From the sequence record NC_133255.1: a DNA stretch of 64,000 nucleotides. The stretch is one strand, 5' to 3'. Positions 1 to 64,000 of the stretch are shown here, in pieces. Both the position numbers and the translations under genes were made by a program. Under the pieces are notes generated by a model. That model made no database searches and was not told the origin of the DNA. It worked only from the letters and a program-made list of their open reading frames with translations. Position 1 is the stretch's first letter. Each line of letters starts with the position of its first letter. The DNA is from Escherichia phage vB_EcoS-26175I.

Positions 1-1848
1 GTGCTGTCCGCTCGCATAGAATACCAGAGATTTATATTATCAGATCTTGTTAATTGCCATGTATATTGTGCAACTCCATCTACGGTATAAATGTAGTTGG
101 CTACCGTACAGTCAGAGTTTTCAAGATGGGATAACTTGTTGTGTCTAACACCGTCTAACGACTCTTGGCTTTTTAGCTTTACAATTGTAGCAGTGTATGC
201 GTCAGAATTCCCAAAAAGTGCTCGAGCTACAAGGTTTGATTGTGTTTCTAATCCATTCTGTGGTAGTAAAGTCCCTGGTATATAAAGGTGTCCATTAGAA
301 TTAAAACGCATTACTGCTGTATTTGTTCCATGTGCTTCAACCCTTGCTTCGGTAATTCCATTTCCAATTGCTGCTTGTGCGTAGAAATCTGCACTAAAGT
401 TATCGGTAACTCCTACTTTATACTTTGAACTAACTCTGCCGCCACTTACTACAGTATTCACTGGAGGTAATACTGCATCGGCATTGTTAACACTCCAAGA
501 AGTATTTGCCGCAACAAAACCACCAGATGCACGAATAACCCAAACACCAACAAAACTACGGGGCAATATGTTGTTTTTTATTGAATATTTTCCATAGACT
601 CCATCACTGGCCCCAGCGTTAATTGTTAATACTGCGTTGTTTCTTACTCTGCTAAAAGTACCATCATTAGGTAAAAATGTATCTTCAACTGCAGAATTAT
701 ATCCGAAAGCTCCGCTTACAGCTTTAGGTGCTGGTTGCCAAACTTTTCCGCTTGTATCGTTTGCTGCCGTACCATAAATATTAGGTGCTGCCGCTTCATA
801 GACACGCCCATCTTCGGAAGAATTACCACCATCACCACGCCCAAAAAGACTTAACGTAGAATTTGGTTGCGCACCGTTCCGGTCAGGCACACGGAAGGTA
901 GTAGATCCGTTACCCGTTGAATACCTACCTCGTTTTTCTGGGTCAGCAAGCCATTCAGCATCGGAAATAGGCGATAACATTTGAGCGTATGCCCACAATT
1001 CAGGCCAGTCTGCGCGATTTAGCAATTGACCATCTGATAAGACTTCATATGGTTGAATATACGCACGACTATCACGAAGATGGAAATCACCAACGCCATA
1101 GTTCATTACACCATTCATTGTCGGGCCGACAGTGCCTGTATTTACAAGGTTTTGCACCCAACGTTTCGTCGCTGCATCATAATCGTTAACCGGATCACCA
1201 GACAGTGGAGTAGGACCTTGTGGCCTAACAACAGACCATAAAGCTTCCCTATTGGTTACTCCTGTACCTCCCTGTTCAACAGATAATGATATCCACTTGT
1301 TTTCTACGTCACTATACGCACCCCAAGCACCTGAATTCTGAATAGTTAACCTTGAGCTTTTATCTCCACTATACACTCGAGTTTCTGTTCCAAATTCCTG
1401 GCTAAATCTATCAAGTTCTAGTGCAGTTTTAGCCCCATCTACAGTAGAAGAACCAGTACCACCCTGAGCAATAGTAATAGCTTTGGTAAGTGAATTTAGT
1501 TCTGTAATATCGTTATTAGCACCCTTACCTGCTTTAGTATCTAGGCCAGTATTAATACTCTCAATGGATGTGTTAATACCACCCAAAGCAGAATTAATAC
1601 CCCCAATAGACTCGTTAATGCTACTAACAGACTCATTAGTATTGTTAATAGAAGTATCAATTCCACTTAGACGAGTGTTTAATTCTTGCTGATCTATATT
1701 ATACTTAGAGATTTGTAAGTATTTAGAAGTTAATACAACAGCACCAGCCTCTCCATCAACAGAGAAAACACCAGCAACAGCAGCATCTCTGTTAACTACA
1801 ATATATGGCGCCATTGCGCCAGATTTAGGCATTAAATTACGTGACATA
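1..1848 (-). CDS. L-shaped tail fibre protein, paralogue B (N-terminal 616 codons in window; C-terminus lies beyond window start)
   Basis: Open minus-strand frame from ATG at 1846-1848 (AGGA RBS 7 nt upstream) to window edge; N-terminus MSRNLMPKSGAMAPYIV; shares GGTG motifs and a ...PLxxDPVxxxDAATxxWV... segment with the 697-aa fibre at 2800-4893. Confidence 0.6.
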
Positions 1849-2246
1849 AGATTTCCTAATAAGATTAGAATTACTCCCTAATCTCTTGTAAACTTTTAGA
1901 GTAAAGTGCGAGTCCCTTCGCACAATAGGTTATTATGGAGTATTTTTTATTTTACTCACTTCTGTTTCAAGTGTGGACACACAGTTAACTAAAGCTAGAG
2001 CTTGATTTACTTCCGTAAGAAGTTTCTTAAGAGTAGTAATCCCTCCCTTTAAGCTATCAATTTCTTTTGCTTACTGGTCATTTTCATCCCTTAGCTGAAG
2101 AAGAGCTTCATGGTGTAGTACTCTGTCTTTTCATCGAACATGATGTTGTCCGCATATTGCCGAGTTTGATCGGACTGTATACTCACAACATCCGCGCGGA
2201 TGTAAAAACCCTGCAACAGCATGGTTTAGGAGGAATCCAAATGGTG

Positions 2247-2684
2247 TTACTTTTGTAACATCAGATTAACTAGTTCTTTAAGCTCTGCGACTTCTGACTT
2301 CAGCGTTTCGATTTCCGTATTCTTTCTCTGTAACTCCTGAACGACGGTTACTACATCCGCCATGACCGCGCGGTCATTTACGTTCATTATCTCAAATTCA
2401 TTACCGTCATCACCAAGAGCGGTCCCACCAAAGTAAGTATAGGTATCGTCGATATCAGCCATTTGCTGTGCAAGAAAACCGCGCTGACGGATTTTACTTC
2501 CGTTATAGTAAAATTCCATGACACCTATTTTAGCAATCCTTTCCGCTGCGCCATCCCTTGCAGGAGCAAAGCTATTCTTAATGCGGATATCAGATCCTTG
2601 GATGGCGACGCGCCCTTCAGGGGTGTACATCCCGTTATCTGCTCGGATCGAAAAATATTTAATATCAAGACCTGTTACGTCCAT
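2247..2684 (-). CDS. hypothetical protein with C-terminal coiled coil, between the two fibre genes (possible fibre assembly/attachment protein)
   Basis: 145-aa ORF; position between fibre paralogues; heptad-like C-terminus ...ELQRKNTEIETLKSEVAELKELVNLM. Confidence 0.4.
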   Translation of the reverse strand: MDVTGLDIKYFSIRADNGMYTPEGRVAIQGSDIRIKNSFAPARDGAAERIAKIGVMEFYYNGSKIRQRGFLAQQMADIDDTYTYFGGTALGDDGNEFEIMNVNDRAVMADVVTVVQELQRKNTEIETLKSEVAELKELVNLMLQK

Positions 2685-2799
2685 CCTTGTTACAAACTGT
2701 TGTTGTGAACCTCCTGGAGATACAAGATAGTGATATATTTTTGTTGTGTTATTTTCGACTTGGCTCAGATAGTTGACGTTATCCGCGTCCGACGACGAT

Positions 2800-4893
2800 C
2801 TATCCGCTTTTTTTTATTATGACCGCCGGGCCGAAAGCGCCATCACGGCCCGAAAATACGCGCCCCCGGGCTTCACTCTCACATGACATATTGCCATCAG
2901 AGTCTATCGCCAAAATAGCCTGTTTAAGTACGCCACCGATTCTGGATACTGCTGATATGCGAGTCACCACCACTGACGACCCTTTCGTCGCAGCCACGGA
3001 CATCGACGCATCGGCGATATTAACGCCGTTTTCGGATAGTCGGCTAGTCAGCCACCCGCCCGCCGTAGCCCCCGCAGGTAGAACAGTCTCCTTATGTACG
3101 ACCTGCAACGTGTCCTGGATATTAGGGTTAGTCACCTTTTCCAGAACCCAGCCACGCGTCGCGGCATCCATCTCGCTAACTGGATCTGCTGCTAACGGCG
3201 TGGCACCTATTGGGCGGACGTTAAGCCAAGCAGCGGCGCGGTCTGCGAGATCGCTCAAGTTATTTGCTTTCTTGAGTACATCTGAAGAAGCTGGAACTTC
3301 TAGGGCAGTTCTAGCCTCTTCTACTGTAGAAGCTCCGGTACCACCTTTATTTATCGGGATAATATCTTCGGTAGAAGCTTCTCCAAGTCCTAAAACTGAT
3401 CTTGCAGTTTCAATAGTAGAAGCTCCGGTACCACCTTTATTTATTGGGATAATATCTTCTACAGAGGCTTCTCCAAGTCCTAAAGCTGATCTTGCAGTCT
3501 CAATAGTAGAAGCACCAGTACCTCCTTTAGCTACAGGTAAAATTCCCTCAAAACTATCTGCAGAAATGGCAATATTAACAGAACCATCTGCAGAAGGTCC
3601 AATCCCATTAACCATAGTAATATACGGAATTTGTTCTTTAATAGCACCAGCGTTTTCCTCGCCTTTTGCAGCAGCACGGAATGCTTGACCCTGCATCATA
3701 TCAGGTAGACGGAAAGTAGTAGTACCATTACCAGTGGAGAAATAGAGAGTTGCACCAGCTTGCCATTGTTCCTCAGTAACCGAAGGGATTAAGCCAGCTT
3801 CAATAGCTTCCCAAGTATCTGGGTAGTCTACACGTAGAACCTCACGACCATCAGCAGGAAGAACACCAGGGTACCCAACGCCTGAATCCTTATCATAAGG
3901 GAACCAAGTAACTTCACCTAACCACAGAGAAGGATTACCACCAGGAAGAGTAATCTGTATGTTACCTACATCATCTGCACGAACGTTATTAATAGAAACT
4001 ATCTTTTGCTCTGCCTCTACTAACTCTAATTCTGGAGTCTCAGCAGTTCCAGCTACTTTGTACCACCCATATTTTGAGTCAGTTTGGTTCCATACTAGGA
4101 TCTTTTCACCTAGTGCGCGACTACTAACGTCAGTATCCGCTTCTTCTTTGGTCTTGTAGACTTTGATAAAGCCAGATATATCTTCTTTATCCAGTTTGCT
4201 ATCTACAATCTGAGATGCGCGATCGGCTTCAGCCTTAGCACGATTTGCCTCAGTAGTAGCAGTTTCAGCTTGGGTTTCCGCTTCCACTTCTGATGTTGCG
4301 GCATTGGTTTCAGAAGTTTTAGCATTTAATTCAGATTGTTTAGCGGCTGCAGCATGTTCCCCAGCAGTACTAGCTGATGCCTCAGCACTAGTTTCAGCTG
4401 TTTCAGCCCCAGTTCTTGCAGTCTCTGCCGCTATTTGAGCAGTTTGAGCAGCAGATTTAGCTTGTTCAGCAAGCCTACGACTAGTCTCAGCATTCTGAGC
4501 AGCTAGTTCAGCAGAATCTCTAAATCCTTTAGATTCTTCCGCAGATAGTGCGGATGCTTCTGCACTCTTCTGTGATAGTCCCGCTTGTCTCTCCGCTTCG
4601 GTAGCAGAAGCAGCAGACTGGGTTGCTGAGATTTCAGAAGCACCAGCATGAATACCAGCCTGAATTTCTGAATATTTAGCTTTATTCTCTGAGTCTTTAG
4701 CTGCTATTTCAGAATCTTCTGCTGCCGCAGCAGAAGCAGCAGAGGCTTCTACAGCAGCAGTTAATTCACCAGCAGTAATAGAACTAATAGAATTACCTAA
4801 AACTACTGTATATTTAGGATACTTACTAGCAGTAGTTGTAGTGTCATCTATGTTCAGAATCTGCTGTACAATAATTTTAGTTTTAAGTGCCAT
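2800..4893 (-). CDS. L-shaped tail fibre protein, paralogue A (Ala/Glu-rich coiled N-terminal region, tandem 34-aa repeats)
   Basis: 697-aa ORF; repeated IPINKGGTGASTIETARSxLGLGEAS units; start overlaps stop of upstream collar gene at 4893. Confidence 0.65.
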   Translation of the reverse strand: MALKTKIIVQQILNIDDTTTTASKYPKYTVVLGNSISSITAGELTAAVEASAASAAAAEDSEIAAKDSENKAKYSEIQAGIHAGASEISATQSAASATEAERQAGLSQKSAEASALSAEESKGFRDSAELAAQNAETSRRLAEQAKSAAQTAQIAAETARTGAETAETSAEASASTAGEHAAAAKQSELNAKTSETNAATSEVEAETQAETATTEANRAKAEADRASQIVDSKLDKEDISGFIKVYKTKEEADTDVSSRALGEKILVWNQTDSKYGWYKVAGTAETPELELVEAEQKIVSINNVRADDVGNIQITLPGGNPSLWLGEVTWFPYDKDSGVGYPGVLPADGREVLRVDYPDTWEAIEAGLIPSVTEEQWQAGATLYFSTGNGTTTFRLPDMMQGQAFRAAAKGEENAGAIKEQIPYITMVNGIGPSADGSVNIAISADSFEGILPVAKGGTGASTIETARSALGLGEASVEDIIPINKGGTGASTIETARSVLGLGEASTEDIIPINKGGTGASTVEEARTALEVPASSDVLKKANNLSDLADRAAAWLNVRPIGATPLAADPVSEMDAATRGWVLEKVTNPNIQDTLQVVHKETVLPAGATAGGWLTSRLSENGVNIADASMSVAATKGSSVVVTRISAVSRIGGVLKQAILAIDSDGNMSCESEARGRVFSGRDGAFGPAVIIKKSG

Positions 4894-5315
4894 TATTGAG
4901 TTACTCCATCGCTGATGTATACTTTACCTTCCATAATACGGAAAGAACTGACTTCAGAGCCAATTACATCACGAGTCATTAGGATATCATAATAACCAGC
5001 AAAACGTTGTCTTGGGTTATACTTATCACGTTCTTTAGATGCTTTTTCACCAATATTAGTAACGTCTGCAACGGAAAGACTAATTGCAGCAGCACCTTGA
5101 GCAGCATCAATAACACGAGTTTTAAAGTTAGCTAGAACCTCGGCGTTCTCATCTAAACTAGATTTAATAGTTCCTCGGAGTGAATACCCCGTCAAGTTAA
5201 CAGGAATTTCTGTTGGTGGATATACACTATCATTAACATCCATAAACTGCATGATAAGACCATAAGGTACTTTTTCATCAACAACAATATCAATAACTCG
5301 GTTTTCTGTACTCAT
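4893..5315 (-). CDS. tail collar protein (T5 p132-like)
   Basis: 140-aa ORF, same length and position as T5 p132 downstream of pb4. Confidence 0.55.
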
Positions 5316-5320
5316 TATAA

Positions 5321-7378
5321 TTACCTTATATGGATATACCCACTATTTAGGTCTATCTTCATCTTATAGTATGCTTCAGGGTTCCCTGATAACGCAGCAT
5401 TTCTATCATAGATTATATTAACACCGATTTGTGATAAGAAGGCATTTCCTGCCACAATCTTATCCGCAGTAACAGTTCCATTAACAATCATATTGCCATG
5501 AAGAACCATTGCAGGGTTAATCCATCCAACTCCGTTCCATTGACGGGTAAATGCTGTTTGCGGAGCATTACTGTTAAATTGTGTTAGAACATCATACTTA
5601 ACCGGAGGTTTTCCAAAGTTATTTTGGAAGAATGCATTAGCTTGTCCGTCATCCCAACCACCTAGTCCAGGAATACCCATGGAGTACATCCCAGGACCAC
5701 GCTGTCCATCGTGTCCTATAGTACCTTCAGTACCACTCCACTGAACTACATCAGACCAGCTAGTACCTTCAAGAAGTTTGTTAGTAACTGGATCAAGTGT
5801 ACCTGTAGTCGCATAGATATTTTGTGTCATATCTATACGATTAGGTGGAGTTTTAGACCAGCCTGGGGGTGGATAATCTTGTTCTAATGGTTTAGCTGGC
5901 AGAGATGTTGCTAACTTATAAACAAATACTGTTTGCTTACCTTGTAAACCAGTTCCAATATCTACGTCACCATTTGGTGTTCCAATTACTACACCACTAG
6001 AGATACGCAGAGTAGTACCGTCATAACGTATCCATTGTGTGGCGTTACCAATATCTAATTTAGCTTTGGCGGAGGTATTATCCATACCCATCCAAATACC
6101 AGAGTTATTATCTCCCCAAGATTTACCTTGAGTGTAAATTGCTGGATTATCTTTACCAGACAAGTTAGTCATAATAAAGTTCGCAGCATTAATATCTCTA
6201 GTAATTACTTTACCATCAACGTTAACAACACGATTTATAGGATCGAAAGAAATAGGTGCTTTTCCTTCTTCATCTAGCAGACCAATGTTAATAGCACCAG
6301 TAGCTGCATCAATTAGGAATGTCTGTCTCCAGATTTCCCCATCTTTCATACTACCCTTAATAAAGGCATAGTTAACATCAATACCCGTCTCATTGACAAA
6401 ACTGTTATCTAGAGGAGTATCCTCATTCAGAATAAATGTTACAGGAGCTGACTCTGTTATATCCTGTTTATTTGGCCCCCAGGCAATTGATGCTACCTTA
6501 AAAGTATGTTCAACTTTCCATGGGAATGATATAATCGTTGCAGCTCTAGCAGCCCCCACGTTTATCTTTTGAGCTTTAGCCCAGCCAGTCTTAGCGTATT
6601 CTTCGGAGTTTATATAAGTAACCAAGAACTCACGAACATTAGCACCAGCACCGCGTTCCCAATCCCACTCAATTCTAACATCATATCGTTCTTTACCATC
6701 AGCAATTCGTGCAGCTTTAAAAACAATATCGATAGGTGCAGTAGGAGGAACAAAATTATAAGCTACAGTTAGAATACTAGGGAACTCATAGTAACCAGAA
6801 GAATCAACTGTAACACCATCAGGCATAGTTACTTGACCAGATATTCTGATCTTATAATCTCCGATAGGAACTCCACCAAATTTAATAGTAGAACCTAAAG
6901 CCCCAATGTAATACTTAGTCCAAGGACTATCTTCCGTGGCTGTACTTTTTAACTCAATAGTACAGTAACTTGCTTCACCAGTAGTTTCCACAACAACTAT
7001 TGGAGCGCCCACCCCAACATCCACTGGTTCTGACTCAGATCTTGCTGCAACAATTATTGGCTTCTCTTTTGTTTTAAAGTTAGTTTCATTAGAGAGGTTA
7101 ATACCAATTTTTGCATTTAAAAGTTCTGAGTCAATAATTGAGTCATAAAAAGCTCCCTGAATCTGATAGGTTGTTGAGGGAGTTAAGTTATTGATCATAA
7201 CAAAGAAAGTGTCGATTCCAGTGAAATCTCTTCTATCCACTTCTTCGCCAAGTTTAAGCCAGAATGATCTACCGATAACATCGTAGTCGGTATAGATAGA
7301 ATGCTGGATATACGCCATAGTATACCCAGTCATAATACTATTTAAGACCATCTTGGCTGGTGCATTATTCGAAATCAT
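5321..7378 (-). CDS. baseplate/central tail-tip protein (T5 pb4-like)
   Basis: 685-aa ORF directly downstream of the pb3-like gene; size and synteny match T5 pb4 (688 aa). Confidence 0.65.
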
Positions 7379-10228
7379 TTAAATAGATGCCCAATCCACA
7401 GATTGCTCGCCATTATCACCTTCTGCTCGTATACGGAAGCGTAACTTCCTATTAATACCTAGAGCATCCTCGTTATGAAGAGCATAGTCTGCCTTATTGT
7501 ATATCAGTAGATAATCGTAGACATACTGATCTTCAATTCGTACACTTCTTAATAAACGATCTAGGTTATCGTAGATTTCGAGAGTGTAGAAGATTCCATC
7601 AATGATATCTTCTTCTGGAATTCTATCCCAGGCCAACTTAACGTCTGGTCCTACAAACTCCGATGCATCTCCTGAAGCTGTATTAGTAACTCTGAAGTTA
7701 CTAACGACGCTTAAGTTTTTAGCAGAGTTAAGTTCTACTGATAGTGTTACTGGAGAACTTCGTCTACCATTAATATCTACAGCTCTAATCTCAAATACTG
7801 CTAAACCAGCAGGTTCTCCAATAATTTCTTGGATCATTCGTAGATTTGGATTAGTTTCTAGTTGCTGTATGATATAAGGATTAGCATGTCCAGAGTGAAC
7901 GATGGAGTAATAAACAACGTTATTAGTTAAGCTAGGAAGCCAAGATAACTCACCATTCTTACCAATAGATCCTACTTGTCCACCCGGTGTTGGTGTATAC
8001 ATAAAGTCTCTAGGAGGCAGTACATTATTACTAACATCAGGGATATCGTTACCACTATTATCAACCTGCTCGGAGTTAATGAATACATCCTCACCATACT
8101 CTTGCAGTGTAATATTAATCTTACCTTCTCTAGAGTTTTCAACTTCATCAACTAGGAAGTATTTCTTATCCCAACCATAACGACCATAAGTAAAAGCAAT
8201 GGGGTCATTAGGCTCAATGCCTATGAAGTGATATGGTAATGAGAATGTGAGAGTTCGTGAGTAACGAGACTTTTTCAGTTCTCTATCTGCAAAACTACGG
8301 GCAGTATAGTAGTTAGTGATATTTGCAAAAGAAAGTTGAAGTTTTTTATCTAACCCTTTATCCTGTTCCTTAAATATAGAGTTAAAGAATGTAATGGAGT
8401 TAGTCTTCCAGCTTAATGCGGGATCTAATATAGAGGCTTGTACTGAGTTAAACTTATTTCTACCAGTAGTATCTGATAGCTCCAAATCACCATAAGTATC
8501 TAAGAAGTCAATCTCCAGTGGGGTGTTGGAGAACTTCTCAACAGTTATTCTATATTGCCCAGATAAGTTATTAATAGCACCACCATAAGACTCTATCAAT
8601 CCCTGCACATTTTTAAATACTGACTCAGAGGTATCAAGAATAGTGTTCATTTGAACTATTTGTCTATTCTCTCCTACAGCATCAGTCCACCCAACATATC
8701 TCCAATAGGGTTGCCAAGAAACCTGATAGGATTCATCAATTATATCCAGAATAGCTGCTTCTTGAATAAGTTGCTGGAGGGGGAACTGATCAATAGTGAT
8801 ATTAGCACCGTAGCGATCAGAGGTTAGGTAGTCCAGAGTTTGCCAGATACCGTTTAAGCTAGTCTTATCAGCAGTTACTCTACCATCTGAATGGTAGATT
8901 TTAGTCTTCTTACCTTGAACTTCAGCACTAACTTCTGGAATTTCTGTTCTGTTTTCGTTAATAGTAAAGCGAACAATAGCATAAGCAGTATCTAACAGTT
9001 TATAACGAGAGTCCCAGTATTCCGGTCCATTCTCATTCATGTTCTGTAGATAGAAACCTTTCTCTTTTGCAATGTTAACTAGAACATCCGCAGCAGATTG
9101 GTCTGCTCTACCATGGTAAGTCCAGATACGGATATCGCCATTACCATCATTATACCTATATTCCTGTCCATGAACAGAAGGTTCAGAGCTTGATTGACCA
9201 GAAGCAATACGTTGCATGGTATCTCCAGCTACTTTCTTAGTACCAAAGCAAGTACGAGACTTACTATCATTAGGATCAATACAGATCATTGGTACATCAC
9301 CAAAGTAGAAATCTAGAAATCCATCAATCTCACCCTCACAGAATGCATACACTATATATACAATATTAGGGTTATGCAGCTCAGTATCTGCGAATACGGG
9401 GATTCCAGGAATTTTCTGAGTTCCATACACTACCGGGAGGAACTTAGCTGCTAAGTTAAAATCGATATCAACTTCCTTAGTCACAGTCTCATAGTATTTC
9501 TTCATGCTATAGCTTCTAGAAAGACCAAATAACTTTTTCTTAGACTGTAACTTGTAGCGTTCTTCCTGAACCTGATACTTAGCAAGAATAGAGATACTCT
9601 TATTAGCGTGGAAGAATCCATAGTCCTCTTGATATTCAGGTCGCTTAGCACCGTTAGATGGAACTAATTGGCCAGCAACAATCTCAAGTCCCCTATGGGC
9701 AGCATCATCTGTGAAACGTCCGTTTACTCTATCAAAGTCATAGAATTGATTTGAACAGTTCCATGTGATAGTAGATGTGCTAATTCCAGAAGTACCAATG
9801 TTATCCTTAATACCTCCACCAGTAATTTTACCACGAAAGTAAAGTAAAGGACCATTAGTGTCTGAATCTACAGGAAGAATATTGCCTTCTTCATCAATAA
9901 CCGCTTGATGGATTGAGATAGACCTATCTAGGAAGGATACACCATTTTGGACTAGTTTTAATACTTCATCCTCCGCAGTACCTGTGATAGTAAAAGAAAG
10001 ACTACCAATGGAAAGATCTCTATTTTGTTTATGTGTTGTTATAGACTTAACCTTACCGGAGGTATAAAGAATACCATTATATCTTACATCTCTAAAATAA
10101 TCTGTAAGATATATGTATGCAGAACTTGATCCAGTAGAACCAGGCAATTCAAGAGTAATAAGACATGCAGTTTTTATTTTATTATGAGTTCTTAAATACT
10201 CTCTTGCACTGTCAAGAATTTTCTTCAT
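7379..10228 (-). CDS. baseplate hub protein (T5 pb3-like)
   Basis: 949-aa ORF, same length as T5 pb3; follows distal tail protein. Confidence 0.7.
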   Translation of the reverse strand: MKKILDSAREYLRTHNKIKTACLITLELPGSTGSSSAYIYLTDYFRDVRYNGILYTSGKVKSITTHKQNRDLSIGSLSFTITGTAEDEVLKLVQNGVSFLDRSISIHQAVIDEEGNILPVDSDTNGPLLYFRGKITGGGIKDNIGTSGISTSTITWNCSNQFYDFDRVNGRFTDDAAHRGLEIVAGQLVPSNGAKRPEYQEDYGFFHANKSISILAKYQVQEERYKLQSKKKLFGLSRSYSMKKYYETVTKEVDIDFNLAAKFLPVVYGTQKIPGIPVFADTELHNPNIVYIVYAFCEGEIDGFLDFYFGDVPMICIDPNDSKSRTCFGTKKVAGDTMQRIASGQSSSEPSVHGQEYRYNDGNGDIRIWTYHGRADQSAADVLVNIAKEKGFYLQNMNENGPEYWDSRYKLLDTAYAIVRFTINENRTEIPEVSAEVQGKKTKIYHSDGRVTADKTSLNGIWQTLDYLTSDRYGANITIDQFPLQQLIQEAAILDIIDESYQVSWQPYWRYVGWTDAVGENRQIVQMNTILDTSESVFKNVQGLIESYGGAINNLSGQYRITVEKFSNTPLEIDFLDTYGDLELSDTTGRNKFNSVQASILDPALSWKTNSITFFNSIFKEQDKGLDKKLQLSFANITNYYTARSFADRELKKSRYSRTLTFSLPYHFIGIEPNDPIAFTYGRYGWDKKYFLVDEVENSREGKINITLQEYGEDVFINSEQVDNSGNDIPDVSNNVLPPRDFMYTPTPGGQVGSIGKNGELSWLPSLTNNVVYYSIVHSGHANPYIIQQLETNPNLRMIQEIIGEPAGLAVFEIRAVDINGRRSSPVTLSVELNSAKNLSVVSNFRVTNTASGDASEFVGPDVKLAWDRIPEEDIIDGIFYTLEIYDNLDRLLRSVRIEDQYVYDYLLIYNKADYALHNEDALGINRKLRFRIRAEGDNGEQSVDWASI

Positions 10229-10839
10229 AGACTTTCCCTCAAGGAAAGTGAAATACCAGTATATGTACCATTGCTATTTAACGTAGAGCCGAAGCTATCT
10301 CCGTTCATTAACTTAGTTCTAAATAGAATACCATTAAATACTGGTTTCTCACTACCCGTAGTAGTAATGAATAGATCAGGGTAAACACTTATATTCCAAG
10401 TATTCCCTACTGTGTTGATGGAAGTGATTTTATACACTTTTGGGTGGCTAGACAATTTAAATAAATCACCTGGTTTAGGCAGTCCACGAAGTGTACCCTT
10501 AGTATCCATAATAACTATTGAACCTTTTTGTCCAGCAGGAATATTTACAGCACTAGTATCGCCATGAACTCGGAAGGCTTCATATTGTGGTAATAACACA
10601 TCAATATAGCCACCTGTTCTTTTATAATCTAGAATGAATGAGTCTAATTTAGCAAATTCATCTGGGAATAATTCTGGATAAGAGATATTAATACCCCAAT
10701 ATTGAGCAGACACCTTAACCTCCCTAACTTTACCATTAGGTAATTCATCACGAATCATAGGGTCATTGTCTACTAAGTTAACGCTTTCAAAACCTAACCC
10801 TGATAGCTCTGGGTTCGTGTATGGGTCTGGTAGTCTCAT
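10225..10839 (-). CDS. distal tail protein Dit (T5 pb9-like)
   Basis: 204-aa ORF immediately after tape measure gene; same length as T5 pb9. Confidence 0.65.
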   Translation of the reverse strand: MRLPDPYTNPELSGLGFESVNLVDNDPMIRDELPNGKVREVKVSAQYWGINISYPELFPDEFAKLDSFILDYKRTGGYIDVLLPQYEAFRVHGDTSAVNIPAGQKGSIVIMDTKGTLRGLPKPGDLFKLSSHPKVYKITSINTVGNTWNISVYPDLFITTTGSEKPVFNGILFRTKLMNGDSFGSTLNSNGTYTGISLSLRESL

Positions 10840-10904
10840 AGTTAATTTCTCCTCTTAATAACAATATTATAATAGGATTGGAAAATTTTATCAAGAAATT
10901 TTTA

Positions 10905-10941
10905 TTTTTCCATAAAGAAAAGGAGGACATAAAGTCCTCCT
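10905..10941 (-). terminator. rho-independent terminator after tape measure gene
   Basis: Hairpin AGGAGGAC-N5-GTCCTCCT with T-rich tail on minus strand. Confidence 0.55.
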
Positions 10942-10947
10942 CCAGTA

Positions 10948-13900
10948 TTAAGAATTACCAAGTGATTTCAGGGTGGTTCCATTCTCATTAAGAGCCTGTT
11001 CCACGGCATCCCTGAAAGCAGCACTGTTACTCGAAGCAAAGTCTCTGAAGCTAGCCGCATCCATCGTACTAATGTTCAGCACAATAGGTCTACCCGATGT
11101 ACCATTTGAAGATCCTTTTAGTTCATCAGTAGGAGTAGCCTTCATCGGAACCATAGGAGTGATTACTTCGGTACCATGCTCACCCATCTGGTAACTAACT
11201 CCAGGATACATATTACCACCTTCTGCACGAGGTACGAAAGAGTTCGCATTACCAATCCCTTGATCTCCTCGAATATAAGAAAGCTCACCTGCGTTAGCTG
11301 ACATAGAAACGTCTACGTTCTTCTGGCGTTCTCCAAGAGACAAGTATTGAGCTGTCTCAGTACCAGAGTCTCCAATAGAAGACATACCAGATGCAGAGGA
11401 TGCTTGTGCAAGAGACAACGCACCTGCAACACCTGCTGCAATCATAAGAGGGATAGACCACGGGTAAGGAACAGCTGTTGCTGCTTGCATCACCGCTACT
11501 GCCGTCTGAATTATGATCTGTTTCTTAGCTGCATCCTGCTGGATCTTAACCTTTTCCGCTTCCAGTTTCTTGAGCTTAGCTTTAGATGCTTCGGATTTAC
11601 CGTCACGTTTTTGCTCTGCTGCAATAGCTGCATCAATAGCACTTACCTGTTGACTAACACTATACTGAATCATTGAAGACACAGTTTGCATACCAGCCGC
11701 TACTAGAGAGGTAGTATCCAGAGATCCTTGAGAGAACTGGATCATAGCATTAGTTAGATTACCCATGCTTTGTGCTACAGCAGTTGCTTCGGAGTTCAAT
11801 TCAGACAGCTTAGAAATAGCCTGGTCATAGGATGCCATTCTATTCTGCATATCCGCGAAAGCTTTGTCATCTCCAGATAGTCCAGTTGTAGGTGTATATG
11901 TAGCTCCTACAGATGAACCTACTTGTTGTTGCATTTGAGCATTTCTTTGGGCTGCTAATGCGGACATTTGTGCTTGAGTTTTTGATATCTCAGAATTCCA
12001 TCGCATCTGTTCATCCGCATTACCTTTAGTAAACTCTTTCATTTGTTTATAGAATTCTAACTGCATTTCCATCTTTTGCATTTCCCCTGCTAGAGGGTAC
12101 ATGCCAGTTAATGTATTCTCAAATGCTTCCTGTCTTTTTGCTGCAACTCTGGATATATTATCTAACCTAGCTTTCCAGATTTCACGCTCAATCTGTGCCT
12201 GAGCACGTCTTGATTGTTCAGCATCCTTCTGTTTGTCGACCTGCTTAGAGTACCATGCATACTTCTCTTTCTCGATAGTCAGTTCAAGGTTCAACTGAGC
12301 TAACCTATACTGAGTATCTGTCATAGTACGGTTATTAAGCAGAGCAATCTCACGATCAACACCAAGGATTTTATCCGTGTAATCCTTAACCTTCTTCTGA
12401 GCTTCCATATCCTGATTGGCAATCTTGATCTTCTCTAACTGAATCTTAGCAATTTCATTTTCAATTGCTTTGTTGCCCTTGTTAGTTTCTAGTACACGCT
12501 TGAGAGCTGCTTCCTGTTCTTCTAACTGTTGAACTTCCAGATGTCTACCTGCTTCCTGTGCTTTTTCTTTATCCTTAGTCTGGTTGTATACTTCAGCAAT
12601 TTTCTGCTGAACCGCTAACTGATTCTTAGTTTCATCACCAGTCAGTTTCACATAACCAGCAAGTGCTTGAGAAGCAGTTTTCATTTCACTTAGAGTATTG
12701 TAACCTAAGTTTAGGCTCTTAACATACTCATCAGCACTTTTACCAGTACCGGCTGATAGTGATTCGATAGTCTTAATTGTATCTGATAAGGATGCGCTAG
12801 TTTTAGCCGCAGTATTAGTATTCTGAGCAATGTTCTGGATATCGTTAGCTAAATCACTAGCAGTTTTCTTAGCTTGATCATACGCTTTCTGCTGCTCCGT
12901 CAGTCCTTTCAGAGTTTCGGAGTTAAAGTCATAAACCGCATCAGGGTCATTCATATCCTTCTGCAGATTAATCTGCTTCTGAAATTCTGGATTAGCCTTA
13001 GCAGCCGCAGCACCAGCAGCTTGATACGCAGATTTCCAAGCATTAAGGTTTTCAGTAGAATCATCAACTTCTTTACCTAACCTTGCTACCTGTAGTCCCA
13101 TAGCTGCGGTTTCTTCCACAAACTTTTTATTAGCTTCGGAAGAACCTATGCGCACTCCCCCTACTTCAAATCCCCCAGCAGCTAATCCAACAGGCATTCC
13201 CTCACCTACTAATCTAATAGCGGAGGCAGTACTAGCATCTGCCTGGGACATACGTTTATCAAACTCAGTCTTTAGTTTATTACGCTTATCCAGAGACTCT
13301 TTATACATATCAAGAGCTTTATTATATCCTTCCTCGGAAGCGGAAAGACTTAAAGCTACAGCACCAACGTTAGTTGGGTCAATCTGACGGTTAGTTTCTT
13401 CCTGTGCTCTAGCAGCAGAAGCTGAGATAGATGCTTGAGAAGTATAGAATACTGCGTTGATAGAATCAATTACCGGCCCTAAATACTTAGCAGCAGCCTG
13501 TTGAATCTTTCTTAGTGCAGCATCAGCATTAGCAGCAAACTGCTCCCACGGAGTAGCACGTAAAACTTCATCTAAGTAACCAAAACGTTTAGTAGATTCT
13601 GCTATAACAGCATTAGCATACGCTTGCTGTTTCTGGAAAGTGGAAAGACTATTAATGTTATACGTAATACCTGTGTTAGCAGCATTTAACTGTTTAACGT
13701 AGTCAGCGTAAGCATCATTAAGACGAATAGTAACACCAAGTTCGTCCAGAAGTTCGATTTCTTGTTTAGATACACCCTTGATTACACGGTTAAGTGCATC
13801 AGTCATATCAACACCAAGAACAGCAGCAGCACGACGAGCTACTAGACCAAATTTATTAAGTTGTTCAGCATCAAATCCATATGCAGAGGCAGAGGATGCC

Positions 13901-14658
13901 TGTCTCATTGCTTCTTCAAACGAGATTGCATAACCAGCAGCCTCTTGTAGAGATCTAGCTAGAGTTTGTACAGGAGTACCTGTTTGAGTACCAACAATAG
14001 TACCAAACTTCTCAAGACGGTTTAACTGGTCGCCCATCTTAAGTTGTTCGAATGCAGATTGTAGAACGAACACGTTAGACGCAATAGCAGCATACATAAG
14101 AGGTAGAGAACCACCAACTTTAGCCATTGCTGCGAAGTCACGAGTAGCACCCCGTGCAGAACCAGAGGTATTACCTAGAGCACGACTAGCACGACCTGCG
14201 GATGTGGTAGTATCATTGAAGCCTCTAGTAGTACCTGACAAAGCACGGTTTGTATCGTATAATCTATCTTGAACTTTTTCAGTTGCAGCAGCTACATCGT
14301 TACCCATCGCCTTAACAGATTTACCAACATGTGTAAATCCAGACTCTAGCTTATCAGATACCTCAATCATAGCAATAGCAAGGTCATCTAACTTAGCACC
14401 AATACTATCCATAGATTTGGTGATGCCCATCATACCTCTGCTAGCCTGCATTTTTGTTAGACTTTTGGCTGCCCTATCTGCTGCCCTCTCAATGGAATAA
14501 AGAGTTTTGGGCATTTTTCCTAGCTGCTCATTAGTCAGTTCGGAAGCAGCAGCAGCGTTTTCTAACGCATCAGATACGTTTTCAATAGACTTTGCAGTAC
14601 GGGTTGCCCCTTTCTGCTTTACATCTATAAGTAGTTCTCGTATTAGCTTATCAGTCAT
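10948..14658 (-). CDS. tail tape measure protein (T5 pb2-like)
   Basis: 1236-aa ORF, long Ala/Gln-rich coiled-coil central region, position between chaperones and Dit. Confidence 0.85.
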   Translation of the reverse strand: MTDKLIRELLIDVKQKGATRTAKSIENVSDALENAAAASELTNEQLGKMPKTLYSIERAADRAAKSLTKMQASRGMMGITKSMDSIGAKLDDLAIAMIEVSDKLESGFTHVGKSVKAMGNDVAAATEKVQDRLYDTNRALSGTTRGFNDTTTSAGRASRALGNTSGSARGATRDFAAMAKVGGSLPLMYAAIASNVFVLQSAFEQLKMGDQLNRLEKFGTIVGTQTGTPVQTLARSLQEAAGYAISFEEAMRQASSASAYGFDAEQLNKFGLVARRAAAVLGVDMTDALNRVIKGVSKQEIELLDELGVTIRLNDAYADYVKQLNAANTGITYNINSLSTFQKQQAYANAVIAESTKRFGYLDEVLRATPWEQFAANADAALRKIQQAAAKYLGPVIDSINAVFYTSQASISASAARAQEETNRQIDPTNVGAVALSLSASEEGYNKALDMYKESLDKRNKLKTEFDKRMSQADASTASAIRLVGEGMPVGLAAGGFEVGGVRIGSSEANKKFVEETAAMGLQVARLGKEVDDSTENLNAWKSAYQAAGAAAAKANPEFQKQINLQKDMNDPDAVYDFNSETLKGLTEQQKAYDQAKKTASDLANDIQNIAQNTNTAAKTSASLSDTIKTIESLSAGTGKSADEYVKSLNLGYNTLSEMKTASQALAGYVKLTGDETKNQLAVQQKIAEVYNQTKDKEKAQEAGRHLEVQQLEEQEAALKRVLETNKGNKAIENEIAKIQLEKIKIANQDMEAQKKVKDYTDKILGVDREIALLNNRTMTDTQYRLAQLNLELTIEKEKYAWYSKQVDKQKDAEQSRRAQAQIEREIWKARLDNISRVAAKRQEAFENTLTGMYPLAGEMQKMEMQLEFYKQMKEFTKGNADEQMRWNSEISKTQAQMSALAAQRNAQMQQQVGSSVGATYTPTTGLSGDDKAFADMQNRMASYDQAISKLSELNSEATAVAQSMGNLTNAMIQFSQGSLDTTSLVAAGMQTVSSMIQYSVSQQVSAIDAAIAAEQKRDGKSEASKAKLKKLEAEKVKIQQDAAKKQIIIQTAVAVMQAATAVPYPWSIPLMIAAGVAGALSLAQASSASGMSSIGDSGTETAQYLSLGERQKNVDVSMSANAGELSYIRGDQGIGNANSFVPRAEGGNMYPGVSYQMGEHGTEVITPMVPMKATPTDELKGSSNGTSGRPIVLNISTMDAASFRDFASSNSAAFRDAVEQALNENGTTLKSLGNS

Positions 14659-14669
14659 TTATTTTTCCC

Positions 14670-14703
14670 AATAAAAAAGGCTCTGGGCAAATCACCCAGA
14701 GCC
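14670..14703 (-). terminator. rho-independent terminator immediately upstream of tape measure start
   Basis: Hairpin GGCTCTGGG-N6-CCCAGAGCC followed by T6 on minus strand. Confidence 0.7.
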
Positions 14704-14741
14704 AAGCCTCATCGTGGAACGCCCATTGGAGGAAACTTTTA

Positions 14742-15107
14742 CTAAGCTCGAGATCTAGCATGTGGTTTAATGTTCGGAGTACGACCATTAGGTTTACTAT
14801 GCTTCTCGGCTCTCTTACGAGCTGCATCTACAGCTTTCGAATCAAATATATTGATAATGTGTAGAACAAACTCTTTCTCTATAGGATCAGTAATCCCATA
14901 GATATCAAATAAAACACCTAGTGCACTTTTGTCTTTCCCTATAAATATAGGAAAGTCACCGGGTATGAAACAATCAATAAGACTATTATAAATATTCATA
15001 CTAGTAGATACAATAGGTGGAAAATCTTCGAGCTCAACAGGCATTGCCTTAGGATCAGGTTCAATACCTAGAGACTCACAAAGCATTAAATATTGTTGTT
15101 TTGTCAT
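14742..15107 (-). CDS. tail assembly chaperone (putative)
   Basis: 121-aa ORF immediately upstream of tape measure gene. Confidence 0.45.
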   Translation of the reverse strand: MTKQQYLMLCESLGIEPDPKAMPVELEDFPPIVSTSMNIYNSLIDCFIPGDFPIFIGKDKSALGVLFDIYGITDPIEKEFVLHIINIFDSKAVDAARKRAEKHSKPNGRTPNIKPHARSRA

Positions 15108-15168
15108 TTTAGATGCTGAGGATTTAATGCATTTATCTGCAAAATCGGCAACAGCATCTAGTAACTGC

Positions 15169-15573
15169 TTACGCTTTTGAGCTACGAAAAGTGTCTAAGT
15201 GGAACACTGTCTGGTTGATCCAAGAATCAAACGCAGCAGAGTTCTGCATAAGCATGATAGCATTATCGCGACTAAATGGAACTTCAGTAGTAGGATCAGC
15301 TTCAGTTTCGATAAGCATCAGCTTCTCAACATCTCCAATCGTCAAGCCAGTCCAGCCAGCAATTGCAGTATCAACGAAAGCTTCAATAAACTTATCATCG
15401 TCCTGAACCTGAATCATAGTACCATTAACCCACTCGTCACGCTTAGCAGAAGAGATAACACGCTTAGATGCAGCACGAGACATGTAGTTCAGTTGCAGCT
15501 TGAAGTTAGGCATACCTGGGTAAGCCAGCTCAATAGTACGAGTTTCAAGGGTAATATCTTTTAAATTGATCAT
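15169..15573 (-). CDS. tail assembly chaperone (putative)
   Basis: 134-aa ORF between p140-like and tape measure genes. Confidence 0.45.
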   Translation of the reverse strand: MINLKDITLETRTIELAYPGMPNFKLQLNYMSRAASKRVISSAKRDEWVNGTMIQVQDDDKFIEAFVDTAIAGWTGLTIGDVEKLMLIETEADPTTEVPFSRDNAIMLMQNSAAFDSWINQTVFHLDTFRSSKA

Positions 15574-16469
15574 TTCTTTATTTCTCCAAAGAAGTCGATT
15601 CTTACCGGATCAGAGTCTGCAGTAGGGATTACATCCCATTCAACTCTGTATATATCCGAGAATTGTAGGCGTTTTGTTATACGTGCTGAAGGAAAATCTA
15701 TCGAAATATGTTCATTTCGGATGGTTAATGGTATGTCAGTTTCGGGTTCAATATTATAAAACATATCACCAGCAAATCGCTTGGTGTAGTAAAATGCAAT
15801 TGTTGCCGAAGCATTCATCTCATTAACATAAGCTCTCTTATTATTATATATTTTGTTTATGTCAAATACGCTTTTATCTTCTCTCCAAGAACATTGTTGC
15901 TGGAATGACATAGAAGCAGATAAAAGAGCTGGTAAAACGTTACTATTGGTAGATACTCTAGGAGGACTATATGATATGACTTCACCCTGAATAATAGAAC
16001 CAGAGGGGGTAGAAGTAGATACCTCAGAGAACTTACCAGATTCAATTCCTACGTTTAAAATAGGAACACTTTTATCTAGAGAAAAGTCTATGGTAGATAC
16101 ATAGCAATTCTCAAAGTACACACAGTTATTATCTTTATTAACTATGTATATATTAAACATTGTTGGCTCAATATTTGTACTATAAAGTGGTAGTAAGAAT
16201 GTATGACCCTCTCGATCAAAGCCCATCCATTCAAAGAAGTTAGCTTCAGTAAGGGTATTACTAAAATTTATAGCCAGCGATATTGAAGATGGAGTTTGTG
16301 CGTTAATAATAGAGTCAGCATAATTGGTCCTACGATGGATAGTCCTACGAAGAGTTTTAAATTCCTCATAGGACGTATTGATATCGTAATTTGACAGAGC
16401 ATCAAAATGATAAGCCCTGCCATCATACTCAACTATAACTTTTGACTCCCTCATTAGAGAGTAGTACAT
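15570..16469 (-). CDS. minor tail protein (T5 p140-like)
   Basis: 299-aa ORF directly downstream of tail tube gene; size/synteny as T5 p140. Confidence 0.55.
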   Translation of the reverse strand: MYYSLMRESKVIVEYDGRAYHFDALSNYDINTSYEEFKTLRRTIHRRTNYADSIINAQTPSSISLAINFSNTLTEANFFEWMGFDREGHTFLLPLYSTNIEPTMFNIYIVNKDNNCVYFENCYVSTIDFSLDKSVPILNVGIESGKFSEVSTSTPSGSIIQGEVISYSPPRVSTNSNVLPALLSASMSFQQQCSWREDKSVFDINKIYNNKRAYVNEMNASATIAFYYTKRFAGDMFYNIEPETDIPLTIRNEHISIDFPSARITKRLQFSDIYRVEWDVIPTADSDPVRIDFFGEIKK

Positions 16470-16473
16470 TTAA

Positions 16474-17883
16474 TTAGCCACCAGAAGCAGTAACTGTAAT
16501 GCTCTTAGTACCTTCTACACCAGAACCATCTTTAGCTACGGCTTTCACAGTAACTGCACCAGTCTTAGAAGCATCAGCGGTCAGTAAACCAGAAGTTGCA
16601 TCAATAGTAGCAGCAGTACCGGAGGAAATAGACCAAGTTACTTCCTTATTAGTAGCTTCAGCAGGCAAAATATCTACAGTCATCTGAAGAGTTGCACTAT
16701 TATCAACGGAAGCTACATCACCCGCGGATTTAACAGTAATACCTGTTACTTTAACCGGAGCTGCTTTACCACCGTCACCAGTTGCAATCAGATTTGCAAT
16801 AGTAGTTTTAGTGTACTTATTAGAGAAACCAAGATAACCTTCATCACCAGTATCCAGATCAGTAGGAATTGCTTTGAACTCTACAGAAGTACCAAGTACA
16901 TCGTCAGTCTCAATAGTTGGGATGTTAACGTGAGCTTGCTTAGCAACTAGAACAGCGGCTGGGCGCTCATCATCATATTCACCACCAAGTACTAGAGCGA
17001 TTTCGAAACGGTTAACCACTTTAAGAGTCTTAATCAGATCTTTGTACAGATCCATAGAACCTAGAGCTTTATCGTTAAGATAAGCAGTCAGAGAACCAGT
17101 TAACTCGAATGCACCAGTAAATGAACCGATTGGGATGTTAACGCGGGACATGACGTTCGGAGTCAGATAGGTGATGTTGTTGTTGATTGTAAAGCTACCA
17201 CCAGTGATCGGAATGTCATATGCCTTACCAGTATCCATATCCTTAATTTTGAGGATAGTCAGTTTGTTCTTGATATAAGAACCCTGGATAGTCATGTAAG
17301 TTTCATCATCAATACCCACAGTATCAGGATCAAATGGAGCAGCGTCCAGAGGGATCAGCTGGTTACCATTACCTGACCAAGTTACACGACCGATATCTTC
17401 TATATCAACGTTTACTTCAGCCTGGTTGATCTGACAGGAATCAATGTAGCTCCATGCTTTATCAGTAAGGATGTAAATATGTAGCATTGCCAGCTGGTGG
17501 TATGCGTTATCCCTAAAGTTAACCATGAAGTTAGTTTCGTTAGTGTGAGCACCTGTATCACCATCTAGGTTGATAGGCTTACCACTAGAAAGAGCATGCC
17601 ACAGCATGTAGTCCGGAACGATCTGTTTACTAGTAGTCTTGTCTAAGTAAGGCAGGAGGTAAGTAGAGAAACTCCACTCAGCTGCGTTCAGGGAGTCGTT
17701 GAAACGTTTTGAACCACGAGTTGGACGCGGACCAGCTTCACTAACAGTAATATCGGTTGAGTTACTGTCCTGACCCCAAGAAATATCATCTTGAACTAGA
17801 ATCTCTTGCGTGTTGGTCTTATCGTGACCAGTCTTAACCGTAGACACGAAGATTCGAGTATTACGTAATAGTTGTAAAGACAT
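16474..17883 (-). CDS. major tail tube protein with C-terminal Ig-like domain (T5 pb6-like)
   Basis: 469-aa ORF; C-terminal ~90 aa has Big_2-like pattern (VTVKAVAKDGSGVEGTKSITV); synteny. Confidence 0.75.
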   Translation of the reverse strand: MSLQLLRNTRIFVSTVKTGHDKTNTQEILVQDDISWGQDSNSTDITVSEAGPRPTRGSKRFNDSLNAAEWSFSTYLLPYLDKTTSKQIVPDYMLWHALSSGKPINLDGDTGAHTNETNFMVNFRDNAYHQLAMLHIYILTDKAWSYIDSCQINQAEVNVDIEDIGRVTWSGNGNQLIPLDAAPFDPDTVGIDDETYMTIQGSYIKNKLTILKIKDMDTGKAYDIPITGGSFTINNNITYLTPNVMSRVNIPIGSFTGAFELTGSLTAYLNDKALGSMDLYKDLIKTLKVVNRFEIALVLGGEYDDERPAAVLVAKQAHVNIPTIETDDVLGTSVEFKAIPTDLDTGDEGYLGFSNKYTKTTIANLIATGDGGKAAPVKVTGITVKSAGDVASVDNSATLQMTVDILPAEATNKEVTWSISSGTAATIDATSGLLTADASKTGAVTVKAVAKDGSGVEGTKSITVTASGG

Positions 17884-17909
17884 TTATTTATATTCTCCTA
17901 ATCTGTAAC

Positions 17910-18395
17910 TTATCTGCGAAGTGCCCTACGAGGTGGCTGATACCTCACTGTTACATTTATTTCCGCTAAACCATATGGGGCCAGTAGACCCTCATCTGTA
18001 GCTACTGAAGTGATGCTCATATCAGTAGCCTCACATGGGAAGGTCGATCCATTAGGTTTACTAACAGTATATTCTAAATTTCCACCTGTGTCAATAACGG
18101 TTTTTATATCCGCTACGAGTTTTTCAAGTTGCTCTTGAATGTCTGTTTTCTCTTTATCATACACCAGGATCGGAAGTTCTAAAAACATCCACTGTTGGCC
18201 TGAGGGAAGATACTGCCCAGTTTCAGTTCCGATATGGACTGCCACATAAGGAAATTCTCGGATTTCCTCGAATTTATAAGTTTGACGAGAAACGTTTCCA
18301 TAAAGATTATTGAAATACTCGTCAGGTTGTGAACCATCCATTTGTGTGGCGATTCGGTCAACCACTGCTTGTGCAATACTTGTTCTGTGATCCAT
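17910..18395 (-). CDS. tail terminator protein (T5 p142-like)
   Basis: 161-aa ORF between tail completion and tail tube genes. Confidence 0.55.
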   Translation of the reverse strand: MDHRTSIAQAVVDRIATQMDGSQPDEYFNNLYGNVSRQTYKFEEIREFPYVAVHIGTETGQYLPSGQQWMFLELPILVYDKEKTDIQEQLEKLVADIKTVIDTGGNLEYTVSKPNGSTFPCEATDMSITSVATDEGLLAPYGLAEINVTVRYQPPRRALRR

Positions 18396-18398
18396 TTA

Positions 18399-19166
18399 TT
18401 AGGTTCCTTGATTAACCTTGATTTTATATCTAGAGTGAATCAGGTCTCTTGCAGCTTTTGCGATTGCTTCCCCAATAAGTTTTTGAGGGTTTCGAGCGCC
18501 AGGGTAAGGTCGTAGAGAAAGTCTTCGGTATGTAGAAACTGCGGGGTTGAACACAGAGTAAGGACGAACCATATAGTTATACGTCACATTCAGCTCTGGA
18601 GCACCTTTACTAGTTTCTGCATCACGTAGCATAACGTCTTTAATCTTTAAGGAGTTAGCGAAGCGACCAGTTCTGAACTTCAATGGTGCCCCTGCTTTTT
18701 TCATATCCTTAATTAAGTATTCCTTAGCAACTAATTCAAGAATAATACGCATGTTGCTATTTGATACAAAACGACCAGAAGCACCTGTTACTGCACCAGA
18801 ATAGCCATCTTCAGTATCTCTAGGATCTCCAAAGTTTACCTGAACCCTACCAGTAGAACGTTTTTTACCAACAGCAGAACGTTTGCCTGCGGTTGCTTGA
18901 ATCAGATTCTCTAGAGCGCCTAAATCACCAGAAAGATCTAAGTTAGAAGAGACAGCCTTCAGTATAGATGCTGTCCTAACATTTAATAAGTCTTGTGACA
19001 CTGGCTTTGAGAACTTGAAAGATACCTGTGCAACTGTACCGTCTCTTGTAGGATCTTTCAAACCAGTCTCAACTGTATATACAACAGTATTCCTATTATT
19101 CTCGGATCGTCCAGCAGTATCTAGCTGCTCTTTAATAATTTGTGTAGCTAGATCAGAAAGAGCCAT
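18399..19166 (-). CDS. tail completion / head-tail joining protein (T5 p143-like)
   Basis: 255-aa ORF, synteny. Confidence 0.5.
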   Translation of the reverse strand: MALSDLATQIIKEQLDTAGRSENNRNTVVYTVETGLKDPTRDGTVAQVSFKFSKPVSQDLLNVRTASILKAVSSNLDLSGDLGALENLIQATAGKRSAVGKKRSTGRVQVNFGDPRDTEDGYSGAVTGASGRFVSNSNMRIILELVAKEYLIKDMKKAGAPLKFRTGRFANSLKIKDVMLRDAETSKGAPELNVTYNYMVRPYSVFNPAVSTYRRLSLRPYPGARNPQKLIGEAIAKAARDLIHSRYKIKVNQGT

Positions 19167-19678
19167 TATACTCTCCTATATACTTCGACGATTGTACGAA
19201 TATGCTCTGGAATGCCAGACTTAGTACTATTAAACGTAATTGTCTCCCCGCCAATAGTCTTGGCTTGACGATAATCTTGTTTATGCCAATGGTCTACTAA
19301 CAGACATGCCGCTAGTTTAAGATCTTCAGGCATTGGATTGAAACCACCTTGAGTATATTCTACATCCATATATCCTTCTGGAGGATTGAACTTTAAGAGA
19401 ATAATACCATCAGGATACAGTTTAAACTGTTCTGGGTCTATTTCATTCTCGTTAATAGTCATCTTTGTAATAGATGTGGCTGAGGGGGAACTCAAAAAAT
19501 ATTTCCTACGGCTAGGTTTTGTGGTGATTAATTGATCTACCGCATCTGCATCATCCATACCTAGAAGGCTTGTAATCAGCGTATTGGCAGCTTTAATCAT
19601 CATCTCAACCTGAGTTTCCATATCAGGTCGCTTTGCGTTAGCATATAGTCTGTAGTCTTCAACAGTGATGATTTGCAT
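19166..19678 (-). CDS. head completion/adaptor protein (T5 p144-like)
   Basis: 170-aa ORF immediately downstream of major capsid gene. Confidence 0.5.
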   Translation of the reverse strand: MQIITVEDYRLYANAKRPDMETQVEMMIKAANTLITSLLGMDDADAVDQLITTKPSRRKYFLSSPSATSITKMTINENEIDPEQFKLYPDGIILLKFNPPEGYMDVEYTQGGFNPMPEDLKLAACLLVDHWHKQDYRQAKTIGGETITFNSTKSGIPEHIRTIVEVYRRV

Positions 19679-19689
19679 TTATTTTTCCC

Positions 19690-19718
19690 AATAAAAAAAG
19701 GAGAGCCGAAGCTCTCCT
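19690..19718 (-). terminator. rho-independent terminator after major capsid gene
   Basis: Hairpin GGAGAGC-CGAA-GCTCTCC followed by T7 on minus strand. Confidence 0.75.
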
Positions 19719-19738
19719 TATCGGCTGAAAAGCCTGTA

Positions 19739-21115
19739 TTAAGCGGCAGCGTAAGCACCAGATACAACGCCATTTTCGAAGTAACGTTGCAGGTTAACAC
19801 GCTGAGTAACGTAGTACGCGTCACGCTGTTTGCCAGCTTGGCGCTCACGTTCAACAGTAACAGCACGCTGACGCGGCATTACGAAGTTATCTTTGTAAAC
19901 GATAACTGCAAACTCTGCAGAAGCAGCTTTAGCTGGGAAGTACTCAGAAACTACAACCGGTAGACCGTAAATACGACCAACCTGACCCTGTAGTTTAACA
20001 GCATCGTTACCAACCTGGGCAACATCCTGCCATTCTTCATCTTCCAGCAGATCGTAGTAAGCATCCATAGATACGATCAGTACCAGTTTGCTCAGTTTCA
20101 GACCGTGACGGCCTAGTTTACGACGCAGCTTGGAGATAGTCTTAGCAGTTACCAGAACTGAACCGTCAGCTTTAGCTTCGGTAACAACCTTAGCACCATC
20201 ATCAGCAGCCAGTTTCAGCAGACCCTTAGGCTGACCAGTACCATTACCGGACATGAAAGCTTCTTCGATAGAAACAGCATGTGCTTCGATTAGACGCTTA
20301 CGCAGCAGAGGCAGCAGGGAGAAGATTGCATCTTCTTCAGTTTCATCAGTGATGAAGGACTTAGCAGCTAGCTTGTAAGTTTTGAAGCTGATTTCAGTCA
20401 GTTGACCTTTAACTTCGTCACCAACAGTTTCGTCAGTACCGAATTTGGAAGCATCTACCCAAGTAGCACGACCAGCTTCTGGTTCAACGAGCATAGTAAG
20501 GATTTTGCTGGACATTGGCAGTTCATCGAACAGTGCACCAACTACCAGTTCCTTCTGCAGGTCACGGATAATACGGGTAGAGAAGATAGTTTCATATGCT
20601 TCGCTAGACATGGAAACGGAAGAAGAACCGTTAACAGCTTTAACGTGAGCCTTACCATGCTCTGTTTCGAATACGTCCTTCTCCATCATATAAGACAGAA
20701 GAACCAGTTTCTCAACTTCATCTTCGAAAGCATCCTGAGTACCATAAAGAGCTTTAGCTACGCTATCACCAACGAAGGAACGACCTTCACGAGCTGCCAA
20801 CAGAGACTTGATTTCGTCCTGAAGACCAACGATGGTTTCCTGCTGCTTTTCTACAGTCTGTGCAAACAGTTCTGCGCTCTTCTTAGACTTCTCGTCCAGG
20901 TTCTTAACCAGATCCAGAGCTTCTTCCAGACGCTTACGGTCTTCACCAACAGCTTTAGATACTAGGTCATTCATACGAGACAGTTCTTTTTCTTCCTGCT
21001 CTTCACGCAGACGCTTAGCTTCCGCAGCTTTCTGAGCAGCAGTCAGACCTTCCAGAGATTTAGCCAGATCACCCAGACCAAGTTCTTCCTTCAGCTTATT
21101 AATATCAATAGTCAT
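19739..21115 (-). CDS. major capsid protein precursor (T5 pb8-like)
   Basis: 458-aa ORF (T5 pb8 is 458 aa); follows protease and decoration genes; strong terminator downstream. Confidence 0.75.
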   Translation of the reverse strand: MTIDINKLKEELGLGDLAKSLEGLTAAQKAAEAKRLREEQEEKELSRMNDLVSKAVGEDRKRLEEALDLVKNLDEKSKKSAELFAQTVEKQQETIVGLQDEIKSLLAAREGRSFVGDSVAKALYGTQDAFEDEVEKLVLLSYMMEKDVFETEHGKAHVKAVNGSSSVSMSSEAYETIFSTRIIRDLQKELVVGALFDELPMSSKILTMLVEPEAGRATWVDASKFGTDETVGDEVKGQLTEISFKTYKLAAKSFITDETEEDAIFSLLPLLRKRLIEAHAVSIEEAFMSGNGTGQPKGLLKLAADDGAKVVTEAKADGSVLVTAKTISKLRRKLGRHGLKLSKLVLIVSMDAYYDLLEDEEWQDVAQVGNDAVKLQGQVGRIYGLPVVVSEYFPAKAASAEFAVIVYKDNFVMPRQRAVTVERERQAGKQRDAYYVTQRVNLQRYFENGVVSGAYAAA

Positions 21116-21132
21116 TTTTAAATAATTCTCCG

Positions 21133-21765
21133 TTATTCTTTAACGTAGCCTAAAGCTATCGCAAGTTTTTCTAGTTCAGAAAGATTACGTTCTTGAGCTG
21201 GGACAGCCTTAGAACTTGTTGCAGTAAAAGATTTGCGCCATTCAGTGTAATCGTGACCATTCATACTCTTAGCGAGGTTGAACGTTGAGTCCTGATTACA
21301 AGGTACAGAGACTACCGAAACTTCGTATAGTTCTAAATCTTTAATAATAAATATGTCAGTAGCCTCATCCCATTCTGCATCTAGGCAGCGGAATCCGATA
21401 CTGAAGGTTTTCAGTACACCGTTTTTAATTAGTGAAAAGATAGCGGGATCAGAACTTTCATAAATCTCGCATTCAATTTCGAGACCCATTTCAGTAGGAT
21501 TAAGATCAATACACTTGCCGATTGGACGACGATGGTCGTGGCCGAAAAGAATAATCGGGTTTTTCATGTAGTTAGCAAGTGCATTAGACGTTTTCCATGC
21601 CGAAGCAGGAATTACGTCACCAGCGCGATCTTTACTAATTGTATTAGCGAATCCACGGATTTTTATAACACCCTCTTTGGATTCGCTATCAATAGACTTA
21701 ATGTAAGCGTCTAAATGAACCGGTGCTGATTTTAACTTGTTATAGTCAATAGCAGCATTTGTCAT
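21133..21765 (-). CDS. prohead protease (T5 pb11-like)
   Basis: 210-aa ORF between decoration and capsid genes. Confidence 0.6.
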   Translation of the reverse strand: MTNAAIDYNKLKSAPVHLDAYIKSIDSESKEGVIKIRGFANTISKDRAGDVIPASAWKTSNALANYMKNPIILFGHDHRRPIGKCIDLNPTEMGLEIECEIYESSDPAIFSLIKNGVLKTFSIGFRCLDAEWDEATDIFIIKDLELYEVSVVSVPCNQDSTFNLAKSMNGHDYTEWRKSFTATSSKAVPAQERNLSELEKLAIALGYVKE

Positions 21766-21768
21766 TTA

Positions 21769-22251
21769 TTAAGCCTCCGGCGCAGGGTTGATAGTTGTTA
21801 CACACTCATTAGAAGTAATGGAAGTAGATTTACTATCCGTTACAACAACTTTGTAAGTACCAGCATCTTCTGCAGCAGCTGTAGCTTTGTTGAAATTAGG
21901 GCCAGTAACACCACTTAGTGGAGAACCGTCTTTAGTCCAAGCATAGGTATATGGTGCAGTACCACCAGTAACTGTTACGCCCAGATTAATTGCTGCACCA
22001 GTATCAACAGCTAGAGTTTTAGCCAGATTCTTTGTGAAAGCTAGTGCCGGAACAACCGGAGCGGTAATTTCGTATGCTTCTTTGAACTTGTTCCAAACCT
22101 TGCGGTTGGTATGTGCAGTGGTCATTCCAAACTCTTTACGTAGAGTAGCGTAGTTTGGAACGAACTTGTGTGCTGCAACCGTAGCAAAGAAGATATGAGA
22201 TTCTGGCAGCTTTTCACCAAAAATGGCCTTTAGACCATCATAATCAATCAT
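21769..22251 (-). CDS. capsid decoration protein with Ig-like domain (T5 pb10-like)
   Basis: 160-aa ORF; C-terminal Ig-like pattern (GTYKVVVTDSKSTSITS). Confidence 0.6.
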   Translation of the reverse strand: MIDYDGLKAIFGEKLPESHIFFATVAAHKFVPNYATLRKEFGMTTAHTNRKVWNKFKEAYEITAPVVPALAFTKNLAKTLAVDTGAAINLGVTVTGGTAPYTYAWTKDGSPLSGVTGPNFNKATAAAEDAGTYKVVVTDSKSTSITSNECVTTINPAPEA

Positions 22252-23465
22252 TCTTTATCCCCATCGGCAGTGCCTTGCGGTCTACCACCTTCTTGACCAG
22301 ATACACCTGTTGCAGAACCAGCAACGTTAGCAGGAATACGAATCTTATTCATCTGCTCATCATCTAAAGGTTCAAGGTTAAGCTCTTCACGAGCTTCGTT
22401 ACCAGTCATGATACCGTTATTAACCAAAGAGGTTAAATGTTTAGCCTCAGCTTCTTTATCTGGCGTCAGTGCAGCTACTTCCTTAGTGTTAGGAGTAACC
22501 TTGTAGCCAAAGAAGAAAGTAAGAGAACTAGTCAGTTTGTTCAGCATAGGAATGATAGTCATGTAATAGAACAATTCGATGTTTGGTCGAATGTTAGCAT
22601 TATTACCACCATCAAGTAACACTTGCGGAACACCAAAGGCAAGACAGATGGATTTATTAAATCCTTCGATATCTTCCTTGAAGTCTAGATCTTTAAAAGA
22701 GGATATTTGGGAGTACGGTTTTGCTTTCATACCACCATCTAGAATCAGGACAGTAGACTGACCCGTACTAGGATTATAATCGAGTTGTAATTCTTCTTGT
22801 TTACGCTCACGCAATTTCTTGTTCAGGATTTCATCCGTCTCAAGAATAAGACCAATCACAGTGCCGTTATCGAGGAACTTCTCTTTAAAGTTAAGCATTT
22901 TAGAACGCTTCTCAAGAGAGTCAATAACTGTAGCAACACGAGATTGTCCAGAAATTTGGGAGTTTGTGCCACACACGTAACTGTTATCCTTTATAAAGAT
23001 AATCTCATCTACGCGATAGTCTATCTGGTTATTAAATATGAATTTTTTGATAAACTTATTGGCATCTGCCTCTACTTGCATTAGTGCAGCAGGGACATGG
23101 TAAAGTGCTGTGCCATCCCAATAGATGTATGCACAACCCTCAAAAAGTAGATCAGTGACTACAAGTCTACGGAATGTGCTTATATCCATGAATGGATTAG
23201 GTCGTACATTTAAGAGAGTGTCTAGAGTCTTTGCCTTGACGCCGTTAGCGTACGTGACAATATTATATTTATCTCCGACAGTATAAGAACACTCCGCCGC
23301 ACTATCGATAACCATGTTAGCAGTTCGGTTGAGAATCTCAATCTTACTGTAGGCTTGTCCAGTGGTAAATGGCTTACGGTTAGTGCGATGACTAACTGGT
23401 TCCATGTCTCTTATAATACGTTGACCCGGATTTAGCTTTTCAGTAATCCAGCTTTTTAAACCCAT
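22248..23465 (-). CDS. portal protein (T5 pb7-like)
   Basis: 405-aa ORF downstream of terminase/HNH; size and synteny. Confidence 0.7.
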   Translation of the reverse strand: MGLKSWITEKLNPGQRIIRDMEPVSHRTNRKPFTTGQAYSKIEILNRTANMVIDSAAECSYTVGDKYNIVTYANGVKAKTLDTLLNVRPNPFMDISTFRRLVVTDLLFEGCAYIYWDGTALYHVPAALMQVEADANKFIKKFIFNNQIDYRVDEIIFIKDNSYVCGTNSQISGQSRVATVIDSLEKRSKMLNFKEKFLDNGTVIGLILETDEILNKKLRERKQEELQLDYNPSTGQSTVLILDGGMKAKPYSQISSFKDLDFKEDIEGFNKSICLAFGVPQVLLDGGNNANIRPNIELFYYMTIIPMLNKLTSSLTFFFGYKVTPNTKEVAALTPDKEAEAKHLTSLVNNGIMTGNEAREELNLEPLDDEQMNKIRIPANVAGSATGVSGQEGGRPQGTADGDKE

Positions 23466-23989
23466 TATAAGAACCTTGCGAATCCTGATTTAGTTTCAGT
23501 CTTGACTTGTGTCTTTTCTTGAGGATTCTGTAGCTTTTCCTTTTGTTTAAGAACCCATACCTTCTGCTTATTAGCAGAGAAAAGGGGTGGTTCTTTAGTG
23601 TACACCTTATGTAATAGTTGGTGATGGTGGACACAAAGGGTAACAGTGTCATCTACTAGCTCATGCCTATATCTTTCATAGAATGCCGTCCTATTTGAGA
23701 GGACTGTTTCTTCGTCAGTGAAATCCAATTGGAGTTCTTTAGCAAATTTTTTAACTAGTAGAGACACTGTATGGTAATGATGAAGTTCTAATTCTTCACC
23801 ACAACCACAGATTTCGCAGCGATTGGCTTTTTTATATTGACTTTTTATACCGTCTCGCATGAGTGATATAGCATCACGTTTATATTTTACATTTCCTGCC
23901 ACAGTATTCTCCTCAACTGTATGAATATAGTATACATAATCATGTCGAATTTGTAAAGGGGATTTTAAAATGCAGGAATGGGATACCAA
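23465..23989 (-). CDS. HNH endonuclease (packaging-associated)
   Basis: 174-aa ORF; CEICGC...HHYH...CVHHHQLLH zinc/HNH motif; sits between terminase and portal. Confidence 0.7.
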   Translation of the reverse strand: MVSHSCILKSPLQIRHDYVYYIHTVEENTVAGNVKYKRDAISLMRDGIKSQYKKANRCEICGCGEELELHHYHTVSLLVKKFAKELQLDFTDEETVLSNRTAFYERYRHELVDDTVTLCVHHHQLLHKVYTKEPPLFSANKQKVWVLKQKEKLQNPQEKTQVKTETKSGFARFL

Positions 23990-24016
23990 CTGAGTAGTAT
24001 CCTATCCTATACTTAT

Positions 24017-25333
24017 TTATTTCCCACGGGAAATTGAGTAAATTCCATAACGCAGTGCATCACAAAGGTGAGAGTTCGCATCATGACGTGGTTTTTCACG
24101 TGATAATTTCTCTTCGCCTTCCTGGAAGTCCCACTTGTAGTTCGCTAGGGCGTGGATCAATGAGGTACATGAAGCATCTACGATGATCTTACCTTGCTGG
24201 AACAGTGCTTGCAGGCATGCCAGACCATCTAGGACAGATTTCTTAGCAGGAGCAGAAGCGATTTCATGTTCATATGCCAAGTCCTGACGGAACTGAGCAG
24301 CAGCGGAGTCTACAAATATACGATCAACATTATAACGATCTATGCAGTGCTGGATATAAGCAGCGTGTTGGGCTGTAGTCTTTTCAGCCTGCTGATACTC
24401 TTCTAGTATGTAATAAACATCAGTGTCATAGTGATACTTAATAGTAAGAACTGCCGTAGGATCACGATAACCAACGTCGATACCAAGTAATGTTTCGAAA
24501 GCCTCAGCATCTTTAAAGAAGTGACGCATACCTTTGAGATCTTTAACGTGCTCGATAGCATTGAAGGTATCAAAGATCTGACCTTCGAATACAGAGAAGT
24601 CAGCCTCATATTCTTGACGGAAATAGTTTTTACTAACAGTACGACGCGCTTCTTCGATATCGTTCAGGTCAGCACGTGGGTTATCACGATATGTACCATG
24701 AATAGATACCCAATTAGGTAGCGTTTCGTTAAATCCTTTCTCATAGAACTCTTTGAACCAATTACCCCCACGAGGAGTAGAGATAAATAGAGCTTTAGAG
24801 TTTGGCTTATCTAGGGTAGGACGTAACTGAATATCGAAAGCTGCACCACCAACGTCGGAAATCGCTGCTTCGTCAAAAATGATGAAGTCATATGAACGAC
24901 CAACCGCGGAGTCAGCCTGCGCCGCGGAAGCCAGTTTAAAGAGTGAACCATTCGCTAATTCAATCTCTTTATCTTTGGCGTTCTCACGTTCAGTCTGTAA
25001 TCCATACTTTTTAATAAGACCACGAATCTGTGACCAACCAATGTTAGCCAGTGAATAGTTAGGTGCTACTACTAGCACCTTTACATTAGGCTCCAGAAGC
25101 TTCAGAAACCCAAGAGTATATGCGATGAACGACTTACCTACACGACGTGATACACATGCAGTTACGAAACGGTGTCTTGGGTCTTCCAATGCATTAATAA
25201 TTGCAATCTGAGGGGCATTAGGTGTAATCCCCTCTTGAGCTAGAATGCTAGAGACTGGCAGACGGAAAAATCGTTTGTCAATACCAAAGTCAATAACATC
25301 TGTGGTGTTAATATAGTCTCTAGAGACTTTCAT
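24017..25333 (-). CDS. terminase large subunit
   Basis: 438-aa ORF; Walker A (VSRRVGKS) and Walker B (YDFIIFDEAA) motifs; C-terminal nuclease-like region. Confidence 0.9.
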   Translation of the reverse strand: MKVSRDYINTTDVIDFGIDKRFFRLPVSSILAQEGITPNAPQIAIINALEDPRHRFVTACVSRRVGKSFIAYTLGFLKLLEPNVKVLVVAPNYSLANIGWSQIRGLIKKYGLQTERENAKDKEIELANGSLFKLASAAQADSAVGRSYDFIIFDEAAISDVGGAAFDIQLRPTLDKPNSKALFISTPRGGNWFKEFYEKGFNETLPNWVSIHGTYRDNPRADLNDIEEARRTVSKNYFRQEYEADFSVFEGQIFDTFNAIEHVKDLKGMRHFFKDAEAFETLLGIDVGYRDPTAVLTIKYHYDTDVYYILEEYQQAEKTTAQHAAYIQHCIDRYNVDRIFVDSAAAQFRQDLAYEHEIASAPAKKSVLDGLACLQALFQQGKIIVDASCTSLIHALANYKWDFQEGEEKLSREKPRHDANSHLCDALRYGIYSISRGK

Positions 25334-25815
25334 TATCTCTTACCTCCTCCTGCTAGAGCGGTAATAAGATTCATATAGTTTTCGTCACCACTTCCAGCAA
25401 TAATATTATTCTGAATGTTAGTCTGGTTAGCTGGAGTACGGGCTGCTGCCTTCACTTTCTCCAGTTCTACCATCATTTTCATTTCTTCCATCTTCATCTT
25501 GTGCGCCTTCCAGAGAATATCCATGATATCCTGGTCAGAACCCATGCCAGTTTCTTCGAGTTCTTCCAACTTGCGCTTGATAACTTCATCAAGAACTCCG
25601 AATAAGCGGTCACGATTACGGAAGCCACTTTCCATAAAGATATCGTTGAGATAGTTTTTAACTTCCCCACGATTCATTATATCACGGAATGCAATCTCGG
25701 ACATTCCAAGACTACGAGCGGCGGCAGGAACATCACTACCGCACTGTAAATAGGCTTCAATAACATCCATGCCTTCGGGAGACATGAGATCGGGAACTAA
25801 TACATCATTTGCCAT
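25333..25815 (-). CDS. terminase small subunit (putative)
   Basis: 160-aa ORF overlapping start of large subunit; N-terminal HTH-like [15 protein letters not shown]. Confidence 0.55.
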
Positions 25816-25825
25816 ATATCCTCCT

Positions 25826-27598
25826 TTAGGTTAGGCGTTGAACTGTTACACGTAGTCTTGGTAAGAAAACAGCTGCCTGAGATCCAGCATGTATAATAAC
25901 ACCAAACTCAACGTTACCATTACCAAGGTTCTTTACTGTATAGATATATCCATTCCTACGAAATTCCATTTCTGGACTACTAGCCCATACTTGCCAATAG
26001 CTATAAGAAGAAGTCCCATGATAGGGTACTAGATGTCCGGGTGGTAAAGTCAATATTTGATGGAATACTCCGTCACCTGCAGTATAACTCTGCTGACGTC
26101 TACCCTGTACCTGCCACGCACTACCTGCATACGTACGAATTGGTTGTCCGGCAGTATTAATGTTACCCATGATAACTTCGCTAGTTAGGATGATAGTAGA
26201 ATGGGCATTAGGTAACCCTAACCAAACAGTTGATAGAGGAAGATAGTAATCTCCAGTACCGGGGTATGAAGGAGTAATATCATCTCCAACATACGTACTA
26301 GCCACGTTATTTGGAAATAATCGGAGAGGAACTGTACTTGGACTCCACACAGCCCCATGTTCATTACCAATAGAGTTAGTGTTAGTATCTACGTACCACT
26401 GCTTACCTGCGTTAAATTTGTAGATACTAATCTGGGAGGCAGCACCACCATAGTTTACAGGGGACCATAGACTACCATTATTAGACCCAATGAACTCACA
26501 TCTGGCGGTTGTATCGCCAAAAACTCCAGTATACGCGGCATTATTACCTACATACTCCATGTCGGGACGATAACCCAAGTTCCCAAAAGCATTCTGGTTA
26601 ATGAACTTATATCCAGTGTTAGGGAGACTAACTCCTTTAATAGTAAAGTTTGAAGGAGATATAAGAATATCAGAGCCAGTAAATGGGGTTCCAGAAACAC
26701 TTATATTACCATTTGAGTAACGTAGATTCAGTACATACCAAATAACTTTAGTCGGAGTGATATTATACCAATCCTGAACATAAACGGTGTTAACAGACTG
26801 ACTAGCCATGTTACTAGCGGACCCTCTACATGCATAAACTAGATTACTGGGATTGTAGAATACGTTGGTATTCGCAGGAACTTCTCTTTTCTTTCCGATG
26901 TAGCTACGAATGTTAGAGCTACATACATAAAAATGATTATGCCCCCTACCGGCAGACCCAATAGGGTTATACCAGTTAGGATCCCAGTATTTAGCATTTC
27001 CACCATCCAAAGGTACAGTACTAGACCCCTTAGGGAAGCCTAGTAAGTCATAAGCTCTCGCAATAGCTTCGCCTGCAGGTACAAAGCCACCTGGCCTTAC
27101 TATACCAAAATCAGAACCCTGAATTAGTGTACCCCCTGTACCTTGACGTGCTATAGATTCTTCATGACCTATTGAACTATTGTATATATAAGTACCACTA
27201 GCTAAACTATCCCCAATAGCAAAGGCGGAACTTAGTCCTACAGCAGCAAATGCTCGTGAGGGCTCTTCTGCAAAAGTAAGATACTGACCTACCTGCGATT
27301 GTGTACCATTGAGAAACCCCCTATGTGTACCATTAATCTCAATAGCAGTAAGGATTACTCTACCGGGATCATTAGACTTCATATTAATGATATCAGGAGG
27401 CATCGCACAAACAAAATACCCATTACCAGCGTTACCTAGAGCAGCCTCATATGTTCCATCTACTAGAACGAAGGGCATATCAGAGTGAAATATTGTGTTA
27501 CCCCCAGGACTGTAATGCTCATTGGTGTCTCCACCATTATTATTTGTTAGTGATAACACTGTTTTACCATCACTAAACTTTCCTGCGAAAAAACCCAT
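25826..27598 (-). CDS. receptor-binding tail protein (T5 pb5/Oad-like)
   Basis: 590-aa ORF at the position of T5 oad, divergent from an Llp-like lipoprotein gene. Confidence 0.6.
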
Positions 27599-27681
27599 AT
27601 AATCTCCTAAGTTAAAAATGTAGTTGCTCTGTTCCTATTATTTTGTTATAATATATTTATAAATTGAACTGGAGAACTAAA

Positions 27682-27948
27682 ATGAAAAAATTACTAATCG
27701 CTTTAGCTGCTGTAACGATGTTGTCTGGCTGTGCACCACAACCTAAACCATTTTGTGTAGCCTATGTAAAAACTTCATGGGCTACCGGAACACAGCACTA
27801 TAGCTTAACAATCCGAGATGTTCGTGAAGTAGGATATCGTTTCCCTAAAACTCAGTTACGCACTAAATTCGGTTGGTGGGACTTATCACAATTCGACTTA
27901 AAATACGGTGATTGTAAATTTAATCTCGAACAATCTGGATACTTGTAA
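27682..27948 (+). CDS. llp: Llp-like receptor-blocking lipoprotein (superinfection exclusion)
   Basis: 88-aa ORF from ATG 27682 (GGAG RBS); signal peptide MKKLLIALAAVTMLSGC with lipobox; divergent from RBP gene as in T5. Confidence 0.7.
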   Translation: MKKLLIALAAVTMLSGCAPQPKPFCVAYVKTSWATGTQHYSLTIRDVREVGYRFPKTQLRTKFGWWDLSQFDLKYGDCKFNLEQSGYL

Positions 27949-28275
27949 TTAGTATAAATTAAAAAGATCTCGAAGTAAACAAAAATTTTTATTTCTGGGA
28001 TGAGGTACAGGTAGCAAACACAAAGCAAGATGAAGAAAAGTCCTTTCAGGAACCTGTTAACTTTGAAATAGATCCCAGGACTAAAGCAATACATGATGCA
28101 GTTAACGAAATCATTCAAGACGTCATGGAAGATACAATAGAAGACGTGATGGGAACATCCTTCTTACTAGAAGAATCCGGCTTCGAGGAAGTAATGGATC
28201 TTATCGGGACAGTCATAATGGTTCGTGCAATTGCTAGGATATTCCAAATACCAGGACTACAGGAGAAGCAAAGAG

Positions 28276-28407
28276 ATGTCAGACGACAGAAGAAAGAACA
28301 GACGCGGGGAAGTGTACGAAAGTTGGATAAATAGTTTCGGATTCGGGACTGTGTTATTCTTTATCTTTGTACTCTTTTGGTTAGCGGCTATGGCGGGGTG
28401 GTTATAA
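28276..28407 (+). CDS. small membrane protein (43 aa)
   Basis: Internal ATG of ORF 28225..28407 with GGAGA upstream; hydrophobic C-terminus FGFGTVLFFIFVLFWLAAMAGWL. Confidence 0.35.
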   Translation: MSDDRRKNRRGEVYESWINSFGFGTVLFFIFVLFWLAAMAGWL

Positions 28408-28510
28408 TGGAAGTAGTGATTATTGCATTACTAGTTGTGGTAATTATCGGGCAGTGCATCTTAGATAACCATTTAGCTCGTATAGAACGTAAGCTGCGGG
28501 GGGATAAATA

Positions 28511-28705
28511 ATGGATTGGTTAGGACTTATTACACTTGTAGTATGGCTTGTCTGGATTGTTGGATATATGACGTCACACCGTAATCGCATACAGCGACTA
28601 GAGGATAAAGTCACCCAGCTGAATATTAATATGGATAAGTTACTGGACTCCCAACGTAATGATCGGGCACGTATTCACCAACTTGAGAGGGAATTAGATG
28701 TTTAG
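28511..28705 (+). CDS. small membrane protein
   Basis: 64-aa ORF, N-terminal TM helix WLGLITLVVWLVWIVGY. Confidence 0.45.
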   Translation: MDWLGLITLVVWLVWIVGYMTSHRNRIQRLEDKVTQLNINMDKLLDSQRNDRARIHQLERELDV

Positions 28706-28943
28706 CTTTGTAGCTATCTTCATTATCGGGGTGCTTGCTGGAATCTTCGGAACACTCGGGGCGATTAACAAACATCGTGAATATGTTGCGGGAGTATCGC
28801 GGGAGCTTTCGGAAAGAGAGCGGAGGTTTGCGGAGAAACGTGCGGAGTTTGAGCGAGAGTGGTCGGATGGATCTCGGGCGTCGCGGAGGAGATTTCGTAT
28901 GTCAGAATCAGGAGACAAGCCGGTAGACCGGTGTTCCTCCTAA
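28698..28943 (+). CDS. small membrane protein
   Basis: 81-aa ORF, N-terminal TM helix, Arg/Glu-rich tail; followed by terminator. Confidence 0.45.
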   Translation: MFSFVAIFIIGVLAGIFGTLGAINKHREYVAGVSRELSERERRFAEKRAEFEREWSDGSRASRRRFRMSESGDKPVDRCSS

Positions 28944-29057
28944 GTTAGCGCTAATTACCAATTCTCGAAATCTCATAAGATTACACATGCGGGTGGGCCC
29001 AGAGGTTCCCTAGATGAGAATGAGTCTCATTACCGCCCCGATACTTAGCAAGCTAAT

Positions 29058-29103
29058 AGTCACACCATGTTATCATTACACAGTGTGACTATTTTATTTT
29101 TAA
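29058..29103 (+). terminator. rho-independent terminator ending the llp-side plus-strand unit
   Basis: Inverted repeat agtcacac...gtgtgact followed by ATTTTATTTTTAAT. Confidence 0.5.
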
Positions 29104-29106
29104 TTG

Positions 29107-29841
29107 TTAGGCAACTTTTAATTTGTCGATGAATTGTTGCGGAGTGGTACTATATTCCGCGCGTTCTTCCTCGGTCATACCTTCCCAACACATTTTTAAA
29201 CGGTCGGCTAGGAATTGATAATCATTATCATCATCTAACGATTCATCAATAAAGGTTTCACCGATCAATGTTACGCCGATTGATAGGATATCATTAACGG
29301 CTTGAGCGTCCAGCGTTTTAAACCCAGCATTTGCTGCCGCTGATAATACACCTTTATGATCATCAATCATCGTAAAATCAGCATTAGGATATAGCTGCTT
29401 AAATAGTTCAAAGTAATAAGATTTATATACAGCATCTTTGCTGTGGTATATTTCGCTAACCTTATCCGCTTCAAAGTATTTATGTAATGTATCGCGGGAA
29501 AATACGCGGATATTACTATTTCCGCGCCCTCGCAAGCCTTGTTTGCGTAAATAAAAGTAATCACTTTTAGACATAAGGCGAGCGGTACAAATAATATTTA
29601 AAGTATTTGCATCATTCATACATTGGCGCATATATTCAACCAATGGCAATAAAGAATCCTGCATAATTAAATCATGCTTACAGGCTTCGCGGGAATATTT
29701 ATTTAAATCTAAATTCCCGTTATCATCAAAGCAAGGTGCTACACGATGGAAAGAATTTATAATCGTTCCATCTAAATCCCAAATCATAACGCGGGAAATA
29801 TGAGGGAAAGTGCGGGTAATATTCATGTTAACTTGATTCAT
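29107..29841 (-). CDS. dmp: 5'-deoxyribonucleotidase Dmp (HAD-family, pre-early)
   Basis: 244-aa ORF; HAD motif I WDLDGTII; size and first position in pre-early block as T5 dmp. Confidence 0.75.
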   Translation of the reverse strand: MNQVNMNITRTFPHISRVMIWDLDGTIINSFHRVAPCFDDNGNLDLNKYSREACKHDLIMQDSLLPLVEYMRQCMNDANTLNIICTARLMSKSDYFYLRKQGLRGRGNSNIRVFSRDTLHKYFEADKVSEIYHSKDAVYKSYYFELFKQLYPNADFTMIDDHKGVLSAAANAGFKTLDAQAVNDILSIGVTLIGETFIDESLDDDNDYQFLADRLKMCWEGMTEEERAEYSTTPQQFIDKLKVA

Positions 29842-29920
29842 TTGTTTCTCCTGTTAAGGGTAGTTAGTTCAATCTTGCCAGCTAATTATATTAGATTAGC
29901 TGGCAATGTTCAATTAACTA

Positions 29921-30313
29921 TTAGTTAGTGAGGCCATACGCTAGCGCGTCACCGATAAAGGAAAGGTCTTCACCATGTACACTAGAACGGATACCCGCGC
30001 AAGTATAAACCATTGCGCTAGCTTCGGGATTGCAGACCGGACACGGCTTAACAACCGCAAATGCTAGACCGGATTTAAGCGCATCAATAATGATTGTTTG
30101 CACTGTCAAAGTATCAGCGTAAACGCCTTTTGCTTTCGTATGGCTTGCCACTTTGCCGGTATCATAAGCAAAGGTAGTAACCTGCAAAGCATCGTTATAA
30201 TTCAGCAAATCGAAATTAACTTGCCCCGCTTCGACGTGATAACGCTCGCCGTTAGAATAAACTAGAACGATGGAAGAAGTAGCGCGGTCAAAAGGAATGT
30301 TTTGGTTTTTCAT
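29921..30313 (-). CDS. hypothetical pre-early protein
   Basis: 130-aa ORF in pre-early block. Confidence 0.45.
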   Translation of the reverse strand: MKNQNIPFDRATSSIVLVYSNGERYHVEAGQVNFDLLNYNDALQVTTFAYDTGKVASHTKAKGVYADTLTVQTIIIDALKSGLAFAVVKPCPVCNPEASAMVYTCAGIRSSVHGEDLSFIGDALAYGLTN

Positions 30314-30345
30314 GTTTATGACTCCAGATTATTTAATTACGGGAT

Positions 30346-30624
30346 TTATTGAAAAAATACATTTAAAGATAAATCAGTTTTACGAAAATATGTTTCGTCG
30401 CCGTCTTTCCTTTCTTGATTAAGGTAATCGCCTGTCATTACCTGAATAGAATCTTTTCCGAAAAAGATCATATTTTCGCCAATATTACTATCCCATACGG
30501 CGTACATTCCCGCGTACATTCCACGGGTAACTAAATAAACGCAACTATCAAAAGACATTTCCGACCATGCAATATCTTCTAAACAATTGCTATCAGGGAT
30601 AGATATATTAATTTTACTAGCCAT
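30346..30624 (-). CDS. hypothetical pre-early protein
   Basis: 92-aa ORF in pre-early block. Confidence 0.4.
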   Translation of the reverse strand: MASKINISIPDSNCLEDIAWSEMSFDSCVYLVTRGMYAGMYAVWDSNIGENMIFFGKDSIQVMTGDYLNQERKDGDETYFRKTDLSLNVFFQ

Positions 30625-30676
30625 TTAATAAACCTTTTATTAATGGCGGTATATTTCAACCGCCGATTAAATTTAA

Positions 30677-32479
30677 TTATGCAAAGAATTTACCGTTTTT
30701 GAAATCAATCAAAGTACGTTGCCCGTTTGCATAGGTAATTAAATGCGTTTGCGTCCAGCTACTAGCGCCAACGTTGTAGCCCATATCAAGGGAACCAGCA
30801 ACGCCAGCGGTATAAACGCCGCCGTAAATGCTAGCCGTGTGAGTGTGACCAGTGTTAAGGCGTCCCAACTTTTTAAACTGCTTAGGGTTGCCCCGACTGC
30901 CGTTAATGCCATTGTGACCATGTACGCCGCACTCAATGCCAGCGATTTTAAATGATTGGTCAGTAGTTAAGAAAATGGCGTTAAATACACATCCTGCAAC
31001 GTAGCGAAGGGCGTAATCCAATACGTTAAAGGTATCATTCTGTTTTGCAATTGCAGAGTAAATCGCAGCGTTTAAGCTGTGGTATAGTTCGGCGTTTGCG
31101 GGGTCGTCTTTAATGTTAGCGTTACGATCATCTAGCCAGCGTGAAAGAGCTAAATCATGGTTAGATTCAACAATGATTGTTTGAGAGAAATCACGCTCCA
31201 TTGATTCTAAAACGCGTCCAGTATCGATAAGATCATCTAAAACCTTGTCACGTCCTGCGGCGTACTGTTTAGCAAGGAATACACCACTTGCGCGGTTATG
31301 ATGATTGCGGGATGTAAAATCGTGTACGTCATGGATAAACTGATATTTCGGTTTAAGAATATCAAGCAAGCTGTTTTCACTAGCCCATGATGCAACGGCG
31401 CAATCATCATCTAATTTTTCGGCGTGAATATCGCCATATTGCAAGCCTAGAACATGATCGGACGTTTCAAAACATCCGGTAGGCATAGCGCAAACATTCA
31501 AATCATAGAACATTCCGCTTTCATCCATTGTTTCAAGCTGGCGCGCAAAAAATTCGCCGTCGTCGTCAAACTCCACCAGCAAAGCGCCGAAATTATGCAA
31601 CGCCTCAGCTTTTTGACCTGCTTTCTGCTGAATGTAGTTTTTAAGTGTAGCCGTTCCAGTTGAATACATACGGCGCACTACTTCACCTTTTAACGCTGGC
31701 ACACTTTCAGCGGTGATTTTAGCGTGACCAATTGCCAGACCTTCGATATTTAAAGCGGTGGCGGTTTCTGCGAATCCTGAAAGCGGATAATCAGCCGTGG
31801 GCAAAACGTTAATTTCAGCCATGAAAGCAAAGCGGCGGTTATTTAAAAATACGTTTTTATCACAAACATATTTATCAAATGCGGGATCGTATTTAATACC
31901 GTTTGCACCTTCCCCGTTCTGGAATCCATTTTTATTATAAATGAATTTACTGATTAGCAATTCAGCGCCGATATATTCAGCGAATTTTTCCAGACTTGCT
32001 AAAAAGTTTTTATGCGGGAAAGTATTATTTTGAACCGACGTTAGAATAAAACGGCGACCGGATTTAACTTCCCATTGTTCAACGGTACTAGAAACAATTC
32101 CCGCCGCTTCTGGACGATCATCATTTTTAATCGCCTTTTCAGCTTTTGCCGCTTTCGGTTTCGCTGGCTTATTTGCTTCCAGCCAGTCACAAATTGCGGT
32201 CGAATGTTTCGGCGTATCATAAACAGCTTTTGAAATATCGTCGCAAACTTCCAATTTAGTAGCGCGTAAACGCTTACCATAGAAATTAAAATCAGCGGCC
32301 ATTTTCAAAATTTGAGCTTGTTTTTCTGCGGAAATATTCATAACTAAATCAACTCCTATAAAGGGATAAATATTAATACTGGCAATATTGCCAAATATAA
32401 TGCCTTGCCCGAAGTGGGGACTTTTAAAGGCATTATAATTTGCAACATTATTCCGATAAAATAAATTGCACTTGTTCAA
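30677..32479 (-). CDS. A1: A1-like pre-early protein, calcineurin-like metallophosphoesterase
   Basis: 600-aa ORF; phosphoesterase motifs GDIHAEKLDDD and GHTHTASIYGG; position next to dmp and A2-like gene. Confidence 0.7.
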   Translation of the reverse strand: MNKCNLFYRNNVANYNAFKSPHFGQGIIFGNIASINIYPFIGVDLVMNISAEKQAQILKMAADFNFYGKRLRATKLEVCDDISKAVYDTPKHSTAICDWLEANKPAKPKAAKAEKAIKNDDRPEAAGIVSSTVEQWEVKSGRRFILTSVQNNTFPHKNFLASLEKFAEYIGAELLISKFIYNKNGFQNGEGANGIKYDPAFDKYVCDKNVFLNNRRFAFMAEINVLPTADYPLSGFAETATALNIEGLAIGHAKITAESVPALKGEVVRRMYSTGTATLKNYIQQKAGQKAEALHNFGALLVEFDDDGEFFARQLETMDESGMFYDLNVCAMPTGCFETSDHVLGLQYGDIHAEKLDDDCAVASWASENSLLDILKPKYQFIHDVHDFTSRNHHNRASGVFLAKQYAAGRDKVLDDLIDTGRVLESMERDFSQTIIVESNHDLALSRWLDDRNANIKDDPANAELYHSLNAAIYSAIAKQNDTFNVLDYALRYVAGCVFNAIFLTTDQSFKIAGIECGVHGHNGINGSRGNPKQFKKLGRLNTGHTHTASIYGGVYTAGVAGSLDMGYNVGASSWTQTHLITYANGQRTLIDFKNGKFFA

Positions 32480-32681
32480 TTACCGAAAGAATAAGCGCGG
32501 TAATAATAAAGAATCTAGCCAGCCATAAGGCGCTATTTTGAGACTGTAAAAGCCATTTAGTATTTGTAACACTAATTGCTTTATTAGCGTATTCAAGGCA
32601 AAGTGAACCGAATTTATATTCTAGAGTATAGAATAATGCCGCCATGAAATAACAAGCTAGAACTATATAAATGTTAATCAC
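32448..32681 (-). CDS. small membrane protein
   Basis: 77-aa ORF with two hydrophobic segments; 3' end overlaps A1 start. Confidence 0.4.
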   Translation of the reverse strand: MINIYIVLACYFMAALFYTLEYKFGSLCLEYANKAISVTNTKWLLQSQNSALWLARFFIITALILSVIEQVQFILSE

Positions 32682-32730
32682 TAAATTCTCCTTTAAGGGA
32701 TAGCGGGGAATAATCCCCGCTAATTAAAAT

Positions 32731-33147
32731 TTATTCACCTGCGGCCTGTTTTACTTCCTCCGCTACGCCTAACAATTGCGCTACGGCTTCCAGCGTTTCA
32801 AGTTTTGCACTTTCCAAACTTGCCAGATCATCGGCATCTTTAATAACGCCAGCATCAATGGCATGTTTAGCCATAACGCGCACATAGTGAGCTTTACGGA
32901 TTGAGCTACCGCCGCCAACTTTGCGAGGCTTGTCGCTTTTCTGATACGCTTTCGCGCTGGTCAGTTTAGAACGTACAGACACTGGACTAGCAGCGCCAAC
33001 GGCGGCGGCAATTTCTTTCAGGCCGTCACTGTTAGCAAATTCAATTCCGCTTTTAGCGACCATTTCAGAATACATAGAAACAGCTTTTTCGGTGTTTTCT
33101 TCGTTCCAAGAGAATTTTGCGGTTTTTTCGGTTTTAACGTTAGACAT
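32731..33147 (-). CDS. A2-like pre-early protein (putative)
   Basis: 138-aa ORF (GGAG RBS) immediately upstream of A1; assignment by size/synteny only. Confidence 0.45.
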   Translation of the reverse strand: MSNVKTEKTAKFSWNEENTEKAVSMYSEMVAKSGIEFANSDGLKEIAAAVGAASPVSVRSKLTSAKAYQKSDKPRKVGGGSSIRKAHYVRVMAKHAIDAGVIKDADDLASLESAKLETLEAVAQLLGVAEEVKQAAGE

Positions 33148-33454
33148 AGTTTAATACTCCATTCAATTATTAATTAAGGGATTATGATTAACTAAATGTT
33201 AATCGCTATATATTCTAATTAGATAATTAATATTACCGCTTTCGCTTAGACAATTAATTATTTAATACAGCTAGAATATATAACGGAAACATTTTATTTT
33301 TATTTCCTATTTAATGCCTTTTAGCGGCGACATTGTATATATACGCTGTCGATCTGATCACTATTACCCCATTCGACGGGAATCGTTAACGCTAGATTAT
33401 TCGAATCATCGTTATAGCCTGATTAAGCGTGATATGTTTAGTTACTACCGCTTA

Positions 33455-33706
33455 TTATGCGATAGCTTGCCATTTATCTTCCTTTTGAATGACCTTTACA
33501 ACGTCGCCAGATTTAACGCGAACGTTATAAATTGGCTTGCCGTTGTTACTGCGTTCCGTTTCAGCGTATACCGCTTCGATTTTATCGAAAGGAACAAGCG
33601 CCGCACCTTTAATACGTTCGGCTTTTCCGGTTAATTCATCCGTTTTAGTAACAAAAGGAATGAATACAGATTGACCTACTTTCGGCGCGGTAATAACGTT
33701 TTGCAT
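33455..33706 (-). CDS. hypothetical pre-early protein
   Basis: 83-aa ORF. Confidence 0.4.
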   Translation of the reverse strand: MQNVITAPKVGQSVFIPFVTKTDELTGKAERIKGAALVPFDKIEAVYAETERSNNGKPIYNVRVKSGDVVKVIQKEDKWQAIA

Positions 33707-33870
33707 TTTTAATACTCCGGTTTATTGGGGATTATTCCACAATAGCGCCTCGATACTTTGAAACGCTATTAGATTATAATCCGCTAGGAGTTAGCCTAAA
33801 CATTACCGTTATCCAAATTGTTAAAGAGCAGTTACTACGGGGAACATCTTAAAACCTATCGGCTAGCGTG

Positions 33871-34089
33871 TCAAGCGTTTTTTAAACTTTTTTCGATTTG
33901 ATGGGAGTTATATAAATCAATCATTATATTACGCCACACCATTTCCAGACCTTGCTGCTTGCCTTTCTTGTATTGCTTGAATCGGTATTTTACCGATCGT
34001 TGCGCTACTGTCAACAAATTTTTTGTTCTGCTATCTAATGCACTAGCAGGTTTCGCACTAATCACTAAAGCGTTTTTTGATTTGATCAT
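33871..34089 (-). CDS. hypothetical basic protein
   Basis: 72-aa ORF, Lys/Arg-rich; first minus-strand gene next to the divergent control region. Confidence 0.4.
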   Translation of the reverse strand: MIKSKNALVISAKPASALDSRTKNLLTVAQRSVKYRFKQYKKGKQQGLEMVWRNIMIDLYNSHQIEKSLKNA

Positions 34090-34465
34090 TATCGTCGATT
34101 CCTTATATTATATAAGTTTACCGCCGATAGGCTTTAAGATGTTCCCTAGTTTTTAAAGAGCGCGGCGGTAAACTTTCCCGCCGTGTAGTTCGTCATTGCC
34201 GCCCTACGTGATAAATAATAGGAGAATACCGAGAAGGGCGCAACCTTATTTTTGTAAAGAAACGTAAAGACAAACGCCACTGCACCACGTCCAGCGGCGC
34301 ACTAAATTTAATGAAACGGGCGCGCGAATAACACCAAAACAACCATTTTAGCAAGTAATTTTCTCATTTATATTTGCTTTGCCCTACTTGACAAAATCTA
34401 AAATCCTCGTGGTGAGGTTTTCTCGGTGTACCCCTTATGATTGCCTATCTTTTCCTTTGAGGCGC

Positions 34466-34492
34466 TTAGAATGCGTTACAGAGCGTTTTAGA
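34466..34492 (+). repeat. 27-bp direct repeat TTAGAATGCGTTACAGAGCGTTTTAGA (left copy)
   Basis: Identical 27-mer at 37806-37832; partial inverted copy near 34962 and partial direct copy near 38912. Confidence 0.9.
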
Positions 34493-34537
34493 CCCTGTTA
34501 ATAACTTATACAAAAAGCAAAAATGAAATTTAATGAG

Positions 34538-34546
34538 TTATCCACT
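34538..34546 (+). promoter_or_regulatory. DnaA-box-like 9-mer TTATCCACT (8/9)
   Basis: One mismatch to TTATCCACA. Confidence 0.4.
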
Positions 34547-34821
34547 TGATTTTTCAAAAAAGTATTTTCTGCTATTATTTTTCATTGACAAATAAGTTTA
34601 GACGTGCATTGATTGGTTAGCAGACTAACAATCGCTAGGATGATAATCACGCTGGTGGATTGTAACAGCTGAAACAGTTAGCAGACTATTAATACTCTAG
34701 AAACCTGTTAGCCAACTAACTATTTCATATTATATAATATACATATAAATTAATAAGAAATAATAACTATAAGAAACTATCAGCTAAGTGAGAACCACTA
34801 TCATTTAGGTTATTCACAAAG

Positions 34822-34830
34822 TTATCCACA
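34822..34830 (+). promoter_or_regulatory. DnaA box TTATCCACA
   Basis: Perfect match to the E. coli DnaA box consensus. Confidence 0.6.
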
Positions 34831-34870
34831 GCACAAAATAACTTGACGCAATAGGCGACGTTTTGGCGAC

Positions 34871-34879
34871 TTATCCACA
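34871..34879 (+). promoter_or_regulatory. DnaA box TTATCCACA
   Basis: Perfect consensus match, 40 bp from the previous box. Confidence 0.6.
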
Positions 34880-34899
34880 GACTTATATACAGGTTATCC

Positions 34900-34919
34900 T
34901 ACTGTATAAATATACAGGG
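34900..34919. promoter_or_regulatory. LexA (SOS) box-like palindrome TACTGTATAAATATACAGGG
   Basis: CTGT-N8-ACAG palindrome, core CTGTATAAATATACAG identical to right-hand copy at 37865-37880. Confidence 0.5.
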
Positions 34920-35166
34920 TAAATAGGTAGCAGTAACAACCGCAATCAAATTTAAGCGGCCTAGAACGCATTCTAAGCGATTTTCTCACTGCTACCCTTA
35001 TTATAATAAAGCCTTGTGTACGCTTACAGAGAGCTAGAAATAGAAAACGCGCGGTTATCATAAAAACAGGCAGTAGGCAAGGAATAAAAAACCTTTTCTT
35101 TTTTCTTGCCCCTAGCGAACAATTATCTATATCATTCACTCACCGATTAACGAGGGAGACAAAGAA

Positions 35167-36168
35167 ATGTCTACTGTAAGAATTGCAGTACCAGCAAACG
35201 CCACTATTATTAAGGGTAGTTTGCGCAACCTGCTAGACGGATCAAGTCCAGCAAGCCTACAACATACGGCGGCAATGGTTGAAAAGATTCACGATGATAT
35301 TTTAGATAATAATGATACTCATTATTGTTTAAGTGATTTCACACAACTACTAGACCCTACCCGCGTTCTAGTGCTTTACAACCGTGACTATCACATCATG
35401 CGAAATCAGCGGGGAAGCGATATTGATTTTATCATTGTAGGTCACGACGAAAAAAGCTATATTGCCCGTGGTTACAATGTACAAGAAAAGGAAATGGTTT
35501 TCGCTACTCGCGTAAATGGTATTAATTCCAGCGATGTAGAAGATTTACTATCTAGTATTTGGGGCGAATTGACAAGCGCCATTAAACGTGCTGATAGTGA
35601 CGCAATCGAAACAACTGGCGTATTGTGTTTTGAACGCGCTAGCGGTAACATGTTGATCCCTAACGATTATTTAGAGTATGGGAATGAATCAAACGTTGCA
35701 AACGCTGGATTTACACTTTTACCGCTTGACAATGTAACAAAACAGGCTGTAAGATCTAACACTCAAACTTCAAGCGCAAATGCGCAAACTACTGAAAATA
35801 AAGGAAATATTATGTCTAAAGTATCTTCTATCGTTGCTGCTAACAAATCTGCTGTTGTAAACGCTGCTAAACTGGAAGCGGGTAAAATTGCACTGACTCA
35901 AATCACAAAAGTAGCGGCGAAAAAAGCACCGTTTATGATTAAAGGGTATATTGATACGCCGATTGGTCGTGTAGTGATCGCTAACCTGCTGAGTGTAGCG
36001 GTTGACCAGTACGCCCCGACTAATGCGAAAGCGAAAGCGGTAGCAGGCGCGGCAATGGAAGCAGCAATGCTGGAAATGGTGCAGAGTTTCAATATTGCTG
36101 AAATGATCGATGAAATGGTAAAAGGCATTGACATTTCTACTTTTACCACTAACACCGAAAGCGAGTAA
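35167..36168 (+). CDS. hypothetical two-domain protein (first gene of plus-strand operon)
   Basis: 333-aa ORF, GGGAG RBS; N-terminal ~200 aa domain, Thr/Ser/Gln linker, Ala/Lys-rich C-terminal domain; no motif I recognise. Confidence 0.6.
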   Translation: MSTVRIAVPANATIIKGSLRNLLDGSSPASLQHTAAMVEKIHDDILDNNDTHYCLSDFTQLLDPTRVLVLYNRDYHIMRNQRGSDIDFIIVGHDEKSYIARGYNVQEKEMVFATRVNGINSSDVEDLLSSIWGELTSAIKRADSDAIETTGVLCFERASGNMLIPNDYLEYGNESNVANAGFTLLPLDNVTKQAVRSNTQTSSANAQTTENKGNIMSKVSSIVAANKSAVVNAAKLEAGKIALTQITKVAAKKAPFMIKGYIDTPIGRVVIANLLSVAVDQYAPTNAKAKAVAGAAMEAAMLEMVQSFNIAEMIDEMVKGIDISTFTTNTESE

Positions 36169-36194
36169 TAAATAGTCTAATGTAAAGTTTTGTA

Positions 36195-36223
36195 AAGGTC
36201 GCCCTAATCGGCGGCCTTTTTTG
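36195..36223 (+). terminator. putative rho-independent terminator/attenuator after first operon gene
   Basis: GC-rich hairpin followed by TTTTTT, then a TATAAT hexamer. Confidence 0.4.
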
Positions 36224-36287
36224 TTATAATGCCTTTACACCGAAACGGTGGACTGAAAATTTTCCCTAATTTCTAGGAGGCGTTAAA

Positions 36288-36437
36288 ATGGTTATTTTTC
36301 GATCTATTCTGGCTAGTATCTTGGGCGCTATTTTATCCTTGTTTGTAATAGCTTTCGGCGTTCACGTGGTTATTATTGGAGCAGGTATCGCGGGGTTTTC
36401 TTACTTGTTAGGCTGTATGACTGGTAAAGGGGAATAA
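36288..36437 (+). CDS. small membrane protein (49 aa)
   Basis: ATG with AGGAGG RBS; hydrophobic throughout (ILASILGAILSLFVIAFGVHVVIIGAGIAGF); below ORF-track size cutoff. Confidence 0.5.
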   Translation: MVIFRSILASILGAILSLFVIAFGVHVVIIGAGIAGFSYLLGCMTGKGE

Positions 36438-36439
36438 AA

Positions 36440-36652
36440 ATGTTAAAGAATGTTTCCCTTGCCCGTTCCAAAGGTTTTAAGCTGGTGGATGTTAACACGT
36501 TCGAGCGTCCAGATTGTAAAATCGAATATGTAGCACGCAACAAAAACGCTTTCCGTGTTACAGAAAAGAAATTTGACAAGCGCGGCAATTTGGTAGCCGA
36601 AACGGTCAAACACTTTGCCACCTTTTACGCTGCATTTCGTGGGGTATTATAA
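36440..36652 (+). CDS. hypothetical protein
   Basis: 70-aa ORF, basic. Confidence 0.45.
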   Translation: MLKNVSLARSKGFKLVDVNTFERPDCKIEYVARNKNAFRVTEKKFDKRGNLVAETVKHFATFYAAFRGVL

Positions 36653-36759
36653 TGGAAAGGGCAATTGTTAAAATGTTAACTTTTGTTTGTGGCGTGTCTA
36701 GTGCTACTCTGTTGATCACGCTAGTGATTATGATTATCCGTGACGCGAGGATCTTTTAA
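36652..36759 (+). CDS. small membrane protein (35 aa)
   Basis: Start overlaps upstream stop; single TM segment. Confidence 0.35.
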   Translation: MERAIVKMLTFVCGVSSATLLITLVIMIIRDARIF

Positions 36760-37103
36760 TGGTAATTTATGAGGGCAATCGTTTTGTTACTAATTGCCGT
36801 CCGGCATTATTAGCAAACTATTTAAATCAGCTTTCACCAGTTTATAAAGGCGTAGTTAATATCTATGAGGGCAAAGCACATTATAAGATTAATGCCATTG
36901 TTGCCCGTGAACTAGCGTTTCAATTTTTAACTTTCGGGTCTTGTGACGTTCAGGTTATGGGGGAAGCGTTAATAGCAGAAAATGAAAATGAATTTATCGA
37001 CATTTTCCGCAAAGTATATACAGAGCGCCTGATTATGAAAGGCGCGTATATTCAATCAACCGCTGAAAGTATCGAAACAGCGTTTCGAAAGGTGGCGCAA
37101 TGA
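36759..37103 (+). CDS. hypothetical protein
   Basis: 114-aa ORF; ATG overlaps previous stop. Confidence 0.5.
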   Translation: MVIYEGNRFVTNCRPALLANYLNQLSPVYKGVVNIYEGKAHYKINAIVARELAFQFLTFGSCDVQVMGEALIAENENEFIDIFRKVYTERLIMKGAYIQSTAESIETAFRKVAQ

Positions 37104-37285
37104 CTAGAAATGAAGCTGTTAAAGCTATGTTAGAAGGTAAAAAAGTAACTCATCGTTATTTTTCCATGCATGAATATTTATTCATGAAATATGAAGTGAT
37201 CACCACGGAGGATGGTTATAAATTTAATCATGAATTTTATAGCCGTGAAATGTTTAATGATGGCTGGCAGCTTTATTATGAATAG
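37100..37285 (+). CDS. hypothetical protein
   Basis: 61-aa ORF; ATGA overlap with upstream gene. Confidence 0.45.
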   Translation: MTRNEAVKAMLEGKKVTHRYFSMHEYLFMKYEVITTEDGYKFNHEFYSREMFNDGWQLYYE

Positions 37286-37415
37286 CTGGTGGCGTAAAAC
37301 GCAAAGTCACAAATCTAATAATACCGCTGGGAATGTTTCCCAGCGTTTACGATTTGGTAATGGCTTTACAATGATATTGATAATCATTCTCATTCTAGGA
37401 GCGATGGCGTTATGA
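37277..37415 (+). CDS. small membrane protein (46 aa)
   Basis: Internal start of ORF 37212..37415 overlapping upstream stop; C-terminal TM segment FTMILIIILILGAMAL. Confidence 0.35.
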
Positions 37416-37507
37416 GACTATATATTTTCGTGGGTAATATTAAGCCTGCTAATGATCCCAACGGTGGCGACAATATCCGCCGCTATTTTCAACAATACAT
37501 CTATTAA
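37412..37507 (+). CDS. small hypothetical protein (31 aa)
   Basis: ATGA start/stop overlap with upstream ORF; AGGAG 10 nt upstream. Confidence 0.3.
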   Translation: MRLYIFVGNIKPANDPNGGDNIRRYFQQYIY

Positions 37508-37522
37508 TAACGGGGCGTTACT

Positions 37523-37717
37523 ATGAGTGATAAAATTGTTATTCGTAAAACTAGTGTTACCGTGGATACATTCTATGTAGAAGATACAAAAGAAAACCGC
37601 GCAATTTGTGAGAATCAAGAGTATGACAAACTTATATATGATGAGTATGGTTACTACACTAATCTAGTAGATTCCTACGGTGAAAGCGTAGAGTTCTCCC
37701 ATCAAATACCGGACTAA
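37523..37717 (+). CDS. hypothetical acidic protein (last gene of plus-strand operon)
   Basis: 64-aa ORF followed by hairpin terminator. Confidence 0.45.
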   Translation: MSDKIVIRKTSVTVDTFYVEDTKENRAICENQEYDKLIYDEYGYYTNLVDSYGESVEFSHQIPD

Positions 37718-37723
37718 TAATAA

Positions 37724-37752
37724 CGGGGCGCAACTATCGGCCCCGCCTTTTC
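37724..37752 (+). terminator. rho-independent terminator ending plus-strand operon
   Basis: Hairpin CGGGGC-N10-GCCCCG followed by CCTTTTCT. Confidence 0.5.
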
Positions 37753-37805
37753 TGGCCTTCCTCAAATTTTCCCTTATTAAAATACCCCCTCCAAAAATAA
37801 ACGCG

Positions 37806-37832
37806 TTAGAATGCGTTACAGAGCGTTTTAGA
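37806..37832 (+). repeat. 27-bp direct repeat TTAGAATGCGTTACAGAGCGTTTTAGA (right copy)
   Basis: Identical to 34466-34492. Confidence 0.9.
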
Positions 37833-37862
37833 GCTATATTAGAGTTATTCACCACGCAGGAA

Positions 37863-37882
37863 TACTGTATAAATATACAGTA
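37863..37882. promoter_or_regulatory. LexA (SOS) box-like palindrome TACTGTATAAATATACAGTA
   Basis: 19/20 match to TACTGTATATATATACAGTA. Confidence 0.5.
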
Positions 37883-37890
37883 GAATAACC

Positions 37891-37911
37891 TGTTGATAAG
37901 TCTGTTGATAA
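37891..37911 (-). promoter_or_regulatory. two tandem DnaA-box-like 9-mers TGTTGATAA
   Basis: Each is one mismatch from TGTGGATAA (reverse complement of TTATCCACA); copies at 37891-37899 and 37903-37911. Confidence 0.4.
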
Positions 37912-37963
37912 CGCCTCAAAATCGCTAGGATTTTGTCAAGTCAAATCGTGCTGTTAATAAACC

Positions 37964-37972
37964 TGTGGATAA
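37964..37972 (-). promoter_or_regulatory. DnaA box (TGTGGATAA, reverse orientation)
   Basis: Perfect reverse-complement match to TTATCCACA. Confidence 0.6.
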
Positions 37973-38015
37973 CTTAAATAACAGTGTTTCTCACTTCCCT
38001 TTCTAAATGCAAATC

Positions 38016-38150
38016 ATTCTCATTATGCGACTCATTCGCATTCAACTCTGTAAATGATAACCATTCTCATTCCGCTTTCTAAACGCGAATCATTCTCATT
38101 CGCATTCAACTTCTCAAATGCGAATCAATCTCATTATCATTCGCATTTCG
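38016..38150. repeat. degenerate tandem repeats built from CATTCTCATT and CGCATTCAAC units
   Basis: At least five copies of (A)ATCATTCTCATT.CGC and three of TCGCATTCAAC(T)TCT within 135 bp. Confidence 0.7.
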
Positions 38151-38179
38151 GCAGGCAGGGCATTTTCATTTTTGCCCTG

Positions 38180-38790
38180 CGCTTTTGTGCAAATCCGACA
38201 TTTGCCCCCACGGATTACGTGCCAGCGTGCATGTGCGAATCCGACAATTTTTGGTAGTGTGCAAATCCGATGGGAAATATTTTTTATATGTGCGAATCCG
38301 ACAATGAATTTTCCTAAAAACTCCAGCAATCAACAACTGCGATGCAATCCAGCTGGATTTACTAGAATATGTGCAGATCCGACAAGTGTTAAGGTGTGCG
38401 AATCCGACAAGATTTTTGTGACTTCGATGAGAGGGTGTGTGATTGTGTGAGTTTGGGGAGAAGTGCGAATCCGATGAGATTTTGGGAGGAACTACGGAAG
38501 GAGCAGCGGTGTTGGTGCTTCAGCACCGGTTTGCTGCGTTTTTGGGGATAATGTGGGATGTTTTGGCTAGAATTGAGATTAGGGGAGATAAAGCGAAATT
38601 TTATTAGCAAAATGGGGCAGAATAGCTTGACAAGTGAAAATTCCTGTGGCTCTAAAAACTCAGGCAAATATGGGCCTTCGGCCCGAAATAATGCTGCTAT
38701 TTTCAGTGTTCCTAAAAACTTTGGAGACTCCTATCAATGTGCAAATCCGACCATAAATTTCTAGAAACATAATGTGCAAATCCGATAGCA
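38180..38790. repeat. iteron-like array: at least 9 copies of GTGCRAATCCGAYR with irregular spacing
   Basis: Copies near 38190, 38233, 38270, 38291, 38372, 38397, 38463, 38740, 38773, each followed by AT-rich tails. Confidence 0.8.
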
Positions 38791-38819
38791 ATTTCCAGAA
38801 ATGTGTTTTGGAAAAATGT

Positions 38820-38900
38820 CTTCTAGAAATAACCGCCCTCCCTATAACCGCCCTCTATAGGAAACCGCCCTAGGATATGTAACGTTGGAGAGAAACTGCC
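38820..38900. repeat. short direct repeats AACCGCCCT x3 plus AACTGCCCT
   Basis: aaccgccctccctataaccgccctctataggaaaccgccct...aactgccct. Confidence 0.7.
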
Positions 38901-39323
38901 CTAGAATGCGTGAGTTTTCCTAGAAACTTAGGAGTCTACTAGAAAGTGTTGTGCCATCCTAGCAGATGAGCGGCAACCGGTGTATCATCTTGAACGTTAA
39001 TTTATCTATTCAACAGTATTAGTTTTTATATAAGTATAAGATCCCCCAGGGTTCTCATATAGAGCTTTGCCCCCCGTCAGAAGGTCTCGTGATGTTTCTA
39101 GTAATCTTTACTAAATTACCTGTTGACTTGTCCTGTCGCTCCGTAACCTACGCTACAAGTCAGTAATTTAAGATTCCTGAACCACCACACCTTCTGTGTG
39201 GCAACTCTAAATGGTTAATTTTATTAACTCATAGAGTTATGATAACATACATTTAGTTATCTGTCAACGAGAGTTTGTATTTGAGTCTCGGTACAGGTAT
39301 TGTGCACCGAGACATGCAGGATC

Positions 39324-40211
39324 TTACAGTAACTCTTGGTATGCTTTTTGATACGCCTCAGTGTTAGTAGGTGTATCTTTTGCAATAGCTATTAATTCAT
39401 CTGTGATCTGAATATTTGTATTATAACGTGTGTGGAACTCGTCAGGAATTTCTAAATATCTATTGATGAATGCTGCAGCAAGCGGTGAAGCTATACCCAT
39501 TTCTAGAACCCATCCAACTTGTTTCTCAAACTTCAGATAAGGAGATTCTGTTTGAGTAGTAGAAGTTTTGGTTTCCTTGACTTCTTTAGTTGGTAGAATT
39601 GGATTTTCATAACGTGCTTCTTCTGGAATAGCAGATCTACGTTCTTTATAAATATAAGTTTCTAGATCCGATGCTTTAGACCCTGAGTACACTGCAAAGA
39701 CACTTGCTTTACCTTGTGATGCTCTAATTGGAAGATAACAATTTGGATAGCTTCTTAAGGCATCATGGAACGGGCTTCCAGAATATTGATAACGATCTCC
39801 ATATAAATCATCAATATTCATTCGTTCATCTTCAAAGATGTGGAATGCACTAAATGAAGGTAGCGTAAAATATTCTGTCTCTAGCGCACGAATTAAGAAA
39901 CGATGTGCATATGCACTAATCTTAATAACTGTGTAAGGTTTTTCTCCTTCTTTAAGAGCGTTACCCTTAGATGTAACTTGATAACGTTTCCCAAAGAACT
40001 CTACTAAACGTTTCTCATTTAACGAGAGCGTAGAGTATAAACGTCCATTCAGTCCTAGCAAAGTATCAAACATAAATGCTAGCTTATCTTTTTCTTCTTG
40101 GGTTAGTTCAGGGAACGGTAGGATCTTAGCATTTGGAATATTATTTGTTTCCTTAGCTTTTCCTTTGCCAGCATTTTGTCTCAGTTTGTCTTTAAAATTA
40201 TATGTACTCAT
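39324..40211 (-). CDS. hypothetical early protein (last gene of early transcription block)
   Basis: 295-aa ORF. Confidence 0.55.
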   Translation of the reverse strand: MSTYNFKDKLRQNAGKGKAKETNNIPNAKILPFPELTQEEKDKLAFMFDTLLGLNGRLYSTLSLNEKRLVEFFGKRYQVTSKGNALKEGEKPYTVIKISAYAHRFLIRALETEYFTLPSFSAFHIFEDERMNIDDLYGDRYQYSGSPFHDALRSYPNCYLPIRASQGKASVFAVYSGSKASDLETYIYKERRSAIPEEARYENPILPTKEVKETKTSTTQTESPYLKFEKQVGWVLEMGIASPLAAAFINRYLEIPDEFHTRYNTNIQITDELIAIAKDTPTNTEAYQKAYQELL

Positions 40212-40280
40212 TGTGTTTCCTTTTTAAGGTCAGATGACCTGCTTTTTATTTTAAAGCCTCCGTAGAGGCTTGTGTATTAG

Positions 40281-40529
40281 TTACTTTTTATTACGTGGTA
40301 TTACATCTACGCATACTAAACCTAACTGTTTGATAAGACCTGCTAGATAACAGTGATGCAAGATCGCTTCTTTTGGTATTTTACTTATTAACTCAATAAT
40401 AGTACGTAGATCTTGTTGATTAGCAAAGAAAACATGCCTGATTTCTTCTTTTAAGTAAATACCGAACGTATCAGTATTAACAAGTTTTATACTAAAATCT
40501 TCATGTTCATAGGAGAGTAGTATATCCAT
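40281..40529 (-). CDS. hypothetical protein
   Basis: 82-aa ORF. Confidence 0.45.
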   Translation of the reverse strand: MDILLSYEHEDFSIKLVNTDTFGIYLKEEIRHVFFANQQDLRTIIELISKIPKEAILHHCYLAGLIKQLGLVCVDVIPRNKK

Positions 40530-41140
40530 TAACGACCTCTAGCCTTATCTGCATCAATAGCTTCGAATACTTTCGTTAACATTTCTTCAAGCTCACCTTC
40601 TTTGCTAGGATTGCTCAAACGAATAGTATATGAGTTCCTAGAAACTCCGGAGTCTTCCTGTGCTCCGCGATCTTTAGCAAAGCTCATCATTGTAACGCCA
40701 GCTTTATTCCACTCGTCTACGCTAGACGCTTCCCCAAACTTATATGATTGCGTATTACTCACCACGCCACCACAAGGAATATTGTGCATATCCGACATTA
40801 ATCTTTTATCGGAGTTATTCAGCATTGCGATTGGTCCCGACTGCCACGGATCTCTAATAGTCACTGGAGTACTAGGGCGATTCACCTCAGTCTTCACGAG
40901 TTTGTACCCCGCATCGATCAGTGCATTAATCAGATTATCAGCCGGGATGCGAGCTGTGCCAAAGATAGCACGAGCATTCATGAGTTTAGCCTGAAATTCC
41001 TTGCAACCTTGAAGATCAGTGTGCAAAAACGACAGTTGCATAGATTTAAACTGTACTGTAGCAGTCAGATCTTTAAAGCTGTAATCCCATGTGTCGAGTT
41101 CATGATCTGCTACTACTTTAATGGTTTGTTGTGTAAACAT
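40529..41140 (-). CDS. hypothetical protein
   Basis: 203-aa ORF. Confidence 0.55.
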   Translation of the reverse strand: MFTQQTIKVVADHELDTWDYSFKDLTATVQFKSMQLSFLHTDLQGCKEFQAKLMNARAIFGTARIPADNLINALIDAGYKLVKTEVNRPSTPVTIRDPWQSGPIAMLNNSDKRLMSDMHNIPCGGVVSNTQSYKFGEASSVDEWNKAGVTMMSFAKDRGAQEDSGVSRNSYTIRLSNPSKEGELEEMLTKVFEAIDADKARGR

Positions 41141-41325
41141 TATTTATTCTCCAGTTTATCTAACAGCTTACGAGCTGCGATATTATGTTGTTTAAGTTCA
41201 CGATTGAGAATCTGGTTCTCACTAATTAATTCTAGATTCTTGGTATTAAGACTACTACAGCAAACCACTAATCCTAGAACTGCCACTAGAGACGCTACTA
41301 ATATAACGAGAAATAATATTTCCAT
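41140..41325 (-). CDS. small membrane protein
   Basis: 61-aa ORF, N-terminal TM helix, coiled C-terminus. Confidence 0.45.
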   Translation of the reverse strand: MEILFLVILVASLVAVLGLVVCCSSLNTKNLELISENQILNRELKQHNIAARKLLDKLENK

Positions 41326-41558
41326 TATTTAATTCCCATGTATCTTTTTAGGTATTCGATGAAGTCTTCAGCTTTATGCTCTTGACTGCCCTGAGCCACG
41401 AATAACTTTAGAACCTCACGCTGTTGTTTAAGAACAGAGACTTCTCTCCGCAATTTCACAGTATCGTCAATGATCTGGTTAGCATAACGAGTCTTGCGCA
41501 CAGCGGTATTGATAGCGAAGACTAGTGCGATTAGTAAAATAATTAATACATATTCCAT
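41325..41558 (-). CDS. small membrane protein
   Basis: 77-aa ORF, N-terminal TM helix. Confidence 0.45.
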   Translation of the reverse strand: MEYVLIILLIALVFAINTAVRKTRYANQIIDDTVKLRREVSVLKQQREVLKLFVAQGSQEHKAEDFIEYLKRYMGIK

Positions 41559-41845
41559 CAGTTACTCCAGATTAGCATCCAGCTCTTGTCGAACGTGGCT
41601 GCTCTGTTAATTAATTCGCCCATAGAAACGTTATTGTTGTCTATGGCTTCTTGTACAAACTCTTTACCGAAATCATCTACTAGGTATTCTGTACCATTTA
41701 TAATAATCTTGTAGAGAGTTGGGACTAAAGGATGTTGATGATTAAGAGGACTCTCGTTAACAATTATCTCATTCCTTCCCCACGTCGTCTTGAACAGTTT
41801 GTGGGAGAGTAGAGCTAATGGGTTTGACCAGACTACGTACTCCAT
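41558..41845 (-). CDS. hypothetical protein
   Basis: 95-aa ORF; 5' end overlaps upstream gene, so the true start is uncertain. Confidence 0.4.
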   Translation of the reverse strand: MEYVVWSNPLALLSHKLFKTTWGRNEIIVNESPLNHQHPLVPTLYKIIINGTEYLVDDFGKEFVQEAIDNNNVSMGELINRAATFDKSWMLIWSN

Positions 41846-42311
41846 CTTTCTTTAACTCCTGCTTTAACTTTTGATCTTTATTATACCAAATTATATGCTC
41901 ACCGTCAACTACAAATTTGTGGAAAGGTGCTGGTACGGTGTACACTCCATATTCTGTTAAGCGTGTCACAACTTTATGAGCGCATAATCGGCAACCATGT
42001 CCTTCTAAGTGAGACCGTGCAGTTTGCAAGAAGTAACCATCGTGATCTGGGCAATAGATCTCAACCTGCTGCTGCATAGTTCTATACTTAACTCTCTCAT
42101 ACCCAAAGAACTTACCATGTGCTTCTACAGCTCTCCTAATAAAAATAAGATTAAGTGCGTCTTGCTGGAAGTCTGGATGAAGTTGTTTAAGTTTAGTTCT
42201 ATTAATAGATCCATCTGATTTAGTGAATCTATTTATGGGGAATTGTAATGATTCCTCATAAAGTAATTCGTTTATTTTATCTCTCATAGTATACACGAAA
42301 GGCCAGAACAA
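41769..42311 (-). CDS. hypothetical protein with Cys/His cluster
   Basis: 180-aa ORF; CPDHDGYF...HLEGHGCRLCAH suggests metal binding. Confidence 0.5.
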   Translation of the reverse strand: MFWPFVYTMRDKINELLYEESLQFPINRFTKSDGSINRTKLKQLHPDFQQDALNLIFIRRAVEAHGKFFGYERVKYRTMQQQVEIYCPDHDGYFLQTARSHLEGHGCRLCAHKVVTRLTEYGVYTVPAPFHKFVVDGEHIIWYNKDQKLKQELKKDGVRSLVKPISSTLPQTVQDDVGKE

Positions 42312-42331
42312 TTAAGTCCTGGCCTCTAGGA

Positions 42332-42715
42332 TTAGTGAAGTTGCTTGCCGTTTAAGGCCATATCAGCAGTTTCCAGAAGAGATTCAGTAATCTCACGAGA
42401 AACTAGATATTCATCAATTGAGTGGCGGCGTTTATAGGCATAAGCATTAACAATCAGATCTAGAGCACCGAGAACATCATGAACAGTTACTTCTTCATCA
42501 TTATCTAGCTCTTCTTGGGTAATCTCGATTAACTGGCCAACTGCCATTAAAAGCCCAAGAATATCTGCTGTTTCACCTGCCACCAGCGGATTAGCACATC
42601 CTACTGTAAGATCGAAAGCATGATTGACAATTGACTGCCCATCAACGCTTCCTTCTTCAATCTGCTTCTCCAACTGCTTCATCTGCTCTAGCACTGGATT
42701 TTTCTTTTGTGTCAT
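42332..42715 (-). CDS. hypothetical acidic protein
   Basis: 127-aa ORF. Confidence 0.5.
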   Translation of the reverse strand: MTQKKNPVLEQMKQLEKQIEEGSVDGQSIVNHAFDLTVGCANPLVAGETADILGLLMAVGQLIEITQEELDNDEEVTVHDVLGALDLIVNAYAYKRRHSIDEYLVSREITESLLETADMALNGKQLH

Positions 42716-43124
42716 GGTAAAGATTTCCTGTATCAGTTGGAAGGAATGCCGACTGTGCCTTCGGCGGATGTTGTTTAGCGATCCAGTTGAAGATCAGTAC
42801 ACGGCTAGGAACGATATCAGTGTTATACCAGAAGTCATGAACCCAATGTCGTGCATCTTCGAACTTACCGAACTTATACGCTTTCTTAAACAGTTCAAAA
42901 CCAAAACAATCAGGTGCAAAATCTACATCACGATAAGGAATTACCTTAGAACCGGTGAGATCTTGAATCGCTGCATTAATCTCTGTATGCGAGAACTTCG
43001 TCTCATGGAAAGTATTAAAGAAGCGGTAATTAAAACGTCCGTTCGTTTCGACAAACAACTGGATGAATAAATCATTAAATTGGTCATCAAACCAGTAATT
43101 CTGTAATCTTTGCAGTGCTGTCAT
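42657..43124 (-). CDS. hypothetical protein
   Basis: 155-aa ORF, Phe/Trp-rich; 3' end overlaps downstream gene. Confidence 0.5.
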   Translation of the reverse strand: MTALQRLQNYWFDDQFNDLFIQLFVETNGRFNYRFFNTFHETKFSHTEINAAIQDLTGSKVIPYRDVDFAPDCFGFELFKKAYKFGKFEDARHWVHDFWYNTDIVPSRVLIFNWIAKQHPPKAQSAFLPTDTGNLYHDTKEKSSARADEAVGEAD

Positions 43125-43321
43125 TTACGAACTCCATTAATTGCTGCGATAACGCCTTCATACATGAAAGGAAGAGTTTGTGAAATGTGGAAATCTTGAA
43201 CTGTCCAACCAGCTTCTTGATACATAATGTTAATGATTGCATAACTTAACGTAAAAGCTGGTAGAATTATAAAGTAATCCCACGTTGCTTTTTGCAAGTT
43301 AGGGTTATAAAAATTAATCAT
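43121..43321 (-). CDS. small membrane protein
   Basis: 66-aa ORF. Confidence 0.4.
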   Translation of the reverse strand: MINFYNPNLQKATWDYFIILPAFTLSYAIINIMYQEAGWTVQDFHISQTLPFMYEGVIAAINGVRK

Positions 43322-43422
43322 CTATTTTTTAAGTCTCCGTATTACTTTGGCCTGCTCAACGATTATGAAAACGGCAACCACTAAACCGAAGATTAGGATT
43401 GCCGTAACAGTTGTTAAATCAA

Positions 43423-43755
43423 TCAAGGTAGACGCCAGACGTAATCTTTAGTCCACAATGGTTCAGGTTCATCATCATGTTCTAACAGTACAAACTCTGG
43501 AGAGTAGCTAGAGGCCAGTTCACGACGAACCATCTCACGTTCTTCACCAGATTGAATATTTTTAACAATCACTTTCATATTAAGAGGAGTTAACTCAGAA
43601 AGCGGTCGCCATAAGTCTTCCAGATCTATTTTAGTTTTATTCTGGATAGATTGAAGGACTTCTAGTGTCTGGTGGTCTACGTTAATAAATCCACGTTCAG
43701 TAACAAAACCTAGAAACTCGTCCAGCAGGGTTAATTCACTAAAATTAAGCTTCAT
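43423..43755 (-). CDS. hypothetical protein
   Basis: 110-aa ORF. Confidence 0.5.
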   Translation of the reverse strand: MKLNFSELTLLDEFLGFVTERGFINVDHQTLEVLQSIQNKTKIDLEDLWRPLSELTPLNMKVIVKNIQSGEEREMVRRELASSYSPEFVLLEHDDEPEPLWTKDYVWRLP

Positions 43756-43990
43756 CTTTCAGAATATCCTCGATCAGGTCAGAAGATTGCTGTAGTTCGT
43801 CTACAATGCGTTTAACGTCGGTTTTTGTTACTTTACCTGCCAACATCGTGAACAGCATAGCAACGATGATGATAGGAACTGGCAGAACAAACAGTGCTAC
43901 TTTACCAATGTTCTTCGGAGTCCATGTATGATACTTAGTAACCAGAATACCAACAATAACCAGATAAAAAGCTAAGATAATTAACATCAT
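43745..43990 (-). CDS. membrane protein
   Basis: 81-aa ORF, two TM helices. Confidence 0.45.
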   Translation of the reverse strand: MMLIILAFYLVIVGILVTKYHTWTPKNIGKVALFVLPVPIIIVAMLFTMLAGKVTKTDVKRIVDELQQSSDLIEDILKDEA

Positions 43991-44283
43991 TTCTTAATCT
44001 CCGTGATTACCTGAGCGCGCAGGACTTTAATAGGAAGTTTAGTATTACCAACAAGAGCTTCAACATTCTTTAGCTTTTCTTTAAGAAGATCTGAACGTCT
44101 TTGTGTATCCTCGATATCTTTTTCAGCAGCTATATATTTTTCCCAAAGCGCATTGTTGGTAGCCTTCATTGCTTCCATATTTTTACTAGCATTAAGAATG
44201 CCAATGATTCCTCCAATTGCTGCTAAAGTAGTAAGAACCAGCAATCCAATTAAAATTTCTGTAATCATTAAGTGCTCCTGCAT
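43987..44283 (-). CDS. membrane-anchored coiled-coil protein
   Basis: 98-aa ORF, N-terminal TM helix. Confidence 0.45.
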   Translation of the reverse strand: MQEHLMITEILIGLLVLTTLAAIGGIIGILNASKNMEAMKATNNALWEKYIAAEKDIEDTQRRSDLLKEKLKNVEALVGNTKLPIKVLRAQVITEIKK

Positions 44284-44428
44284 TTTTCATTATCTGGGAT
44301 ATTTTTGCACATTTCTACTTTTAATTCCTTCACTGAATCCTCTAAATGGGACACTTTACCATGAATAAATCCTAATACCATTGCTTGGAAAGCTAGTACT
44401 ACTACTAATATAGCTAGTTTAGCTTCCA

Positions 44429-44698
44429 TTATTTCTTACCTTTCAGTTGCTTAACTTCACGCTCAAAAGATGCTGCACGACGTTCGGCAGTTGCCTGATG
44501 CTCTTTCGCAAAACGTGCTTCCTGTTTTGCTAGGTTGAATGCCATAGCATTCTTGTTCAGAGAATCATACATCTTTTTCATTGCCGGAATAGACATCTTC
44601 ATGAGCTGACCTTCAAACCCTTGCATGTCCAGCAGGATAGCCAATACGTTTGCCATTTCAGTTTTAGTCATGTTTTCCATTTGAACTTCCTCTCTCAT
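44429..44698 (-). CDS. hypothetical protein
   Basis: 89-aa ORF immediately downstream of an early promoter. Confidence 0.5.
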   Translation of the reverse strand: MREEVQMENMTKTEMANVLAILLDMQGFEGQLMKMSIPAMKKMYDSLNKNAMAFNLAKQEARFAKEHQATAERRAASFEREVKQLKGKK

Positions 44699-44712
44699 TA
44701 ATTTATAATTAT

Positions 44713-44741
44713 ATTATATAAGATTTCTGGACATTTAGCAA
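44713..44741 (-). promoter_or_regulatory. sigma70-type early promoter (TTGCTA-17-TATAAT)
   Basis: Minus strand: TTGCTA at 44741-44736, 17-bp spacer, TATAAT at 44718-44713; conserved downstream ATAATTATAAATTAATG. Confidence 0.75.
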
Positions 44742-44754
44742 GTAAATTATTTAT

Positions 44755-45186
44755 TTACCAATCGTTAACGAAACCTGAGAACTCCGAAGCAAATACTAAC
44801 TCAAATTTCTCAGCAATTTCAGGATAATCCTTACAGATCAGTTCGATGCACTTCTCAGGTTCCATACCGTCTTCTTCAGGATCACCGTAATACTTGTCCC
44901 AAAGATCATCTGGAATAACTTGCTCGGCTATATCTTGGAAGTTCACTAACTGATAGCGTGGAGTATCTTCATTAATAAAGATCTCCTGCAATTCCTCAGA
45001 TACTTCTCCCCTATAATCGGAAATTAGCAGAGCATTGCAAGTAAAACATTCCCACATCATCAAACGCTCAGAAATCGGGTTCGATCTGTCTTGAACATAG
45101 GACTGAAAGACTGCCTTAAAAGTAGCTTTAACTTGCTCAAACTTATCTGCTGTTGCGATTAAAAGTGCTTTATCAATCTTTTGCAT
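44755..45186 (-). CDS. hypothetical acidic protein
   Basis: 143-aa ORF. Confidence 0.5.
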   Translation of the reverse strand: MQKIDKALLIATADKFEQVKATFKAVFQSYVQDRSNPISERLMMWECFTCNALLISDYRGEVSEELQEIFINEDTPRYQLVNFQDIAEQVIPDDLWDKYYGDPEEDGMEPEKCIELICKDYPEIAEKFELVFASEFSGFVNDW

Positions 45187-45216
45187 TTTGATTCCTTCTC
45201 ATCAATTTATAAAGTA

Positions 45217-45245
45217 ATTATACAGAAAACTAAGCATTTTAGCAA
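45217..45245 (-). promoter_or_regulatory. sigma70-type early promoter (TTGCTA-17-TATAAT)
   Basis: Minus strand -35 TTGCTA, 17-bp spacer, -10 TATAAT, conserved TTTATAAATTGATGAG downstream. Confidence 0.75.
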
Positions 45246-45347
45246 ATGAAGTTTTAAAATAAAAGGCCTAAGCCTAGGCCCGTAAAGAAAGAGATAAGAA
45301 CTACTATCCCTATTGCTATAAATATCTCACGAGCCATGCCATCAAAA

Positions 45348-45938
45348 TCAAACATTAATATCTCCCCTTAATACTGCTGCCACATCTTCACCGATTTGGA
45401 GTACTTCACCAGTAGTGCAGTTAACCACTTTATCATAGCTTGTGAACTTGCCAGACACAATATCTTCTAGAGGAATAGGAGTCTTACTCATCTCAAAAGA
45501 GACGTTGATATAATGTGGGTCACGCACAGAATTGGTGTGCACATGTCCGTGAATATTTAGCTTACCACGAAGTTCTGCTTCGTGCAATGGACAGTGTGAC
45601 AGCCAAAACTTCTTGCCACCACCTGTTTGCTTACCTAGAGCCTGAATATCATCATAAACGTCTACAAGATCTTTAATACGCAGACCCTGACGTTCAGCAT
45701 CGTGGTTGCCCATGATTAACTGGTTAGGCACATTGTGGATAACCGACTTTAATTTAGCCAACCCTTCACGCCCCACGGCAATATCCCCTAGCAAGACGAG
45801 CTTAGTACGCTTGCCAATGTGCTTGGACAAAGTATCTAGGATATATTCATCATGTTCTTTCATGTTCTTAAACCACGGACGGAAGCGAAGAGTTCCAGGG
45901 TGGTCTAAGTGCAAATCCGACCAGAATTTAACTTTCAT
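45348..45938 (-). CDS. calcineurin-like metallophosphoesterase
   Basis: 196-aa ORF; motifs DLHLDH, GDIAVG, GNHD, GHVH. Confidence 0.8.
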   Translation of the reverse strand: MKVKFWSDLHLDHPGTLRFRPWFKNMKEHDEYILDTLSKHIGKRTKLVLLGDIAVGREGLAKLKSVIHNVPNQLIMGNHDAERQGLRIKDLVDVYDDIQALGKQTGGGKKFWLSHCPLHEAELRGKLNIHGHVHTNSVRDPHYINVSFEMSKTPIPLEDIVSGKFTSYDKVVNCTTGEVLQIGEDVAAVLRGDINV

Positions 45939-46144
45939 TATTTATTCCTTACACATGTGGATGTAATAGTATAACTATCGTAGAATATACCTTTTGTGAG
46001 TCCAATTTGAATACTGGAATAATCTAGCTCACCTCCAGCTACATCACATAAGTGTTTTGTATCTTCTGCAGTAAATCTCATATTATCATCGTAGGAATCA
46101 CATCCAGCTAGTATTAGTACTGATAATAGTAGTAATCTCTTCAT
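45938..46144 (-). CDS. small lipoprotein
   Basis: 68-aa ORF; signal peptide MKRLLLLSVLILAGC with lipobox. Confidence 0.6.
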   Translation of the reverse strand: MKRLLLLSVLILAGCDSYDDNMRFTAEDTKHLCDVAGGELDYSSIQIGLTKGIFYDSYTITSTCVRNK

Positions 46145-46511
46145 TACAGAACTTCCTCCGCATATTTATTCCAACCCTGACAATAACTACTAATACCACG
46201 AAGTTTGAATATTTCATCATGAATCTCATGATGTTCTTTTTGCTTCTTGATATCCTTTGTCAAGTTCTTCTTGTCGTGCTTGCTCAAAATCAACACGATT
46301 CTCTAGCATTTTCCAGACTTCTTCATACTCTGGCCAGTCATGCTCTACCACAACGGTTTTGAGATCCTTTTTCCACGTTGTGCTCGACTATACCAGAGCT
46401 TAGTTAGTATATGTTCCAAACTAACTATAGTACTATCACTGATATGCCCTAATTCTAGGGCTTTCTCAATATCAGACAACTTTATTACTACATAACGTTC
46501 TTCACGTTCCA

Positions 46512-47390
46512 TTATAGAATCCTCTGTACACCACAGCTATCATTTTTATCTGTGGTAAATGTCAAGATCTTACCAGCTTCATCATTAACTTGCGCAACCG
46601 TCAACTGCCCATTGAAAACACCGCCAGTATCGAGATAAACACGGTTCTTGTACAGAATTGGGTAAGGAACACCAGTGTGACCATGGAATACGAAATCTAC
46701 ACTTTCAACTTCTGGCACTTCCACAGTCAGTTCATCTTTAAATCCTGCATAACGCTGGAAATAGGGGTGCTCTGCACCTTGCTTAGACAGATGAAAACCA
46801 ATTTCCTGAATTACATCACGATCCCATAGATATGGCTCAATGTAATAACTAGGATGATCATTAGGATCATTTTCACTTGCAGCGATATGATCAATAATAT
46901 CATCCCAATTAGGTGTATGTACATCGAATCCCGCATCTTTATATTGGAATGGTATTCCACCATGAACAACACCATATTTCTTGCCACGATGGAGTACAGT
47001 CATGAATACTGGCATTTTAACTGCCATATCTTCTGCGATACCTTTAATTGTATCGGTATCTAGATCATTCATTGCCCACATTCCACCATTATACATCCAG
47101 TTGGCGTAGTCACCAGCAATCATAAACTGATCATGGTTGCCACGAACGCTGCGGAAGCGTGGGTTATATAAGAATTTGGCTAGAACCTGTAAGTTCTGCG
47201 GGCCACGGTCGATCAGGTCTCCAACACAGACAACATAGTCACGCTTTTCTTTATACCCTGCTAGTTTAAGAGCATCTTCCAACATATCATTACAGCCGTG
47301 AATATCTCCTACGAAGAACAGGTTAACATCATCTGGTACTACTAACATTTCATGCAGGTTAACTTCTTTTTTCATTATCGAGTCATCCAA
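46512..47390 (-). CDS. Ser/Thr protein phosphatase (PPP family)
   Basis: 292-aa ORF; motifs GDIHG, GDLIDRG, GNHD. Confidence 0.85.
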   Translation of the reverse strand: MDDSIMKKEVNLHEMLVVPDDVNLFFVGDIHGCNDMLEDALKLAGYKEKRDYVVCVGDLIDRGPQNLQVLAKFLYNPRFRSVRGNHDQFMIAGDYANWMYNGGMWAMNDLDTDTIKGIAEDMAVKMPVFMTVLHRGKKYGVVHGGIPFQYKDAGFDVHTPNWDDIIDHIAASENDPNDHPSYYIEPYLWDRDVIQEIGFHLSKQGAEHPYFQRYAGFKDELTVEVPEVESVDFVFHGHTGVPYPILYKNRVYLDTGGVFNGQLTVAQVNDEAGKILTFTTDKNDSCGVQRIL

Positions 47391-47755
47391 TTAGTGTGTT
47401 TTTCAGCTTCTGTATCATTTGGCTCAAAGACAACATGACAGTCTACTACTTCCCAGAAGCATTCACGGATAATAGCATTTTGCTCTGCAATATCCAGCTC
47501 TTCCCACTCTTCCATTGTTTCTAGGTCAGTATCAACTTCGGTATCAGCCCCAACCAAGCCCAAAGTAACAACAATAGTAACGCTACCTTCACGTTCTTCG
47601 GGATAAGCTTCAGCATATTCCCAAGCAGCTTGTTCAACATAATATTCTTGTTCCTTTTCAGTCAGTGACTTATACTTTTCTTCTGTGATCCCCATTTCTA
47701 CAGCACGAGTACCACAGACCACGTTGTTATGTATTATAAGATATGCGTAATTCAA
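47375..47755 (-). CDS. hypothetical acidic protein
   Basis: 126-aa ORF downstream of an early promoter. Confidence 0.5.
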   Translation of the reverse strand: MNYAYLIIHNNVVCGTRAVEMGITEEKYKSLTEKEQEYYVEQAAWEYAEAYPEEREGSVTIVVTLGLVGADTEVDTDLETMEEWEELDIAEQNAIIRECFWEVVDCHVVFEPNDTEAEKHTNWMTR

Positions 47756-47786
47756 TGTGATACTCCTCTCATCAATTTATACATAT

Positions 47787-47815
47787 ATTATATCAAAATT
47801 TTTAGCAGAAAGCAA
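47787..47815 (-). promoter_or_regulatory. sigma70-type early promoter (TTGCTT-17-TATAAT)
   Basis: Minus strand -35 TTGCTT, 17-bp spacer, -10 TATAAT. Confidence 0.75.
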
Positions 47816-47819
47816 GTAA

Positions 47820-47851
47820 TAAAAAAGCCTAGTCAGCTAAGACTAGGCTTT
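47820..47851 (-). terminator. rho-independent terminator
   Basis: Hairpin AGCCTAGTC-N6-GACTAGGCT followed by T6 on the minus strand. Confidence 0.7.
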
Positions 47852-47856
47852 GGGTG

Positions 47857-48147
47857 TTAATCCCTTGGATTATCTTCCAAGAAGTTTTTGATTGCATCGT
47901 GCATAGTTTCTTTACGAAGTTGACGACCAATCAGAATGTGGTTGGCTTCCACACGACCATTAGGGAGACGATCGGCTAAAACTACTACAGGTACTTGTCT
48001 AACACCGAACTTCTGCATAAGTTCTGTGTTATCAGTCTCTTTATGAACTTCTAGACTGTAGTCCTGTACTACTTTATCAAATACAGGCTCGAAAAGTTTA
48101 CAAGGATTGCAGGTAGATCCCTTCAGTAGATATACTAATTTACTCAT
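47857..48147 (-). CDS. thioredoxin/glutaredoxin-like protein
   Basis: 96-aa ORF; CxxC active-site-like motif CNPC near N-terminus. Confidence 0.55.
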   Translation of the reverse strand: MSKLVYLLKGSTCNPCKLFEPVFDKVVQDYSLEVHKETDNTELMQKFGVRQVPVVVLADRLPNGRVEANHILIGRQLRKETMHDAIKNFLEDNPRD

Positions 48148-48550
48148 GTTTATTAATGGCCTCCAAAAATGCCTTCATCACTTTAACAGTTGCAGTGCTA
48201 AGATCTAATGTAACACCTAAGCACTCGGATACAGCAGCTTGATAAGGGGCTTTTAGCCTGCCTTCCGGTACTTGTACTTTCTTATAGGTTTTCTTCTTGA
48301 CTTTATCCAGCATCGTTTCAAGAACATTGAGAGGCAACTTCTGACCTTCAATATTCACGCCAAGCTCTTCCATTAGCATGGTATTTAAGTCAATACGAGT
48401 AAGTTTCTTGCCCTTGCTAGACATACGAATTCCCGCCTTTTTCTCAAGTTTTGCACGCTCTGGTGAATCGAGGTCACGTAATGCGATGTTCAATTCATAC
48501 GGAGCCATATTGTAATGGTTAGCCATCTGAGTATAGTAACGATCTGACAT
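48140..48550 (-). CDS. hypothetical protein
   Basis: 136-aa ORF downstream of an early promoter. Confidence 0.5.
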   Translation of the reverse strand: MSDRYYTQMANHYNMAPYELNIALRDLDSPERAKLEKKAGIRMSSKGKKLTRIDLNTMLMEELGVNIEGQKLPLNVLETMLDKVKKKTYKKVQVPEGRLKAPYQAAVSECLGVTLDLSTATVKVMKAFLEAINKHE

Positions 48551-48583
48551 TTGTGAAACTCCTCTGATTCAATTTATACAAAT

Positions 48584-48612
48584 ATTATATAAAAATTTCA
48601 GCGGAAAGTCAA
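48584..48612 (-). promoter_or_regulatory. sigma70-type early promoter (TTGACT-17-TATAAT)
   Basis: Minus strand -35 TTGACT, 17-bp spacer, -10 TATAAT. Confidence 0.75.
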
Positions 48613-48625
48613 TTACTTTTTTATA

Positions 48626-49042
48626 TTAATGTGCTTGATGTGGGAATCTCTTCCTAACTAAGTACATAGTTATTGGATATACTGAATACATAAGTATAGG
48701 GGAGAAAAGGGTGAAATAAGCCGTGACTCCCCCAGCTAACATTAGTGGTATCAATGCTAGAGTAAGGGCCATAAGAATCATACCGAATGAGACAGCCAGG
48801 GCTACTGTGATGCAGTTTTCTAACTCCATCCAAAGCCAACAATATTTCGTATTTCTCTGGCAGTTGCATTTGCAAACGCCGAATGTGCCCATAATTATAT
48901 ACTCTAGCCCATGAATGACTTTCTTTAATGTATCATTTTGGGTAGCTAGTGCGACAACAGTGAGAATTATCATTAAGATGAAAACTACTAGGCTTATTTT
49001 CCATATTCCTAGTAATATCATGGTGAATAGTTCTGCAAACAT
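48626..49042 (-). CDS. integral membrane protein
   Basis: 138-aa ORF with at least three hydrophobic helices. Confidence 0.5.
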   Translation of the reverse strand: MFAELFTMILLGIWKISLVVFILMIILTVVALATQNDTLKKVIHGLEYIIMGTFGVCKCNCQRNTKYCWLWMELENCITVALAVSFGMILMALTLALIPLMLAGGVTAYFTLFSPILMYSVYPITMYLVRKRFPHQAH

Positions 49043-49082
49043 GGCTTTCTCCTATCATTAAGTTTTTAAAGCCCCCTTTTGC

Positions 49083-49108
49083 TTTAAAAGGCGGGGTAAC
49101 TCCCGCCT
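49083..49108 (-). terminator. putative terminator after endolysin gene
   Basis: Hairpin GGCGGG-N6-CCCGCC followed by CTTTTAAAG on minus strand. Confidence 0.45.
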
Positions 49109-49118
49109 TGATTTATTA

Positions 49119-49532
49119 TCAGGCTAATTCTACGTGACCACCGTCGTAAGTACCACGATCGATCTCATCATGATAATCACCAGAACTATTCCAGTCGGCA
49201 CCAAAACGAAGTTTGATACCAAGTTCCTTACCAGCTTGTTCAAAAGCCTTCTTAACAGCCCAAAATGCTTCCAGATCTTTCCAATCAATCTTACCATTAA
49301 TATATGGTGCAAAATCTATAGCATCTCCAGTTACATGCTTACTTTTGCTAGGGTCTTTCAAGAATGAAGTACCATTAGCAATATTTTGGGCACTTTGTGC
49401 TACTGTACGAATACCTTGTACGATTGTGAAATCGTATGGGGATAGTTCTAAAGCCCTACGAGCTACCTTTTGTAGCTCGGGCTTAACAGTTGCTAATTGT
49501 TTTTCACTATTTTTACCAAATTTAAAACTCAT
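49119..49532 (-). CDS. lys: endolysin, L-alanyl-D-glutamate peptidase
   Basis: 137-aa ORF; sequence MSFKFGKNSEKQLATVKPEL...GDAIDFAPY...DYHDEIDRGTYDGGHVE matches my recollection of T5 endolysin almost residue for residue. Confidence 0.85.
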   Translation of the reverse strand: MSFKFGKNSEKQLATVKPELQKVARRALELSPYDFTIVQGIRTVAQSAQNIANGTSFLKDPSKSKHVTGDAIDFAPYINGKIDWKDLEAFWAVKKAFEQAGKELGIKLRFGADWNSSGDYHDEIDRGTYDGGHVELA

Positions 49533-50185
49533 ATAGATCTACCTAATGATCTCCGTTGTGGGGAACAGAGCTTTGCTAAGTACTCATTAAATTGTTCCGA
49601 ATCAGCTGTATCTACGGGTTTATCCTTCCATGCAATACCTATGTATCCAGCATAGATATTATTTAGGTTGAAATATGGACAAGTGTAGACGTAATTAAAA
49701 GTAATGTTCTTAAATGCTGGTATATTTGACCCCGTATACTTATTTACTTTTACACTTAAATCCGCAGCGTAGTTAAAGCCTTCCAGGTGACGTCTATAAA
49801 GTTCAGACGTCTTATTTACTGCTTTATCGGCCAAGTCAGCCCTATCCAATTGCGCATTGCTTTCCCATGCAATAATGTTTGAATAATCATTTATAGCATC
49901 TGGTTTATACTTTACTACAAAAACGGCATCCGCACCAGTCTGGGAGAAAAGAACCATACTCTTTTCTCGTGCTACATTAGGAAAGTTATCTATCCTTTGG
50001 GTTTGAACATCCTGTAAAACCGAAGACGTGGAGAAAGTCTTTAAAAATGACATCACCTCGCTAGTGTTACTTACAAACAAGAAAATAATGACAGCAACTA
50101 AGATAGTTAGCAGACGTTTTAGTAGCGAAGCTGGATCTTTCGCTTCTTGTAGCAGTATCGTTAATAGTTGTATAAACTTTTCCAC
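49529..50185 (-). CDS. holin (putative)
   Basis: 218-aa ORF immediately upstream of and overlapping endolysin start; N-terminal TM helix. Confidence 0.6.
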   Translation of the reverse strand: MEKFIQLLTILLQEAKDPASLLKRLLTILVAVIIFLFVSNTSEVMSFLKTFSTSSVLQDVQTQRIDNFPNVAREKSMVLFSQTGADAVFVVKYKPDAINDYSNIIAWESNAQLDRADLADKAVNKTSELYRRHLEGFNYAADLSVKVNKYTGSNIPAFKNITFNYVYTCPYFNLNNIYAGYIGIAWKDKPVDTADSEQFNEYLAKLCSPQRRSLGRSI

Positions 50186-50209
50186 TTGTAACCTCCTCTA
50201 ACCACTACC

Positions 50210-50238
50210 ATTATACTAATTCTAGAGTAAAATTACAA
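50210..50238 (-). promoter_or_regulatory. putative promoter upstream of holin (TTGTAA-17-TATAAT)
   Basis: Minus strand -35 TTGTAA, 17-bp spacer, -10 TATAAT. Confidence 0.45.
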
Positions 50239-50299
50239 TGTGTTTTTTAAGATCACTTCTGGAGCACAATTTTTTGTCGTTGTCAAGAAGAATTTTAGG

Positions 50300-50332
50300 C
50301 AAAAGAAAAGCCAGAGTCGTTAAACTCTGGCT
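50300..50332 (-). terminator. rho-independent terminator
   Basis: Hairpin GCCAGAGT-N6-ACTCTGGC followed by TTTTCTTTT on minus strand. Confidence 0.65.
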
Positions 50333-50341
50333 TAAAACTAC

Positions 50342-50941
50342 TTACACTTCTCCATGTTCTTCTGGATGCGGGGCTTGAGCTTTACTACACTGCTCTTTAC
50401 GATAATTCGCCAAAATTTCAATACGCTTATTGATTTCTTTGCTGTTGAGATAGATATTCTTATTCTCTTTTACCATGTCCTCGATTTCGTCGACAGAGAA
50501 GAACGGAAAGTAAATATCTAGCATCATATCTTCTACAAACTGGTTGTAGGATTCATAGGCTTTCTTGATTTCTTGACCTTTCTCGCAGAATCCGCCAGAG
50601 AACGTATGTCCCATAAGCGTAGCATGTGGATGTACAACCCAACCGTGGCAAGATAGGAAGATTGTGCAGTAAGCAGAAGCACTAGGACCGAGCAGGTGCC
50701 CAATAACCGTTCCACGACAGTTAGCTATTAGGTTAGATAGCTGTGCAGCAGTATCAACGTAACCACCAGGCCCATTAATCATCAGATTAATTTCATCATC
50801 TTCACTAGCCTGCATCAGTATCATTGATAGATCACGATACTCATCCGGTGAGCCTAACTCTTCGTCAAAGAAAAAGGTATACTCATTAGATTGGCGAACA
50901 GTGTGAAACAGGTTAGTCTTTTCTTCTTTCTTATTAGTCAT
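50342..50941 (-). CDS. ClpP-like serine protease
   Basis: 199-aa ORF; LMINGPGGYV resembles the ClpP INSPGG motif. Confidence 0.65.
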   Translation of the reverse strand: MTNKKEEKTNLFHTVRQSNEYTFFFDEELGSPDEYRDLSMILMQASEDDEINLMINGPGGYVDTAAQLSNLIANCRGTVIGHLLGPSASAYCTIFLSCHGWVVHPHATLMGHTFSGGFCEKGQEIKKAYESYNQFVEDMMLDIYFPFFSVDEIEDMVKENKNIYLNSKEINKRIEILANYRKEQCSKAQAPHPEEHGEV

Positions 50942-50953
50942 AGTGATCCTTAA

Positions 50954-51706
50954 TTATCCAACTAGTGGTTCTAGCTCTAAGTCACAGAAGTGGTACACAT
51001 CGGTACGAAGTGCATCAAGTCCATTGAAGGTATTCTCAAATTTATGAGAAATGTATTTTTCAGGAATACCGCTTTCAGACGGATGATCTGTCTCGATGCG
51101 ATACTTATTAGTAATACCAGATTCAACCTTAATAAGTATGGAATCCATATCTAGAGTATTGGTTTCCATGATTAGCTCTCCCTCATTGGGAAAACGCACA
51201 TCGGTAACGATTGCGACGTCTGGGTCGTCTTTATCGATGGATTGCTCCAGAATTATGAGCCAAATGCGTTCATGCACCAGCTGCCTTCCTAACTCAGTAC
51301 CTACAAGCTGTAGCATTTTTCTTGGGGAGATAAATACGCTATACAGCGCATCATCAGCTTGCCCAATTAACTGCTGAGGATCAAGGTATTTTCCTTCAAA
51401 AATCGGCCAAACGTACGAGAAGTCCTCAAACTTATCGATACCATACTTAAACCATACGTCTCTAGCTCGCTCCAATTGAGATTGTGTGACCGTAAACCAT
51501 TGGTCAATCTCTTTTCCCCTGCGCTCTCCCAGAAACTCTGGAGTTACCCCGAGGATTACGGATGCAAGTTCGTAAACGGGTTTAGCAAAACTGTAACGAC
51601 GAGATAAACACGTTGGGAACGTGTCATTACACCAATCAATCATTAATTCTGCAACGGTATCTTTTCCCGCACCAGCCTCACCATGTAAACCGACTAATAC
51701 TGACAT
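50954..51706 (-). CDS. dnk: deoxynucleoside monophosphate kinase
   Basis: 250-aa ORF; P-loop GEAGAGKDT at N-terminus; size as T5 dNMP kinase. Confidence 0.75.
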   Translation of the reverse strand: MSVLVGLHGEAGAGKDTVAELMIDWCNDTFPTCLSRRYSFAKPVYELASVILGVTPEFLGERRGKEIDQWFTVTQSQLERARDVWFKYGIDKFEDFSYVWPIFEGKYLDPQQLIGQADDALYSVFISPRKMLQLVGTELGRQLVHERIWLIILEQSIDKDDPDVAIVTDVRFPNEGELIMETNTLDMDSILIKVESGITNKYRIETDHPSESGIPEKYISHKFENTFNGLDALRTDVYHFCDLELEPLVG

Positions 51707-52059
51707 TAATCTTTCCTATTTGTAATGGGTGGATAATAAACTAAGCAACGTTTTTCTTGTAAATCTTGACGATAGAAGCAAACCATACCGGTCAGTCGTG
51801 AAATGTAAGAGTAAACTGCTTCCTCGCATTTTGCTTTTGCATTCCAATCTTTGTAAGGTACAACAACTACTACGCCATCTTCACCATTTGTAGCTAATTT
51901 CTTTTCGAATTTGAAATCAAAGCTACACGGCTGAAGTCCTTTAGGCCAATCTATATGAGCTTGCTTTAACTCATGGGATGGCTCCGGTTTTATTTCTTCT
52001 GCACAGCCTGTGATTGTGATTGCGGCTGCGAGCAGTACTCCAAGTTTCCAGTTAAACAC
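51706..52059 (-). CDS. outer-membrane spanin lipoprotein (putative)
   Basis: 117-aa ORF; signal peptide with lipobox LAAAITITGC; overlaps 3' end of upstream TM/coiled-coil ORF. Confidence 0.45.
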   Translation of the reverse strand: MFNWKLGVLLAAAITITGCAEEIKPEPSHELKQAHIDWPKGLQPCSFDFKFEKKLATNGEDGVVVVVPYKDWNAKAKCEEAVYSYISRLTGMVCFYRQDLQEKRCLVYYPPITNRKD

Positions 52060-52439
52060 GCTAATCTTTCCTCGAACTCTTTATTCTGCTTTTTAGCAAT
52101 TAATGTTACCAATCCAGGCTTTGCAGCGATAACATCTTGACGACTAAGAGCTTTATCTAACTGCTTAATCTTTTTGTCTAGATCTGCTTGCGAAATATTA
52201 TTCATTGTGAAATACTGGTTCATTCGAGTCTCACGAAGTTCACTCTCAGTTTTCACTTTATTAAGAGAAGTCTCTAGAGTGGAGATCTTTTTAGTCGCAA
52301 CTGCAAGATCACCTGCTAGAGTCTCAACCTTATTAACTAAGTGATAAGCACCGAACCCGATGCCTATCGCTAGACCTGCTCCCAGGATATACCACTTACC
52401 TTGCCATATTCCTGAAAGAAGTTTTTGTATCAAATCCAT
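51990..52439 (-). CDS. inner-membrane spanin (putative)
   Basis: 149-aa ORF; N-terminal TM helix then coiled coil; overlaps lipoprotein gene. Confidence 0.45.
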   Translation of the reverse strand: MDLIQKLLSGIWQGKWYILGAGLAIGIGFGAYHLVNKVETLAGDLAVATKKISTLETSLNKVKTESELRETRMNQYFTMNNISQADLDKKIKQLDKALSRQDVIAAKPGLVTLIAKKQNKEFEERLACLTGNLEYCSQPQSQSQAVQKK

Positions 52440-53094
52440 GTGCTGCTAACCTGTCTTTATCTGATACGGTAATCATATCAGGCTCACCAGTTCCTAGTAC
52501 ACCGAAGATATACTGTTCGAGAACTTGGTGTAAACGGTATAAGTTACTTTCAATTTCCTGCCACGGAATACCTGACTGGTGGAAACGAATGTTTGTCTGA
52601 ATTACGAAGTTACGAACATCATCGTTATCGTTCTTCTTAATACCTTTCACATATGCAATTGGTACGCGCAGTTCAGATAAGATACGTTCTGCTTTAGGTT
52701 TTGCTTCAACCAACATATCTCGCATGGTTTCACGAACATCACCACGATTCTTGTCTAGTAAGTAAGAACGGGCATGTAATCCCATTTCTTCCATTTTATC
52801 AAATACAGCATCGATGTTGAACGTTTTGAAACTGAATGCCGGATGCCAGCAGGACAGCTCATGTAACCAGTAAACTTCACCTGCAATAAACAGCGGATTT
52901 ACTGAGTATTCGAAATCACCACGGAAGGATAAGGAACCTTCACGAAACACCTGACGATTATGAACAATATTCTTTTCTACATCGTCGGTTACTTTTACTA
53001 GCAGCTCTTCAGTTTTACGCTCCCAGACACGATCTGGATCAAATAAACTATTCTGCAAATCGTATACATCATTGAACTTTGAAATGATTCTCAT
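52396..53094 (-). CDS. hypothetical protein
   Basis: 232-aa ORF downstream of an early promoter. Confidence 0.55.
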   Translation of the reverse strand: MRIISKFNDVYDLQNSLFDPDRVWERKTEELLVKVTDDVEKNIVHNRQVFREGSLSFRGDFEYSVNPLFIAGEVYWLHELSCWHPAFSFKTFNIDAVFDKMEEMGLHARSYLLDKNRGDVRETMRDMLVEAKPKAERILSELRVPIAYVKGIKKNDNDDVRNFVIQTNIRFHQSGIPWQEIESNLYRLHQVLEQYIFGVLGTGEPDMITVSDKDRLAAHGFDTKTSFRNMAR

Positions 53095-53125
53095 AAATTA
53101 TCCTTTTGCCTCAATCTATAAACAT

Positions 53126-53154
53126 ATTATACAATACTTGTGGCATCTGAGCAA
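53126..53154 (-). promoter_or_regulatory. sigma70-type early promoter (TTGCTC-17-TATAAT)
   Basis: Minus strand -35 TTGCTC, 17-bp spacer, -10 TATAAT. Confidence 0.7.
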
Positions 53155-53169
53155 CTGAAATTTTATTAC

Positions 53170-53204
53170 AAAAATAGCCCAGTCGCAAAATTGCAGGCTG
53201 GGCT
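53170..53204 (-). terminator. rho-independent terminator
   Basis: Hairpin AGCCCAG..CTGGGCT followed by T-run on minus strand. Confidence 0.6.
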
Positions 53205-53239
53205 TTGTCATTATTATTCTTGCTAGGAGGTGATTATCA

Positions 53240-53629
53240 TCACTCTTGTTTACTTAATTCTCTAGCACGACGTAGCGATCCAGCGGTTCTCCATAGTTTA
53301 ATGTCGTCAACAACTTCTTTGTAGGGAGCAATAGTAAGACCTAGCGGCCCCGCTACCAACAGTCCAAAGAAACCAATTACACGCATGTAAAGCAAGCATT
53401 CTTTGGGAGTCATTGACTGGACAGCCTGTCTTTCCTCAGCACTGTCGAACTCGTGTTCTTGATCGTCTAAACGTAGGTACTTAATAAACCATTCAGCAGA
53501 ATATTCATCCAGATGACGAATAACTGCAATAGCATAGCCTAAACCAATAATAAACCATGCTGCTACAATGAATAAAATAAAGCTCATGATATCTCCAGTT
53601 AAAGTTGAGGTCAGCGACCAACTCACCAC
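53240..53629 (-). CDS. membrane protein
   Basis: 129-aa ORF, two TM helices. Confidence 0.5.
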   Translation of the reverse strand: MVSWSLTSTLTGDIMSFILFIVAAWFIIGLGYAIAVIRHLDEYSAEWFIKYLRLDDQEHEFDSAEERQAVQSMTPKECLLYMRVIGFFGLLVAGPLGLTIAPYKEVVDDIKLWRTAGSLRRARELSKQE

Positions 53630-53703
53630 TTACCGCACTAAGGGGCACGACTCCCTTATCCGTAACAGTTGCAGGTGACGCAACTCGGTCCTACGCGAGT
53701 TCT

Positions 53704-53988
53704 TTACTTGCTCTGCATTTCAGCACGGAACTTTTTCATCTTACGAGTTTTACGGAAGAAGAAATAAGTAGCTACTGGCCCGAACAAGGTGTCCATAATA
53801 AGCATACCTGACATAATGAATTTGAACATCTTTTCATCGTCAAATTCTGCTAATTCTGGCGGACGATATTTGTTTATAACATAAAGAATAACATCTTTAT
53901 TTTTAGAGATATACAGATCATCAATCAGACTGTAAATCGCGACAACTGCACCAATAACAAACCACAAAGCAAATGGAGAGATAATCAT
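53704..53988 (-). CDS. membrane protein
   Basis: 94-aa ORF, two TM helices. Confidence 0.45.
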   Translation of the reverse strand: MIISPFALWFVIGAVVAIYSLIDDLYISKNKDVILYVINKYRPPELAEFDDEKMFKFIMSGMLIMDTLFGPVATYFFFRKTRKMKKFRAEMQSK

Positions 53989-54278
53989 TTAAGATCCTTT
54001 TCGTCAATTAGAATAGTAACAAACAATGGTATACAACCTGGGCACAAATATTTACCAAACTTTTCCATCACATCCCAAAGTGGTAAAGTAATCAGACCAT
54101 TCTTAACTCTAGGATCTGTATACTCAGCTATTCGTTTATTTGCAAAATCAGTAGCTAAATCTGAGTTATGCTCGTAGCTATAATCAGTCCAGAATTTAAC
54201 ATGATCCTTTCTAAGATATTCTAGTACAGCATCAGTTGCTGGAATCTGTACTAGACTGTTGAGATTTAGCTCTTTCAC
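53985..54278 (-). CDS. hypothetical protein
   Basis: 97-aa ORF. Confidence 0.45.
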   Translation of the reverse strand: MKELNLNSLVQIPATDAVLEYLRKDHVKFWTDYSYEHNSDLATDFANKRIAEYTDPRVKNGLITLPLWDVMEKFGKYLCPGCIPLFVTILIDEKDLK

Positions 54279-54729
54279 GTTCTTCTCTCCGACGTTTGCG
54301 TTCTTTCATCATGTAAGCTGCTACAACTTCATGGTAGTAGTCGTTAATGTTACCTTCAGGTAAGAAATGCTTAATCGTTTCTAGCTGGCAGACAACACGG
54401 TAAAGATGTTTATTTGGTAAACATAATTTCATGCCCATAACAAATCCAGAGAAGCCTGGAACACTGAACATGGGTTGGGCTTCTACGTTGCCCTCTGGGT
54501 TGATACTAAGTTCAATCGAGATGCCCATTTTCATGCTATAAAGCTGACAGCCTTCACCATTGCCAAATCTTGACCAAACAGTGAAGTCCTCATCTATCTG
54601 ATCTTGGATTTCTTCGACTGCATGTTTAATTCTAGGGTCTAAATTACTCATCTTCACCTTCAAAGCCGCAGTCATAACGGCAAGTAAAAGAATCAGAACT
54701 ATTAGTACGTTGAGTAGTGATTTCACCAC
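54232..54729 (-). CDS. membrane-anchored protein with basic C-terminus
   Basis: 165-aa ORF, N-terminal TM helix, C-terminal KERKRRREERERAK. Confidence 0.5.
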   Translation of the reverse strand: MVKSLLNVLIVLILLLAVMTAALKVKMSNLDPRIKHAVEEIQDQIDEDFTVWSRFGNGEGCQLYSMKMGISIELSINPEGNVEAQPMFSVPGFSGFVMGMKLCLPNKHLYRVVCQLETIKHFLPEGNINDYYHEVVAAYMMKERKRRREERERAKSQQSSTDSSN

Positions 54730-54949
54730 GTTTACTAACAGTAATAGCCGGAGTAGAGAAGTTTTTATTAGTATAGATTTCTACTTTGCCATTACGTTCT
54801 TTAACATCACGTACTTTACCATATTCGGTGGTAATGCCGTTCTGCTGAACTTTAACATTACCATTTTTCATAGAAACTTTGGTAGATGCCAGAGAACCGA
54901 AACTAACTGCTGAGATTACTAGAGCAATAATAAACTTATTCATCTTCAT
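54644..54949 (-). CDS. secreted/periplasmic small protein
   Basis: ORF 54644..55009 trimmed to internal start MKMNKFIIALVISAVSFGSLAS (signal peptide). Confidence 0.45.
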   Translation of the reverse strand: MKMNKFIIALVISAVSFGSLASTKVSMKNGNVKVQQNGITTEYGKVRDVKERNGKVEIYTNKNFSTPAITVSKRGEITTQRTNSSDSFTCRYDCGFEGEDE

Positions 54950-55217
54950 CGTCCTCTTCACAGTCACGGCATACATCATAATCATTGAAAGAATGTTCGT
55001 GAGCTTCACACCACCAAGAACAAGAATCGCACAAGAAAATTTCTGTTTTCTCTATTGCCTGTCCAAGCAGTTCGTCTGCTTCATCTTCGGTGATTTTCAA
55101 ACTACAAACATCAGCAACACGTTTAACAATCATTTTACCTGCTTCATGATAAGACATACAAGTCCCAACAACATCATGCTCAAGTACGTGAACAGCACAG
55201 TCTAGGCGAGTTTTCAT
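54936..55217 (-). CDS. Cys-rich acidic protein
   Basis: 93-aa ORF; CDSCSWWC...CRDCEEDDEDE; downstream of early promoter. Confidence 0.45.
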   Translation of the reverse strand: MKTRLDCAVHVLEHDVVGTCMSYHEAGKMIVKRVADVCSLKITEDEADELLGQAIEKTEIFLCDSCSWWCEAHEHSFNDYDVCRDCEEDDEDE

Positions 55218-55247
55218 TTCAAAGCCCTCTCATCAATTTATATAAAT

Positions 55248-55276
55248 ATTATATCAAAAGGAGAGGGTTTTAGCAA
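55248..55276 (-). promoter_or_regulatory. sigma70-type early promoter (TTGCTA-17-TATAAT)
   Basis: Minus strand -35 TTGCTA, 17-bp spacer, -10 TATAAT, conserved ATTTATATAAATTGATGAGAGGG downstream. Confidence 0.8.
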
Positions 55277-55293
55277 ATGAATTATTTACGAAA

Positions 55294-55689
55294 TTAGTCG
55301 TAGCACCACCATAACCCACGCTTACGCAGATCATGATCGCGATTATAGTCGTAATTTTCTGGATCTTTCATCACACGATGAAGTTCGCGACGGTTTCCCT
55401 GACGAACCATTTTGTTAGAATGCCACTTAACATTCCTACTAACAGAATCCCACCAGTGCCCATCTTTCTTCTCGTTACGGATGATATTTTCCTGAATCTC
55501 CTTCTCAATTTCATCCCAAGTTTTAGCCCATGCTTCATTGGATCGAACTTGATAATACTTCCACTGCTTACCATCCCTATCCGTGTAGATATACGGAATA
55601 CGGATATTAGTGCTATGAAAATTATAAGTAGAACGATGTGCATCACGCCAGTGACGATCACCAGATTGTTTACGATATGTACGGCTCAT
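55294..55689 (-). CDS. hypothetical basic Trp-rich protein
   Basis: 131-aa ORF. Confidence 0.5.
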   Translation of the reverse strand: MSRTYRKQSGDRHWRDAHRSTYNFHSTNIRIPYIYTDRDGKQWKYYQVRSNEAWAKTWDEIEKEIQENIIRNEKKDGHWWDSVSRNVKWHSNKMVRQGNRRELHRVMKDPENYDYNRDHDLRKRGLWWCYD

Positions 55690-55747
55690 ATTACCTCCAT
55701 TAAGTCTTTTAAATTAACTTAATGTGGGCGAACTTCAAAATATAACA

Positions 55748-55933
55748 TCAGTAATCTCCGTTGTCGTTGTATACTACCCCACTGCTCGGGAGTTCTTCTA
55801 CTGTCACATCCTCGAATTCTATAGAACTTCTATGGTTTCTAGCCAGTTCGATTGCTTCTTCTGCAGTTTCTGCAACGACAATAGCTGTACCACCTAACCA
55901 CAGGCCGCTATAGTTCACTTTAAAAATTTTCAT
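55748..55933 (-). CDS. hypothetical protein
   Basis: 61-aa ORF. Confidence 0.4.
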   Translation of the reverse strand: MKIFKVNYSGLWLGGTAIVVAETAEEAIELARNHRSSIEFEDVTVEELPSSGVVYNDNGDY

Positions 55934-55997
55934 TTCGAAAATCCTACATACAAGAAAACCCCAGACTACCTATTCAATAGCTGGGGTTTATTATTAA

Positions 55998-56297
55998 TTA
56001 GATAATTTCGACAATATCCTGAGTTACAAAACCGTCGAATTCATCAGAGATACCACCTGTAAAGGTGATGCCCATAATCATTGCATCCATCTTTTTAATC
56101 TCCGAGATTTTCATACCTGCTTTACTATTCTTATAGTATTTGCGAGGATTCCCACACATCCAACAAGAACAGATGCAAGGAGTGGTAGTGATAATGCCTA
56201 ACCGCTTAGGACTTTCTTCATGTGGGAAGACTGTCCAATACTTTTTGCGATTGTTTTTCACACGTTGCCGGTGATGGCGTCTTAATGCTCGATCCAC
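55998..56297 (-). CDS. hypothetical protein with Cys cluster
   Basis: 99-aa ORF; CICSCWMCGNPRKYY. Confidence 0.45.
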   Translation of the reverse strand: MDRALRRHHRQRVKNNRKKYWTVFPHEESPKRLGIITTTPCICSCWMCGNPRKYYKNSKAGMKISEIKKMDAMIMGITFTGGISDEFDGFVTQDIVEII

Positions 56298-56378
56298 ACA
56301 TTTCTCCTAAAACTTGGGAGATAAATGGAGTTTGCTCGACTACCTTGCGTAGCTGGGAGAAATCGTATCCAAATCCCA

Positions 56379-56747
56379 TTATATCGCCTGAGTAAATGTA
56401 CGACTAATAACGTCGTTCTGTTGTTCACGCGTCAATGCGTTAAATCGAACAGCATAGCCAGAGACACGGATGGTCAACTGAGGATATTTTTCAGGATGTT
56501 TCTGTGCATCCAAAAGCTGATCACGGCTTAACACATTGACATTTAGGTGCTGACCACCCTCGACTTGAGGAACCACTTCCACATCTACAATGCGAAAGGC
56601 CTCAGGGTCAAAGTGAGGTGTGATACCTTCTAGATCTTCGACTAGAACTTTCTGTTTAAGTTCACCATCTTTAGAATATAGTTGAATGATCTGATTGTTA
56701 TGAACAATGTTAATTACGCCAGACTTAAGACTTTGATATGCTTTCAT
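56379..56747 (-). CDS. autonomous glycyl radical cofactor GrcA/YfiD-like protein
   Basis: 122-aa ORF; C-terminal [12 protein letters not shown]...[35 protein letters not shown] matches my recollection of E. coli GrcA including the RVSGY glycyl-radical motif. Confidence 0.8.
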
Positions 56748-57111
56748 TAGATCTCCCTGATGTTAGAATTTGGCTCAGCTTTTTGTTAACCCAGAAGCAA
56801 GATAAAAACTGGAAGGCAGGCTTGCTTATTAAGTGAATACCCGATAATCGCTCGTAGTCCGGCTTGTGGATTGATAGTCCCATTCAGTTTAATAAGCACA
56901 GGAGCTTTGATTTTAACGTTGCGATCTCCTGGTCTGTTGCAACTACGTGATTGCTCACGCTAAGACAATGGCTATCTAAAGTCCTAGCTTCTACATTTAT
57001 ACTCCTGGATAGCATGGAGTTGCAGTCTACTTCCTGCTGTCACGCCCGGCCATTTATAGAATGTGGACTCTCTTCTCAGCAGGATCTGGTACAAAGACCT
57101 GATCCTCTGTT

Positions 57112-57187
57112 TGGTAGTTAGTAGTGGATTTGAACCACTGTAGTCGCCCCGTATGAAGGAGGTGCATAACCACTCTGCCAACTAACT
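57112..57187 (-). tRNA. tRNA with anticodon CAT (Met or Ile2)
   Basis: Hand fold: acceptor AGTTAGT/ACTAACT, T-arm AGTGG-TTCAAAT-CCACT, anticodon loop TTCATAC, CCA encoded. Confidence 0.7.
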
Positions 57188-57193
57188 ATAATT

Positions 57194-57269
57194 TGGTACT
57201 CCGAGTTGGAATCGAACCAACGTTTGACGATTATCGGTCGCCCGTTCTAACCTATTGAACTATCAGAGC
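57194..57269 (-). tRNA. tRNA-Ile (anticodon GAT)
   Basis: Hand fold: acceptor GCTCTGA/TCGGAGT, T-arm GTTGG-TTCGATT-CCAAC, anticodon loop CCGATAA, CCA encoded. Confidence 0.7.
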
Positions 57270-57270
57270 A

Positions 57271-57537
57271 TTAATACGGGTACTTGGCTCTTTTCACTGC
57301 TCTTTCAAATTCTCTAATATGTTCTCTAGAGAGTGCAGATAAATCAAAGGCACAAGATACTAAACGTTCTTTCTTGAAGAATCCTAAATAAAAGGAGGCT
57401 GTTATACATTGCGTAGGTCTAGCAAAGATCTTGTAAACTCCGGATTTAGGGATTCCCATACCCTTTTGATAATTACTGCCATTTGTAGGCCCAGCCATTA
57501 AGTTTTTGGGTACTAAGTCAAAACGTATTTTAATCAT
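57271..57537 (-). CDS. hypothetical protein
   Basis: 88-aa ORF between tRNA genes. Confidence 0.45.
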   Translation of the reverse strand: MIKIRFDLVPKNLMAGPTNGSNYQKGMGIPKSGVYKIFARPTQCITASFYLGFFKKERLVSCAFDLSALSREHIREFERAVKRAKYPY

Positions 57538-57827
57538 CGCATAATATCCAAATAAGATTCATAACGATAGTCTGTTAGGCCTTCCTCCGTCACCGTAACC
57601 TTCACTGGAGGTACCCGACGAACTAAACCATGAATCATCTTGTACTGAATAGACTTAGATGGTTCGTGATCTTTTGGAAATACTTGTTTAACCGTTACTA
57701 CTTTGAAGCCTTCACGAGGTGTTAGCACAACAACTTGATCACCTTCTTTTATTTTCCAAGACTCAGGAAATTCGTAAGTATAGCGTTGACCACCAGTTTG
57801 GAACACGACAGAAAGATAACGTTTCAT
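57534..57827 (-). CDS. hypothetical protein
   Basis: 97-aa ORF downstream of early promoter. Confidence 0.5.
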   Translation of the reverse strand: MKRYLSVVFQTGGQRYTYEFPESWKIKEGDQVVVLTPREGFKVVTVKQVFPKDHEPSKSIQYKMIHGLVRRVPPVKVTVTEEGLTDYRYESYLDIMR

Positions 57828-57857
57828 TTGGTTTCCCTCTCATTAATTTATATAAAT

Positions 57858-57886
57858 ATTATAACAAGAAATAAGAGAGAAGGCAA
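57858..57886 (-). promoter_or_regulatory. sigma70-type early promoter (TTGCCT-17-TATAAT)
   Basis: Minus strand -35 TTGCCT, 17-bp spacer, -10 TATAAT. Confidence 0.7.
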
Positions 57887-57905
57887 ATGAATTTTTTAAA
57901 TTTGA

Positions 57906-57977
57906 TGCTCCCACCAGGAATCGAACCCAGTTCAGATGCTTACAAGGCAACTGCATCGCCAGCAATGCTTTAGGAGC
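57906..57977 (-). tRNA. tRNA-Thr (anticodon TGT)
   Basis: Hand fold: acceptor GCTCCTA/TGGGAGC, T-arm CTGGG-TTCGATT-CCTGG, anticodon loop CTTGTAA; CCA not encoded. Confidence 0.7.
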
Positions 57978-58143
57978 ATTAACCCGTTATTTCAACGGGA
58001 TTTCTTTTTCATATACAGGAGACTTATCAGACATTACTGTCCTAGCCAACTGCTGTAGAAATTCGAAGGAGAGTTTTAAACGTTCTTCACCCAACTCAAC
58101 CTCAACGCACTTCATTTGTTTATCAACCTTTAGCTTTAGATTA

Positions 58144-58365
58144 TCAGCCATCTTCGGATTCTCTTTGCTCAGCTATTGCTAGCCAGTTTGGTAAAAGAAA
58201 CTTCGTACGAAATTCTTCATATGTTTCTTCTGGATGAAAGCTATAACCTTGCTTTTCATCATTTAATAAAACCGAACCGTCTTCCTGTTCATAAGCTCGG
58301 TATGTTTCACCAATAATTAAAACTCGTCTATTAGGATTTTTATTACGAAACTCAAAAACGTGCAT
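58144..58365 (-). CDS. hypothetical protein
   Basis: 73-aa ORF. Confidence 0.45.
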   Translation of the reverse strand: MHVFEFRNKNPNRRVLIIGETYRAYEQEDGSVLLNDEKQGYSFHPEETYEEFRTKFLLPNWLAIAEQRESEDG

Positions 58366-58379
58366 AACGTTTCCTTAAA

Positions 58380-58455
58380 TTGGTGCGGGATACGAGAGTC
58401 GAACTCGTGTCTACTGGTTGGAAGCCAGTTATTCTAGCCACTGAACTAATCACGC
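58380..58455 (-). tRNA. tRNA-Gly (anticodon TCC)
   Basis: Hand fold: T-arm ACGAG-TTCGACT-CTCGT, anticodon stem ACTGG/CCAGT with loop CTTCCAA, CCA encoded; one acceptor mismatch. Confidence 0.7.
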
Positions 58456-58461
58456 ATGAAT

Positions 58462-58537
58462 TGGCTGGAGAAGGAGGAATCGAACCTACCATTAACGGAG
58501 TCAAAGGCCGTTGTGCTAACCGTTACACTACTCTCCA
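58462..58537 (-). tRNA. tRNA-Gln (anticodon TTG)
   Basis: Hand fold: starts with T1 and G73 discriminator as in E. coli tRNA-Gln; anticodon loop CTTTGAC; CCA encoded. Confidence 0.7.
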
Positions 58538-58543
58538 AGTATT

Positions 58544-58619
58544 TGGCTGGGATGCCACGGATCGAACGTGGAACCTTCGGAGTCAGAGGCCGACGATCTG
58601 CCAATTGATCTACATCCCA
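58544..58619 (-). tRNA. tRNA-Gln (anticodon CTG)
   Basis: Hand fold: acceptor TGGGATG/CATCCCA, T-arm CCACG-TTCGATC-CGTGG, anticodon loop CTCTGAC, CCA encoded. Confidence 0.75.
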
Positions 58620-58627
58620 ATAATTTT

Positions 58628-58828
58628 TTATTCTACAGGAACCGTGGCGATTGGATCAGGTTCTTCTAGACGTTTACCATTATGATCAACACGAATAATA
58701 CCACAACCCTCACAGATTACAACAGCACCATAGCCTTCTTTAACTTCGGCTTCTGTAATCAGCCCAGAAAGATCACCAGTATCTTTTCCCCACATATCAA
58801 TGGAACATTCTTTGCAGAAATCAGCCAT
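58628..58828 (-). CDS. small zinc-ribbon-like protein
   Basis: 66-aa ORF; CKEC...CEGC cysteine pairs. Confidence 0.45.
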   Translation of the reverse strand: MADFCKECSIDMWGKDTGDLSGLITEAEVKEGYGAVVICEGCGIIRVDHNGKRLEEPDPIATVPVE

Positions 58829-58852
58829 ATTTTATTTCCCGTTTAAGTTAGT

Positions 58853-58927
58853 TGGTGCATCCTCAGGGAATCGAACCCCGATCGTAAAGTTCGTAGCTTT
58901 ACATTCTTTCCATTGAAATAAGGACGC
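58853..58927 (-). tRNA. tRNA-Arg (anticodon ACG)
   Basis: Hand fold: acceptor GCGTCCT/AGGATGC, T-arm CGGGG-TTCGATT-CCCTG, anticodon stem TAAAG/CTTTA loop CTACGAA, CCA encoded. Confidence 0.7.
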
Positions 58928-58933
58928 AATATT

Positions 58934-59010
58934 TGGGGTGACTAGTGGAATTCGAATCCACATAGGCCTGATTCACAATCAGGATCATTAACCAATTATG
59001 ATATAGCCAC
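58934..59010 (-). tRNA. tRNA-His (anticodon GTG)
   Basis: Hand fold: acceptor GTGGCTA/TAGTCAC, discriminator C73, anticodon stem CCTGA/TCAGG loop TTGTGAA, T-arm GTGGA-TTCGAAT-TCCAC, CCA encoded. Confidence 0.8.
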
Positions 59011-59191
59011 AATTGAAATCTCTAGTTATCCCTTTCGTAGGGGCTAAAGGGCGATACCCATCCTAAAGACTTCAATTGTGGCGGCTCTCCGAAACTCATC
59101 ACACTAACAACTAGTTGATTACTTCTGGATTCTCGCCCAGAAAATTCTCTAGAAAGGTGCACCGTTACTCTTTGAGCCATTGAATATCAAG

Positions 59192-59300
59192 AAGTAGAAG
59201 GACTCGAACCTTCACGAGATAGACCATTTATCTCAGCCTCGTTTTCGGGTATCTTATGAGGAGTGGATGTTCCCCTTACGCCCTTTAGGAAGCCCCGTCT
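59192..59300 (-). ncRNA. tRNA-like element, unresolved (~107 nt)
   Basis: Contains a canonical T-arm (GAAGG-TTCGAGT-CCTTC) and a Leu/Tyr-type D-arm (GCCGGAATCGGTAGACGG) closed by a 6-bp terminal stem GAAGTA/TACTTC, but I could not place a canonical anticodon arm. Confidence 0.4.
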
Positions 59301-59305
59301 ACCGA

Positions 59306-59395
59306 TTCCGGCATACTTCAAGATTTGGCAGAAGATAATGGAGTCGAACCATCACCGTATCACTACAGCGGGCCGGTTTTCAAGACCGGTTACGT
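59306..59395 (-). tRNA. tRNA-Ser (anticodon TGA), long variable arm
   Basis: Hand fold: acceptor AGAAGAT/ATCTTCT, anticodon stem CCGGT/ACCGG loop CTTGAAA, 19-nt variable arm, T-arm GATGG-TTCGACT-CCATT, CCA encoded. Confidence 0.75.
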
Positions 59396-59413
59396 ACCAC
59401 TACGTCCTATCTT

Positions 59414-59770
59414 CTATTGTTCGTATATTACAAAGTTTACAGATTCAGAGTAATAACCATTACTAGAACCATGCCATTTAACGGTTACACAGCCTTTAGC
59501 TGTGGCAAACTTATACCATGTATGGGTTACTGAATCCCAATCTTCTGTAGCGTGTGTGATTACTTCCTCTGCTTCTATGATTGGATAACCTAAAAGGTCA
59601 TGTAAATCACCAATAATATCATCTATATGAACATCTTCACAGCAGTCCTGCTCATGATAAAACTTATAGTTCTTACCATCAGTACAAATGAAGATAAGAG
59701 TATCTTGGTCTTGGCATACATTAGTAAAAATTTTGCCAAGCATTTCATTATAGATTGTCACTTCTGACAT
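59414..59770 (-). CDS. hypothetical acidic protein
   Basis: 118-aa ORF. Confidence 0.5.
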   Translation of the reverse strand: MSEVTIYNEMLGKIFTNVCQDQDTLIFICTDGKNYKFYHEQDCCEDVHIDDIIGDLHDLLGYPIIEAEEVITHATEDWDSVTHTWYKFATAKGCVTVKWHGSSNGYYSESVNFVIYEQ

Positions 59771-59792
59771 ATTAGTTTCCTAGTAAGTTGTT

Positions 59793-59882
59793 TGGCGGAA
59801 GAAGAGAGATTCGAACTCTCAAGCCGTTTTACCAGTCAGCCACTTTCCAAGCGGTTTTCGTCACCTATCGATTTGCTCTTCC
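59793..59882 (-). tRNA. tRNA-Ser (anticodon GGA), long variable arm
   Basis: Hand fold: acceptor GGAAGAG/TTCTTCC and 3' end GAGAGTTCGAATCTCTCTTCTTCCGCCA closely resemble E. coli tRNA-Ser; anticodon loop TTGGAAA. Confidence 0.65.
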
Positions 59883-60056
59883 GTAGATCTCAGGATTAAA
59901 TCATAAACTTCATTAGCGGATACTGGAAGTATGAGATTATACATCTTTTGGTCATACCTCTGACCATACTCTATAAACACATACTCTTTAGTTAATGTAT
60001 TAACAGCTAACCAGATATCAGTTATAGGAGTTTTCATCATGAGTTAATCCAATGTT

Positions 60057-60137
60057 TGGTAGGGATGGAGGGACTCGAACCCACACCCGAAGACTAGAAC
60101 CTAAATCTAGCGCGTCTGCCAATTTCGCCACATCCCC
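60057..60137 (-). tRNA. tRNA-Leu (anticodon TAG), long variable arm
   Basis: Hand fold: Leu-type D-arm GCGAAATTGGCAGACGC, anticodon stem CTAGA/TCTAG loop TTTAGGT, T-arm TTCGAGT, CCA encoded. Confidence 0.75.
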
Positions 60138-60144
60138 ATTTTAT

Positions 60145-60363
60145 TTAGTTAGAAATAAATAATAATCCCGCAACAATAGAACCTACGCCACTGAATACCA
60201 TTATCAGCATAGCTTCTAAGCTGATAAAGCGGACAGTATATGGAGCGCCCCAAGAATAATCAGTAAAGAAAGTTTTCTTTTCTTTAGCTAAATCTTTAAT
60301 AGTTCTAAAATAGATAGCTAGTGCTAAAGCTGCAAGAACTACAGAGGCTGCTAAGAATACCAT
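60145..60363 (-). CDS. small membrane protein
   Basis: 72-aa ORF with two hydrophobic helices. Confidence 0.45.
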   Translation of the reverse strand: MVFLAASVVLAALALAIYFRTIKDLAKEKKTFFTDYSWGAPYTVRFISLEAMLIMVFSGVGSIVAGLLFISN

Positions 60364-60382
60364 ATTATTTCCTTAATTTGTT

Positions 60383-60458
60383 TGGTGGAGTCACTCAGAA
60401 TTGAACTGAGTTCCACTGCTTGCAAGGCAGTAAGTTTAACCAAATAACCTATGACCCC
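60383..60458 (-). tRNA. tRNA-Ala (anticodon TGC)
   Basis: Hand fold: acceptor GGGGTCA/TGACTCC with G3:U70, anticodon stem ACTGC/GCAGT loop CTTGCAA, T-arm CTCAG-TTCAATT-CTGAG, CCA encoded. Confidence 0.8.
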
Positions 60459-60463
60459 GAATT

Positions 60464-60542
60464 TGGTGGAGAATAAGAGATTCGAACTCTTCTGATATCC
60501 TCGGTGCAAGCGAGGTGTCCACTCCAAGCAGACCCATTCCCC
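60464..60542 (-). tRNA. tRNA with anticodon TGC (Ala-like, G3:U70) and atypical 7-nt variable region
   Basis: Hand fold: acceptor GGGGAAT/ATTCTCC, D-stem GTCT/GGAC, anticodon stem CCTCG/CGAGG loop CTTGCAC, T-arm AAGAG-TTCGAAT-CTCTT, CCA encoded. Confidence 0.6.
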
Positions 60543-60551
60543 AAAATTTAT

Positions 60552-60815
60552 TTATTCTCTATACATATCGAGAACAGTTGCTACAATCTGAGCTTCTAGC
60601 CTAGCAATATCTTTATTCACTATATCAGATTCTACTACTAAGTGATTATATATTGCTTCAGTTTTAGCAAGATCTATATCAGATAGTTTATTAAGACTAT
60701 TATAATACTTAGCATTATTGCAACGTTTCTTCATATCGGAAACTCGTTTATGGAGGGTTCTTTGTTGATAACGTTGCGACATTAGTTTCTTAGCCATATC
60801 TTTAAGATCAAACAT
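60552..60815 (-). CDS. hypothetical basic protein
   Basis: 87-aa ORF; 230-nt untranslated leader between its start and promoter at 61081-61109. Confidence 0.45.
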   Translation of the reverse strand: MFDLKDMAKKLMSQRYQQRTLHKRVSDMKKRCNNAKYYNSLNKLSDIDLAKTEAIYNHLVVESDIVNKDIARLEAQIVATVLDMYRE

Positions 60816-61080
60816 AGATATTCCTTCTAGTTTACTAAGGCTATTAGCTCGGTGTGCGTATTACCCTCAGACATTAGCCAGTAGAGGATAACCGCTCTTC
60901 ACAAACCCGATACACTATTCAGTTGCCGCTGAATCTAGTGGACTAATCTAGAACTTATTGCAAAGTATCCCCTGCCATTAGGGGTCTAATTGCAATTGTG
61001 CTTTTTGGCAGCCAGTCCTAGGTCGAGCTAATACCTTAGTGAACTTTGATGAGGATTTCTCCTCATCAATTTATATAAAT

Positions 61081-61109
61081 ATTATAACAAGAAATTAAGC
61101 ATCAAGCAA
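61081..61109 (-). promoter_or_regulatory. sigma70-type early promoter (TTGCTT-17-TATAAT)
   Basis: Minus strand -35 TTGCTT, 17-bp spacer, -10 TATAAT, conserved ATTTATATAAATTGATGAGGAG downstream. Confidence 0.75.
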
Positions 61110-61461
61110 GTACATTTTTAGCGATTTCTTGTAGTTCCTTAACGTCGCTAACGAAAAGGTAATCAGAGCTTCCAGAGTGCATACTCTGCATAACCACACC
61201 ATCCTCTGGTGCATCTTCCTTCAAAGTAAGTCCTAACCAGAACTTGGCAAAACCAGGTGTTACCTCACCTTGACTTGCCTTGAACACATCGCCTTCTGTG
61301 ATCTCTTGACCAGTAGAGAGTCCCATGTATGGTACGTTCAGATCAATATCTTTGTAGAACTCAGCTAGATCTTGCTCGAAATCCCAACCTTTAGAGATAG
61401 CGAACTCCATTGTTACATGACCGAAATAGCCTTGAACCTTGCTTGATAATTGCATTTGCAA
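61102..61461 (-). CDS. hypothetical protein
   Basis: 119-aa ORF. Confidence 0.5.
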   Translation of the reverse strand: MQMQLSSKVQGYFGHVTMEFAISKGWDFEQDLAEFYKDIDLNVPYMGLSTGQEITEGDVFKASQGEVTPGFAKFWLGLTLKEDAPEDGVVMQSMHSGSSDYLFVSDVKELQEIAKNVLA

Positions 61462-61480
61462 TTCCTTATTTTGAGTTAAT

Positions 61481-61554
61481 TGGTACTCGGTGATAGAATC
61501 GAACTATCGCAACCGCCGTGTAAAGACGGGGTTCTCCCATTAAACTAACCGAGT
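61481..61554 (-). tRNA. tRNA-Val (anticodon TAC)
   Basis: Hand fold: acceptor ACTCGGT/ACCGAGT, anticodon stem CCGTC/GGCGG loop TTTACAC, T-arm GATAG-TTCGATT-CTATC, CCA encoded. Confidence 0.75.
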
Positions 61555-61558
61555 AATT

Positions 61559-61636
61559 TGGTGGATTGCCTGGGATTCGAACCCAGAACTGACGGATTAA
61601 AGGTCCGCTACTCTTATCCAGTTGAGCTAGCAATCC
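61559..61636 (-). tRNA. tRNA-Lys (anticodon TTT)
   Basis: Hand fold: acceptor GGATTGC/GCAATCC, D-stem GCTC/GAGT, anticodon stem GCGGA/TCCGT loop CCTTTAA, T-arm CTGGG-TTCGAAT-CCCAG, CCA encoded. Confidence 0.7.
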
Positions 61637-62100
61637 AATTTTTCTACTAATAATTTAAAAGCATCTAGTACAGGTACTTCAAACCATTCTCCAGATACTC
61701 TATAATCTTTAAGAAGATTATGTAATTCTTTCTCTGTACGTCTTTTATCAGACGAAAATCTGAAATGGTATAGCTTGTAGTCTCTATTAGGTGAATAAGT
61801 TTGATAACTTGCTAACCTCTCATTCACATCTATAGTCATACCTATTTTATACATGCCTGGCCATGCTGGATTACCAATTACATATACAAAACCTTCCGTT
61901 ATAGGTATTTTATGCTCCCTTTTATACTTTAAGAGATTTAAGGCTGCCATTCGATAACAGAATCTAAACTCTGAAGTTTTTAACTTACCTTCTTTACCCG
62001 AAATTTCGTTATATTTGCTCATATAAGCTCTTATGAGCTTATCATCTATAATGAAGTTATCAGGAAGGTTTAAGGCAGCTAAAACTTTATTAATTAGCAT
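61627..62100 (-). CDS. GIY-YIG-type nuclease (T5orf172-like; putative homing endonuclease)
   Basis: 157-aa ORF; GFVYVIGNPAWPGMYKIGMT resembles the GIY..YIG motif; embedded in tRNA island. Confidence 0.6.
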   Translation of the reverse strand: MLINKVLAALNLPDNFIIDDKLIRAYMSKYNEISGKEGKLKTSEFRFCYRMAALNLLKYKREHKIPITEGFVYVIGNPAWPGMYKIGMTIDVNERLASYQTYSPNRDYKLYHFRFSSDKRRTEKELHNLLKDYRVSGEWFEVPVLDAFKLLVEKLDC

Positions 62101-62285
62101 AGACTTCCTTAATAGAATAAACTTTTAAGTAAGGGTGATTAATACCAAATTCCGCCATCACTTCGTTTTCATCTTTACCGTAATGGGCTAGTGGATACTT
62201 CTTACGATCTTTGCTAGAACGTAGATCACTTACTTTTAAACGAAATAATTTCATTTCGAAATCCTTCTATTAAATTGGAAGCGGG

Positions 62286-62363
62286 TGCAGGAATCGAACC
62301 TACCTCTTTCTAGCTTATGAGACTAGCGATCTCTACCAGAGATCTAACCCGCAATTGTTTGGT
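62286..62363 (-). tRNA. tRNA with anticodon CAT (Met/fMet or Ile2)
   Basis: Hand fold: D-stem GATC/GATC, anticodon stem CTAGT/GCTAG loop CTCATAA, T-arm GTAGG-TTCGATT-CCTGC, unpaired 1:72, CCA encoded. Confidence 0.7.
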
Positions 62364-62369
62364 CTCCGT

Positions 62370-62447
62370 GGGAGGATTTGAACCCCCGACCCTACCGCCC
62401 CAAACGGAACGCTCTGGCCAAACTGAGCTACACGGAGAATATTCTTT
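62370..62447 (-). tRNA. tRNA-Pro (anticodon TGG)
   Basis: Hand fold: C1-G72 start as in E. coli tRNA-Pro, D-stem GCTC/GAGC, anticodon loop TTTGGGG, T-arm GGGGG-TTCAAAT-CCTCC, CCA encoded. Confidence 0.75.
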
Positions 62448-62469
62448 GTTAACTCACTTTATAAAATAT

Positions 62470-62498
62470 ATTATACAGATATTTAAGCATAATAGCAA
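62470..62498 (-). promoter_or_regulatory. sigma70-type early promoter (TTGCTA-17-TATAAT) driving the tRNA-Pro/tRNA-Met unit
   Basis: Minus strand -35 TTGCTA, 17-bp spacer, -10 TATAAT. Confidence 0.75.
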
Positions 62499-62749
62499 AT
62501 GAGTTTTTAATAAATTTACTTATTGCGTAGGCCACCTCACGCTTCAAACGCTCTGCTGACAAAGAAGTTTGCGAGACTTCTCTTAAATGCCAGAATAGAC
62601 CCGCCGATCTATCGGAACCTACTCAATAAGTAAACTTTCGTTTACCTACACCTACCTGGTCGGGAGGATTTTCAGCGACTAGAACCGGCCGGAAACTCAT
62701 CGCCTTGTTTATCTAGGAGTCCGTTCTCTAGGAAGCAGAAACCTAAATT

Positions 62750-62823
62750 TGGTGCGGTCGGAGGGAATCGAACCCTCAACTTCTGGTTGGCAACCAAAAA
62801 TTATACCTTTTAACTACGAACGC
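62750..62823 (-). tRNA. tRNA-Gly (anticodon GCC)
   Basis: Hand fold: T-arm GAGGG-TTCGATT-CCCTC, anticodon stem TTTGG/CCAGA loop TTGCCAA, CCA encoded; one acceptor mismatch. Confidence 0.7.
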
Positions 62824-62961
62824 ATAATAAGTCAATCTAGGCAGGACTTGAACCTGCTATCACTTGTGCGGATTTACGAGAACCATTCTTTCACTCGAAT
62901 CGAACGAGCTTCTACCCTCGGCAAGCTGGTGTCCCCTCTCCACCACGCTAGAATGTTTAAT
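62824..62961 (-). ncRNA. two tRNA-like elements, unresolved (138 nt)
   Basis: Two T-arm signatures (GCAGG-TTCAAGT-CCTGC and GCTCG-TTCGATT-CGAGT) between tRNA-Gly and tRNA-Lys; no canonical 7-bp acceptor stem found for either; terminal complementarity CTAGATT/CTAGAAT spans the whole element. Confidence 0.35.
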
Positions 62962-63039
62962 TGGTACACCTGCTGAGATTCAAACTCAGGATCTTCCGAT
63001 TAAGAGTCGGTTGCTTTAAGTCAACTAAGCTACAGATGC
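62962..63039 (-). tRNA. tRNA-Lys (anticodon CTT)
   Basis: Hand fold: acceptor GCATCTG/CAGGTGT, D-stem GCTT/AAGC, anticodon loop CTCTTAA, T-arm CTGAG-TTTGAAT-CTCAG, CCA encoded. Confidence 0.65.
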
Positions 63040-63579
63040 ATTTATATCTTTATAGGACTTACCAGCCAGTCTTGTATAGCGTTTTCGCAAACCATTATCT
63101 GACATGCCCAATTCTCTAGAAGCTCTAGACCATGAGTAATTTTTAACCCAGTACTCTATTTGTTCTACAGTAATTTCTTGTGGATTTTGACAGTGCTGTT
63201 TGCAGTAACTAGCTCTTTTAGCTATTTCTTTGTTGCAAATAGGACAGAAATTTTTATCTGAACTTAATCCACGTTCTTCTATAGTTTTGAGAATATGATC
63301 AGCTTTACTTCGTACAATCAGATTTTCAAGAGAGAAATTTAGTTTATTTGTATCATCATGATCTACTTCTAAGTCAGAACTCAAAGATGGTAGATCTTTG
63401 TATACTCTCGCTAATACTCTGTGTAATAGAAGATGTTTTGATTTTCCATTATGTTGAACAGTAAAGAAAGGATACCCAGAAGTATTAATCTGTATTGAAA
63501 GTATACGATTAACTTTAGTACTAAATACTTCCCCAGTCTCACTTATTAAGTATTCTGGATATTCGGGTATTTCTTTCAT
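63025..63579 (-). CDS. HNH homing endonuclease
   Basis: 184-aa ORF; HRVLARVY...EVDHDDTNKLNFSLENL HNH motif, C-terminal CPICN..C..HC zinc motif and HTH-like tail; 3' end overlaps tRNA-Lys. Confidence 0.75.
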   Translation of the reverse strand: MKEIPEYPEYLISETGEVFSTKVNRILSIQINTSGYPFFTVQHNGKSKHLLLHRVLARVYKDLPSLSSDLEVDHDDTNKLNFSLENLIVRSKADHILKTIEERGLSSDKNFCPICNKEIAKRASYCKQHCQNPQEITVEQIEYWVKNYSWSRASRELGMSDNGLRKRYTRLAGKSYKDINASVA

Positions 63580-63596
63580 TACTGTTCCTTATAATT

Positions 63597-63673
63597 TGGC
63601 GCGACCGATGGGATTCGAACCCACATTCTCTCCCGTGACAGGGGAGTACCATTACCAAGCCAGCCCCGATCGC
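63597..63673 (-). tRNA. tRNA-Asp (anticodon GTC)
   Basis: Hand fold: acceptor GCGATCG/CGGTCGC, anticodon stem CTCCC/GGGAG loop CTGTCAC, T-arm GTGGG-TTCGAAT-CCCAT, CCA encoded. Confidence 0.7.
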
Positions 63674-63682
63674 ATAATTTGT

Positions 63683-63868
63683 TTACTCAGCTTTGAGTTT
63701 TTCGATAGCTTCCTCAACCTCTTTTAGAGCTTCACGACGCTCTACTTGACCTTGAAGTTCTTCAAGAAGTTCAGCTTTCAGAGCCTTAATAATATTACCA
63801 CGAACCTTAATATTATTAATCAGATTATCACGATCAGCTTCTAGTCGAGCAATTGCACGAGTTGTCAT
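63683..63868 (-). CDS. small coiled-coil protein
   Basis: 61-aa ORF. Confidence 0.4.
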   Translation of the reverse strand: MTTRAIARLEADRDNLINNIKVRGNIIKALKAELLEELQGQVERREALKEVEEAIEKLKAE

Positions 63869-63895
63869 ATCTATTTCCTCAGTTGTTAGTGAAAT

Positions 63896-63981
63896 TGGCG
63901 GGCCGTGTAGGAGTTGAACCTACTTTATCCTTGCGGATACGGATTAACAGTCCGGCGCTTAAACCGTTCAGCCAACGGCCC
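63896..63981 (-). tRNA. type-II tRNA (long variable arm) with anticodon GTT
   Basis: Hand fold: perfect acceptor GGGCCGT/ACGGCCC, 3-bp D-stem with 10-nt loop, anticodon stem CCGGA/TCCGT loop CTGTTAA, 15-nt variable hairpin ATCC-GCAA-GGAT, T-arm GTAGG-TTCAACT-CCTAC, CCA encoded. Confidence 0.6.
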
Positions 63982-63988
63982 TAAAATT

Positions 63989-64000
63989 TGGACGACCGCA
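63989..64000 (-). tRNA. tRNA 3' end, truncated by window edge
   Basis: TGG (CCA on minus strand) followed by acceptor-like sequence running off the window. Confidence 0.3.

What the first reader, a model, noticed from the sequence alone, without database searches (positions are those of the whole stretch)
44713..62498. Family of nine near-identical strong early promoters with a conserved downstream element
Promoters at 44713, 45217, 47787, 48584, 53126, 55248, 57858, 61081 and 62470 (minus strand) all have -35 TTGCTA-like hexamers, exactly 17-bp spacers, perfect -10 TATAAT and a conserved +1 region ATATTTATATAAATTGATGAGAGG. This matches the architecture of classical T5 early promoters such as PN25. 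The conserved transcribed element could act as a shared 5' leader (RNA stability/translation signal) or a regulator-binding site.
Basis: seen in the sequence. Interest (0 to 1): 0.45.

Follow-up and report, generated by a model that had tools for sequence, protein, structure and literature searches.

The report
Classical T5-type early promoters, already known
The nine sites are real, but they are the well-known strong early promoters of T5-like phages, each matching a promoter already annotated in phage T5, and the "downstream element" is the known initial transcribed sequence plus a ribosome-binding site, so the finding is correct but ordinary.

Summary
The window is a T5-like phage, Escherichia phage vB_EcoS-26175 (Epseptimavirus, Demerecviridae). 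All nine sites exist in one register on the minus strand: a TTGCTA-like -35, a 17-bp spacer, a perfect TATAAT, then ATnTnT|ATAAATTGA and a GAGG-type Shine-Dalgarno. The composite pattern gives 9 hits against 0.05 expected.

A tenth member sits on the plus strand at 27624. It drives a Cor/Llp-like lipoprotein gene.

Each of the nine aligns one-to-one with a promoter annotated in the T5 genome, including the named P-F30, P13a and P13b. The downstream block matches that of PN25 (ATAAATTTGAGAGAGGAG).

The element has two modules:
- **-6..+9:** discriminator plus initial transcribed sequence. It is conserved like the hexamers (95% between orthologs) and is kept at promoters that drive tRNA or non-coding RNA.
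- **+10..+17:** a ribosome-binding site, with the start codon at +24..+28.

The leaders are unstructured and show no selected dyad symmetry. The same architecture recurs in Klebsiella, Vibrio, Aeromonas and Proteus Demerecviridae.

Published work already describes the consensus, the +1 TAAATT block, the ATATT discriminator and the role of the N25 transcribed region in promoter escape.

Verdict: observation confirmed, class assignment right, already known, low interest.

The parts
44681..44756 (-). Early promoter module (-50..+26). -35 TTGCTA at 44736-44741, -10 TATAAT at 44713-44718, inferred +1 at 44706, initial transcribed sequence ATAAATTAA, SD GAGAGAGG, ATG at 44680 (+27).
   Evidence: Ortholog of the T5 'putative promoter' upstream of T5p031.
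45185..45260 (-). Early promoter module. -35 TTGCTA, -10 at 45217-45222, +1 at 45210, ATAAATTGA, SD GAGAAGGA, ATG at 45186 (+25). A terminator hairpin (45264-45281) lies immediately upstream.
   Evidence: Ortholog of the named T5 promoter P-F30.
47755..47830 (-). Early promoter module. -35 TTGCTT, -10 at 47787-47792, +1 at 47780, ATAAATTGA, SD GAGAGGAG, TTG start at 47755 (+26). A terminator hairpin (47824-47851) overlaps the upstream edge.
   Evidence: Ortholog of the T5 putative promoter upstream of T5p035.
48552..48627 (-). Early promoter module. -35 TTGACT, -10 at 48584-48589, +1 at 48577, ATAAATTGA, SD AGAGGAG, ATG at 48550 (+28).
   Evidence: Ortholog of the T5 putative promoter upstream of T5p037.
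53094..53169 (-). Early promoter module. -35 TTGCTC, -10 at 53126-53131, +1 at 53119, ATAGATTGA, SD AAAAGGA, ATG at 53094 (+26).
   Evidence: Ortholog of the T5 putative promoter upstream of T5p046.
55216..55291 (-). Early promoter module and best match to the family profile. -35 TTGCTA, TG-extended -10 at 55248-55253, +1 at 55241, ATAAATTGA, SD GAGAGGG, ATG at 55217 (+25).
   Evidence: Ortholog of the T5 putative promoter upstream of T5p052. This 76-nt module hits 600 phage records.
57826..57901 (-). Early promoter module. -35 TTGCCT, TG-extended -10 at 57858-57863, +1 at 57851, ATAAATTAA, SD GAGAGGG, ATG at 57827 (+25). It sits directly after tRNA-Thr.
   Evidence: Ortholog of the T5 putative promoter upstream of T5p056.
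61049..61124 (-). Early promoter module with no ORF behind it. -35 TTGCTT, -10 at 61081-61086, +1 at 61074. The transcript starts ATAAATTGATGAGGAGAAATCCTCATCAA, in which the SD-like part forms a 10-bp 5' hairpin.
   Evidence: MFE -15.7 kcal/mol, z -4.5. Ortholog of the named T5 promoter P13b, which precedes the stable RNA 'RNA2H'.
62438..62513 (-). Early promoter module driving tRNAs. -35 TTGCTA, -10 at 62470-62475, a 7-nt discriminator, then ATAAAGTGA. There is no SD, and tRNA-Pro begins at 62437.
   Evidence: Ortholog of the named T5 promoter P13a.
27609..27684 (+). It drives a Cor-type superinfection-exclusion lipoprotein gene placed divergently from the receptor-binding gene oad, inside the late region.
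   Evidence: phrog_1119, E 1e-22. The T5 llp gene has the same type of promoter at the same place.

Best explanation
These are host-sigma-70-dependent early promoters of a T5-like phage and are orthologs of the early promoters of T5. Each unit stacks nearly every known promoter element:

- an A-tract UP element at about -46..-41;
- a TTGCTw -35;
- a 17-bp spacer, with a TG extended -10 in about half the sites;
- a perfect TATAAT;
- an A/T-only discriminator (A-6 T-5 n T-3 n T-1);
- an A at +1.

The 'conserved downstream element' is a composite of two modules.

**Module 1, -6..+9 (ATnTnT|ATAAATTGA).** This is the discriminator plus the initial transcribed sequence, which Bujard's group called the 'downstream sequence region' in PN25. 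RNA polymerase binds such promoters so tightly that escape is rate-limiting. This A/T-rich initial sequence is selected because it allows efficient melting, scrunching and promoter escape. This step is inferred by homology with N25.

**Module 2, +10..+17 (GAGAGG/GGAG).** This is the Shine-Dalgarno sequence of the first gene. Its start codon lies at +24..+28, giving a short unstructured 23-27-nt leader that supports efficient translation.

Shown here:
- the sequence anatomy;
- one-to-one orthology with annotated T5 promoters;
- restriction to early genes plus the lipoprotein gene;
- selective constraint on +1..+9 equal to that on the hexamers;
- separability of the two modules.

Inferred, not shown:
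- the position of +1, taken by analogy with N25;
- strength and early timing;
- the promoter-escape role.
For: **Identity of the phage.** (100% match to MK907269/MK907270, Epseptimavirus).

**Orthology.**: nine one-to-one alignments with 'promoter' features of T5 AY692264, three of them named (P-F30, P13a, P13b).

**Shared downstream block.**: PN25, P-K28a, P-H207 and other T5 early-region promoters share TATAAT-N6-ATAAATT(T)GA..GAGG, while the pre-early P-D/E20 and P-H22 do not.

**Class contrast.**
- the T5 llp promoter has the block, and the late promoters P-G25 and P-J5 do not.
- the window's ortholog of late P-G25 at 10866 lacks it.

**Spread across the family.**
- the same type occurs 25 times in T5, 16 times in Klebsiella phage Sugarland, 11 in Vibrio phage River4, 6 in Aeromonas phage TS3 and 11 in a Proteus phage. 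There are none in the T5 first-step-transfer DNA.
- when promoters are found from their upstream half only, +1..+7 ATAAATT is still 67-89% conserved in the four distant genera.

**Selective constraint.**, ortholog identity window versus T5: +1..+9 0.95, -35 0.93, -10 1.00, spacer 0.77, +18..+25 0.65.

**Two modules.**: 57 of 75 promoters have an SD and start codon at +22..+29. The 18 that drive tRNA, non-coding RNA or long leaders keep ATAAATT but lose the G-rich +10..+18.

**Leader structure.**: the eight mRNA leaders are no more structured than shuffles.

**Literature.**
- PMC12464699: N25 is limited at the escape step. Replacing its native +3..+20 (antiDSR) cuts full-length RNA about 10-fold.
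- PMC7472727: T5 early promoters share an ATATT discriminator and an UP element, and +1 of N25 is the A of CATAAATT.
- PMC3326045: the T5-like phage AKFV33 has the consensus TTGCTw, a 17-18-bp spacer, TATAATA, AAAAATT at -43 and TAAATT at +1.
Against: - No transcription start site, strength or timing data exist for this phage, and none can be obtained with these tools.
- The promoter-escape function was measured only for N25, whose sequence differs slightly (ATAAATTTGA against ATAAATTGA). The measurement replaced the whole of +3..+20, so it does not isolate +1..+9.
- Very strong conservation of +1..+9 across genera with different hosts could equally reflect a phage-specific reader of this sequence.
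- The original papers (Gentz & Bujard 1985; Kammerer et al. 1986) were not held in the library. What I say about them rests on citing papers and on my own knowledge.
Confidence: 0.85

Rival explanations
1. The -6..+9 block is a temporal-class tag. A phage factor reads this DNA segment to shut off early promoters when late transcription starts. Candidates are RNA polymerase modified by the gpT5.026-type binding protein, or another early protein such as the D5 DNA-binding protein.
For: - PMC7472727 reports that T5 early and late promoters differ mainly in the discriminator, that gpT5.026 weakens RNA polymerase binding to the -5/+2 non-template segment, and that a gene-026 mutant over-produces early transcripts.
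- In this window and in T5 the block is present at early promoters and the llp/cor promoter, and absent from late P-G25 and P-J5 and from pre-early promoters.
- Conservation of +1..+9 equals that of the hexamers and extends to distant genera.
Against: - There is no selected dyad symmetry. Complementarity of the -k/+k pairs equals the expectation from column composition, and only 9 of 75 sites are perfect palindromes.
- The effect of gpT5.026 in vitro is described as moderate (PMC7472727).
- In this window only a C-terminal fragment of a gp026 homolog is detectable.
- An effect on promoter escape has been demonstrated for N25 with host enzyme alone, without any phage factor.
Confidence: 0.15
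2. The whole element works at the RNA level as a shared 5' leader. It would be an A/U-rich, S1-binding translational enhancer and/or a determinant of mRNA stability, common to all first genes of early operons.
For: - 8 of 10 transcripts in the window would start with AUAAAUUGA(U)GAGAGG.
- They have a 23-27-nt unstructured leader and a start codon at +24..+28.
- Across six genomes the start codon peaks at +25/+26.
Against: - The +1..+9 core is retained where nothing is translated: site 61081 (P13b), site 62470 (P13a, followed by tRNA-Pro), and 18 of 75 promoters overall.
- Its distance to the -10 hexamer is fixed at 6 nt, rarely 7, whereas its distance to the start codon varies.
- No conserved RNA structure is present and no Rfam family matches.
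Confidence: 0.2
3. The similarity has no function of its own. It would be recent duplication or gene conversion among promoter cassettes (concerted evolution), or simply an A/T-rich background.
For: - The genome is A/T-rich (about 39% GC).
- Generic hexamer matches are as common as in shuffles.
Against: - Spacers and flanks differ between copies (0.40 identity), while the -35, -10 and +1..+9 are conserved.
- Each copy has its own ortholog in T5, so the copies are old.
- Between orthologs +1..+9 changes far less than the spacer (0.95 against 0.77).
- The composite is 9 hits against 0.05 expected.
- The motif persists in Vibrio, Aeromonas and Proteus phages.
Confidence: 0.02

Closest known systems
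Bacteriophage T5 early promoters PN25, P-K28a and P-H207 (Gentz & Bujard 1985; annotated in AY692264)
   Same: - UP-type A-tract, TTGCTw -35, 17-bp spacer, TATAAT and an A/T discriminator.
- +1 A followed by ATAAATT(T)GA and a GAGAGG-type SD.
- Location in front of early genes and recognition by host sigma-70 polymerase (literature).
   Different: These lie in the right-hand part of the early region, which is outside this window. N25 has AGATTC as discriminator and one extra T (ATAAATTTGA). Nothing categorical differs.
T5 promoters P-F30, P13a and P13b, plus six 'putative promoters' upstream of T5p031, p035, p037, p046, p052 and p056 (AY692264)
   Same: Direct positional and sequence orthologs of the nine sites. 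Ortholog identity is 1.00 for the -10, 0.93 for the -35 and 0.95 for +1..+9.
   Different: - Spacer and flanks diverge by about 23%.
- In T5, P13a is followed by a small ORF (T5p064). Here it is followed directly by tRNA-Pro.
- The GenBank records of this phage (MK907269/70) carry no promoter annotation.
Promoter consensus of the T5-like phage AKFV33 (Niu et al. 2012, PMC3326045)
   Same: The published consensus is TTGCTw, a 17-18-bp spacer, TATAATA, AAAAATT at -43 and TAAATT at +1. This is what the logo of the window's ten sites shows.
   Different: That paper pooled 32 promoters. It did not separate the initial transcribed sequence from the SD, and it did not compare temporal classes or distant genera.
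N25 'downstream sequence region' / initial transcribed sequence (Kammerer et al. 1986; Hsu & Han 2025, PMC12464699)
   Same: Same position (+1..+20) and nearly the same sequence. It gives the mechanistic precedent that the transcribed region sets the efficiency of promoter escape.
   Different: The function was tested only on N25 and on synthetic variants, not on these nine promoters or on the 9-nt core alone.

Membership tests
T5-type (Demerecviridae) early sigma-70 promoter | -35 hexamer TTGCTw | tested here: met
   TTGCTA x4, TTGCTT x2, TTGCTC, TTGCCT, TTGACT. TTGCTA or TTGCTT in 45 of 75 pooled promoters.
T5-type (Demerecviridae) early sigma-70 promoter | 17-bp (rarely 18-bp) spacer and a perfect or near-perfect TATAAT | tested here: met
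   17 bp and TATAAT in 10 of 10.
T5-type (Demerecviridae) early sigma-70 promoter | A-rich block around -43 (UP element, AAAAATT) | tested here: met
   A at -45, -44 and -42 in 90% of sites, and A at -37 in 100%.
T5-type (Demerecviridae) early sigma-70 promoter | A/T discriminator of the ATATT type, which distinguishes early from late promoters (PMC7472727) | tested here: met
   A-6 0.9, T-5 0.9, T-3 0.9, T-1 1.0. The match is at consensus level, and positions -4 and -2 vary. The exact string ATATT at -6..-2 occurs in only 2 of 10 sites.
T5-type (Demerecviridae) early sigma-70 promoter | +1 A followed by (A)TAAATT, the N25-type initial transcribed sequence | tested here: met
   9 of 10 in register with 1 or fewer mismatches, and site 62470 shifted by 1 nt. 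One search gives N25 and the other T5 promoters.
T5-type (Demerecviridae) early sigma-70 promoter | Positional orthology with known T5 early promoters, in front of early genes | tested here: met
T5-type (Demerecviridae) early sigma-70 promoter | Transcription starts at the predicted +1, made by host sigma-70 holoenzyme, with early kinetics and high strength | not testable with these tools
   No 5'-end or time-course data for this phage. No T5 start-site transcriptome was found in the library.
Structured cis-regulatory RNA leader | Conserved secondary structure more stable than chance, or a match to a curated RNA family | tested here: not met
   the eight mRNA leaders have MFE -1.9 to -6.2 kcal/mol and z -0.11 to +0.99; only tRNAs in 43-64 kb. 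The exception is the 5' hairpin of the non-coding 61081 transcript.
Dyad-symmetric operator for a dimeric repressor | Inverted-repeat symmetry selected beyond base composition | tested here: not met
   complementarity of the -k/+k pairs equals the expectation from column composition. The perfect palindrome ATTTATATAAAT occurs in 9 of 75 sites, 3 of them in the window.

The most novel reading that the evidence does not exclude
The block -6..+9 (ATnTnT|ATAAATTRA) is constrained as tightly as the -10 and -35 hexamers. It is shared by Demerecviridae infecting Escherichia, Salmonella, Klebsiella, Proteus, Vibrio and Aeromonas. On this reading it is not only an escape-optimised start region. It would be the temporal-class determinant through which a phage-modified RNA polymerase (of the gpT5.026 type) or another phage protein selectively silences early promoters at the early-to-late switch. 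That switch is still an open question for T5.
Probability: 0.15. Interest if true: 0.5.

Novelty: already known. Interest (0 to 1): 0.12.

Why it matters
It matters little as a discovery. T5 early promoters are textbook tools (PN25 underlies widely used expression vectors), and their consensus has been published, including the A/T-rich +1 block.

There are three modest gains:
- A promoter map for a phage whose GenBank records annotate none.
- A clean separation of the 'downstream element' into a transcription module (-6..+9) and a ribosome-binding site.
- Evidence that the +1..+9 core is as constrained as the hexamers across distant Demerecviridae genera. This makes it a sensible target for experiments on the unresolved early-to-late switch of T5.

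Tried and rejected
- **Generic sigma-70 and terminator scan.** Promoter-like hits equal the shuffle expectation, so the scan cannot find the family. It was useful only for the terminators.
- **RNA-level explanation.** Folding the ten leaders and an Rfam search found no conserved structure or family. I rejected this for the mRNA leaders.
- **Palindromic operator.** ATTTATATAAAT looked attractive at three sites, but pooled statistics show no symmetry beyond composition. Rejected.
- **Sigma-70-dependent proximal pause element.** This would be a -10-like TATAAA at -1..+5. It comes from my own knowledge only, the hexamer lacks the critical final T, and I did not pursue it.
- **Original papers.** Gentz & Bujard 1985 and Kammerer/Deuschle 1986 are not held in the library. 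I relied on papers that cite them.
- **T5 start-site transcriptome.** I searched for one and found none.
- **gpT5.026 homolog in the window.** Only a 40-aa C-terminal tblastn match was found, which is inconclusive.
- An early script read only the first record of multi-record locus files, so part of the output is meaningless. It was redone correctly.

Full report
**What the window is.** The region 44000-63000 is 100% identical to Escherichia phage vB_EcoS-26175III/II/IV (MK907269, MK907268, MK907270). Positions 20000-44000 are identical to MK907270. These phages belong to Demerecviridae, Markadamsvirinae, Epseptimavirus, and are T5-like. The finding lies in the left early region, which holds small early genes, the lysis cassette, dnk and the tRNA cluster with 21 tRNAs, all on the minus strand. 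The GenBank records annotate no promoters.

**Check of the observation.** All nine sites exist in one register on the minus strand.
- The -35 hexamers are TTGCTA x4, TTGCTT x2, TTGCTC, TTGCCT and TTGACT.
- The spacer is 17 bp in all nine, and the -10 is TATAAT in all nine.
- Downstream come 6 nt of A/T (7 nt at 62470), then ATAAATT(G/A)A, then a purine-rich GAGAGG/GGAG block.
- In seven of the nine, a start codon follows that coincides with the first ORF: 44680, 45186, 47755 (TTG), 48550, 53094, 55217 and 57827.

The composite TTG-N20-TATAAT-N6-ATAAATTRA gives 9 hits against 0.05 expected. An nhmmer profile of the nine scores them at E 1e-8 to 1e-15. A generic sigma-70 scan is no better than shuffles, 55 against 56.

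'Near-identical' does not hold, because mean pairwise identity over 84 nt is 0.54 and is concentrated in the -35, the -10 and +1..+9. The full 24-mer also fits with 2 or fewer mismatches at only four sites.

**What the sites are.** The T5 reference record AY692264 annotates 'promoter' features at the orthologous places, and each of the nine aligns one-to-one with one of them.

| Window site | T5 feature |
|---|---|
| 44713 | putative promoter upstream of T5p031 |
| 45217 | P-F30 |
| 47787 | putative promoter upstream of T5p035 |
| 48584 | putative promoter upstream of T5p037 |
| 53126 | putative promoter upstream of T5p046 |
| 55248 | putative promoter upstream of T5p052 |
| 57858 | putative promoter upstream of T5p056 |
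| 61081 | P13b |
| 62470 | P13a |

The classical T5 promoters further right in the early region have the same design. PN25 reads TTGCTT-17-TATAAT AGATTC ATAAATTTGAGAGAGGAGTTTAAAT ATG. P-K28a reads TATAAT ATTTAT ATAAATTGATAAGGAAG. P-H207 and the promoters upstream of ligA, T5p098, p084 and p123 are similar. The pre-early promoters P-D/E20 and P-H22 and the late promoters P-G25 and P-J5 lack the block. The profile finds no member in the T5 first-step-transfer DNA.

The tenth window member drives a Cor-type superinfection-exclusion lipoprotein (phrog_1119, E 1e-22) next to the receptor-binding gene oad. In T5 the llp gene at the same place has the same promoter type, TATAAT AGTATT ATAAATTAA. From my own knowledge, llp is an early gene (Decker et al. 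1994). The window also holds the ortholog of late P-G25 at 10866-10894. It has TTGATA-17-TATAAT but reads ATTGTT ATTAAGAGGAG downstream, which gives an internal class contrast.

**Anatomy of the 'downstream element'.** By analogy with N25, +1 is the A seven bases after the -10 hexamer. PMC7472727 gives TATAATAGATTCAT as -12..+2. The element then splits into two modules.

*Module 1, -6..+9.* In the window, A-6, T-5 and T-3 are each at 0.9 and T-1 is at 1.0. Positions +1..+7 (ATAAATT) are at 0.9-1.0, G+8 is at 0.7 and A+9 is at 0.9.
- Between orthologs (window against T5), +1..+9 is 95% identical. The -35 is 93% and the -10 is 100%, but the spacer is 77%, the UP region 76% and +18..+25 65%.
- The same promoter type occurs 25 times in T5, 16 times in 40 kb of Klebsiella phage Sugarland, 11 times in Vibrio phage River4, 6 times in Aeromonas phage TS3 and 11 times in a Proteus phage.
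- To avoid circularity I re-found promoters with a model of the upstream half only. ATAAATT at +1..+7 is still 67-89% conserved in the four distant genera.
- A blastn search with one 76-nt module hits 600 phage records at 2046 places. By name these are mostly Salmonella, Escherichia, Klebsiella, Vibrio, Proteus and Providencia phages, and every record I examined was Demerecviridae.

*Module 2, +10..+17.* Of 75 pooled promoters, 57 have an SD and a start codon at +22..+29, with the mode at +25/+26. The other 18 drive tRNAs, non-coding RNA or long leaders. Those 18 keep ATAAATT at 61-83% per position, but their G content at +10..+18 falls from 0.40 to 0.26. So the GAGAGG part is a ribosome-binding site, and the ATAAATTGA part is not a translation signal.

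In the window the two non-coding cases are these:
- **61081 (P13b).** The SD-like GATGAGGAG pairs with a downstream CTCCTCATC to form a 10-bp 5' hairpin (MFE -15.7 kcal/mol, z -4.5).
- **62470 (P13a).** This site runs directly into tRNA-Pro.

**Tests of alternative mechanisms.**
- The eight mRNA leaders are unstructured, with z from -0.11 to +0.99. Rfam finds only tRNAs. There is therefore no structured cis-regulatory RNA.
- The 12-bp palindrome ATTTATATAAAT at -6..+6 occurs at three window sites. Over 75 promoters, the complementarity of symmetric positions equals what column composition predicts. There is therefore no selected operator symmetry.
- Concerted evolution or chance is excluded by the divergent spacers, by each copy having its own ortholog, and by conservation across genera.

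**Most likely mechanism.** These promoters combine an UP element, a good -35, an optimal spacer, a TG extension in 30 of 75, and a perfect -10. N25, the best-studied member, forms extremely stable open complexes and is rate-limited at promoter escape. Replacing its native +3..+20 reduces full-length RNA about ten-fold (PMC12464699, citing Kammerer et al. 1986).

The simplest reading is that the A/T discriminator and the ATAAATTGA start region are kept because they let the polymerase melt, scrunch and leave an otherwise too-tight promoter. The SD that follows gives a short, open leader for translation. The first part is inference by homology. The SD assignment follows directly from the sequence.

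PMC7472727 adds that T5 early promoters differ from late ones mainly in the discriminator, and that the RNA-polymerase-binding protein gpT5.026 weakens contacts with the -5/+2 segment. A regulatory reading of this block therefore remains possible, at about 15%.

**Comparison with what is known, and novelty.** Everything in the finding has been described:
- the T5 promoters themselves (Gentz & Bujard 1985, from my own knowledge, and the AY692264 annotation);
- the function of the N25 transcribed region (Kammerer 1986, via PMC12464699);
- the early-class ATATT discriminator and the UP element (PMC7472727);
- for a T5-like phage, the consensus TTGCTw, 17-18 bp, TATAATA, with AAAAATT at -43 and TAAATT at +1 (PMC3326045).

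The sites here are orthologs of those promoters, so the finding is already known.

**Verdict.** The mechanism of the downstream element is best explained as initial transcribed sequence plus ribosome-binding site. Novelty: already known. Interest: 0.12.

Noticed in passing
window 27609-27948 (+): A tenth promoter of the same family drives a Cor-type superinfection-exclusion lipoprotein (88 aa, MKKLLIALAAVTMLSGC..., phrog_1119 E 1e-22). The gene is divergent from the receptor-binding gene oad and sits inside the late region. It occupies the same place as llp in T5, which has the same promoter type.
   Followed up: yes
window 10866-10894 (-): This is the ortholog of the classical T5 late promoter P-G25: A-tract, TTGATA, 17 bp, TATAAT, then ATTGTT ATTAAGAGGAG and ATG. 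It has a perfect -10 and an UP-like tract but no ATAAATTGA, so it serves as an in-window contrast between late and early classes.
   Followed up: partly
window 50210-50238 (-): TTGTAA-17-TATAAT lies in front of the holin/endolysin genes and is followed by GGTAGTGGTTAGAGGAGG..GTG. It corresponds to a 'putative promoter' in T5 (upstream of T5p040) and lacks the early-type start region. The lysis cassette may belong to a different temporal class.
   Followed up: no
window 60816-61074 (-): The transcript from the 61081 promoter begins with a very stable 10-bp 5' hairpin (61046-61069, -15.7 kcal/mol, z -4.5). About 230 nt follow without an ORF, a tRNA or an Rfam match. T5 annotates the orthologous stretch as the stable RNA 'RNA2H', of unknown function.
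   Followed up: partly
window 45264-45281, 47824-47851, 50308-50333 (-): Intrinsic-terminator hairpins with T-runs sit immediately upstream of, or overlap, the UP region of promoters 45217 and 47787. A third follows the Clp-like gene. These terminator-promoter junctions divide the early region into short operons.
   Followed up: no
window 47375-47755 (-): GenBank starts this CDS at 47695. The TTG at 47755 sits at +26 of the promoter, right after the SD GAGAGGAG, and the 126-aa product covers PHROG 6798 end to end (1-125 of 126). The annotated start is therefore probably 20 codons too short.
   Followed up: partly
window 43326-43445 (+): Only the C-terminal 40 residues of the RNA-polymerase-binding protein gpT5.026 are detectable (tblastn, 65% identity, E 2e-10). 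The local ORF is 34 aa from a TTG and is unannotated. The regulator may be truncated, differently started or lost in this phage.
   Followed up: partly
window 55236-55247, 57846-57857, 61069-61080 (-): A perfect 12-bp palindrome, ATTTATATAAAT, spans -6..+6 at three promoters. Pooled over 75 promoters, the symmetry is no more than composition predicts.
   Followed up: yes

Follow-up and report, generated by a model that had tools for sequence, protein, structure and literature searches.

The gene at positions 56379-56747 (minus strand) of Escherichia phage vB_EcoS-26175I encodes, very probably, the T5-lineage version of the glycyl-radical cofactor GrcA, which by analogy with its characterised relatives would be activated by the host enzyme PflA and would patch damaged host pyruvate formate-lyase (PflB). 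Here "the window" means the whole stretch of DNA that was analysed, 64,000 nucleotides of record NC_133255.1. The ORF is intact and expressed-looking, and its product is a strongly constrained protein of 122 aa.

An earlier note on this DNA, prepared from the letters and a list of ORFs, had placed a GrcA/YfiD-like protein in this interval without giving a strand, and it turned out that the interval is exactly one ORF, read on the minus strand from an ATG start to a TAA stop. It corresponds to QDK00279.1 and is the orthologue of T5.056 in reference T5. Reading the sequence upstream, we found a Shine-Dalgarno element (GGGAG, 56753-56757, minus) 5 nt from the ATG. The phage origin assumed by the note was borne out, as the window is 100% identical to the Epseptimavirus genomes vB_EcoS-26175III/IV/V (Demerecviridae, Markadamsvirinae, Epseptimavirus), and the same 100% identity was obtained for the 5 kb surrounding the gene. 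The window comes from a T5-like siphovirus; outside this region it holds late structural genes of T5 type, the pre-early genes dmp/A1/A2 and genes of the early class.

The C-terminal glycyl-radical domain (residues 62-122; 56382..56564, minus) is the counterpart of GrcA residues 67-127 and PflB residues 699-759. Gly_radical (PF01228) is the single Pfam domain of the protein (E=4e-18, residues 62-103), and in NCBIfam three GrcA models score best, formate C-acetyltransferase coming next. Among solved structures, HMMER matched phage residues 50-121 to E. coli GrcA/YfiD (6owr; E=2e-29) and the phage protein to PflB residues 698-758 (1h16/1cm5; E=1.6e-26). We aligned the last 61 residues with the E. 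coli K-12 proteins, as the note had proposed for GrcA and the PflB C-terminus, and identity was 80% to GrcA (49/61), 77% to PflB (47/61) and 85% to TdcE (52/61). The similarity to GrcA over the C-terminal 60 residues is therefore real, while "almost identical", as it had been described, mildly overstates 80%.

The RVSGY motif of glycyl-radical proteins (56454..56468, minus) is present and exact. The predicted radical site is G97, encoded by GGC at 56457-56459 (minus), the counterpart of GrcA G102 and PflB G734. The longer sequence RVSGYAV is also exact, at residues 94-100; this peptide is described in PMC10665898 as a substrate of the PFL-activating enzyme (PFL-AE) and as having been crystallised with it (PDB 3CB8). 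When 67 diverse homologues were aligned, G97 and 30 other positions of the C-domain were invariant, and R, V, S, G, Y and A of the motif showed no variation. A similarity confined to low-complexity sequence, or a glycine that is not conserved, had been named as the weak points of the GrcA reading; neither was found, given the PF01228 match and the invariance of G97 in all 67 sequences.

The AlphaFold2 (AF2) model of the phage protein has a mean pLDDT of 77.5, and its C-half is predicted to form a helix, a beta-hairpin bearing the glycine, and a second helix. The best Foldseek matches of the model are the NMR structure of YfiD (E=3.9e-6) and then PFL. GrcA residues 61-127 and PFL 693-759 have the same fold (PMC8683613). 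Strand, Gly loop and C-terminal helix are common to the phage protein and the C-domains of PflB (699-759) and TdcE, but these enzymes are 760 and 764 aa long, with a 10-stranded barrel and the Cys418/Cys419 pair, whereas the 122-aa phage protein has neither barrel nor Cys pair. The formate C-acetyltransferase model TIGR01255 is matched at profile positions 683-743 of 744, with 84 bits against a cut-off of 994 bits. Because of this short length and low score, the labels "pyruvate formate-lyase", "2-ketobutyrate formate-lyase" and "acetyltransferase" are misleading for the gene.

The GrcA/YfiD-like assignment holds for the protein as a whole, as its domain, motif and size are joined by a full-length match to phrog_1209 (E=7e-47; residues 1-122 against positions 1-121 of the profile) and by about 50% identity, over 100% of the query in tblastn, to T4-type genes annotated as vs.6 or GrcA. 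One of these, T4 vs.6, is annotated as "autonomous glycyl radical cofactor GrcA" and encodes Y06I. According to Wagner et al. 2001, as cited in PMC8683613, E. coli YfiD and T4 Y06I are "spare parts" of about 14 kDa, in which the PFL-activating enzyme installs a glycyl radical and which form a complex with O2-cleaved PFL, whereby activity is restored. These two are the only validated spare parts (PMC8683613). GrcA hands the radical of its G102 on to C419 of PflB, and it also rescues full-length PflB carrying G734A in vivo (PMC12338860).

Y06I and the window protein are both stand-alone, two-part products of large virulent coliphages with nearly the same length (120 aa in T4, 122 aa here), both start with MKAYQ and carry RVSGYAV, and they belong to the same PHROG over their full length, with 77% identity in the C-domain. 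They differ in history and setting. At the nucleotide level, the C-domain of the T4 gene is almost a copy of E. coli grcA (176/180 nt), whereas the synonymous sites of the T5-type gene point to ancient divergence; the T4 gene lies in the vs/regB region and the T5-like gene at the end of a tRNA island. In the N-half, the jumbo/T4-type profile (E=4e-6) allows the T4 protein to be recognised as a homologue of bacterial GrcA, which does not hold for the T5-type protein.

E. coli GrcA/YfiD (6OWR; TIGR04365) shares with the phage protein a similar size, the two-part layout and a C-domain of the same fold with 80% identity, but its N-half is only about 20% identical to the T5-type with no match at the profile level, and it is encoded at a host locus regulated by stress and anaerobiosis, whereas the T5-type gene lies in a phage tRNA operon. 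With 118.3 bits the window protein (121.5 for T5.056) stays below the TIGR04365 equivalog cut-off of 170 bits, which E. coli GrcA exceeds with 234. The validated T4 Y06I, at 151.1 bits, falls below it too, so the cut-off is uninformative on function; what it separates is bacterial versions and phage versions, not proteins with and without function. Outside the T5 group, the C-domains nearest to the T5-type are those of jumbo phages (Salmonella SE_PL, Klebsiella K64-1 and Yersinia fHe-Yen9-03; 82-87% identity) and of the Vibrio phages D479 and PVA23 (85% and 80%).

The N-terminal half (residues 1-61; 56565..56747, minus) is probably a divergent, T5-type version of the GrcA N-terminal region. 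Its identity is 20% to GrcA, 28% to T4 Y06I and 31-35% to the jumbo-phage homologues, whose N-halves offer the best likeness, though a weak one: in hhalign, T5-type and jumbo/T4-type N-halves match with E=0.0025 over 24 columns, covering residues 31-54 only. The N-halves of the jumbo and Vibrio phages form a separate, clearly delimited type whose homology to bacterial GrcA is demonstrable, since the jumbo/T4-type profile matches the bacterial N-half over its full length (E=4e-6), while hhalign returned no match between the T5-type and bacterial GrcA N-halves. These comparisons indicate that the T5-type N-half is the most divergent within the GrcA family. With residues 1-60 as the query, phmmer against 1.84 billion representatives found no real relatives, its sole matches being a 46-aa piece of this very protein and a single PPR-repeat protein. 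The latter match is taken as chance, being a sum of weak matches between an alpha-helical repeat and a sequence with predicted beta structure.

In the AF2 model this half has five beta-strands with pLDDT 81-90, and the N-domain model gave no structural match in Foldseek searches of PDB and BFVD. For comparison we also modelled GrcA of Pantoea, in which a similarly beta-rich N-domain came out equally confident and with a like strand order, so the predicted N-domain does not set the phage protein apart. By NMR, residues 1-60 of E. coli YfiD are disordered (PMC8683613). The confident N-domain of the models may thus represent a bound-state fold, or it may reflect over-confidence of the prediction. 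Activation is about four-fold higher when residues 1-60 of GrcA are present, and without them no binding to cleaved PFL can be measured (PMC8683613). Since this PFL-binding half is barely recognisable in the T5-type, recognition of the partner could differ.

To see how widely the gene is distributed, we counted phage records by tblastn at an identity of at least 80%, and the GrcA-like protein was present in 438, an approximate number because a few records are partial genomes. The major capsid protein of the window, used as control, was likewise found in 438 records at this threshold, and from the equal counts the gene appears essentially universal in the T5-like group. In six T5-like orthologues compared by the Nei-Gojobori method, dN/dS is 0.014-0.17 at dS 0.25-0.73; the N-terminal half has values of 0.05-0.20 and the C-terminal half of 0-0.07. 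The gene is intact in 6/6 of them. Its position, RBS and length are conserved. Both halves are under purifying selection, which is strong overall.

Identity at third codon positions is only 46-51% to grcA, pflB and tdcE, and the GC content of the gene (0.41) is close to that of the window (0.40). As third positions are saturated and GC matches the window, the gene is an old phage resident rather than a recent capture from the host, and it has been kept close to the host enzyme sequence by selection. Phages carrying GrcA homologues, jumbo phages included, infect Escherichia, Salmonella, Klebsiella, Shigella, Enterobacter, Aeromonas, Yersinia and Vibrio. The hosts of these carriers are facultative anaerobes with PFL.

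The genomic neighbourhood agrees with the description of the gene as lying just downstream of the tRNA island. ARAGORN placed 21 tRNA genes on the minus strand at 57112-63981. The last of them, tRNA-Ile(GAT) and tRNA-Met(CAT) (57112..57269, minus; ARAGORN and Rfam), lie upstream of the ATG on the same strand, and 364 nt separate it from the end of tRNA-Met. In each T5-like phage that was compared (T5, Shivani, EC105, NBSal003 and KKP 3953), the GrcA-like gene comes after tRNA-Ile and tRNA-Met, in this order. Between tRNA-Met and the coding sequence lies a 364-nt spacer without annotation (56748..57111, minus), which is conserved in about 147 Epseptimavirus records and is lacking in T5/Tequintavirus, where the gap between tRNA-Met and the gene is 13-26 nt (13 nt for T5.056 of reference T5). 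The 40 nt directly before the ATG are kept also in those Tequintavirus genomes without the spacer. Searches of the spacer gave no Rfam family and no excess of folding energy (z=-0.2), which rules it out as an identifiable structured RNA.

Upstream, a consensus scan gave a candidate sigma-70-like promoter, TTGCCT-17-TGnTATAAT (57858..57886, minus), with 10/12 matches and an extended -10 TG. It sits at the position of promoter P11 of T5, which in the T5 annotation precedes T5.058, tRNA-Ile, tRNA-Met, T5.056 and T5.055, followed by a rho-independent terminator. Going by the consensus match and the T5 annotation, this candidate likely starts the transcript that carries the GrcA-like gene, and the spacer probably belongs to the same early transcript. 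Immediately downstream, a 53-aa ORF (56218..56379, minus), an annotated CDS that matches phrog_31464 of "unknown function" (E=1e-32), has its ATG overlapping the stop codon of the GrcA-like gene (TAATG). This overlap is found in KKP 3953 as well, and the two genes may be translationally coupled. No functional partner was recognised among the adjoining small ORFs, all of which belong to PHROGs of "unknown function" or to DUF7295.

On the basis of these results and of the characterised homologues, the protein would act in the following way. The gene would be transcribed early, together with the phage tRNAs, and its product would dock on host PFL whose radical domain has been cleaved by O2 at G734 or is otherwise inactive. 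The host radical-SAM activase PflA would abstract H from G97, and the G97 radical would pass to Cys419 of PflB; the reaction that turns pyruvate into acetyl-CoA plus formate would be restored, and hence ATP formation via acetate kinase. Early on, T5-type phages degrade the DNA of their host. The latter would then be unable to make new PflB or to induce its own grcA, and because neither replacement nor induction is available after this loss, the patch would be useful to the phage: a 14-kDa protein would provide cheap upkeep of the existing 170-kDa enzyme during micro-aerobic or anaerobic infection.

A PflA-like activase was found neither in the 64-kb window nor in T5 at 20-76 kb. Among the 25 matches listed from the phage collection, one is a true PflA and the other PflA homologues are NrdG of large phages, both T4-like and others, and no T5-like phage is among these listed matches. 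As the motif is exact, those regions hold no phage activase and the listed PflA matches include no T5-like phage, we infer that the phage protein presumably relies on host PflA. The note had suggested that the gene supports fermentative metabolism when infection is micro-aerobic or anaerobic. Phage genes of this kind are usually read in that way, and by analogy T5-type phages may benefit in the same manner. This role fits with the carrier hosts having PFL and with reference T5 carrying the anaerobic ribonucleotide reductase NrdD.

As an alternative to PflB as the host partner, the spare part might serve mainly TdcE (2-ketobutyrate/pyruvate formate-lyase), or both PFL-type enzymes. The last 61 residues are nearer to TdcE than to GrcA or PflB; at the nine positions where PflB and TdcE differ, the phage protein agrees with TdcE at six, with PflB at one and with neither at two, and the four internal discriminating positions past the radical glycine are all TdcE-type (A, R, S, A). 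Some automatic annotations of the gene also read "2-ketobutyrate formate-lyase". However, the discriminating swaps are conservative (S/A, K/R, T/S), other phage homologues are mixed, and the segment KHPEKYPQ of the phage protein is GrcA/PflB-like, against EHPEKYPN in TdcE. The PflB/TdcE differences are too few to carry statistical meaning. PflB is an abundant constitutive enzyme and TdcE a conditional one, which counts against TdcE as the target, and we consider this reading quite unlikely. It is related to a broader idea, that the protein goes beyond duplicating host GrcA and is an ancient spare part on its own line of evolution, to which the T5-type N-half and the TdcE-like tail together confer a different specificity or control, which we regard as unlikely; it may take the form of service to TdcE as well as PflB, of docking on intact PFL so as to provide the radical in its place, or of PFL rescue tied to a phage factor, e.g. 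the 53-aa ORF.

Readings that abandon the rescue of PFL-type enzymes fare worse. A decoy or regulator that soaks up PflA or occupies PFL, and so redirects or shuts down the pyruvate/formate metabolism of the host, would likewise need the conserved activase-binding sequence RVSGYAV, and an N-half that is strongly diverged yet strongly constrained leaves room for a different partner. Selection, however, has kept the whole radical domain at dN/dS of about 0-0.07, and this covers the C-terminal helix and the beta-strand, the parts that go into the PFL barrel; the homologous T4 protein restores PFL activity instead of inhibiting it (PMC8683613). With the entire barrel-inserting domain conserved, and not the activase-binding loop alone, and with activity being restored by the homologue of T4, a decoy is very improbable. 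Another glycyl-radical enzyme as the partner, such as phage NrdD, is suggested by the presence of NrdD (T5.099) without an annotated NrdG in reference T5, by several T5-like records that call the gene "ribonucleotide reductase subunit", and by the speculation in PMC8683613 that other glycyl-radical enzymes may have spare parts too. Against it, BLASTP of the phage protein with T5 NrdD gave no similarity (E=15), the best family and structure matches are all PFL-type, and there is no NrdD among the 12 NCBIfam families reported. The sequence essentially refutes this link, to which we give an extremely small chance, and the label most likely stems from the glycine-radical InterPro entry IPR001150, cited in T5 for both T5.056 and NrdD. 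Finally, homology limited to the last 60 or so residues of an enzyme of 85 kDa, with an orphan piece at the N-terminus, might recall a decaying, functionless fragment of a captured host pflB, tdcE or grcA. Such a relic has practically no probability, being refuted by the selection and distribution data: dN/dS of 0.01-0.17 with many synonymous changes, 6/6 intact copies and near-universal presence, besides third positions saturated relative to the host genes, which imply long maintenance.

A GrcA-type spare part for PflB is thus the reading that we prefer, and it places the gene in a family whose mechanism and presence in phages have been established since 2001; the idea of the earlier note is supported and is not new. 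We found no literature linking T5-like phages to glycyl-radical or formate-lyase function, and a search on phage auxiliary metabolic genes and glycyl radicals gave no relevant paper. Database labels are inconsistent. Reference T5 names T5.056 "putative acetyltransferase-related protein" via InterPro IPR001150, QDK00279.1 is a "hypothetical protein" in the identical phage record, and the label "autonomous glycyl radical cofactor" is already carried by an Epseptimavirus gene of 96.7% identity. The practical value of the result lies mainly in mending such labels, including "hypothetical", "acetyltransferase" and "ribonucleotide reductase subunit", in phages that are widely used as candidates for biocontrol or therapy against Salmonella and E. 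coli.

In conclusion, following YfiD and T4 Y06I, the T5-type protein would be a third test case, a natural and strongly diverged one, of the recognition of damaged PFL by the N-half. If the proposed function is true, the gene would be one more well-supported phage auxiliary metabolic gene for anaerobic energy metabolism, and T5-like phages would carry a universal gene that sustains host fermentation under the fluctuating oxygen of the gut.

We compared the segment of vs.6, the T4 gene for Y06I, at 6558-6743 (minus strand) of L002 (phage T4, NC_000866) with 4067-4252 of L004 (E. coli K-12 grcA). The final ~180 coding nucleotides are identical at 176 of 180 positions, and the third positions of the last 61 codons agree in 59 of 61. 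Upstream of this stretch, identity to grcA falls steeply to ~50% or less at the domain boundary, and past the vs.6 stop codon it drops immediately to about 28%, which is the background level. The N-terminal half of vs.6 is phage-type. Its C-terminal stretch looks as if host grcA had recently patched it by gene conversion or recombination. The T5-type gene in the window, in contrast, lacks a host-grcA patch of this kind.

For the N-terminal half, AlphaFold2 confidently predicted a small beta-sheet domain (pLDDT 81-90) in both the window protein and Pantoea GrcA. Residues 1-60 of E. coli YfiD are reported to be disordered by NMR (PMC8683613). Either the N-terminal region would fold on binding cleaved PFL, or the predicted model may be over-confident.

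The same gene carries at least six labels across the GenBank records of T5-like phages, including “hypothetical protein”, “acetyltransferase(-related)”, “pyruvate formate-lyase”, “2-ketobutyrate formate-lyase”, “ribonucleotide reductase subunit” and “autonomous glycyl radical cofactor”. For Citrobacter phage YZU-L1, the ORF call for this gene is cut short at 67 aa.

Upstream of the grcA-like ORF, an unannotated spacer of 364 nt (56748-57111, minus strand) reaches to tRNA-Met. Among the Epseptimavirus records, about 147 have kept it, with a conservation of 88-100%. T5 and other Tequintavirus genomes lack it, and their gap between tRNA-Met and the gene is only 13-26 nt, whereas the corresponding spacer of the T5-like phage KKP 3953 is longer (564 nt). 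The ORFs within the spacer are all short, with 52 and 43 aa, an Rfam search with it gave no match, and a folding-energy test of it revealed no excess. A non-coding transcript from the spacer is conceivable, because several “stable RNAs of unknown function” are annotated in the tRNA region of T5.

Downstream, the ATG of a 53-aa ORF (56218-56379, minus strand; matched to phrog_31464, “unknown function”) overlaps the stop codon of the grcA-like ORF (TAATG), which suggests that the two are translationally coupled. KKP 3953 has an identical overlap, while Tequintavirus genomes carry another gene downstream, T5.055-like, with ~100 aa and 82 nt away. Besides, the 131-aa ORF at 55294-55689 (minus strand) encodes an early protein that is conserved among T5-like phages and has many W, R and H residues. 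It has a full-length match to Pfam DUF7295 (E=2e-59) and a match to phrog_5021.

As for the genome layout, dmp, A1 and A2, which are pre-early genes belonging to the T5 terminal repeat, separate the late structural module from the early region (27600-39000 of the window); the receptor-binding protein gene oad of the late module ends at about 27.6 kb. This indicates that the window spans the collapsed terminal repeat of an assembly that is circularly permuted, and that the four vB_EcoS-26175 records represent one genome opened at differing positions.

Besides T5.056, reference T5 encodes a second glycyl-radical protein, the anaerobic ribonucleotide reductase NrdD (T5.099; 17962-19686 of L012, the T5 record NC_005859, with its surroundings), directly followed by T5.100 (126 aa). 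No NrdG activase is listed in the reference T5 annotation, and a search for PflA-like sequences gave no match either in the window or in T5 20-76 kb. To activate their two glycyl-radical proteins, T5-like phages may rely on activases of the host.

What the first reader, a model, noticed from the sequence alone, without database searches (positions are those of the whole stretch)
59192..59300. 107-nt tRNA-like element with canonical D- and T-arms but no recognisable anticodon arm
The element is closed by a perfect 6-bp terminal stem (GAAGTA/TACTTC) and contains a Leu/Tyr-type D-arm and a canonical T-arm, but the ~45 nt between them do not fold into a standard anticodon stem-loop. Candidates: a small stable RNA derived from a tRNA, a tRNA with an inserted element, or a decayed tRNA gene.
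Basis: seen in the sequence. Interest (0 to 1): 0.55.

Follow-up and report, generated by a model that had tools for sequence, protein, structure and literature searches.

The report
Known T5 tRNA-like stable RNA (RNA1)
The element is this T5-like phage's copy of "RNA1", a tRNA-shaped small RNA annotated in phage T5 about twenty years ago whose function is still unknown; it is real and conserved, but it is 129 nt rather than 107 nt and it does have an anticodon stem.

Summary
The window is a T5-like coliphage. It is 100% identical to Escherichia phage vB_EcoS-26175II over the 1,001 bases compared.

**What is there.** The element lies on the minus strand at 59319..59191 and is 129 nt long. It is not 107 nt, and it does not end at 59300.

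**Identity.** It is the ortholog of T5 rna1, annotated as "RNA1: tRNA-like stable RNA with unknown functions" in AY543070, and also annotated in BF23 and Salmonella phage 5. It sits in the same place: tRNA-Ser(UGA) – RNA1 – RNA I – RNA III – tRNA-His.

**Structure.** Across 29 distinct homologs, 7 helices hold: 98.6% of cells are paired, and 14 pairs show compensatory changes.
- The body is a tRNA-Leu-type cloverleaf with a 6-bp acceptor, a Leu-type D-arm, a long variable arm and a T-arm.
- A 5-bp anticodon stem is present. Instead of a 7-nt loop it closes a structured 48-nt insert: two further helices and an invariant ACAUCCAC loop.

**What it is not.**
- Not a decoding tRNA: there is no conserved anticodon and no encoded CCA, whereas 20 of 21 tRNA genes in the window encode CCA.
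- Not a decayed gene.
- Not coding.

**Function.** Unknown. My best inference is a tRNA mimic released by the tRNA-processing enzymes. The finding is already known, and interest is low to moderate.

The parts
59191..59319 (-). RNA1 core: the tRNA-like cloverleaf from the first to the last base of the 6-bp acceptor stem (129 nt)
   Evidence: Sequence read. Covariance model R1 scores 165.9 bits over 59183-59323. Structure counted.
59179..59322 (-). Extent equivalent to the annotated T5 rna1 (144 nt): the core, 3 nt of 5' leader (CUU) and 12 nt of 3' trailer up to the start of RNA I
   Evidence: blastn of T5 rna1 (AY543070 30501-30644) gives 80% identity over 145 columns, E 4e-31. T5, BF23 and phage 5 annotations.
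59314..59319 (-). Acceptor stem, 5' strand (GAAGUA)
   Evidence: Pairs with 59191-59196. Four of the 6 pairs show changes on both sides, and the Klebsiella copies replace the whole stem yet keep 5 of 6 pairs. Two U·U mismatches follow, then 2-3 more pairs (59322-59323 with 59187-59188).
59191..59196 (-). Acceptor stem, 3' strand (UACUUC). It is followed by UUGAUAUUCAAU with no encoded CCA
59295..59311 (-). D-arm of tRNA-Leu type (CCG / GAAUCGGUAGA / CGG), preceded by U8-G9 equivalents at 59313-59312
   Evidence: Nearly invariant in 29 homologs. Same architecture as the window's tRNA-Leu(UAG). The best non-self hits of R1 are tRNA-Leu genes.
59289..59293 (-). Anticodon-stem equivalent, 5' strand (GCUUC)
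   Evidence: Pairs with 59236-59240 (GAGGC). Three of the 5 pairs show changes on both sides (GC/AU, GC/UA, CG/GC).
59236..59240 (-). Anticodon-stem equivalent, 3' strand (GAGGC)
59241..59288 (-). 48-nt structured insert in place of the 7-nt anticodon loop. It holds junction CCUAA, helix P2 (GGG 59283-59281 / CCC 59249-59247), an internal loop, helix P3 (GGGGA 59275-59271 / UCCUC 59262-59258) and junction GAAAAC
   Evidence: P2 has 2 of 3 pairs with changes on both sides and P3 has 3 of 6, with up to 4 pair types per position. RNAalifold predicts the same helices on its own.
59263..59270 (-). Apical 8-nt loop ACAUCCAC of the insert. It is invariant apart from one A-to-G change in T5 AY543070
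59214..59235 (-). Long variable arm of class II tRNA type: stem GAGAUA 59234-59229 / UAUCUC 59221-59216, with an invariant 7-nt loop AAUGGUC at 59228-59222
   Evidence: Two of the 6 pairs show changes on both sides. The loop is invariant in all 29 homologs.
59197..59213 (-). T-arm GAAGG-UUCGAGU-CCUUC
   Evidence: All cells paired. Also picked up as the only 'terminator-like' hairpin in the simple scan.
59079..59178 (-). Neighbour: homolog of T5 RNA I (100 nt here, 107 nt in T5). Its ends are GGCUC...GAGCC-G-CCA
   Evidence: Alignment to the annotated T5, BF23 and phage 5 records. Fold.
59011..59074 (-). Neighbour: homolog of T5 RNA III, about 40 nt shorter than in T5 (106 nt). It forms a long hairpin ending at the first base of tRNA-His
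   Evidence: z = -3.86 for 59011-59078.
59326..59415 (-). Upstream tRNA-Ser(UGA). Its CCA ends 6 nt before the RNA1 acceptor stem
58934..59010 (-). Downstream tRNA-His(GUG), which closes the conserved module

Best explanation
The element is this phage's ortholog of bacteriophage T5 RNA1 (gene rna1). RNA1 is a non-decoding, tRNA-derived small RNA that is kept under selection in T5-like phages (Demerecviridae).

Anatomy (shown here). It is a tRNA-Leu-type cloverleaf, a class II tRNA with a long variable arm. It has a 6-bp acceptor stem, U8/G9, a 3-bp Leu-type D-stem with the GG elbow residues, a 5-bp anticodon stem, a 21-nt variable arm and a canonical T-arm. The 7-nt anticodon loop is replaced by a 48-nt insert. 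The insert extends the anticodon arm by two more helices and ends in an invariant ACAUCCAC loop. The residues next to the insert (C-C-U-A-A-A ... A-A) line up with the CU-UAA-AA anticodon loop of tRNA-Leu(UAA). This points to descent from such a tRNA.

How it probably works (inferred).
1. It is transcribed from the minus strand as part of the early polycistronic tRNA transcript, between tRNA-Ser and RNA I / RNA III / tRNA-His.
2. It is cut out by the host tRNA-maturation enzymes. RNase P would cut at or near G59319, and it is presumed to make the 5' end of RNA I, which would define the RNA1 trailer.
3. It folds into an L-shape from which an over-long arm projects.
4. It cannot read codons, and it is unlikely to be charged.
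5. My best guess for its role is a tRNA mimic. It would engage a tRNA-recognising host or phage factor through the conserved elbow and present the two invariant loops (ACAUCCAC and AAUGGUC) as the specific contact surface.

My confidence by step: identity with T5 RNA1 about 0.95; functional, structured and non-decoding about 0.85; the mimic/decoy mechanism about 0.3.
For: Identity and synteny.
- The homologous stretch is annotated misc_RNA rna1, 'tRNA-like (stable) RNA with unknown functions', in phage 5, BF23 and T5. It lies between tRNA-Ser(UGA) and rnaI / rnaIII / tRNA-His.
- T5 rna1 aligns to window 59322..59179 at 80% identity, E 4e-31.
- The same module is present in Pectobacterium phage DU_PP_V.

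Distribution.
- 491 of 50,697 phage records hold it. Every record whose lineage I read is Demerecviridae.
- 24 IMG/VR contigs (22 of them 100-121 kb) and 9 metagenome contigs hold it. Representative bacterial genomes hold none.

Structure.
- 34 pairs in 7 helices are 98.6% paired across 29 distinct sequences.
- 14 pairs show changes on both sides, against at most 3 when partners are slid by 1-3 columns and 0 of 500 shuffles reaching that number.
- RNAalifold recovers the same helices except the invariant D-stem.
- Unpaired columns are more conserved than paired ones: 34% versus 56% variable.

tRNA-Leu ancestry. The best non-self hits of covariance model R1 are the window's tRNA-Leu(UAG) (35.7 bits) and T4 tRNA-Leu(UAA) (36.3 bits). 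In the T4 alignment the insert is treated as a 41-nt deletion and the junction residues fall on the anticodon loop.

Non-decoding.
- Default ARAGORN and Rfam find nothing here, at gathering threshold or at E up to 10.
- ARAGORN with introns allowed assigns Phe(aaa), Met(cat), Leu(taa) or Val(aac), with different 'intron' positions, to different homologs.
- No CCA is encoded in any homolog, while 20 of 21 tRNA genes in the window encode it.

Not coding. The overlapping 44-aa ORF is broken by stop codons in 20 of 29 homologs.
Against: - No expression or end-mapping data exist for this phage. 'Stable RNA' rests on the GenBank annotation of T5, and I could not retrieve the primary papers.
- The single-sequence fold is not unusually stable (z = -0.91).
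- The 29 sequences fall into only 4-5 clades, so the compensatory changes reflect few independent events.
- The D-stem is invariant. It cannot be told apart from an alternative local hairpin by covariation.
- Nothing here identifies a binding partner, so the mimic/decoy role is inference from the conservation pattern only.
- The Klebsiella phage copies have a closing stem of at least 14 bp instead of a tRNA-like acceptor. This weakens the assumption that RNase P releases the RNA in the same way everywhere.
Confidence: 0.6

Rival explanations
1. It is a real tRNA-Leu(UAA) gene, or another isoacceptor, interrupted by a short intron. The intron is removed to give a decoding tRNA.
For:
- GenBank OK272480 annotates its copy as tRNA-Leu(taa), 134 nt.
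- The junction residues resemble a CU-UAA-AA loop.
Against: - The predicted anticodon and intron position differ between close homologs: Phe(aaa) at 35, 36 or 37, Met(cat) at 34, Leu(taa) at 33, Val(aac) at 39.
- The insert is far too short for a group I intron. Established knowledge: bacterial and phage tRNA introns are self-splicing group I introns of about 200 nt or more. Bacteria have no bulge-helix-bulge splicing endonuclease.
- The insert's own helices covary and its loop is invariant.
- There is no encoded CCA, the acceptor stem is 6 bp, and the base after it is U, not the A73 that E. coli LeuRS requires (the LeuRS identity rule is from my own knowledge).
Confidence: 0.05
2. It is a decayed tRNA pseudogene, or a neutral spacer left over in the tRNA cluster, with no function of its own.
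For: - It is not detected by standard tRNA or Rfam models.
- The function has been listed as unknown since the original annotation.
[quoted passage not shown] I could not read it.
Against: - 14 base pairs carry compensatory double changes, and two loops are invariant.
- It is retained in 491 phage records. These include Markadamsvirinae (Tequintavirus), the genus Sugarlandvirus and Pectobacterium phage DU_PP_V.
- The Klebsiella phages keep a 93%-identical core in a different genomic context.
Confidence: 0.05
3. It is mainly a cis-acting processing or punctuation element. A tRNA-shaped module recruits RNase P and other tRNA-processing enzymes so that the adjacent RNA I, RNA III and tRNA-His are released correctly from the polycistronic transcript. 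The excised RNA1 is then a by-product.
For: - It is always found directly upstream of RNA I, RNA III and tRNA-His in Tequintavirus, in the window's group and in DU_PP_V.
- The annotated RNA1 3' end coincides with the 5' end of RNA I.
- The acceptor sequence is free to vary as long as it pairs.
Against: - A processing signal would not need an invariant 8-nt apical loop, an invariant variable-arm loop, and covarying helices inside the insert.
- In Klebsiella phages the element occurs without recognisable RNA I or RNA III homologs.
Confidence: 0.15
4. It is a trans-acting base-pairing regulator. One or both invariant loops pair with a phage or host RNA.
For: Two single-stranded loops of 7-8 nt are invariant across all homologs.
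Against: - Complements of the loops are not enriched in the window: ACAUCCAC with up to 1 mismatch gives 39 matches against 39.1 expected.
- Exact complements occur at chance level, and none lies in the neighbouring RNAs.
- No conserved complementarity to RNA I or RNA III was seen by eye. Only 64 kb of the phage, and no host RNA, could be scanned.
Confidence: 0.1

Closest known systems
Bacteriophage T5 / BF23 / Salmonella phage 5 RNA1 (gene rna1; AY543070 30501-30644, AY692264, NC_042564, AJ604531)
   Same: It is the same locus. The position is the same (tRNA-Ser(UGA) – RNA1 – RNA I – RNA III – tRNA-His). Sequence identity is 80-87%. The seven helices and the invariant loops are the same.
   Different: - The window's allele differs in the junctions and helices of the insert, where the changes are compensated.
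- The small ORF T5.063 / trn2.14, which precedes rna1 in T5, BF23 and phage 5, is absent here.
- The downstream RNA III is about 40 nt shorter.
Class II tRNA-Leu, especially tRNA-Leu(UAA) (phage T4 tRNA-Leu; the window's own tRNA-Leu(UAG))
   Same: The U8-G9, the 3-bp D-stem with an 11-nt D-loop containing GG, the long variable arm, the T-arm and the 5-bp anticodon stem all match. The junction residues align with the CU-UAA-AA loop. The best non-self hits of model R1 are 35.7 and 36.3 bits.
   Different: - A 48-nt structured insert replaces the anticodon loop.
- The acceptor stem is 6 bp and is followed by U·U mismatches.
- No CCA is encoded, and U follows the acceptor strand.
- It fails the Rfam tRNA model and default ARAGORN.
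Phage T4 species 1 and species 2 RNAs (rnaC, rnaD)
   Same: They are small stable RNAs of unknown function encoded at the end of a phage tRNA cluster. rnaC carries a tRNA-like T-arm and acceptor-like stem. PMC9697503 still lists their function as unknown.
   Different: There is no convincing homology. R1 scores only 10.7 bits on rnaC, E 0.009 in a 1.8-kb search. The architectures differ. This is an analogy, not shared family membership.
tRNA mimics whose anticodon arm is replaced by a long helix (tmRNA tRNA-like domain; bacterial YrlA / Y-RNA-like RNAs)
   Same: The concept is the same: an acceptor/T-arm/elbow module keeps recognition by tRNA enzymes, while the anticodon side is extended into a non-decoding helix. 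This comparison rests on my own knowledge of these families.
   Different: - There is no tag reading frame, no pseudoknots and no alanine-identity G3·U70.
- Default ARAGORN finds no tmRNA and Rfam finds nothing.
- YrlA has its termini in the long stem (a permuted layout) and a Ro-binding site; here the termini are at the acceptor stem.

Membership tests
T5-type RNA1 (rna1) tRNA-like stable RNA | Sequence homology to the annotated rna1 of T5, BF23 and phage 5 | tested here: met
   80% identity over 145 columns to T5 rna1, E 4e-31. 87% to phage 5 and 80.6% to BF23, with rna1 listed under the match. R1 scores 165.9 bits.
T5-type RNA1 (rna1) tRNA-like stable RNA | Position in the tRNA gene region: downstream of tRNA-Ser(UGA), directly upstream of RNA I, RNA III and tRNA-His | tested here: met
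   Same order in DU_PP_V.
T5-type RNA1 (rna1) tRNA-like stable RNA | Shared secondary structure: cloverleaf with an extended anticodon arm | tested here: met
   34 pairs, 98.6% paired, 14 with changes on both sides. Independent RNAalifold consensus.
T5-type RNA1 (rna1) tRNA-like stable RNA | Accumulates as a discrete stable RNA in infected cells | not testable with these tools
   Only the GenBank note for T5 ('tRNA-like stable RNA'). There are no RNA data for this phage.
Canonical tRNA (Rfam RF00005 / ARAGORN) | Scores above threshold with tRNA covariance or heuristic models | tested here: not met
   No Rfam hit at gathering threshold or at E up to 10. Default ARAGORN finds none in the window copy or in the 29 homologs.
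Canonical tRNA (Rfam RF00005 / ARAGORN) | A 7-nt anticodon loop with a conserved anticodon | tested here: not met
   A 48-nt insert sits between the strands of the anticodon stem. The 'anticodons' assigned with introns allowed differ among homologs.
Canonical tRNA (Rfam RF00005 / ARAGORN) | A 7-bp acceptor stem with a discriminator and 3' CCA (encoded in this phage's tRNA genes) | tested here: not met
   The acceptor stem is 6 bp and is followed by U·U mismatches. No CCA is encoded, while 20 of 21 tRNA genes in the window encode it.
Canonical tRNA (Rfam RF00005 / ARAGORN) | D-arm and T-arm with the elbow residues (G18 G19; U54 U55 C56) | tested here: met
   GAAUCGGUAGA D-loop and UUCGAGU T-loop, nearly invariant.
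Intron-containing tRNA (group I or bulge-helix-bulge type) | An intron of a known splicing class at a fixed position, whose removal restores the same anticodon loop in all homologs | tested here: not met
   The insert is 48 nt, too short for group I. The predicted intron positions (33-39) and anticodons (aaa, cat, taa, aac) are inconsistent. The insert's helices and loop are under selection.
tmRNA | A tRNA-like domain plus a tag-peptide reading frame and pseudoknots | tested here: not met
   Default ARAGORN finds no tmRNA. Rfam finds none. Only a meaningless permuted call appears at a lowered threshold.
T4 species 1 RNA (rnaC) | Homology to T4 rnaC | tested here: inconclusive
   R1 gives 10.7 bits, E 0.009, on the 3' part of rnaC in a 1.8-kb search. 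The shared parts are generic tRNA features.

The most novel reading that the evidence does not exclude
RNA1 is a dedicated trans-acting tRNA mimic, a phage effector RNA. It keeps a tRNA-Leu elbow to be taken for a tRNA. Its elongated arm and its two invariant loops (ACAUCCAC and AAUGGUC) would capture or mislead a specific tRNA-recognising protein. Candidates are a host tRNA-targeting defence nuclease, a synthetase, or a modification or processing enzyme. That would make the conserved RNA1 – RNA I – RNA III module a set of non-coding counter-defence or takeover RNAs rather than leftovers of the tRNA cluster. The evidence here does not exclude this: there is strong selection on non-decoding features, and a near-identical core is shared between Klebsiella and Salmonella/E. 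coli phage genera. But nothing here points to a particular partner.
Probability: 0.2. Interest if true: 0.65.

Novelty: already known. Interest (0 to 1): 0.28.

Why it matters
As a discovery it does not matter much. The RNA has been annotated in the T5, BF23 and phage 5 tRNA-region records (accession series from 2004) and is simply left out of most modern T5-like genome annotations. Of the 60 records listed, only 2 name it as RNA1 and one mislabels it tRNA-Leu.

Three points are still useful.
- The analysis gives a covariation-supported structure, which I did not find in any paper I could search.
- That structure shows the RNA is under selection for features unrelated to decoding. This keeps open an old small question: what T5 RNA1, RNA I and RNA III, and T4 RNAC and RNAD, actually do. 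The question has become more relevant now that phage tRNAs are known to counter tRNA-cleaving defences.
- Annotators should not call this element tRNA-Leu, tRNA-Phe or a hypothetical protein.

Tried and rejected
- **Standard detectors.** Default ARAGORN and Rfam (gathering threshold and E up to 10) found nothing at the element.
- **ARAGORN with introns or lowered thresholds.** It gave a 'tRNA-Phe(aaa) with intron' and a spurious permuted tmRNA. I rejected both because the calls are inconsistent across homologs.
- **Coding reading.** The 44-aa ORF at 59187..59321(-) is broken by stop codons in 20 of 29 homologs.
- **Terminator reading.** The only terminator-like hit is the T-arm itself, against 1.8 hits expected by chance.
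- **Own promoter.** Promoter-like sites occur at chance level, and none is positioned for RNA1.
- **Base-pairing targets of the invariant loops.** No enrichment in the window.
- **Loop-loop kissing.** Pairing between the two invariant loops is at most 3 bp (UGG/CCA), too weak to claim.
- **Known motifs in the insert's internal loops.** I looked by eye for a kink-turn or loop E. The required G·A pairs are not conserved.
- **All-against-all covariation scan for tertiary pairs.** It was dominated by clade effects. One candidate (alignment columns 45/83, G:C to U:A) reflects a single event.
- **Bacterial origin.** No match in 185,579 representative genomes with a specific gapped pattern.
- **IMG/VR scan with a 14-mer.** It returned mostly chance hits. 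A gapped pattern worked.
- **Literature.** No accessible paper describes RNA1. The Ksenzenko-group papers are not in the library.
- **Homology to T4 rnaC/rnaD.** Only a weak, generic match.
Full report
**Source and location.** The window is a T5-like coliphage. A 1-kb stretch around the finding is 100% identical to Escherichia phage vB_EcoS-26175II and 97-99% identical to Salmonella phages such as JNwz02, Sepoy and Stitch. All 21 tRNA genes in the window lie on the minus strand between 57.1 and 64.0 kb. The finding lies between tRNA-Ser(UGA) (59326-59415) and tRNA-His (58934-59010).

**Checking the observation.**
- On the + strand, GAAGTA is at 59191-59196 and TACTTC at 59314-59319.
- Read on the minus strand, the element runs from G59319 to C59191.
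- The D-arm (UG-CCG-GAAUCGGUAGA-CGG-G) and the T-arm (GAAGG-UUCGAGU-CCUUC) are as described.
- The stretch between them is 81 nt rather than about 45 nt.
- 107 nt is the annotated length of the adjacent T5 RNA I. I suspect the figure was recalled rather than counted.
- Default ARAGORN and Rfam find nothing at the element, at gathering thresholds or at E up to 10.
- The single-sequence fold is unremarkable (-38.1 kcal/mol, z = -0.91). Any claim that this is more than chance has to rest on comparison with other sequences.

**Identity.**
- A sensitive blastn of the element finds homologs in 491 of 50,697 phage records. They are phages of Salmonella, Escherichia, Klebsiella, Citrobacter, Pectobacterium, Yersinia and Shigella, and every record whose lineage I read is Demerecviridae.
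- In the records curated by the group that sequenced the T5 tRNA region, the matching stretch is a misc_RNA, gene rna1. It is described as 'RNA1, tRNA-like RNA with unknown functions' (Salmonella phage 5 AJ604531; BF23 NC_042564) or 'tRNA-like stable RNA with unknown functions' (T5 AY543070; also AY692264).
- In all of them it is followed directly by rnaI (107 nt), rnaIII (106 nt) and tRNA-His, and preceded by tRNA-Ser(UGA). This is the arrangement in the window.
- T5 rna1 (144 nt) aligns to window 59322..59179 at 80% identity, E 4e-31.
- Most modern annotations leave the stretch blank. A few place a hypothetical protein on it, and one (JLBYU40) calls it tRNA-Leu(taa), 134 nt.
- A specific gapped pattern finds the element in 24 IMG/VR contigs, 22 of them 100-121 kb. 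It also finds it in 9 metagenome contigs, and in none of 185,579 representative bacterial and archaeal genomes.
- The same tRNA-Ser – RNA1 – RNA I – RNA III – tRNA-His module is present in Pectobacterium phage DU_PP_V, the most divergent homolog found.

**Structure.** I aligned 29 distinct homologs, almost without gaps (A2), and counted a structure proposed from the sequence. Coordinates below are on the minus strand.

| Helix | 5' strand | 3' strand |
|---|---|---|
| Acceptor | 59319-59314 | 59196-59191 |
| D-stem | 59311-59309 | 59297-59295 |
| Anticodon stem | 59293-59289 | 59240-59236 |
| Insert helix P2 | 59283-59281 | 59249-59247 |
| Insert helix P3 | 59276-59271 | 59262-59257 |
| Variable arm | 59234-59229 | 59221-59216 |
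| T-stem | 59213-59209 | 59201-59197 |

- Of 986 cells, 98.6% form standard pairs.
- 14 of 34 pairs have changes on both sides. When the 3' partners are slid by 1-3 columns there are at most 3 such pairs and 42-53% pairing. None of 500 shuffles reaches the observed number of pairs with changes on both sides or the observed covariation score.
- The anticodon-stem equivalent reads GCUUC/GAGGC here, GCUGC/GCGGC in phage 5 and ACUGC/GCGGU in T5 and BF23.
- P3 shows up to four pair types at one position.
- The Klebsiella copies replace all six acceptor pairs yet keep five of them paired.
- RNAalifold independently predicts the same helices, except the invariant D-stem, and adds two closing pairs beyond two U·U mismatches.
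- Unpaired columns are more conserved than paired ones (34% versus 56% variable). The insert's apical loop ACAUCCAC (59270-59263) and the variable-arm loop AAUGGUC (59228-59222) are essentially invariant.
- Caveat: the sequences fall into only 4-5 clades, so the number of independent substitution events is small.

**What kind of tRNA it derives from.**
- A covariance model built from the alignment (R1) finds no paralog in the window.
- Its best non-self hits are the window's tRNA-Leu(UAG) (35.7 bits) and T4 tRNA-Leu(UAA) (36.3 bits), ahead of tRNA-Ser.
- In the T4 alignment the model deletes 41 nt of the insert. The junction residues (CuAAa...Aa) fall on the CU-UAA-AA anticodon loop.
- The D-arm has the same 3-bp stem and 11-nt loop as the phage's tRNA-Leu.
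- So the scaffold is a class II tRNA-Leu whose 7-nt anticodon loop has been replaced by a structured 48-nt insert (59288-59241).

**Why it is not a decoding tRNA.**
- With introns allowed, ARAGORN calls a tRNA in all 29 homologs, but the calls disagree: Phe(aaa) with the 'intron' at position 35, 36 or 37, Met(cat) at 34, Leu(taa) at 33, and Val(aac) at 39.
- The insert is too short for a group I intron. Its helices and loop are themselves conserved.
- Twenty of the 21 tRNA genes in the window encode 3' CCA. RNA1 does not, in any homolog; the acceptor strand is followed by UUGAUA.
- The acceptor stem is 6 bp. The base after it is U rather than the A73 that E. coli LeuRS needs (that identity rule is my own knowledge).
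- In Klebsiella phages the closing stem runs on for at least 14 bp.

**Why it is not coding.** The overlapping 44-aa ORF is interrupted by stop codons in 20 of 29 homologs.

**Why it is not a decayed gene.** The compensatory changes, the invariant loops and its retention across Tequintavirus, Sugarlandvirus and the Pectobacterium phage DU_PP_V all argue against decay.

**Mechanism.**
- Shown: the anatomy, the conservation pattern, the position inside a tRNA cluster with no promoter of its own above chance, and the match between the annotated RNA1 3' end and the RNA I 5' end.
- Inferred: RNA1 is co-transcribed with the tRNAs and released by RNase P and the 3'-processing nucleases. It then folds into an L-shape with an over-long arm.
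- Selection acts on the elbow, on the helices of the insert and on two loops. It does not act on the acceptor sequence, a CCA end or an anticodon. I therefore think the most likely role is a tRNA mimic that engages a tRNA-recognising factor and contacts it through the invariant loops (about 0.3).
- A cis-acting processing role (about 0.15) and a base-pairing role (about 0.1) are the main alternatives.
- I found no enrichment of loop complements in the window, no convincing loop-loop pairing and no known motif in the internal loops.

**Comparison with known systems.**
- It is a member of the T5 RNA1 family. Homology, synteny and structure were all tested and met. Expression could not be tested.
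- It works like, but is not a member of, the canonical tRNAs: three defining features were tested and not met.
- It is analogous to T4 species 1 and 2 RNAs (rnaC, rnaD). These sit at the end of the T4 tRNA cluster and also have no known function. R1 gives only a weak, generic match to rnaC (10.7 bits).
- The idea of a tRNA body with the anticodon side turned into a long helix recalls the tmRNA tRNA-like domain and YrlA. None of their defining features is present.

**Verdict.** The element is already known as T5 RNA1. What this analysis adds is a covariation-supported structure and the argument that the RNA is under selection for a non-decoding role. Interest is low to moderate.

Noticed in passing
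window 59079-59178 (-): Homolog of T5 RNA I (100 nt here, 107 nt in T5). Its ends form GGCUC/GAGCC followed by G-CCA, which is a tRNA-like acceptor end with an encoded CCA. In Pectobacterium phage DU_PP_V the stem reads GGGCC/GGCUC, so it covaries. The interior differs strongly from T5, while the segments GUAACGGUGC and GAGUUUC are conserved.
   Followed up: partly
window 59011-59074 (-): Homolog of T5 RNA III, but about 40 nt shorter (64-68 nt against 106 nt) and with a replaced interior. It folds into one long hairpin (z = -3.86) whose 3' end abuts the first base of tRNA-His.
   Followed up: partly
window 59320-59325, against T5/BF23/phage 5 (L001 1323-1496): The 57-aa ORF T5.063 / trn2.14, which lies between tRNA-Ser(UGA) and rna1 in T5, BF23 and phage 5, is absent here. 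Only 6 nt separate the tRNA-Ser CCA from the RNA1 stem.
   Followed up: no
window 59414-59770 (-): A 118-aa ORF with a DUF7448 domain (Pfam E 4.9e-26) lies between the two tRNA-Ser genes. In T5, BF23 and phage 5 those two genes are only 7 nt apart. The ORF's 3' end overlaps tRNA-Ser(UGA) by 2 nt.
   Followed up: partly
L139 (Klebsiella phage Sealy) 485-1107; L140: Sugarlandvirus phages of Klebsiella carry an RNA1 core 91-93% identical to the window's allele, closer than T5's 80%. The acceptor stem is completely different and the closing stem is at least 14 bp. The element sits in a different context: a 620-nt non-coding stretch after tRNA-Val, with no recognisable RNA I or RNA III, ending in a terminator-like hairpin. 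A second hairpin just downstream carries GCAUCCAC in its loop. This suggests horizontal transfer of the core, or very strong constraint on it.
   Followed up: partly
window 59263-59270 (-): The invariant loop ACAUCCAC is identical, in the same sense, to an 8-nt stretch of E. coli 16S rRNA (UUGACAUCCACGG). I confirmed this against E. coli genomes. It is probably coincidence: an 8-mer has a chance of about 2% in 1.5 kb, and the comparison was made after the fact.
   Followed up: partly
window 57904-57978 (-): tRNA-Thr(UGU) is the only one of the 21 tRNA genes that does not encode CCA; its 3' end reads ...GGGAGCA-U-CAA. In the other 20 genes, CCA is followed by AA or AT.
   Followed up: no
window 60899-61033 (-): Partial homolog of T5 rna2H (78.5% identity over 135 columns, covering bases 1-113 of the 172-nt T5 RNA). 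rna2H is another 'stable RNA with unknown functions' of the T5 tRNA region.
   Followed up: no
L154 (T4 NC_000866) 2909-3047: The 3' two-thirds of T4 species 1 RNA (rnaC) contains a tRNA-like T-arm (CCGGGUUCGAAUCCCGG), an acceptor-like stem and a D-loop-like GGAUAUGGU. It gives a weak hit to the RNA1 model (10.7 bits).
   Followed up: partly
L144 (T5 AY543070) rna1, against L143 (T5 st0 AY692264): The two T5 records differ by one base in the otherwise invariant loop (ACAUCCGC against ACAUCCAC). This is either a strain difference or a sequencing error.
   Followed up: no
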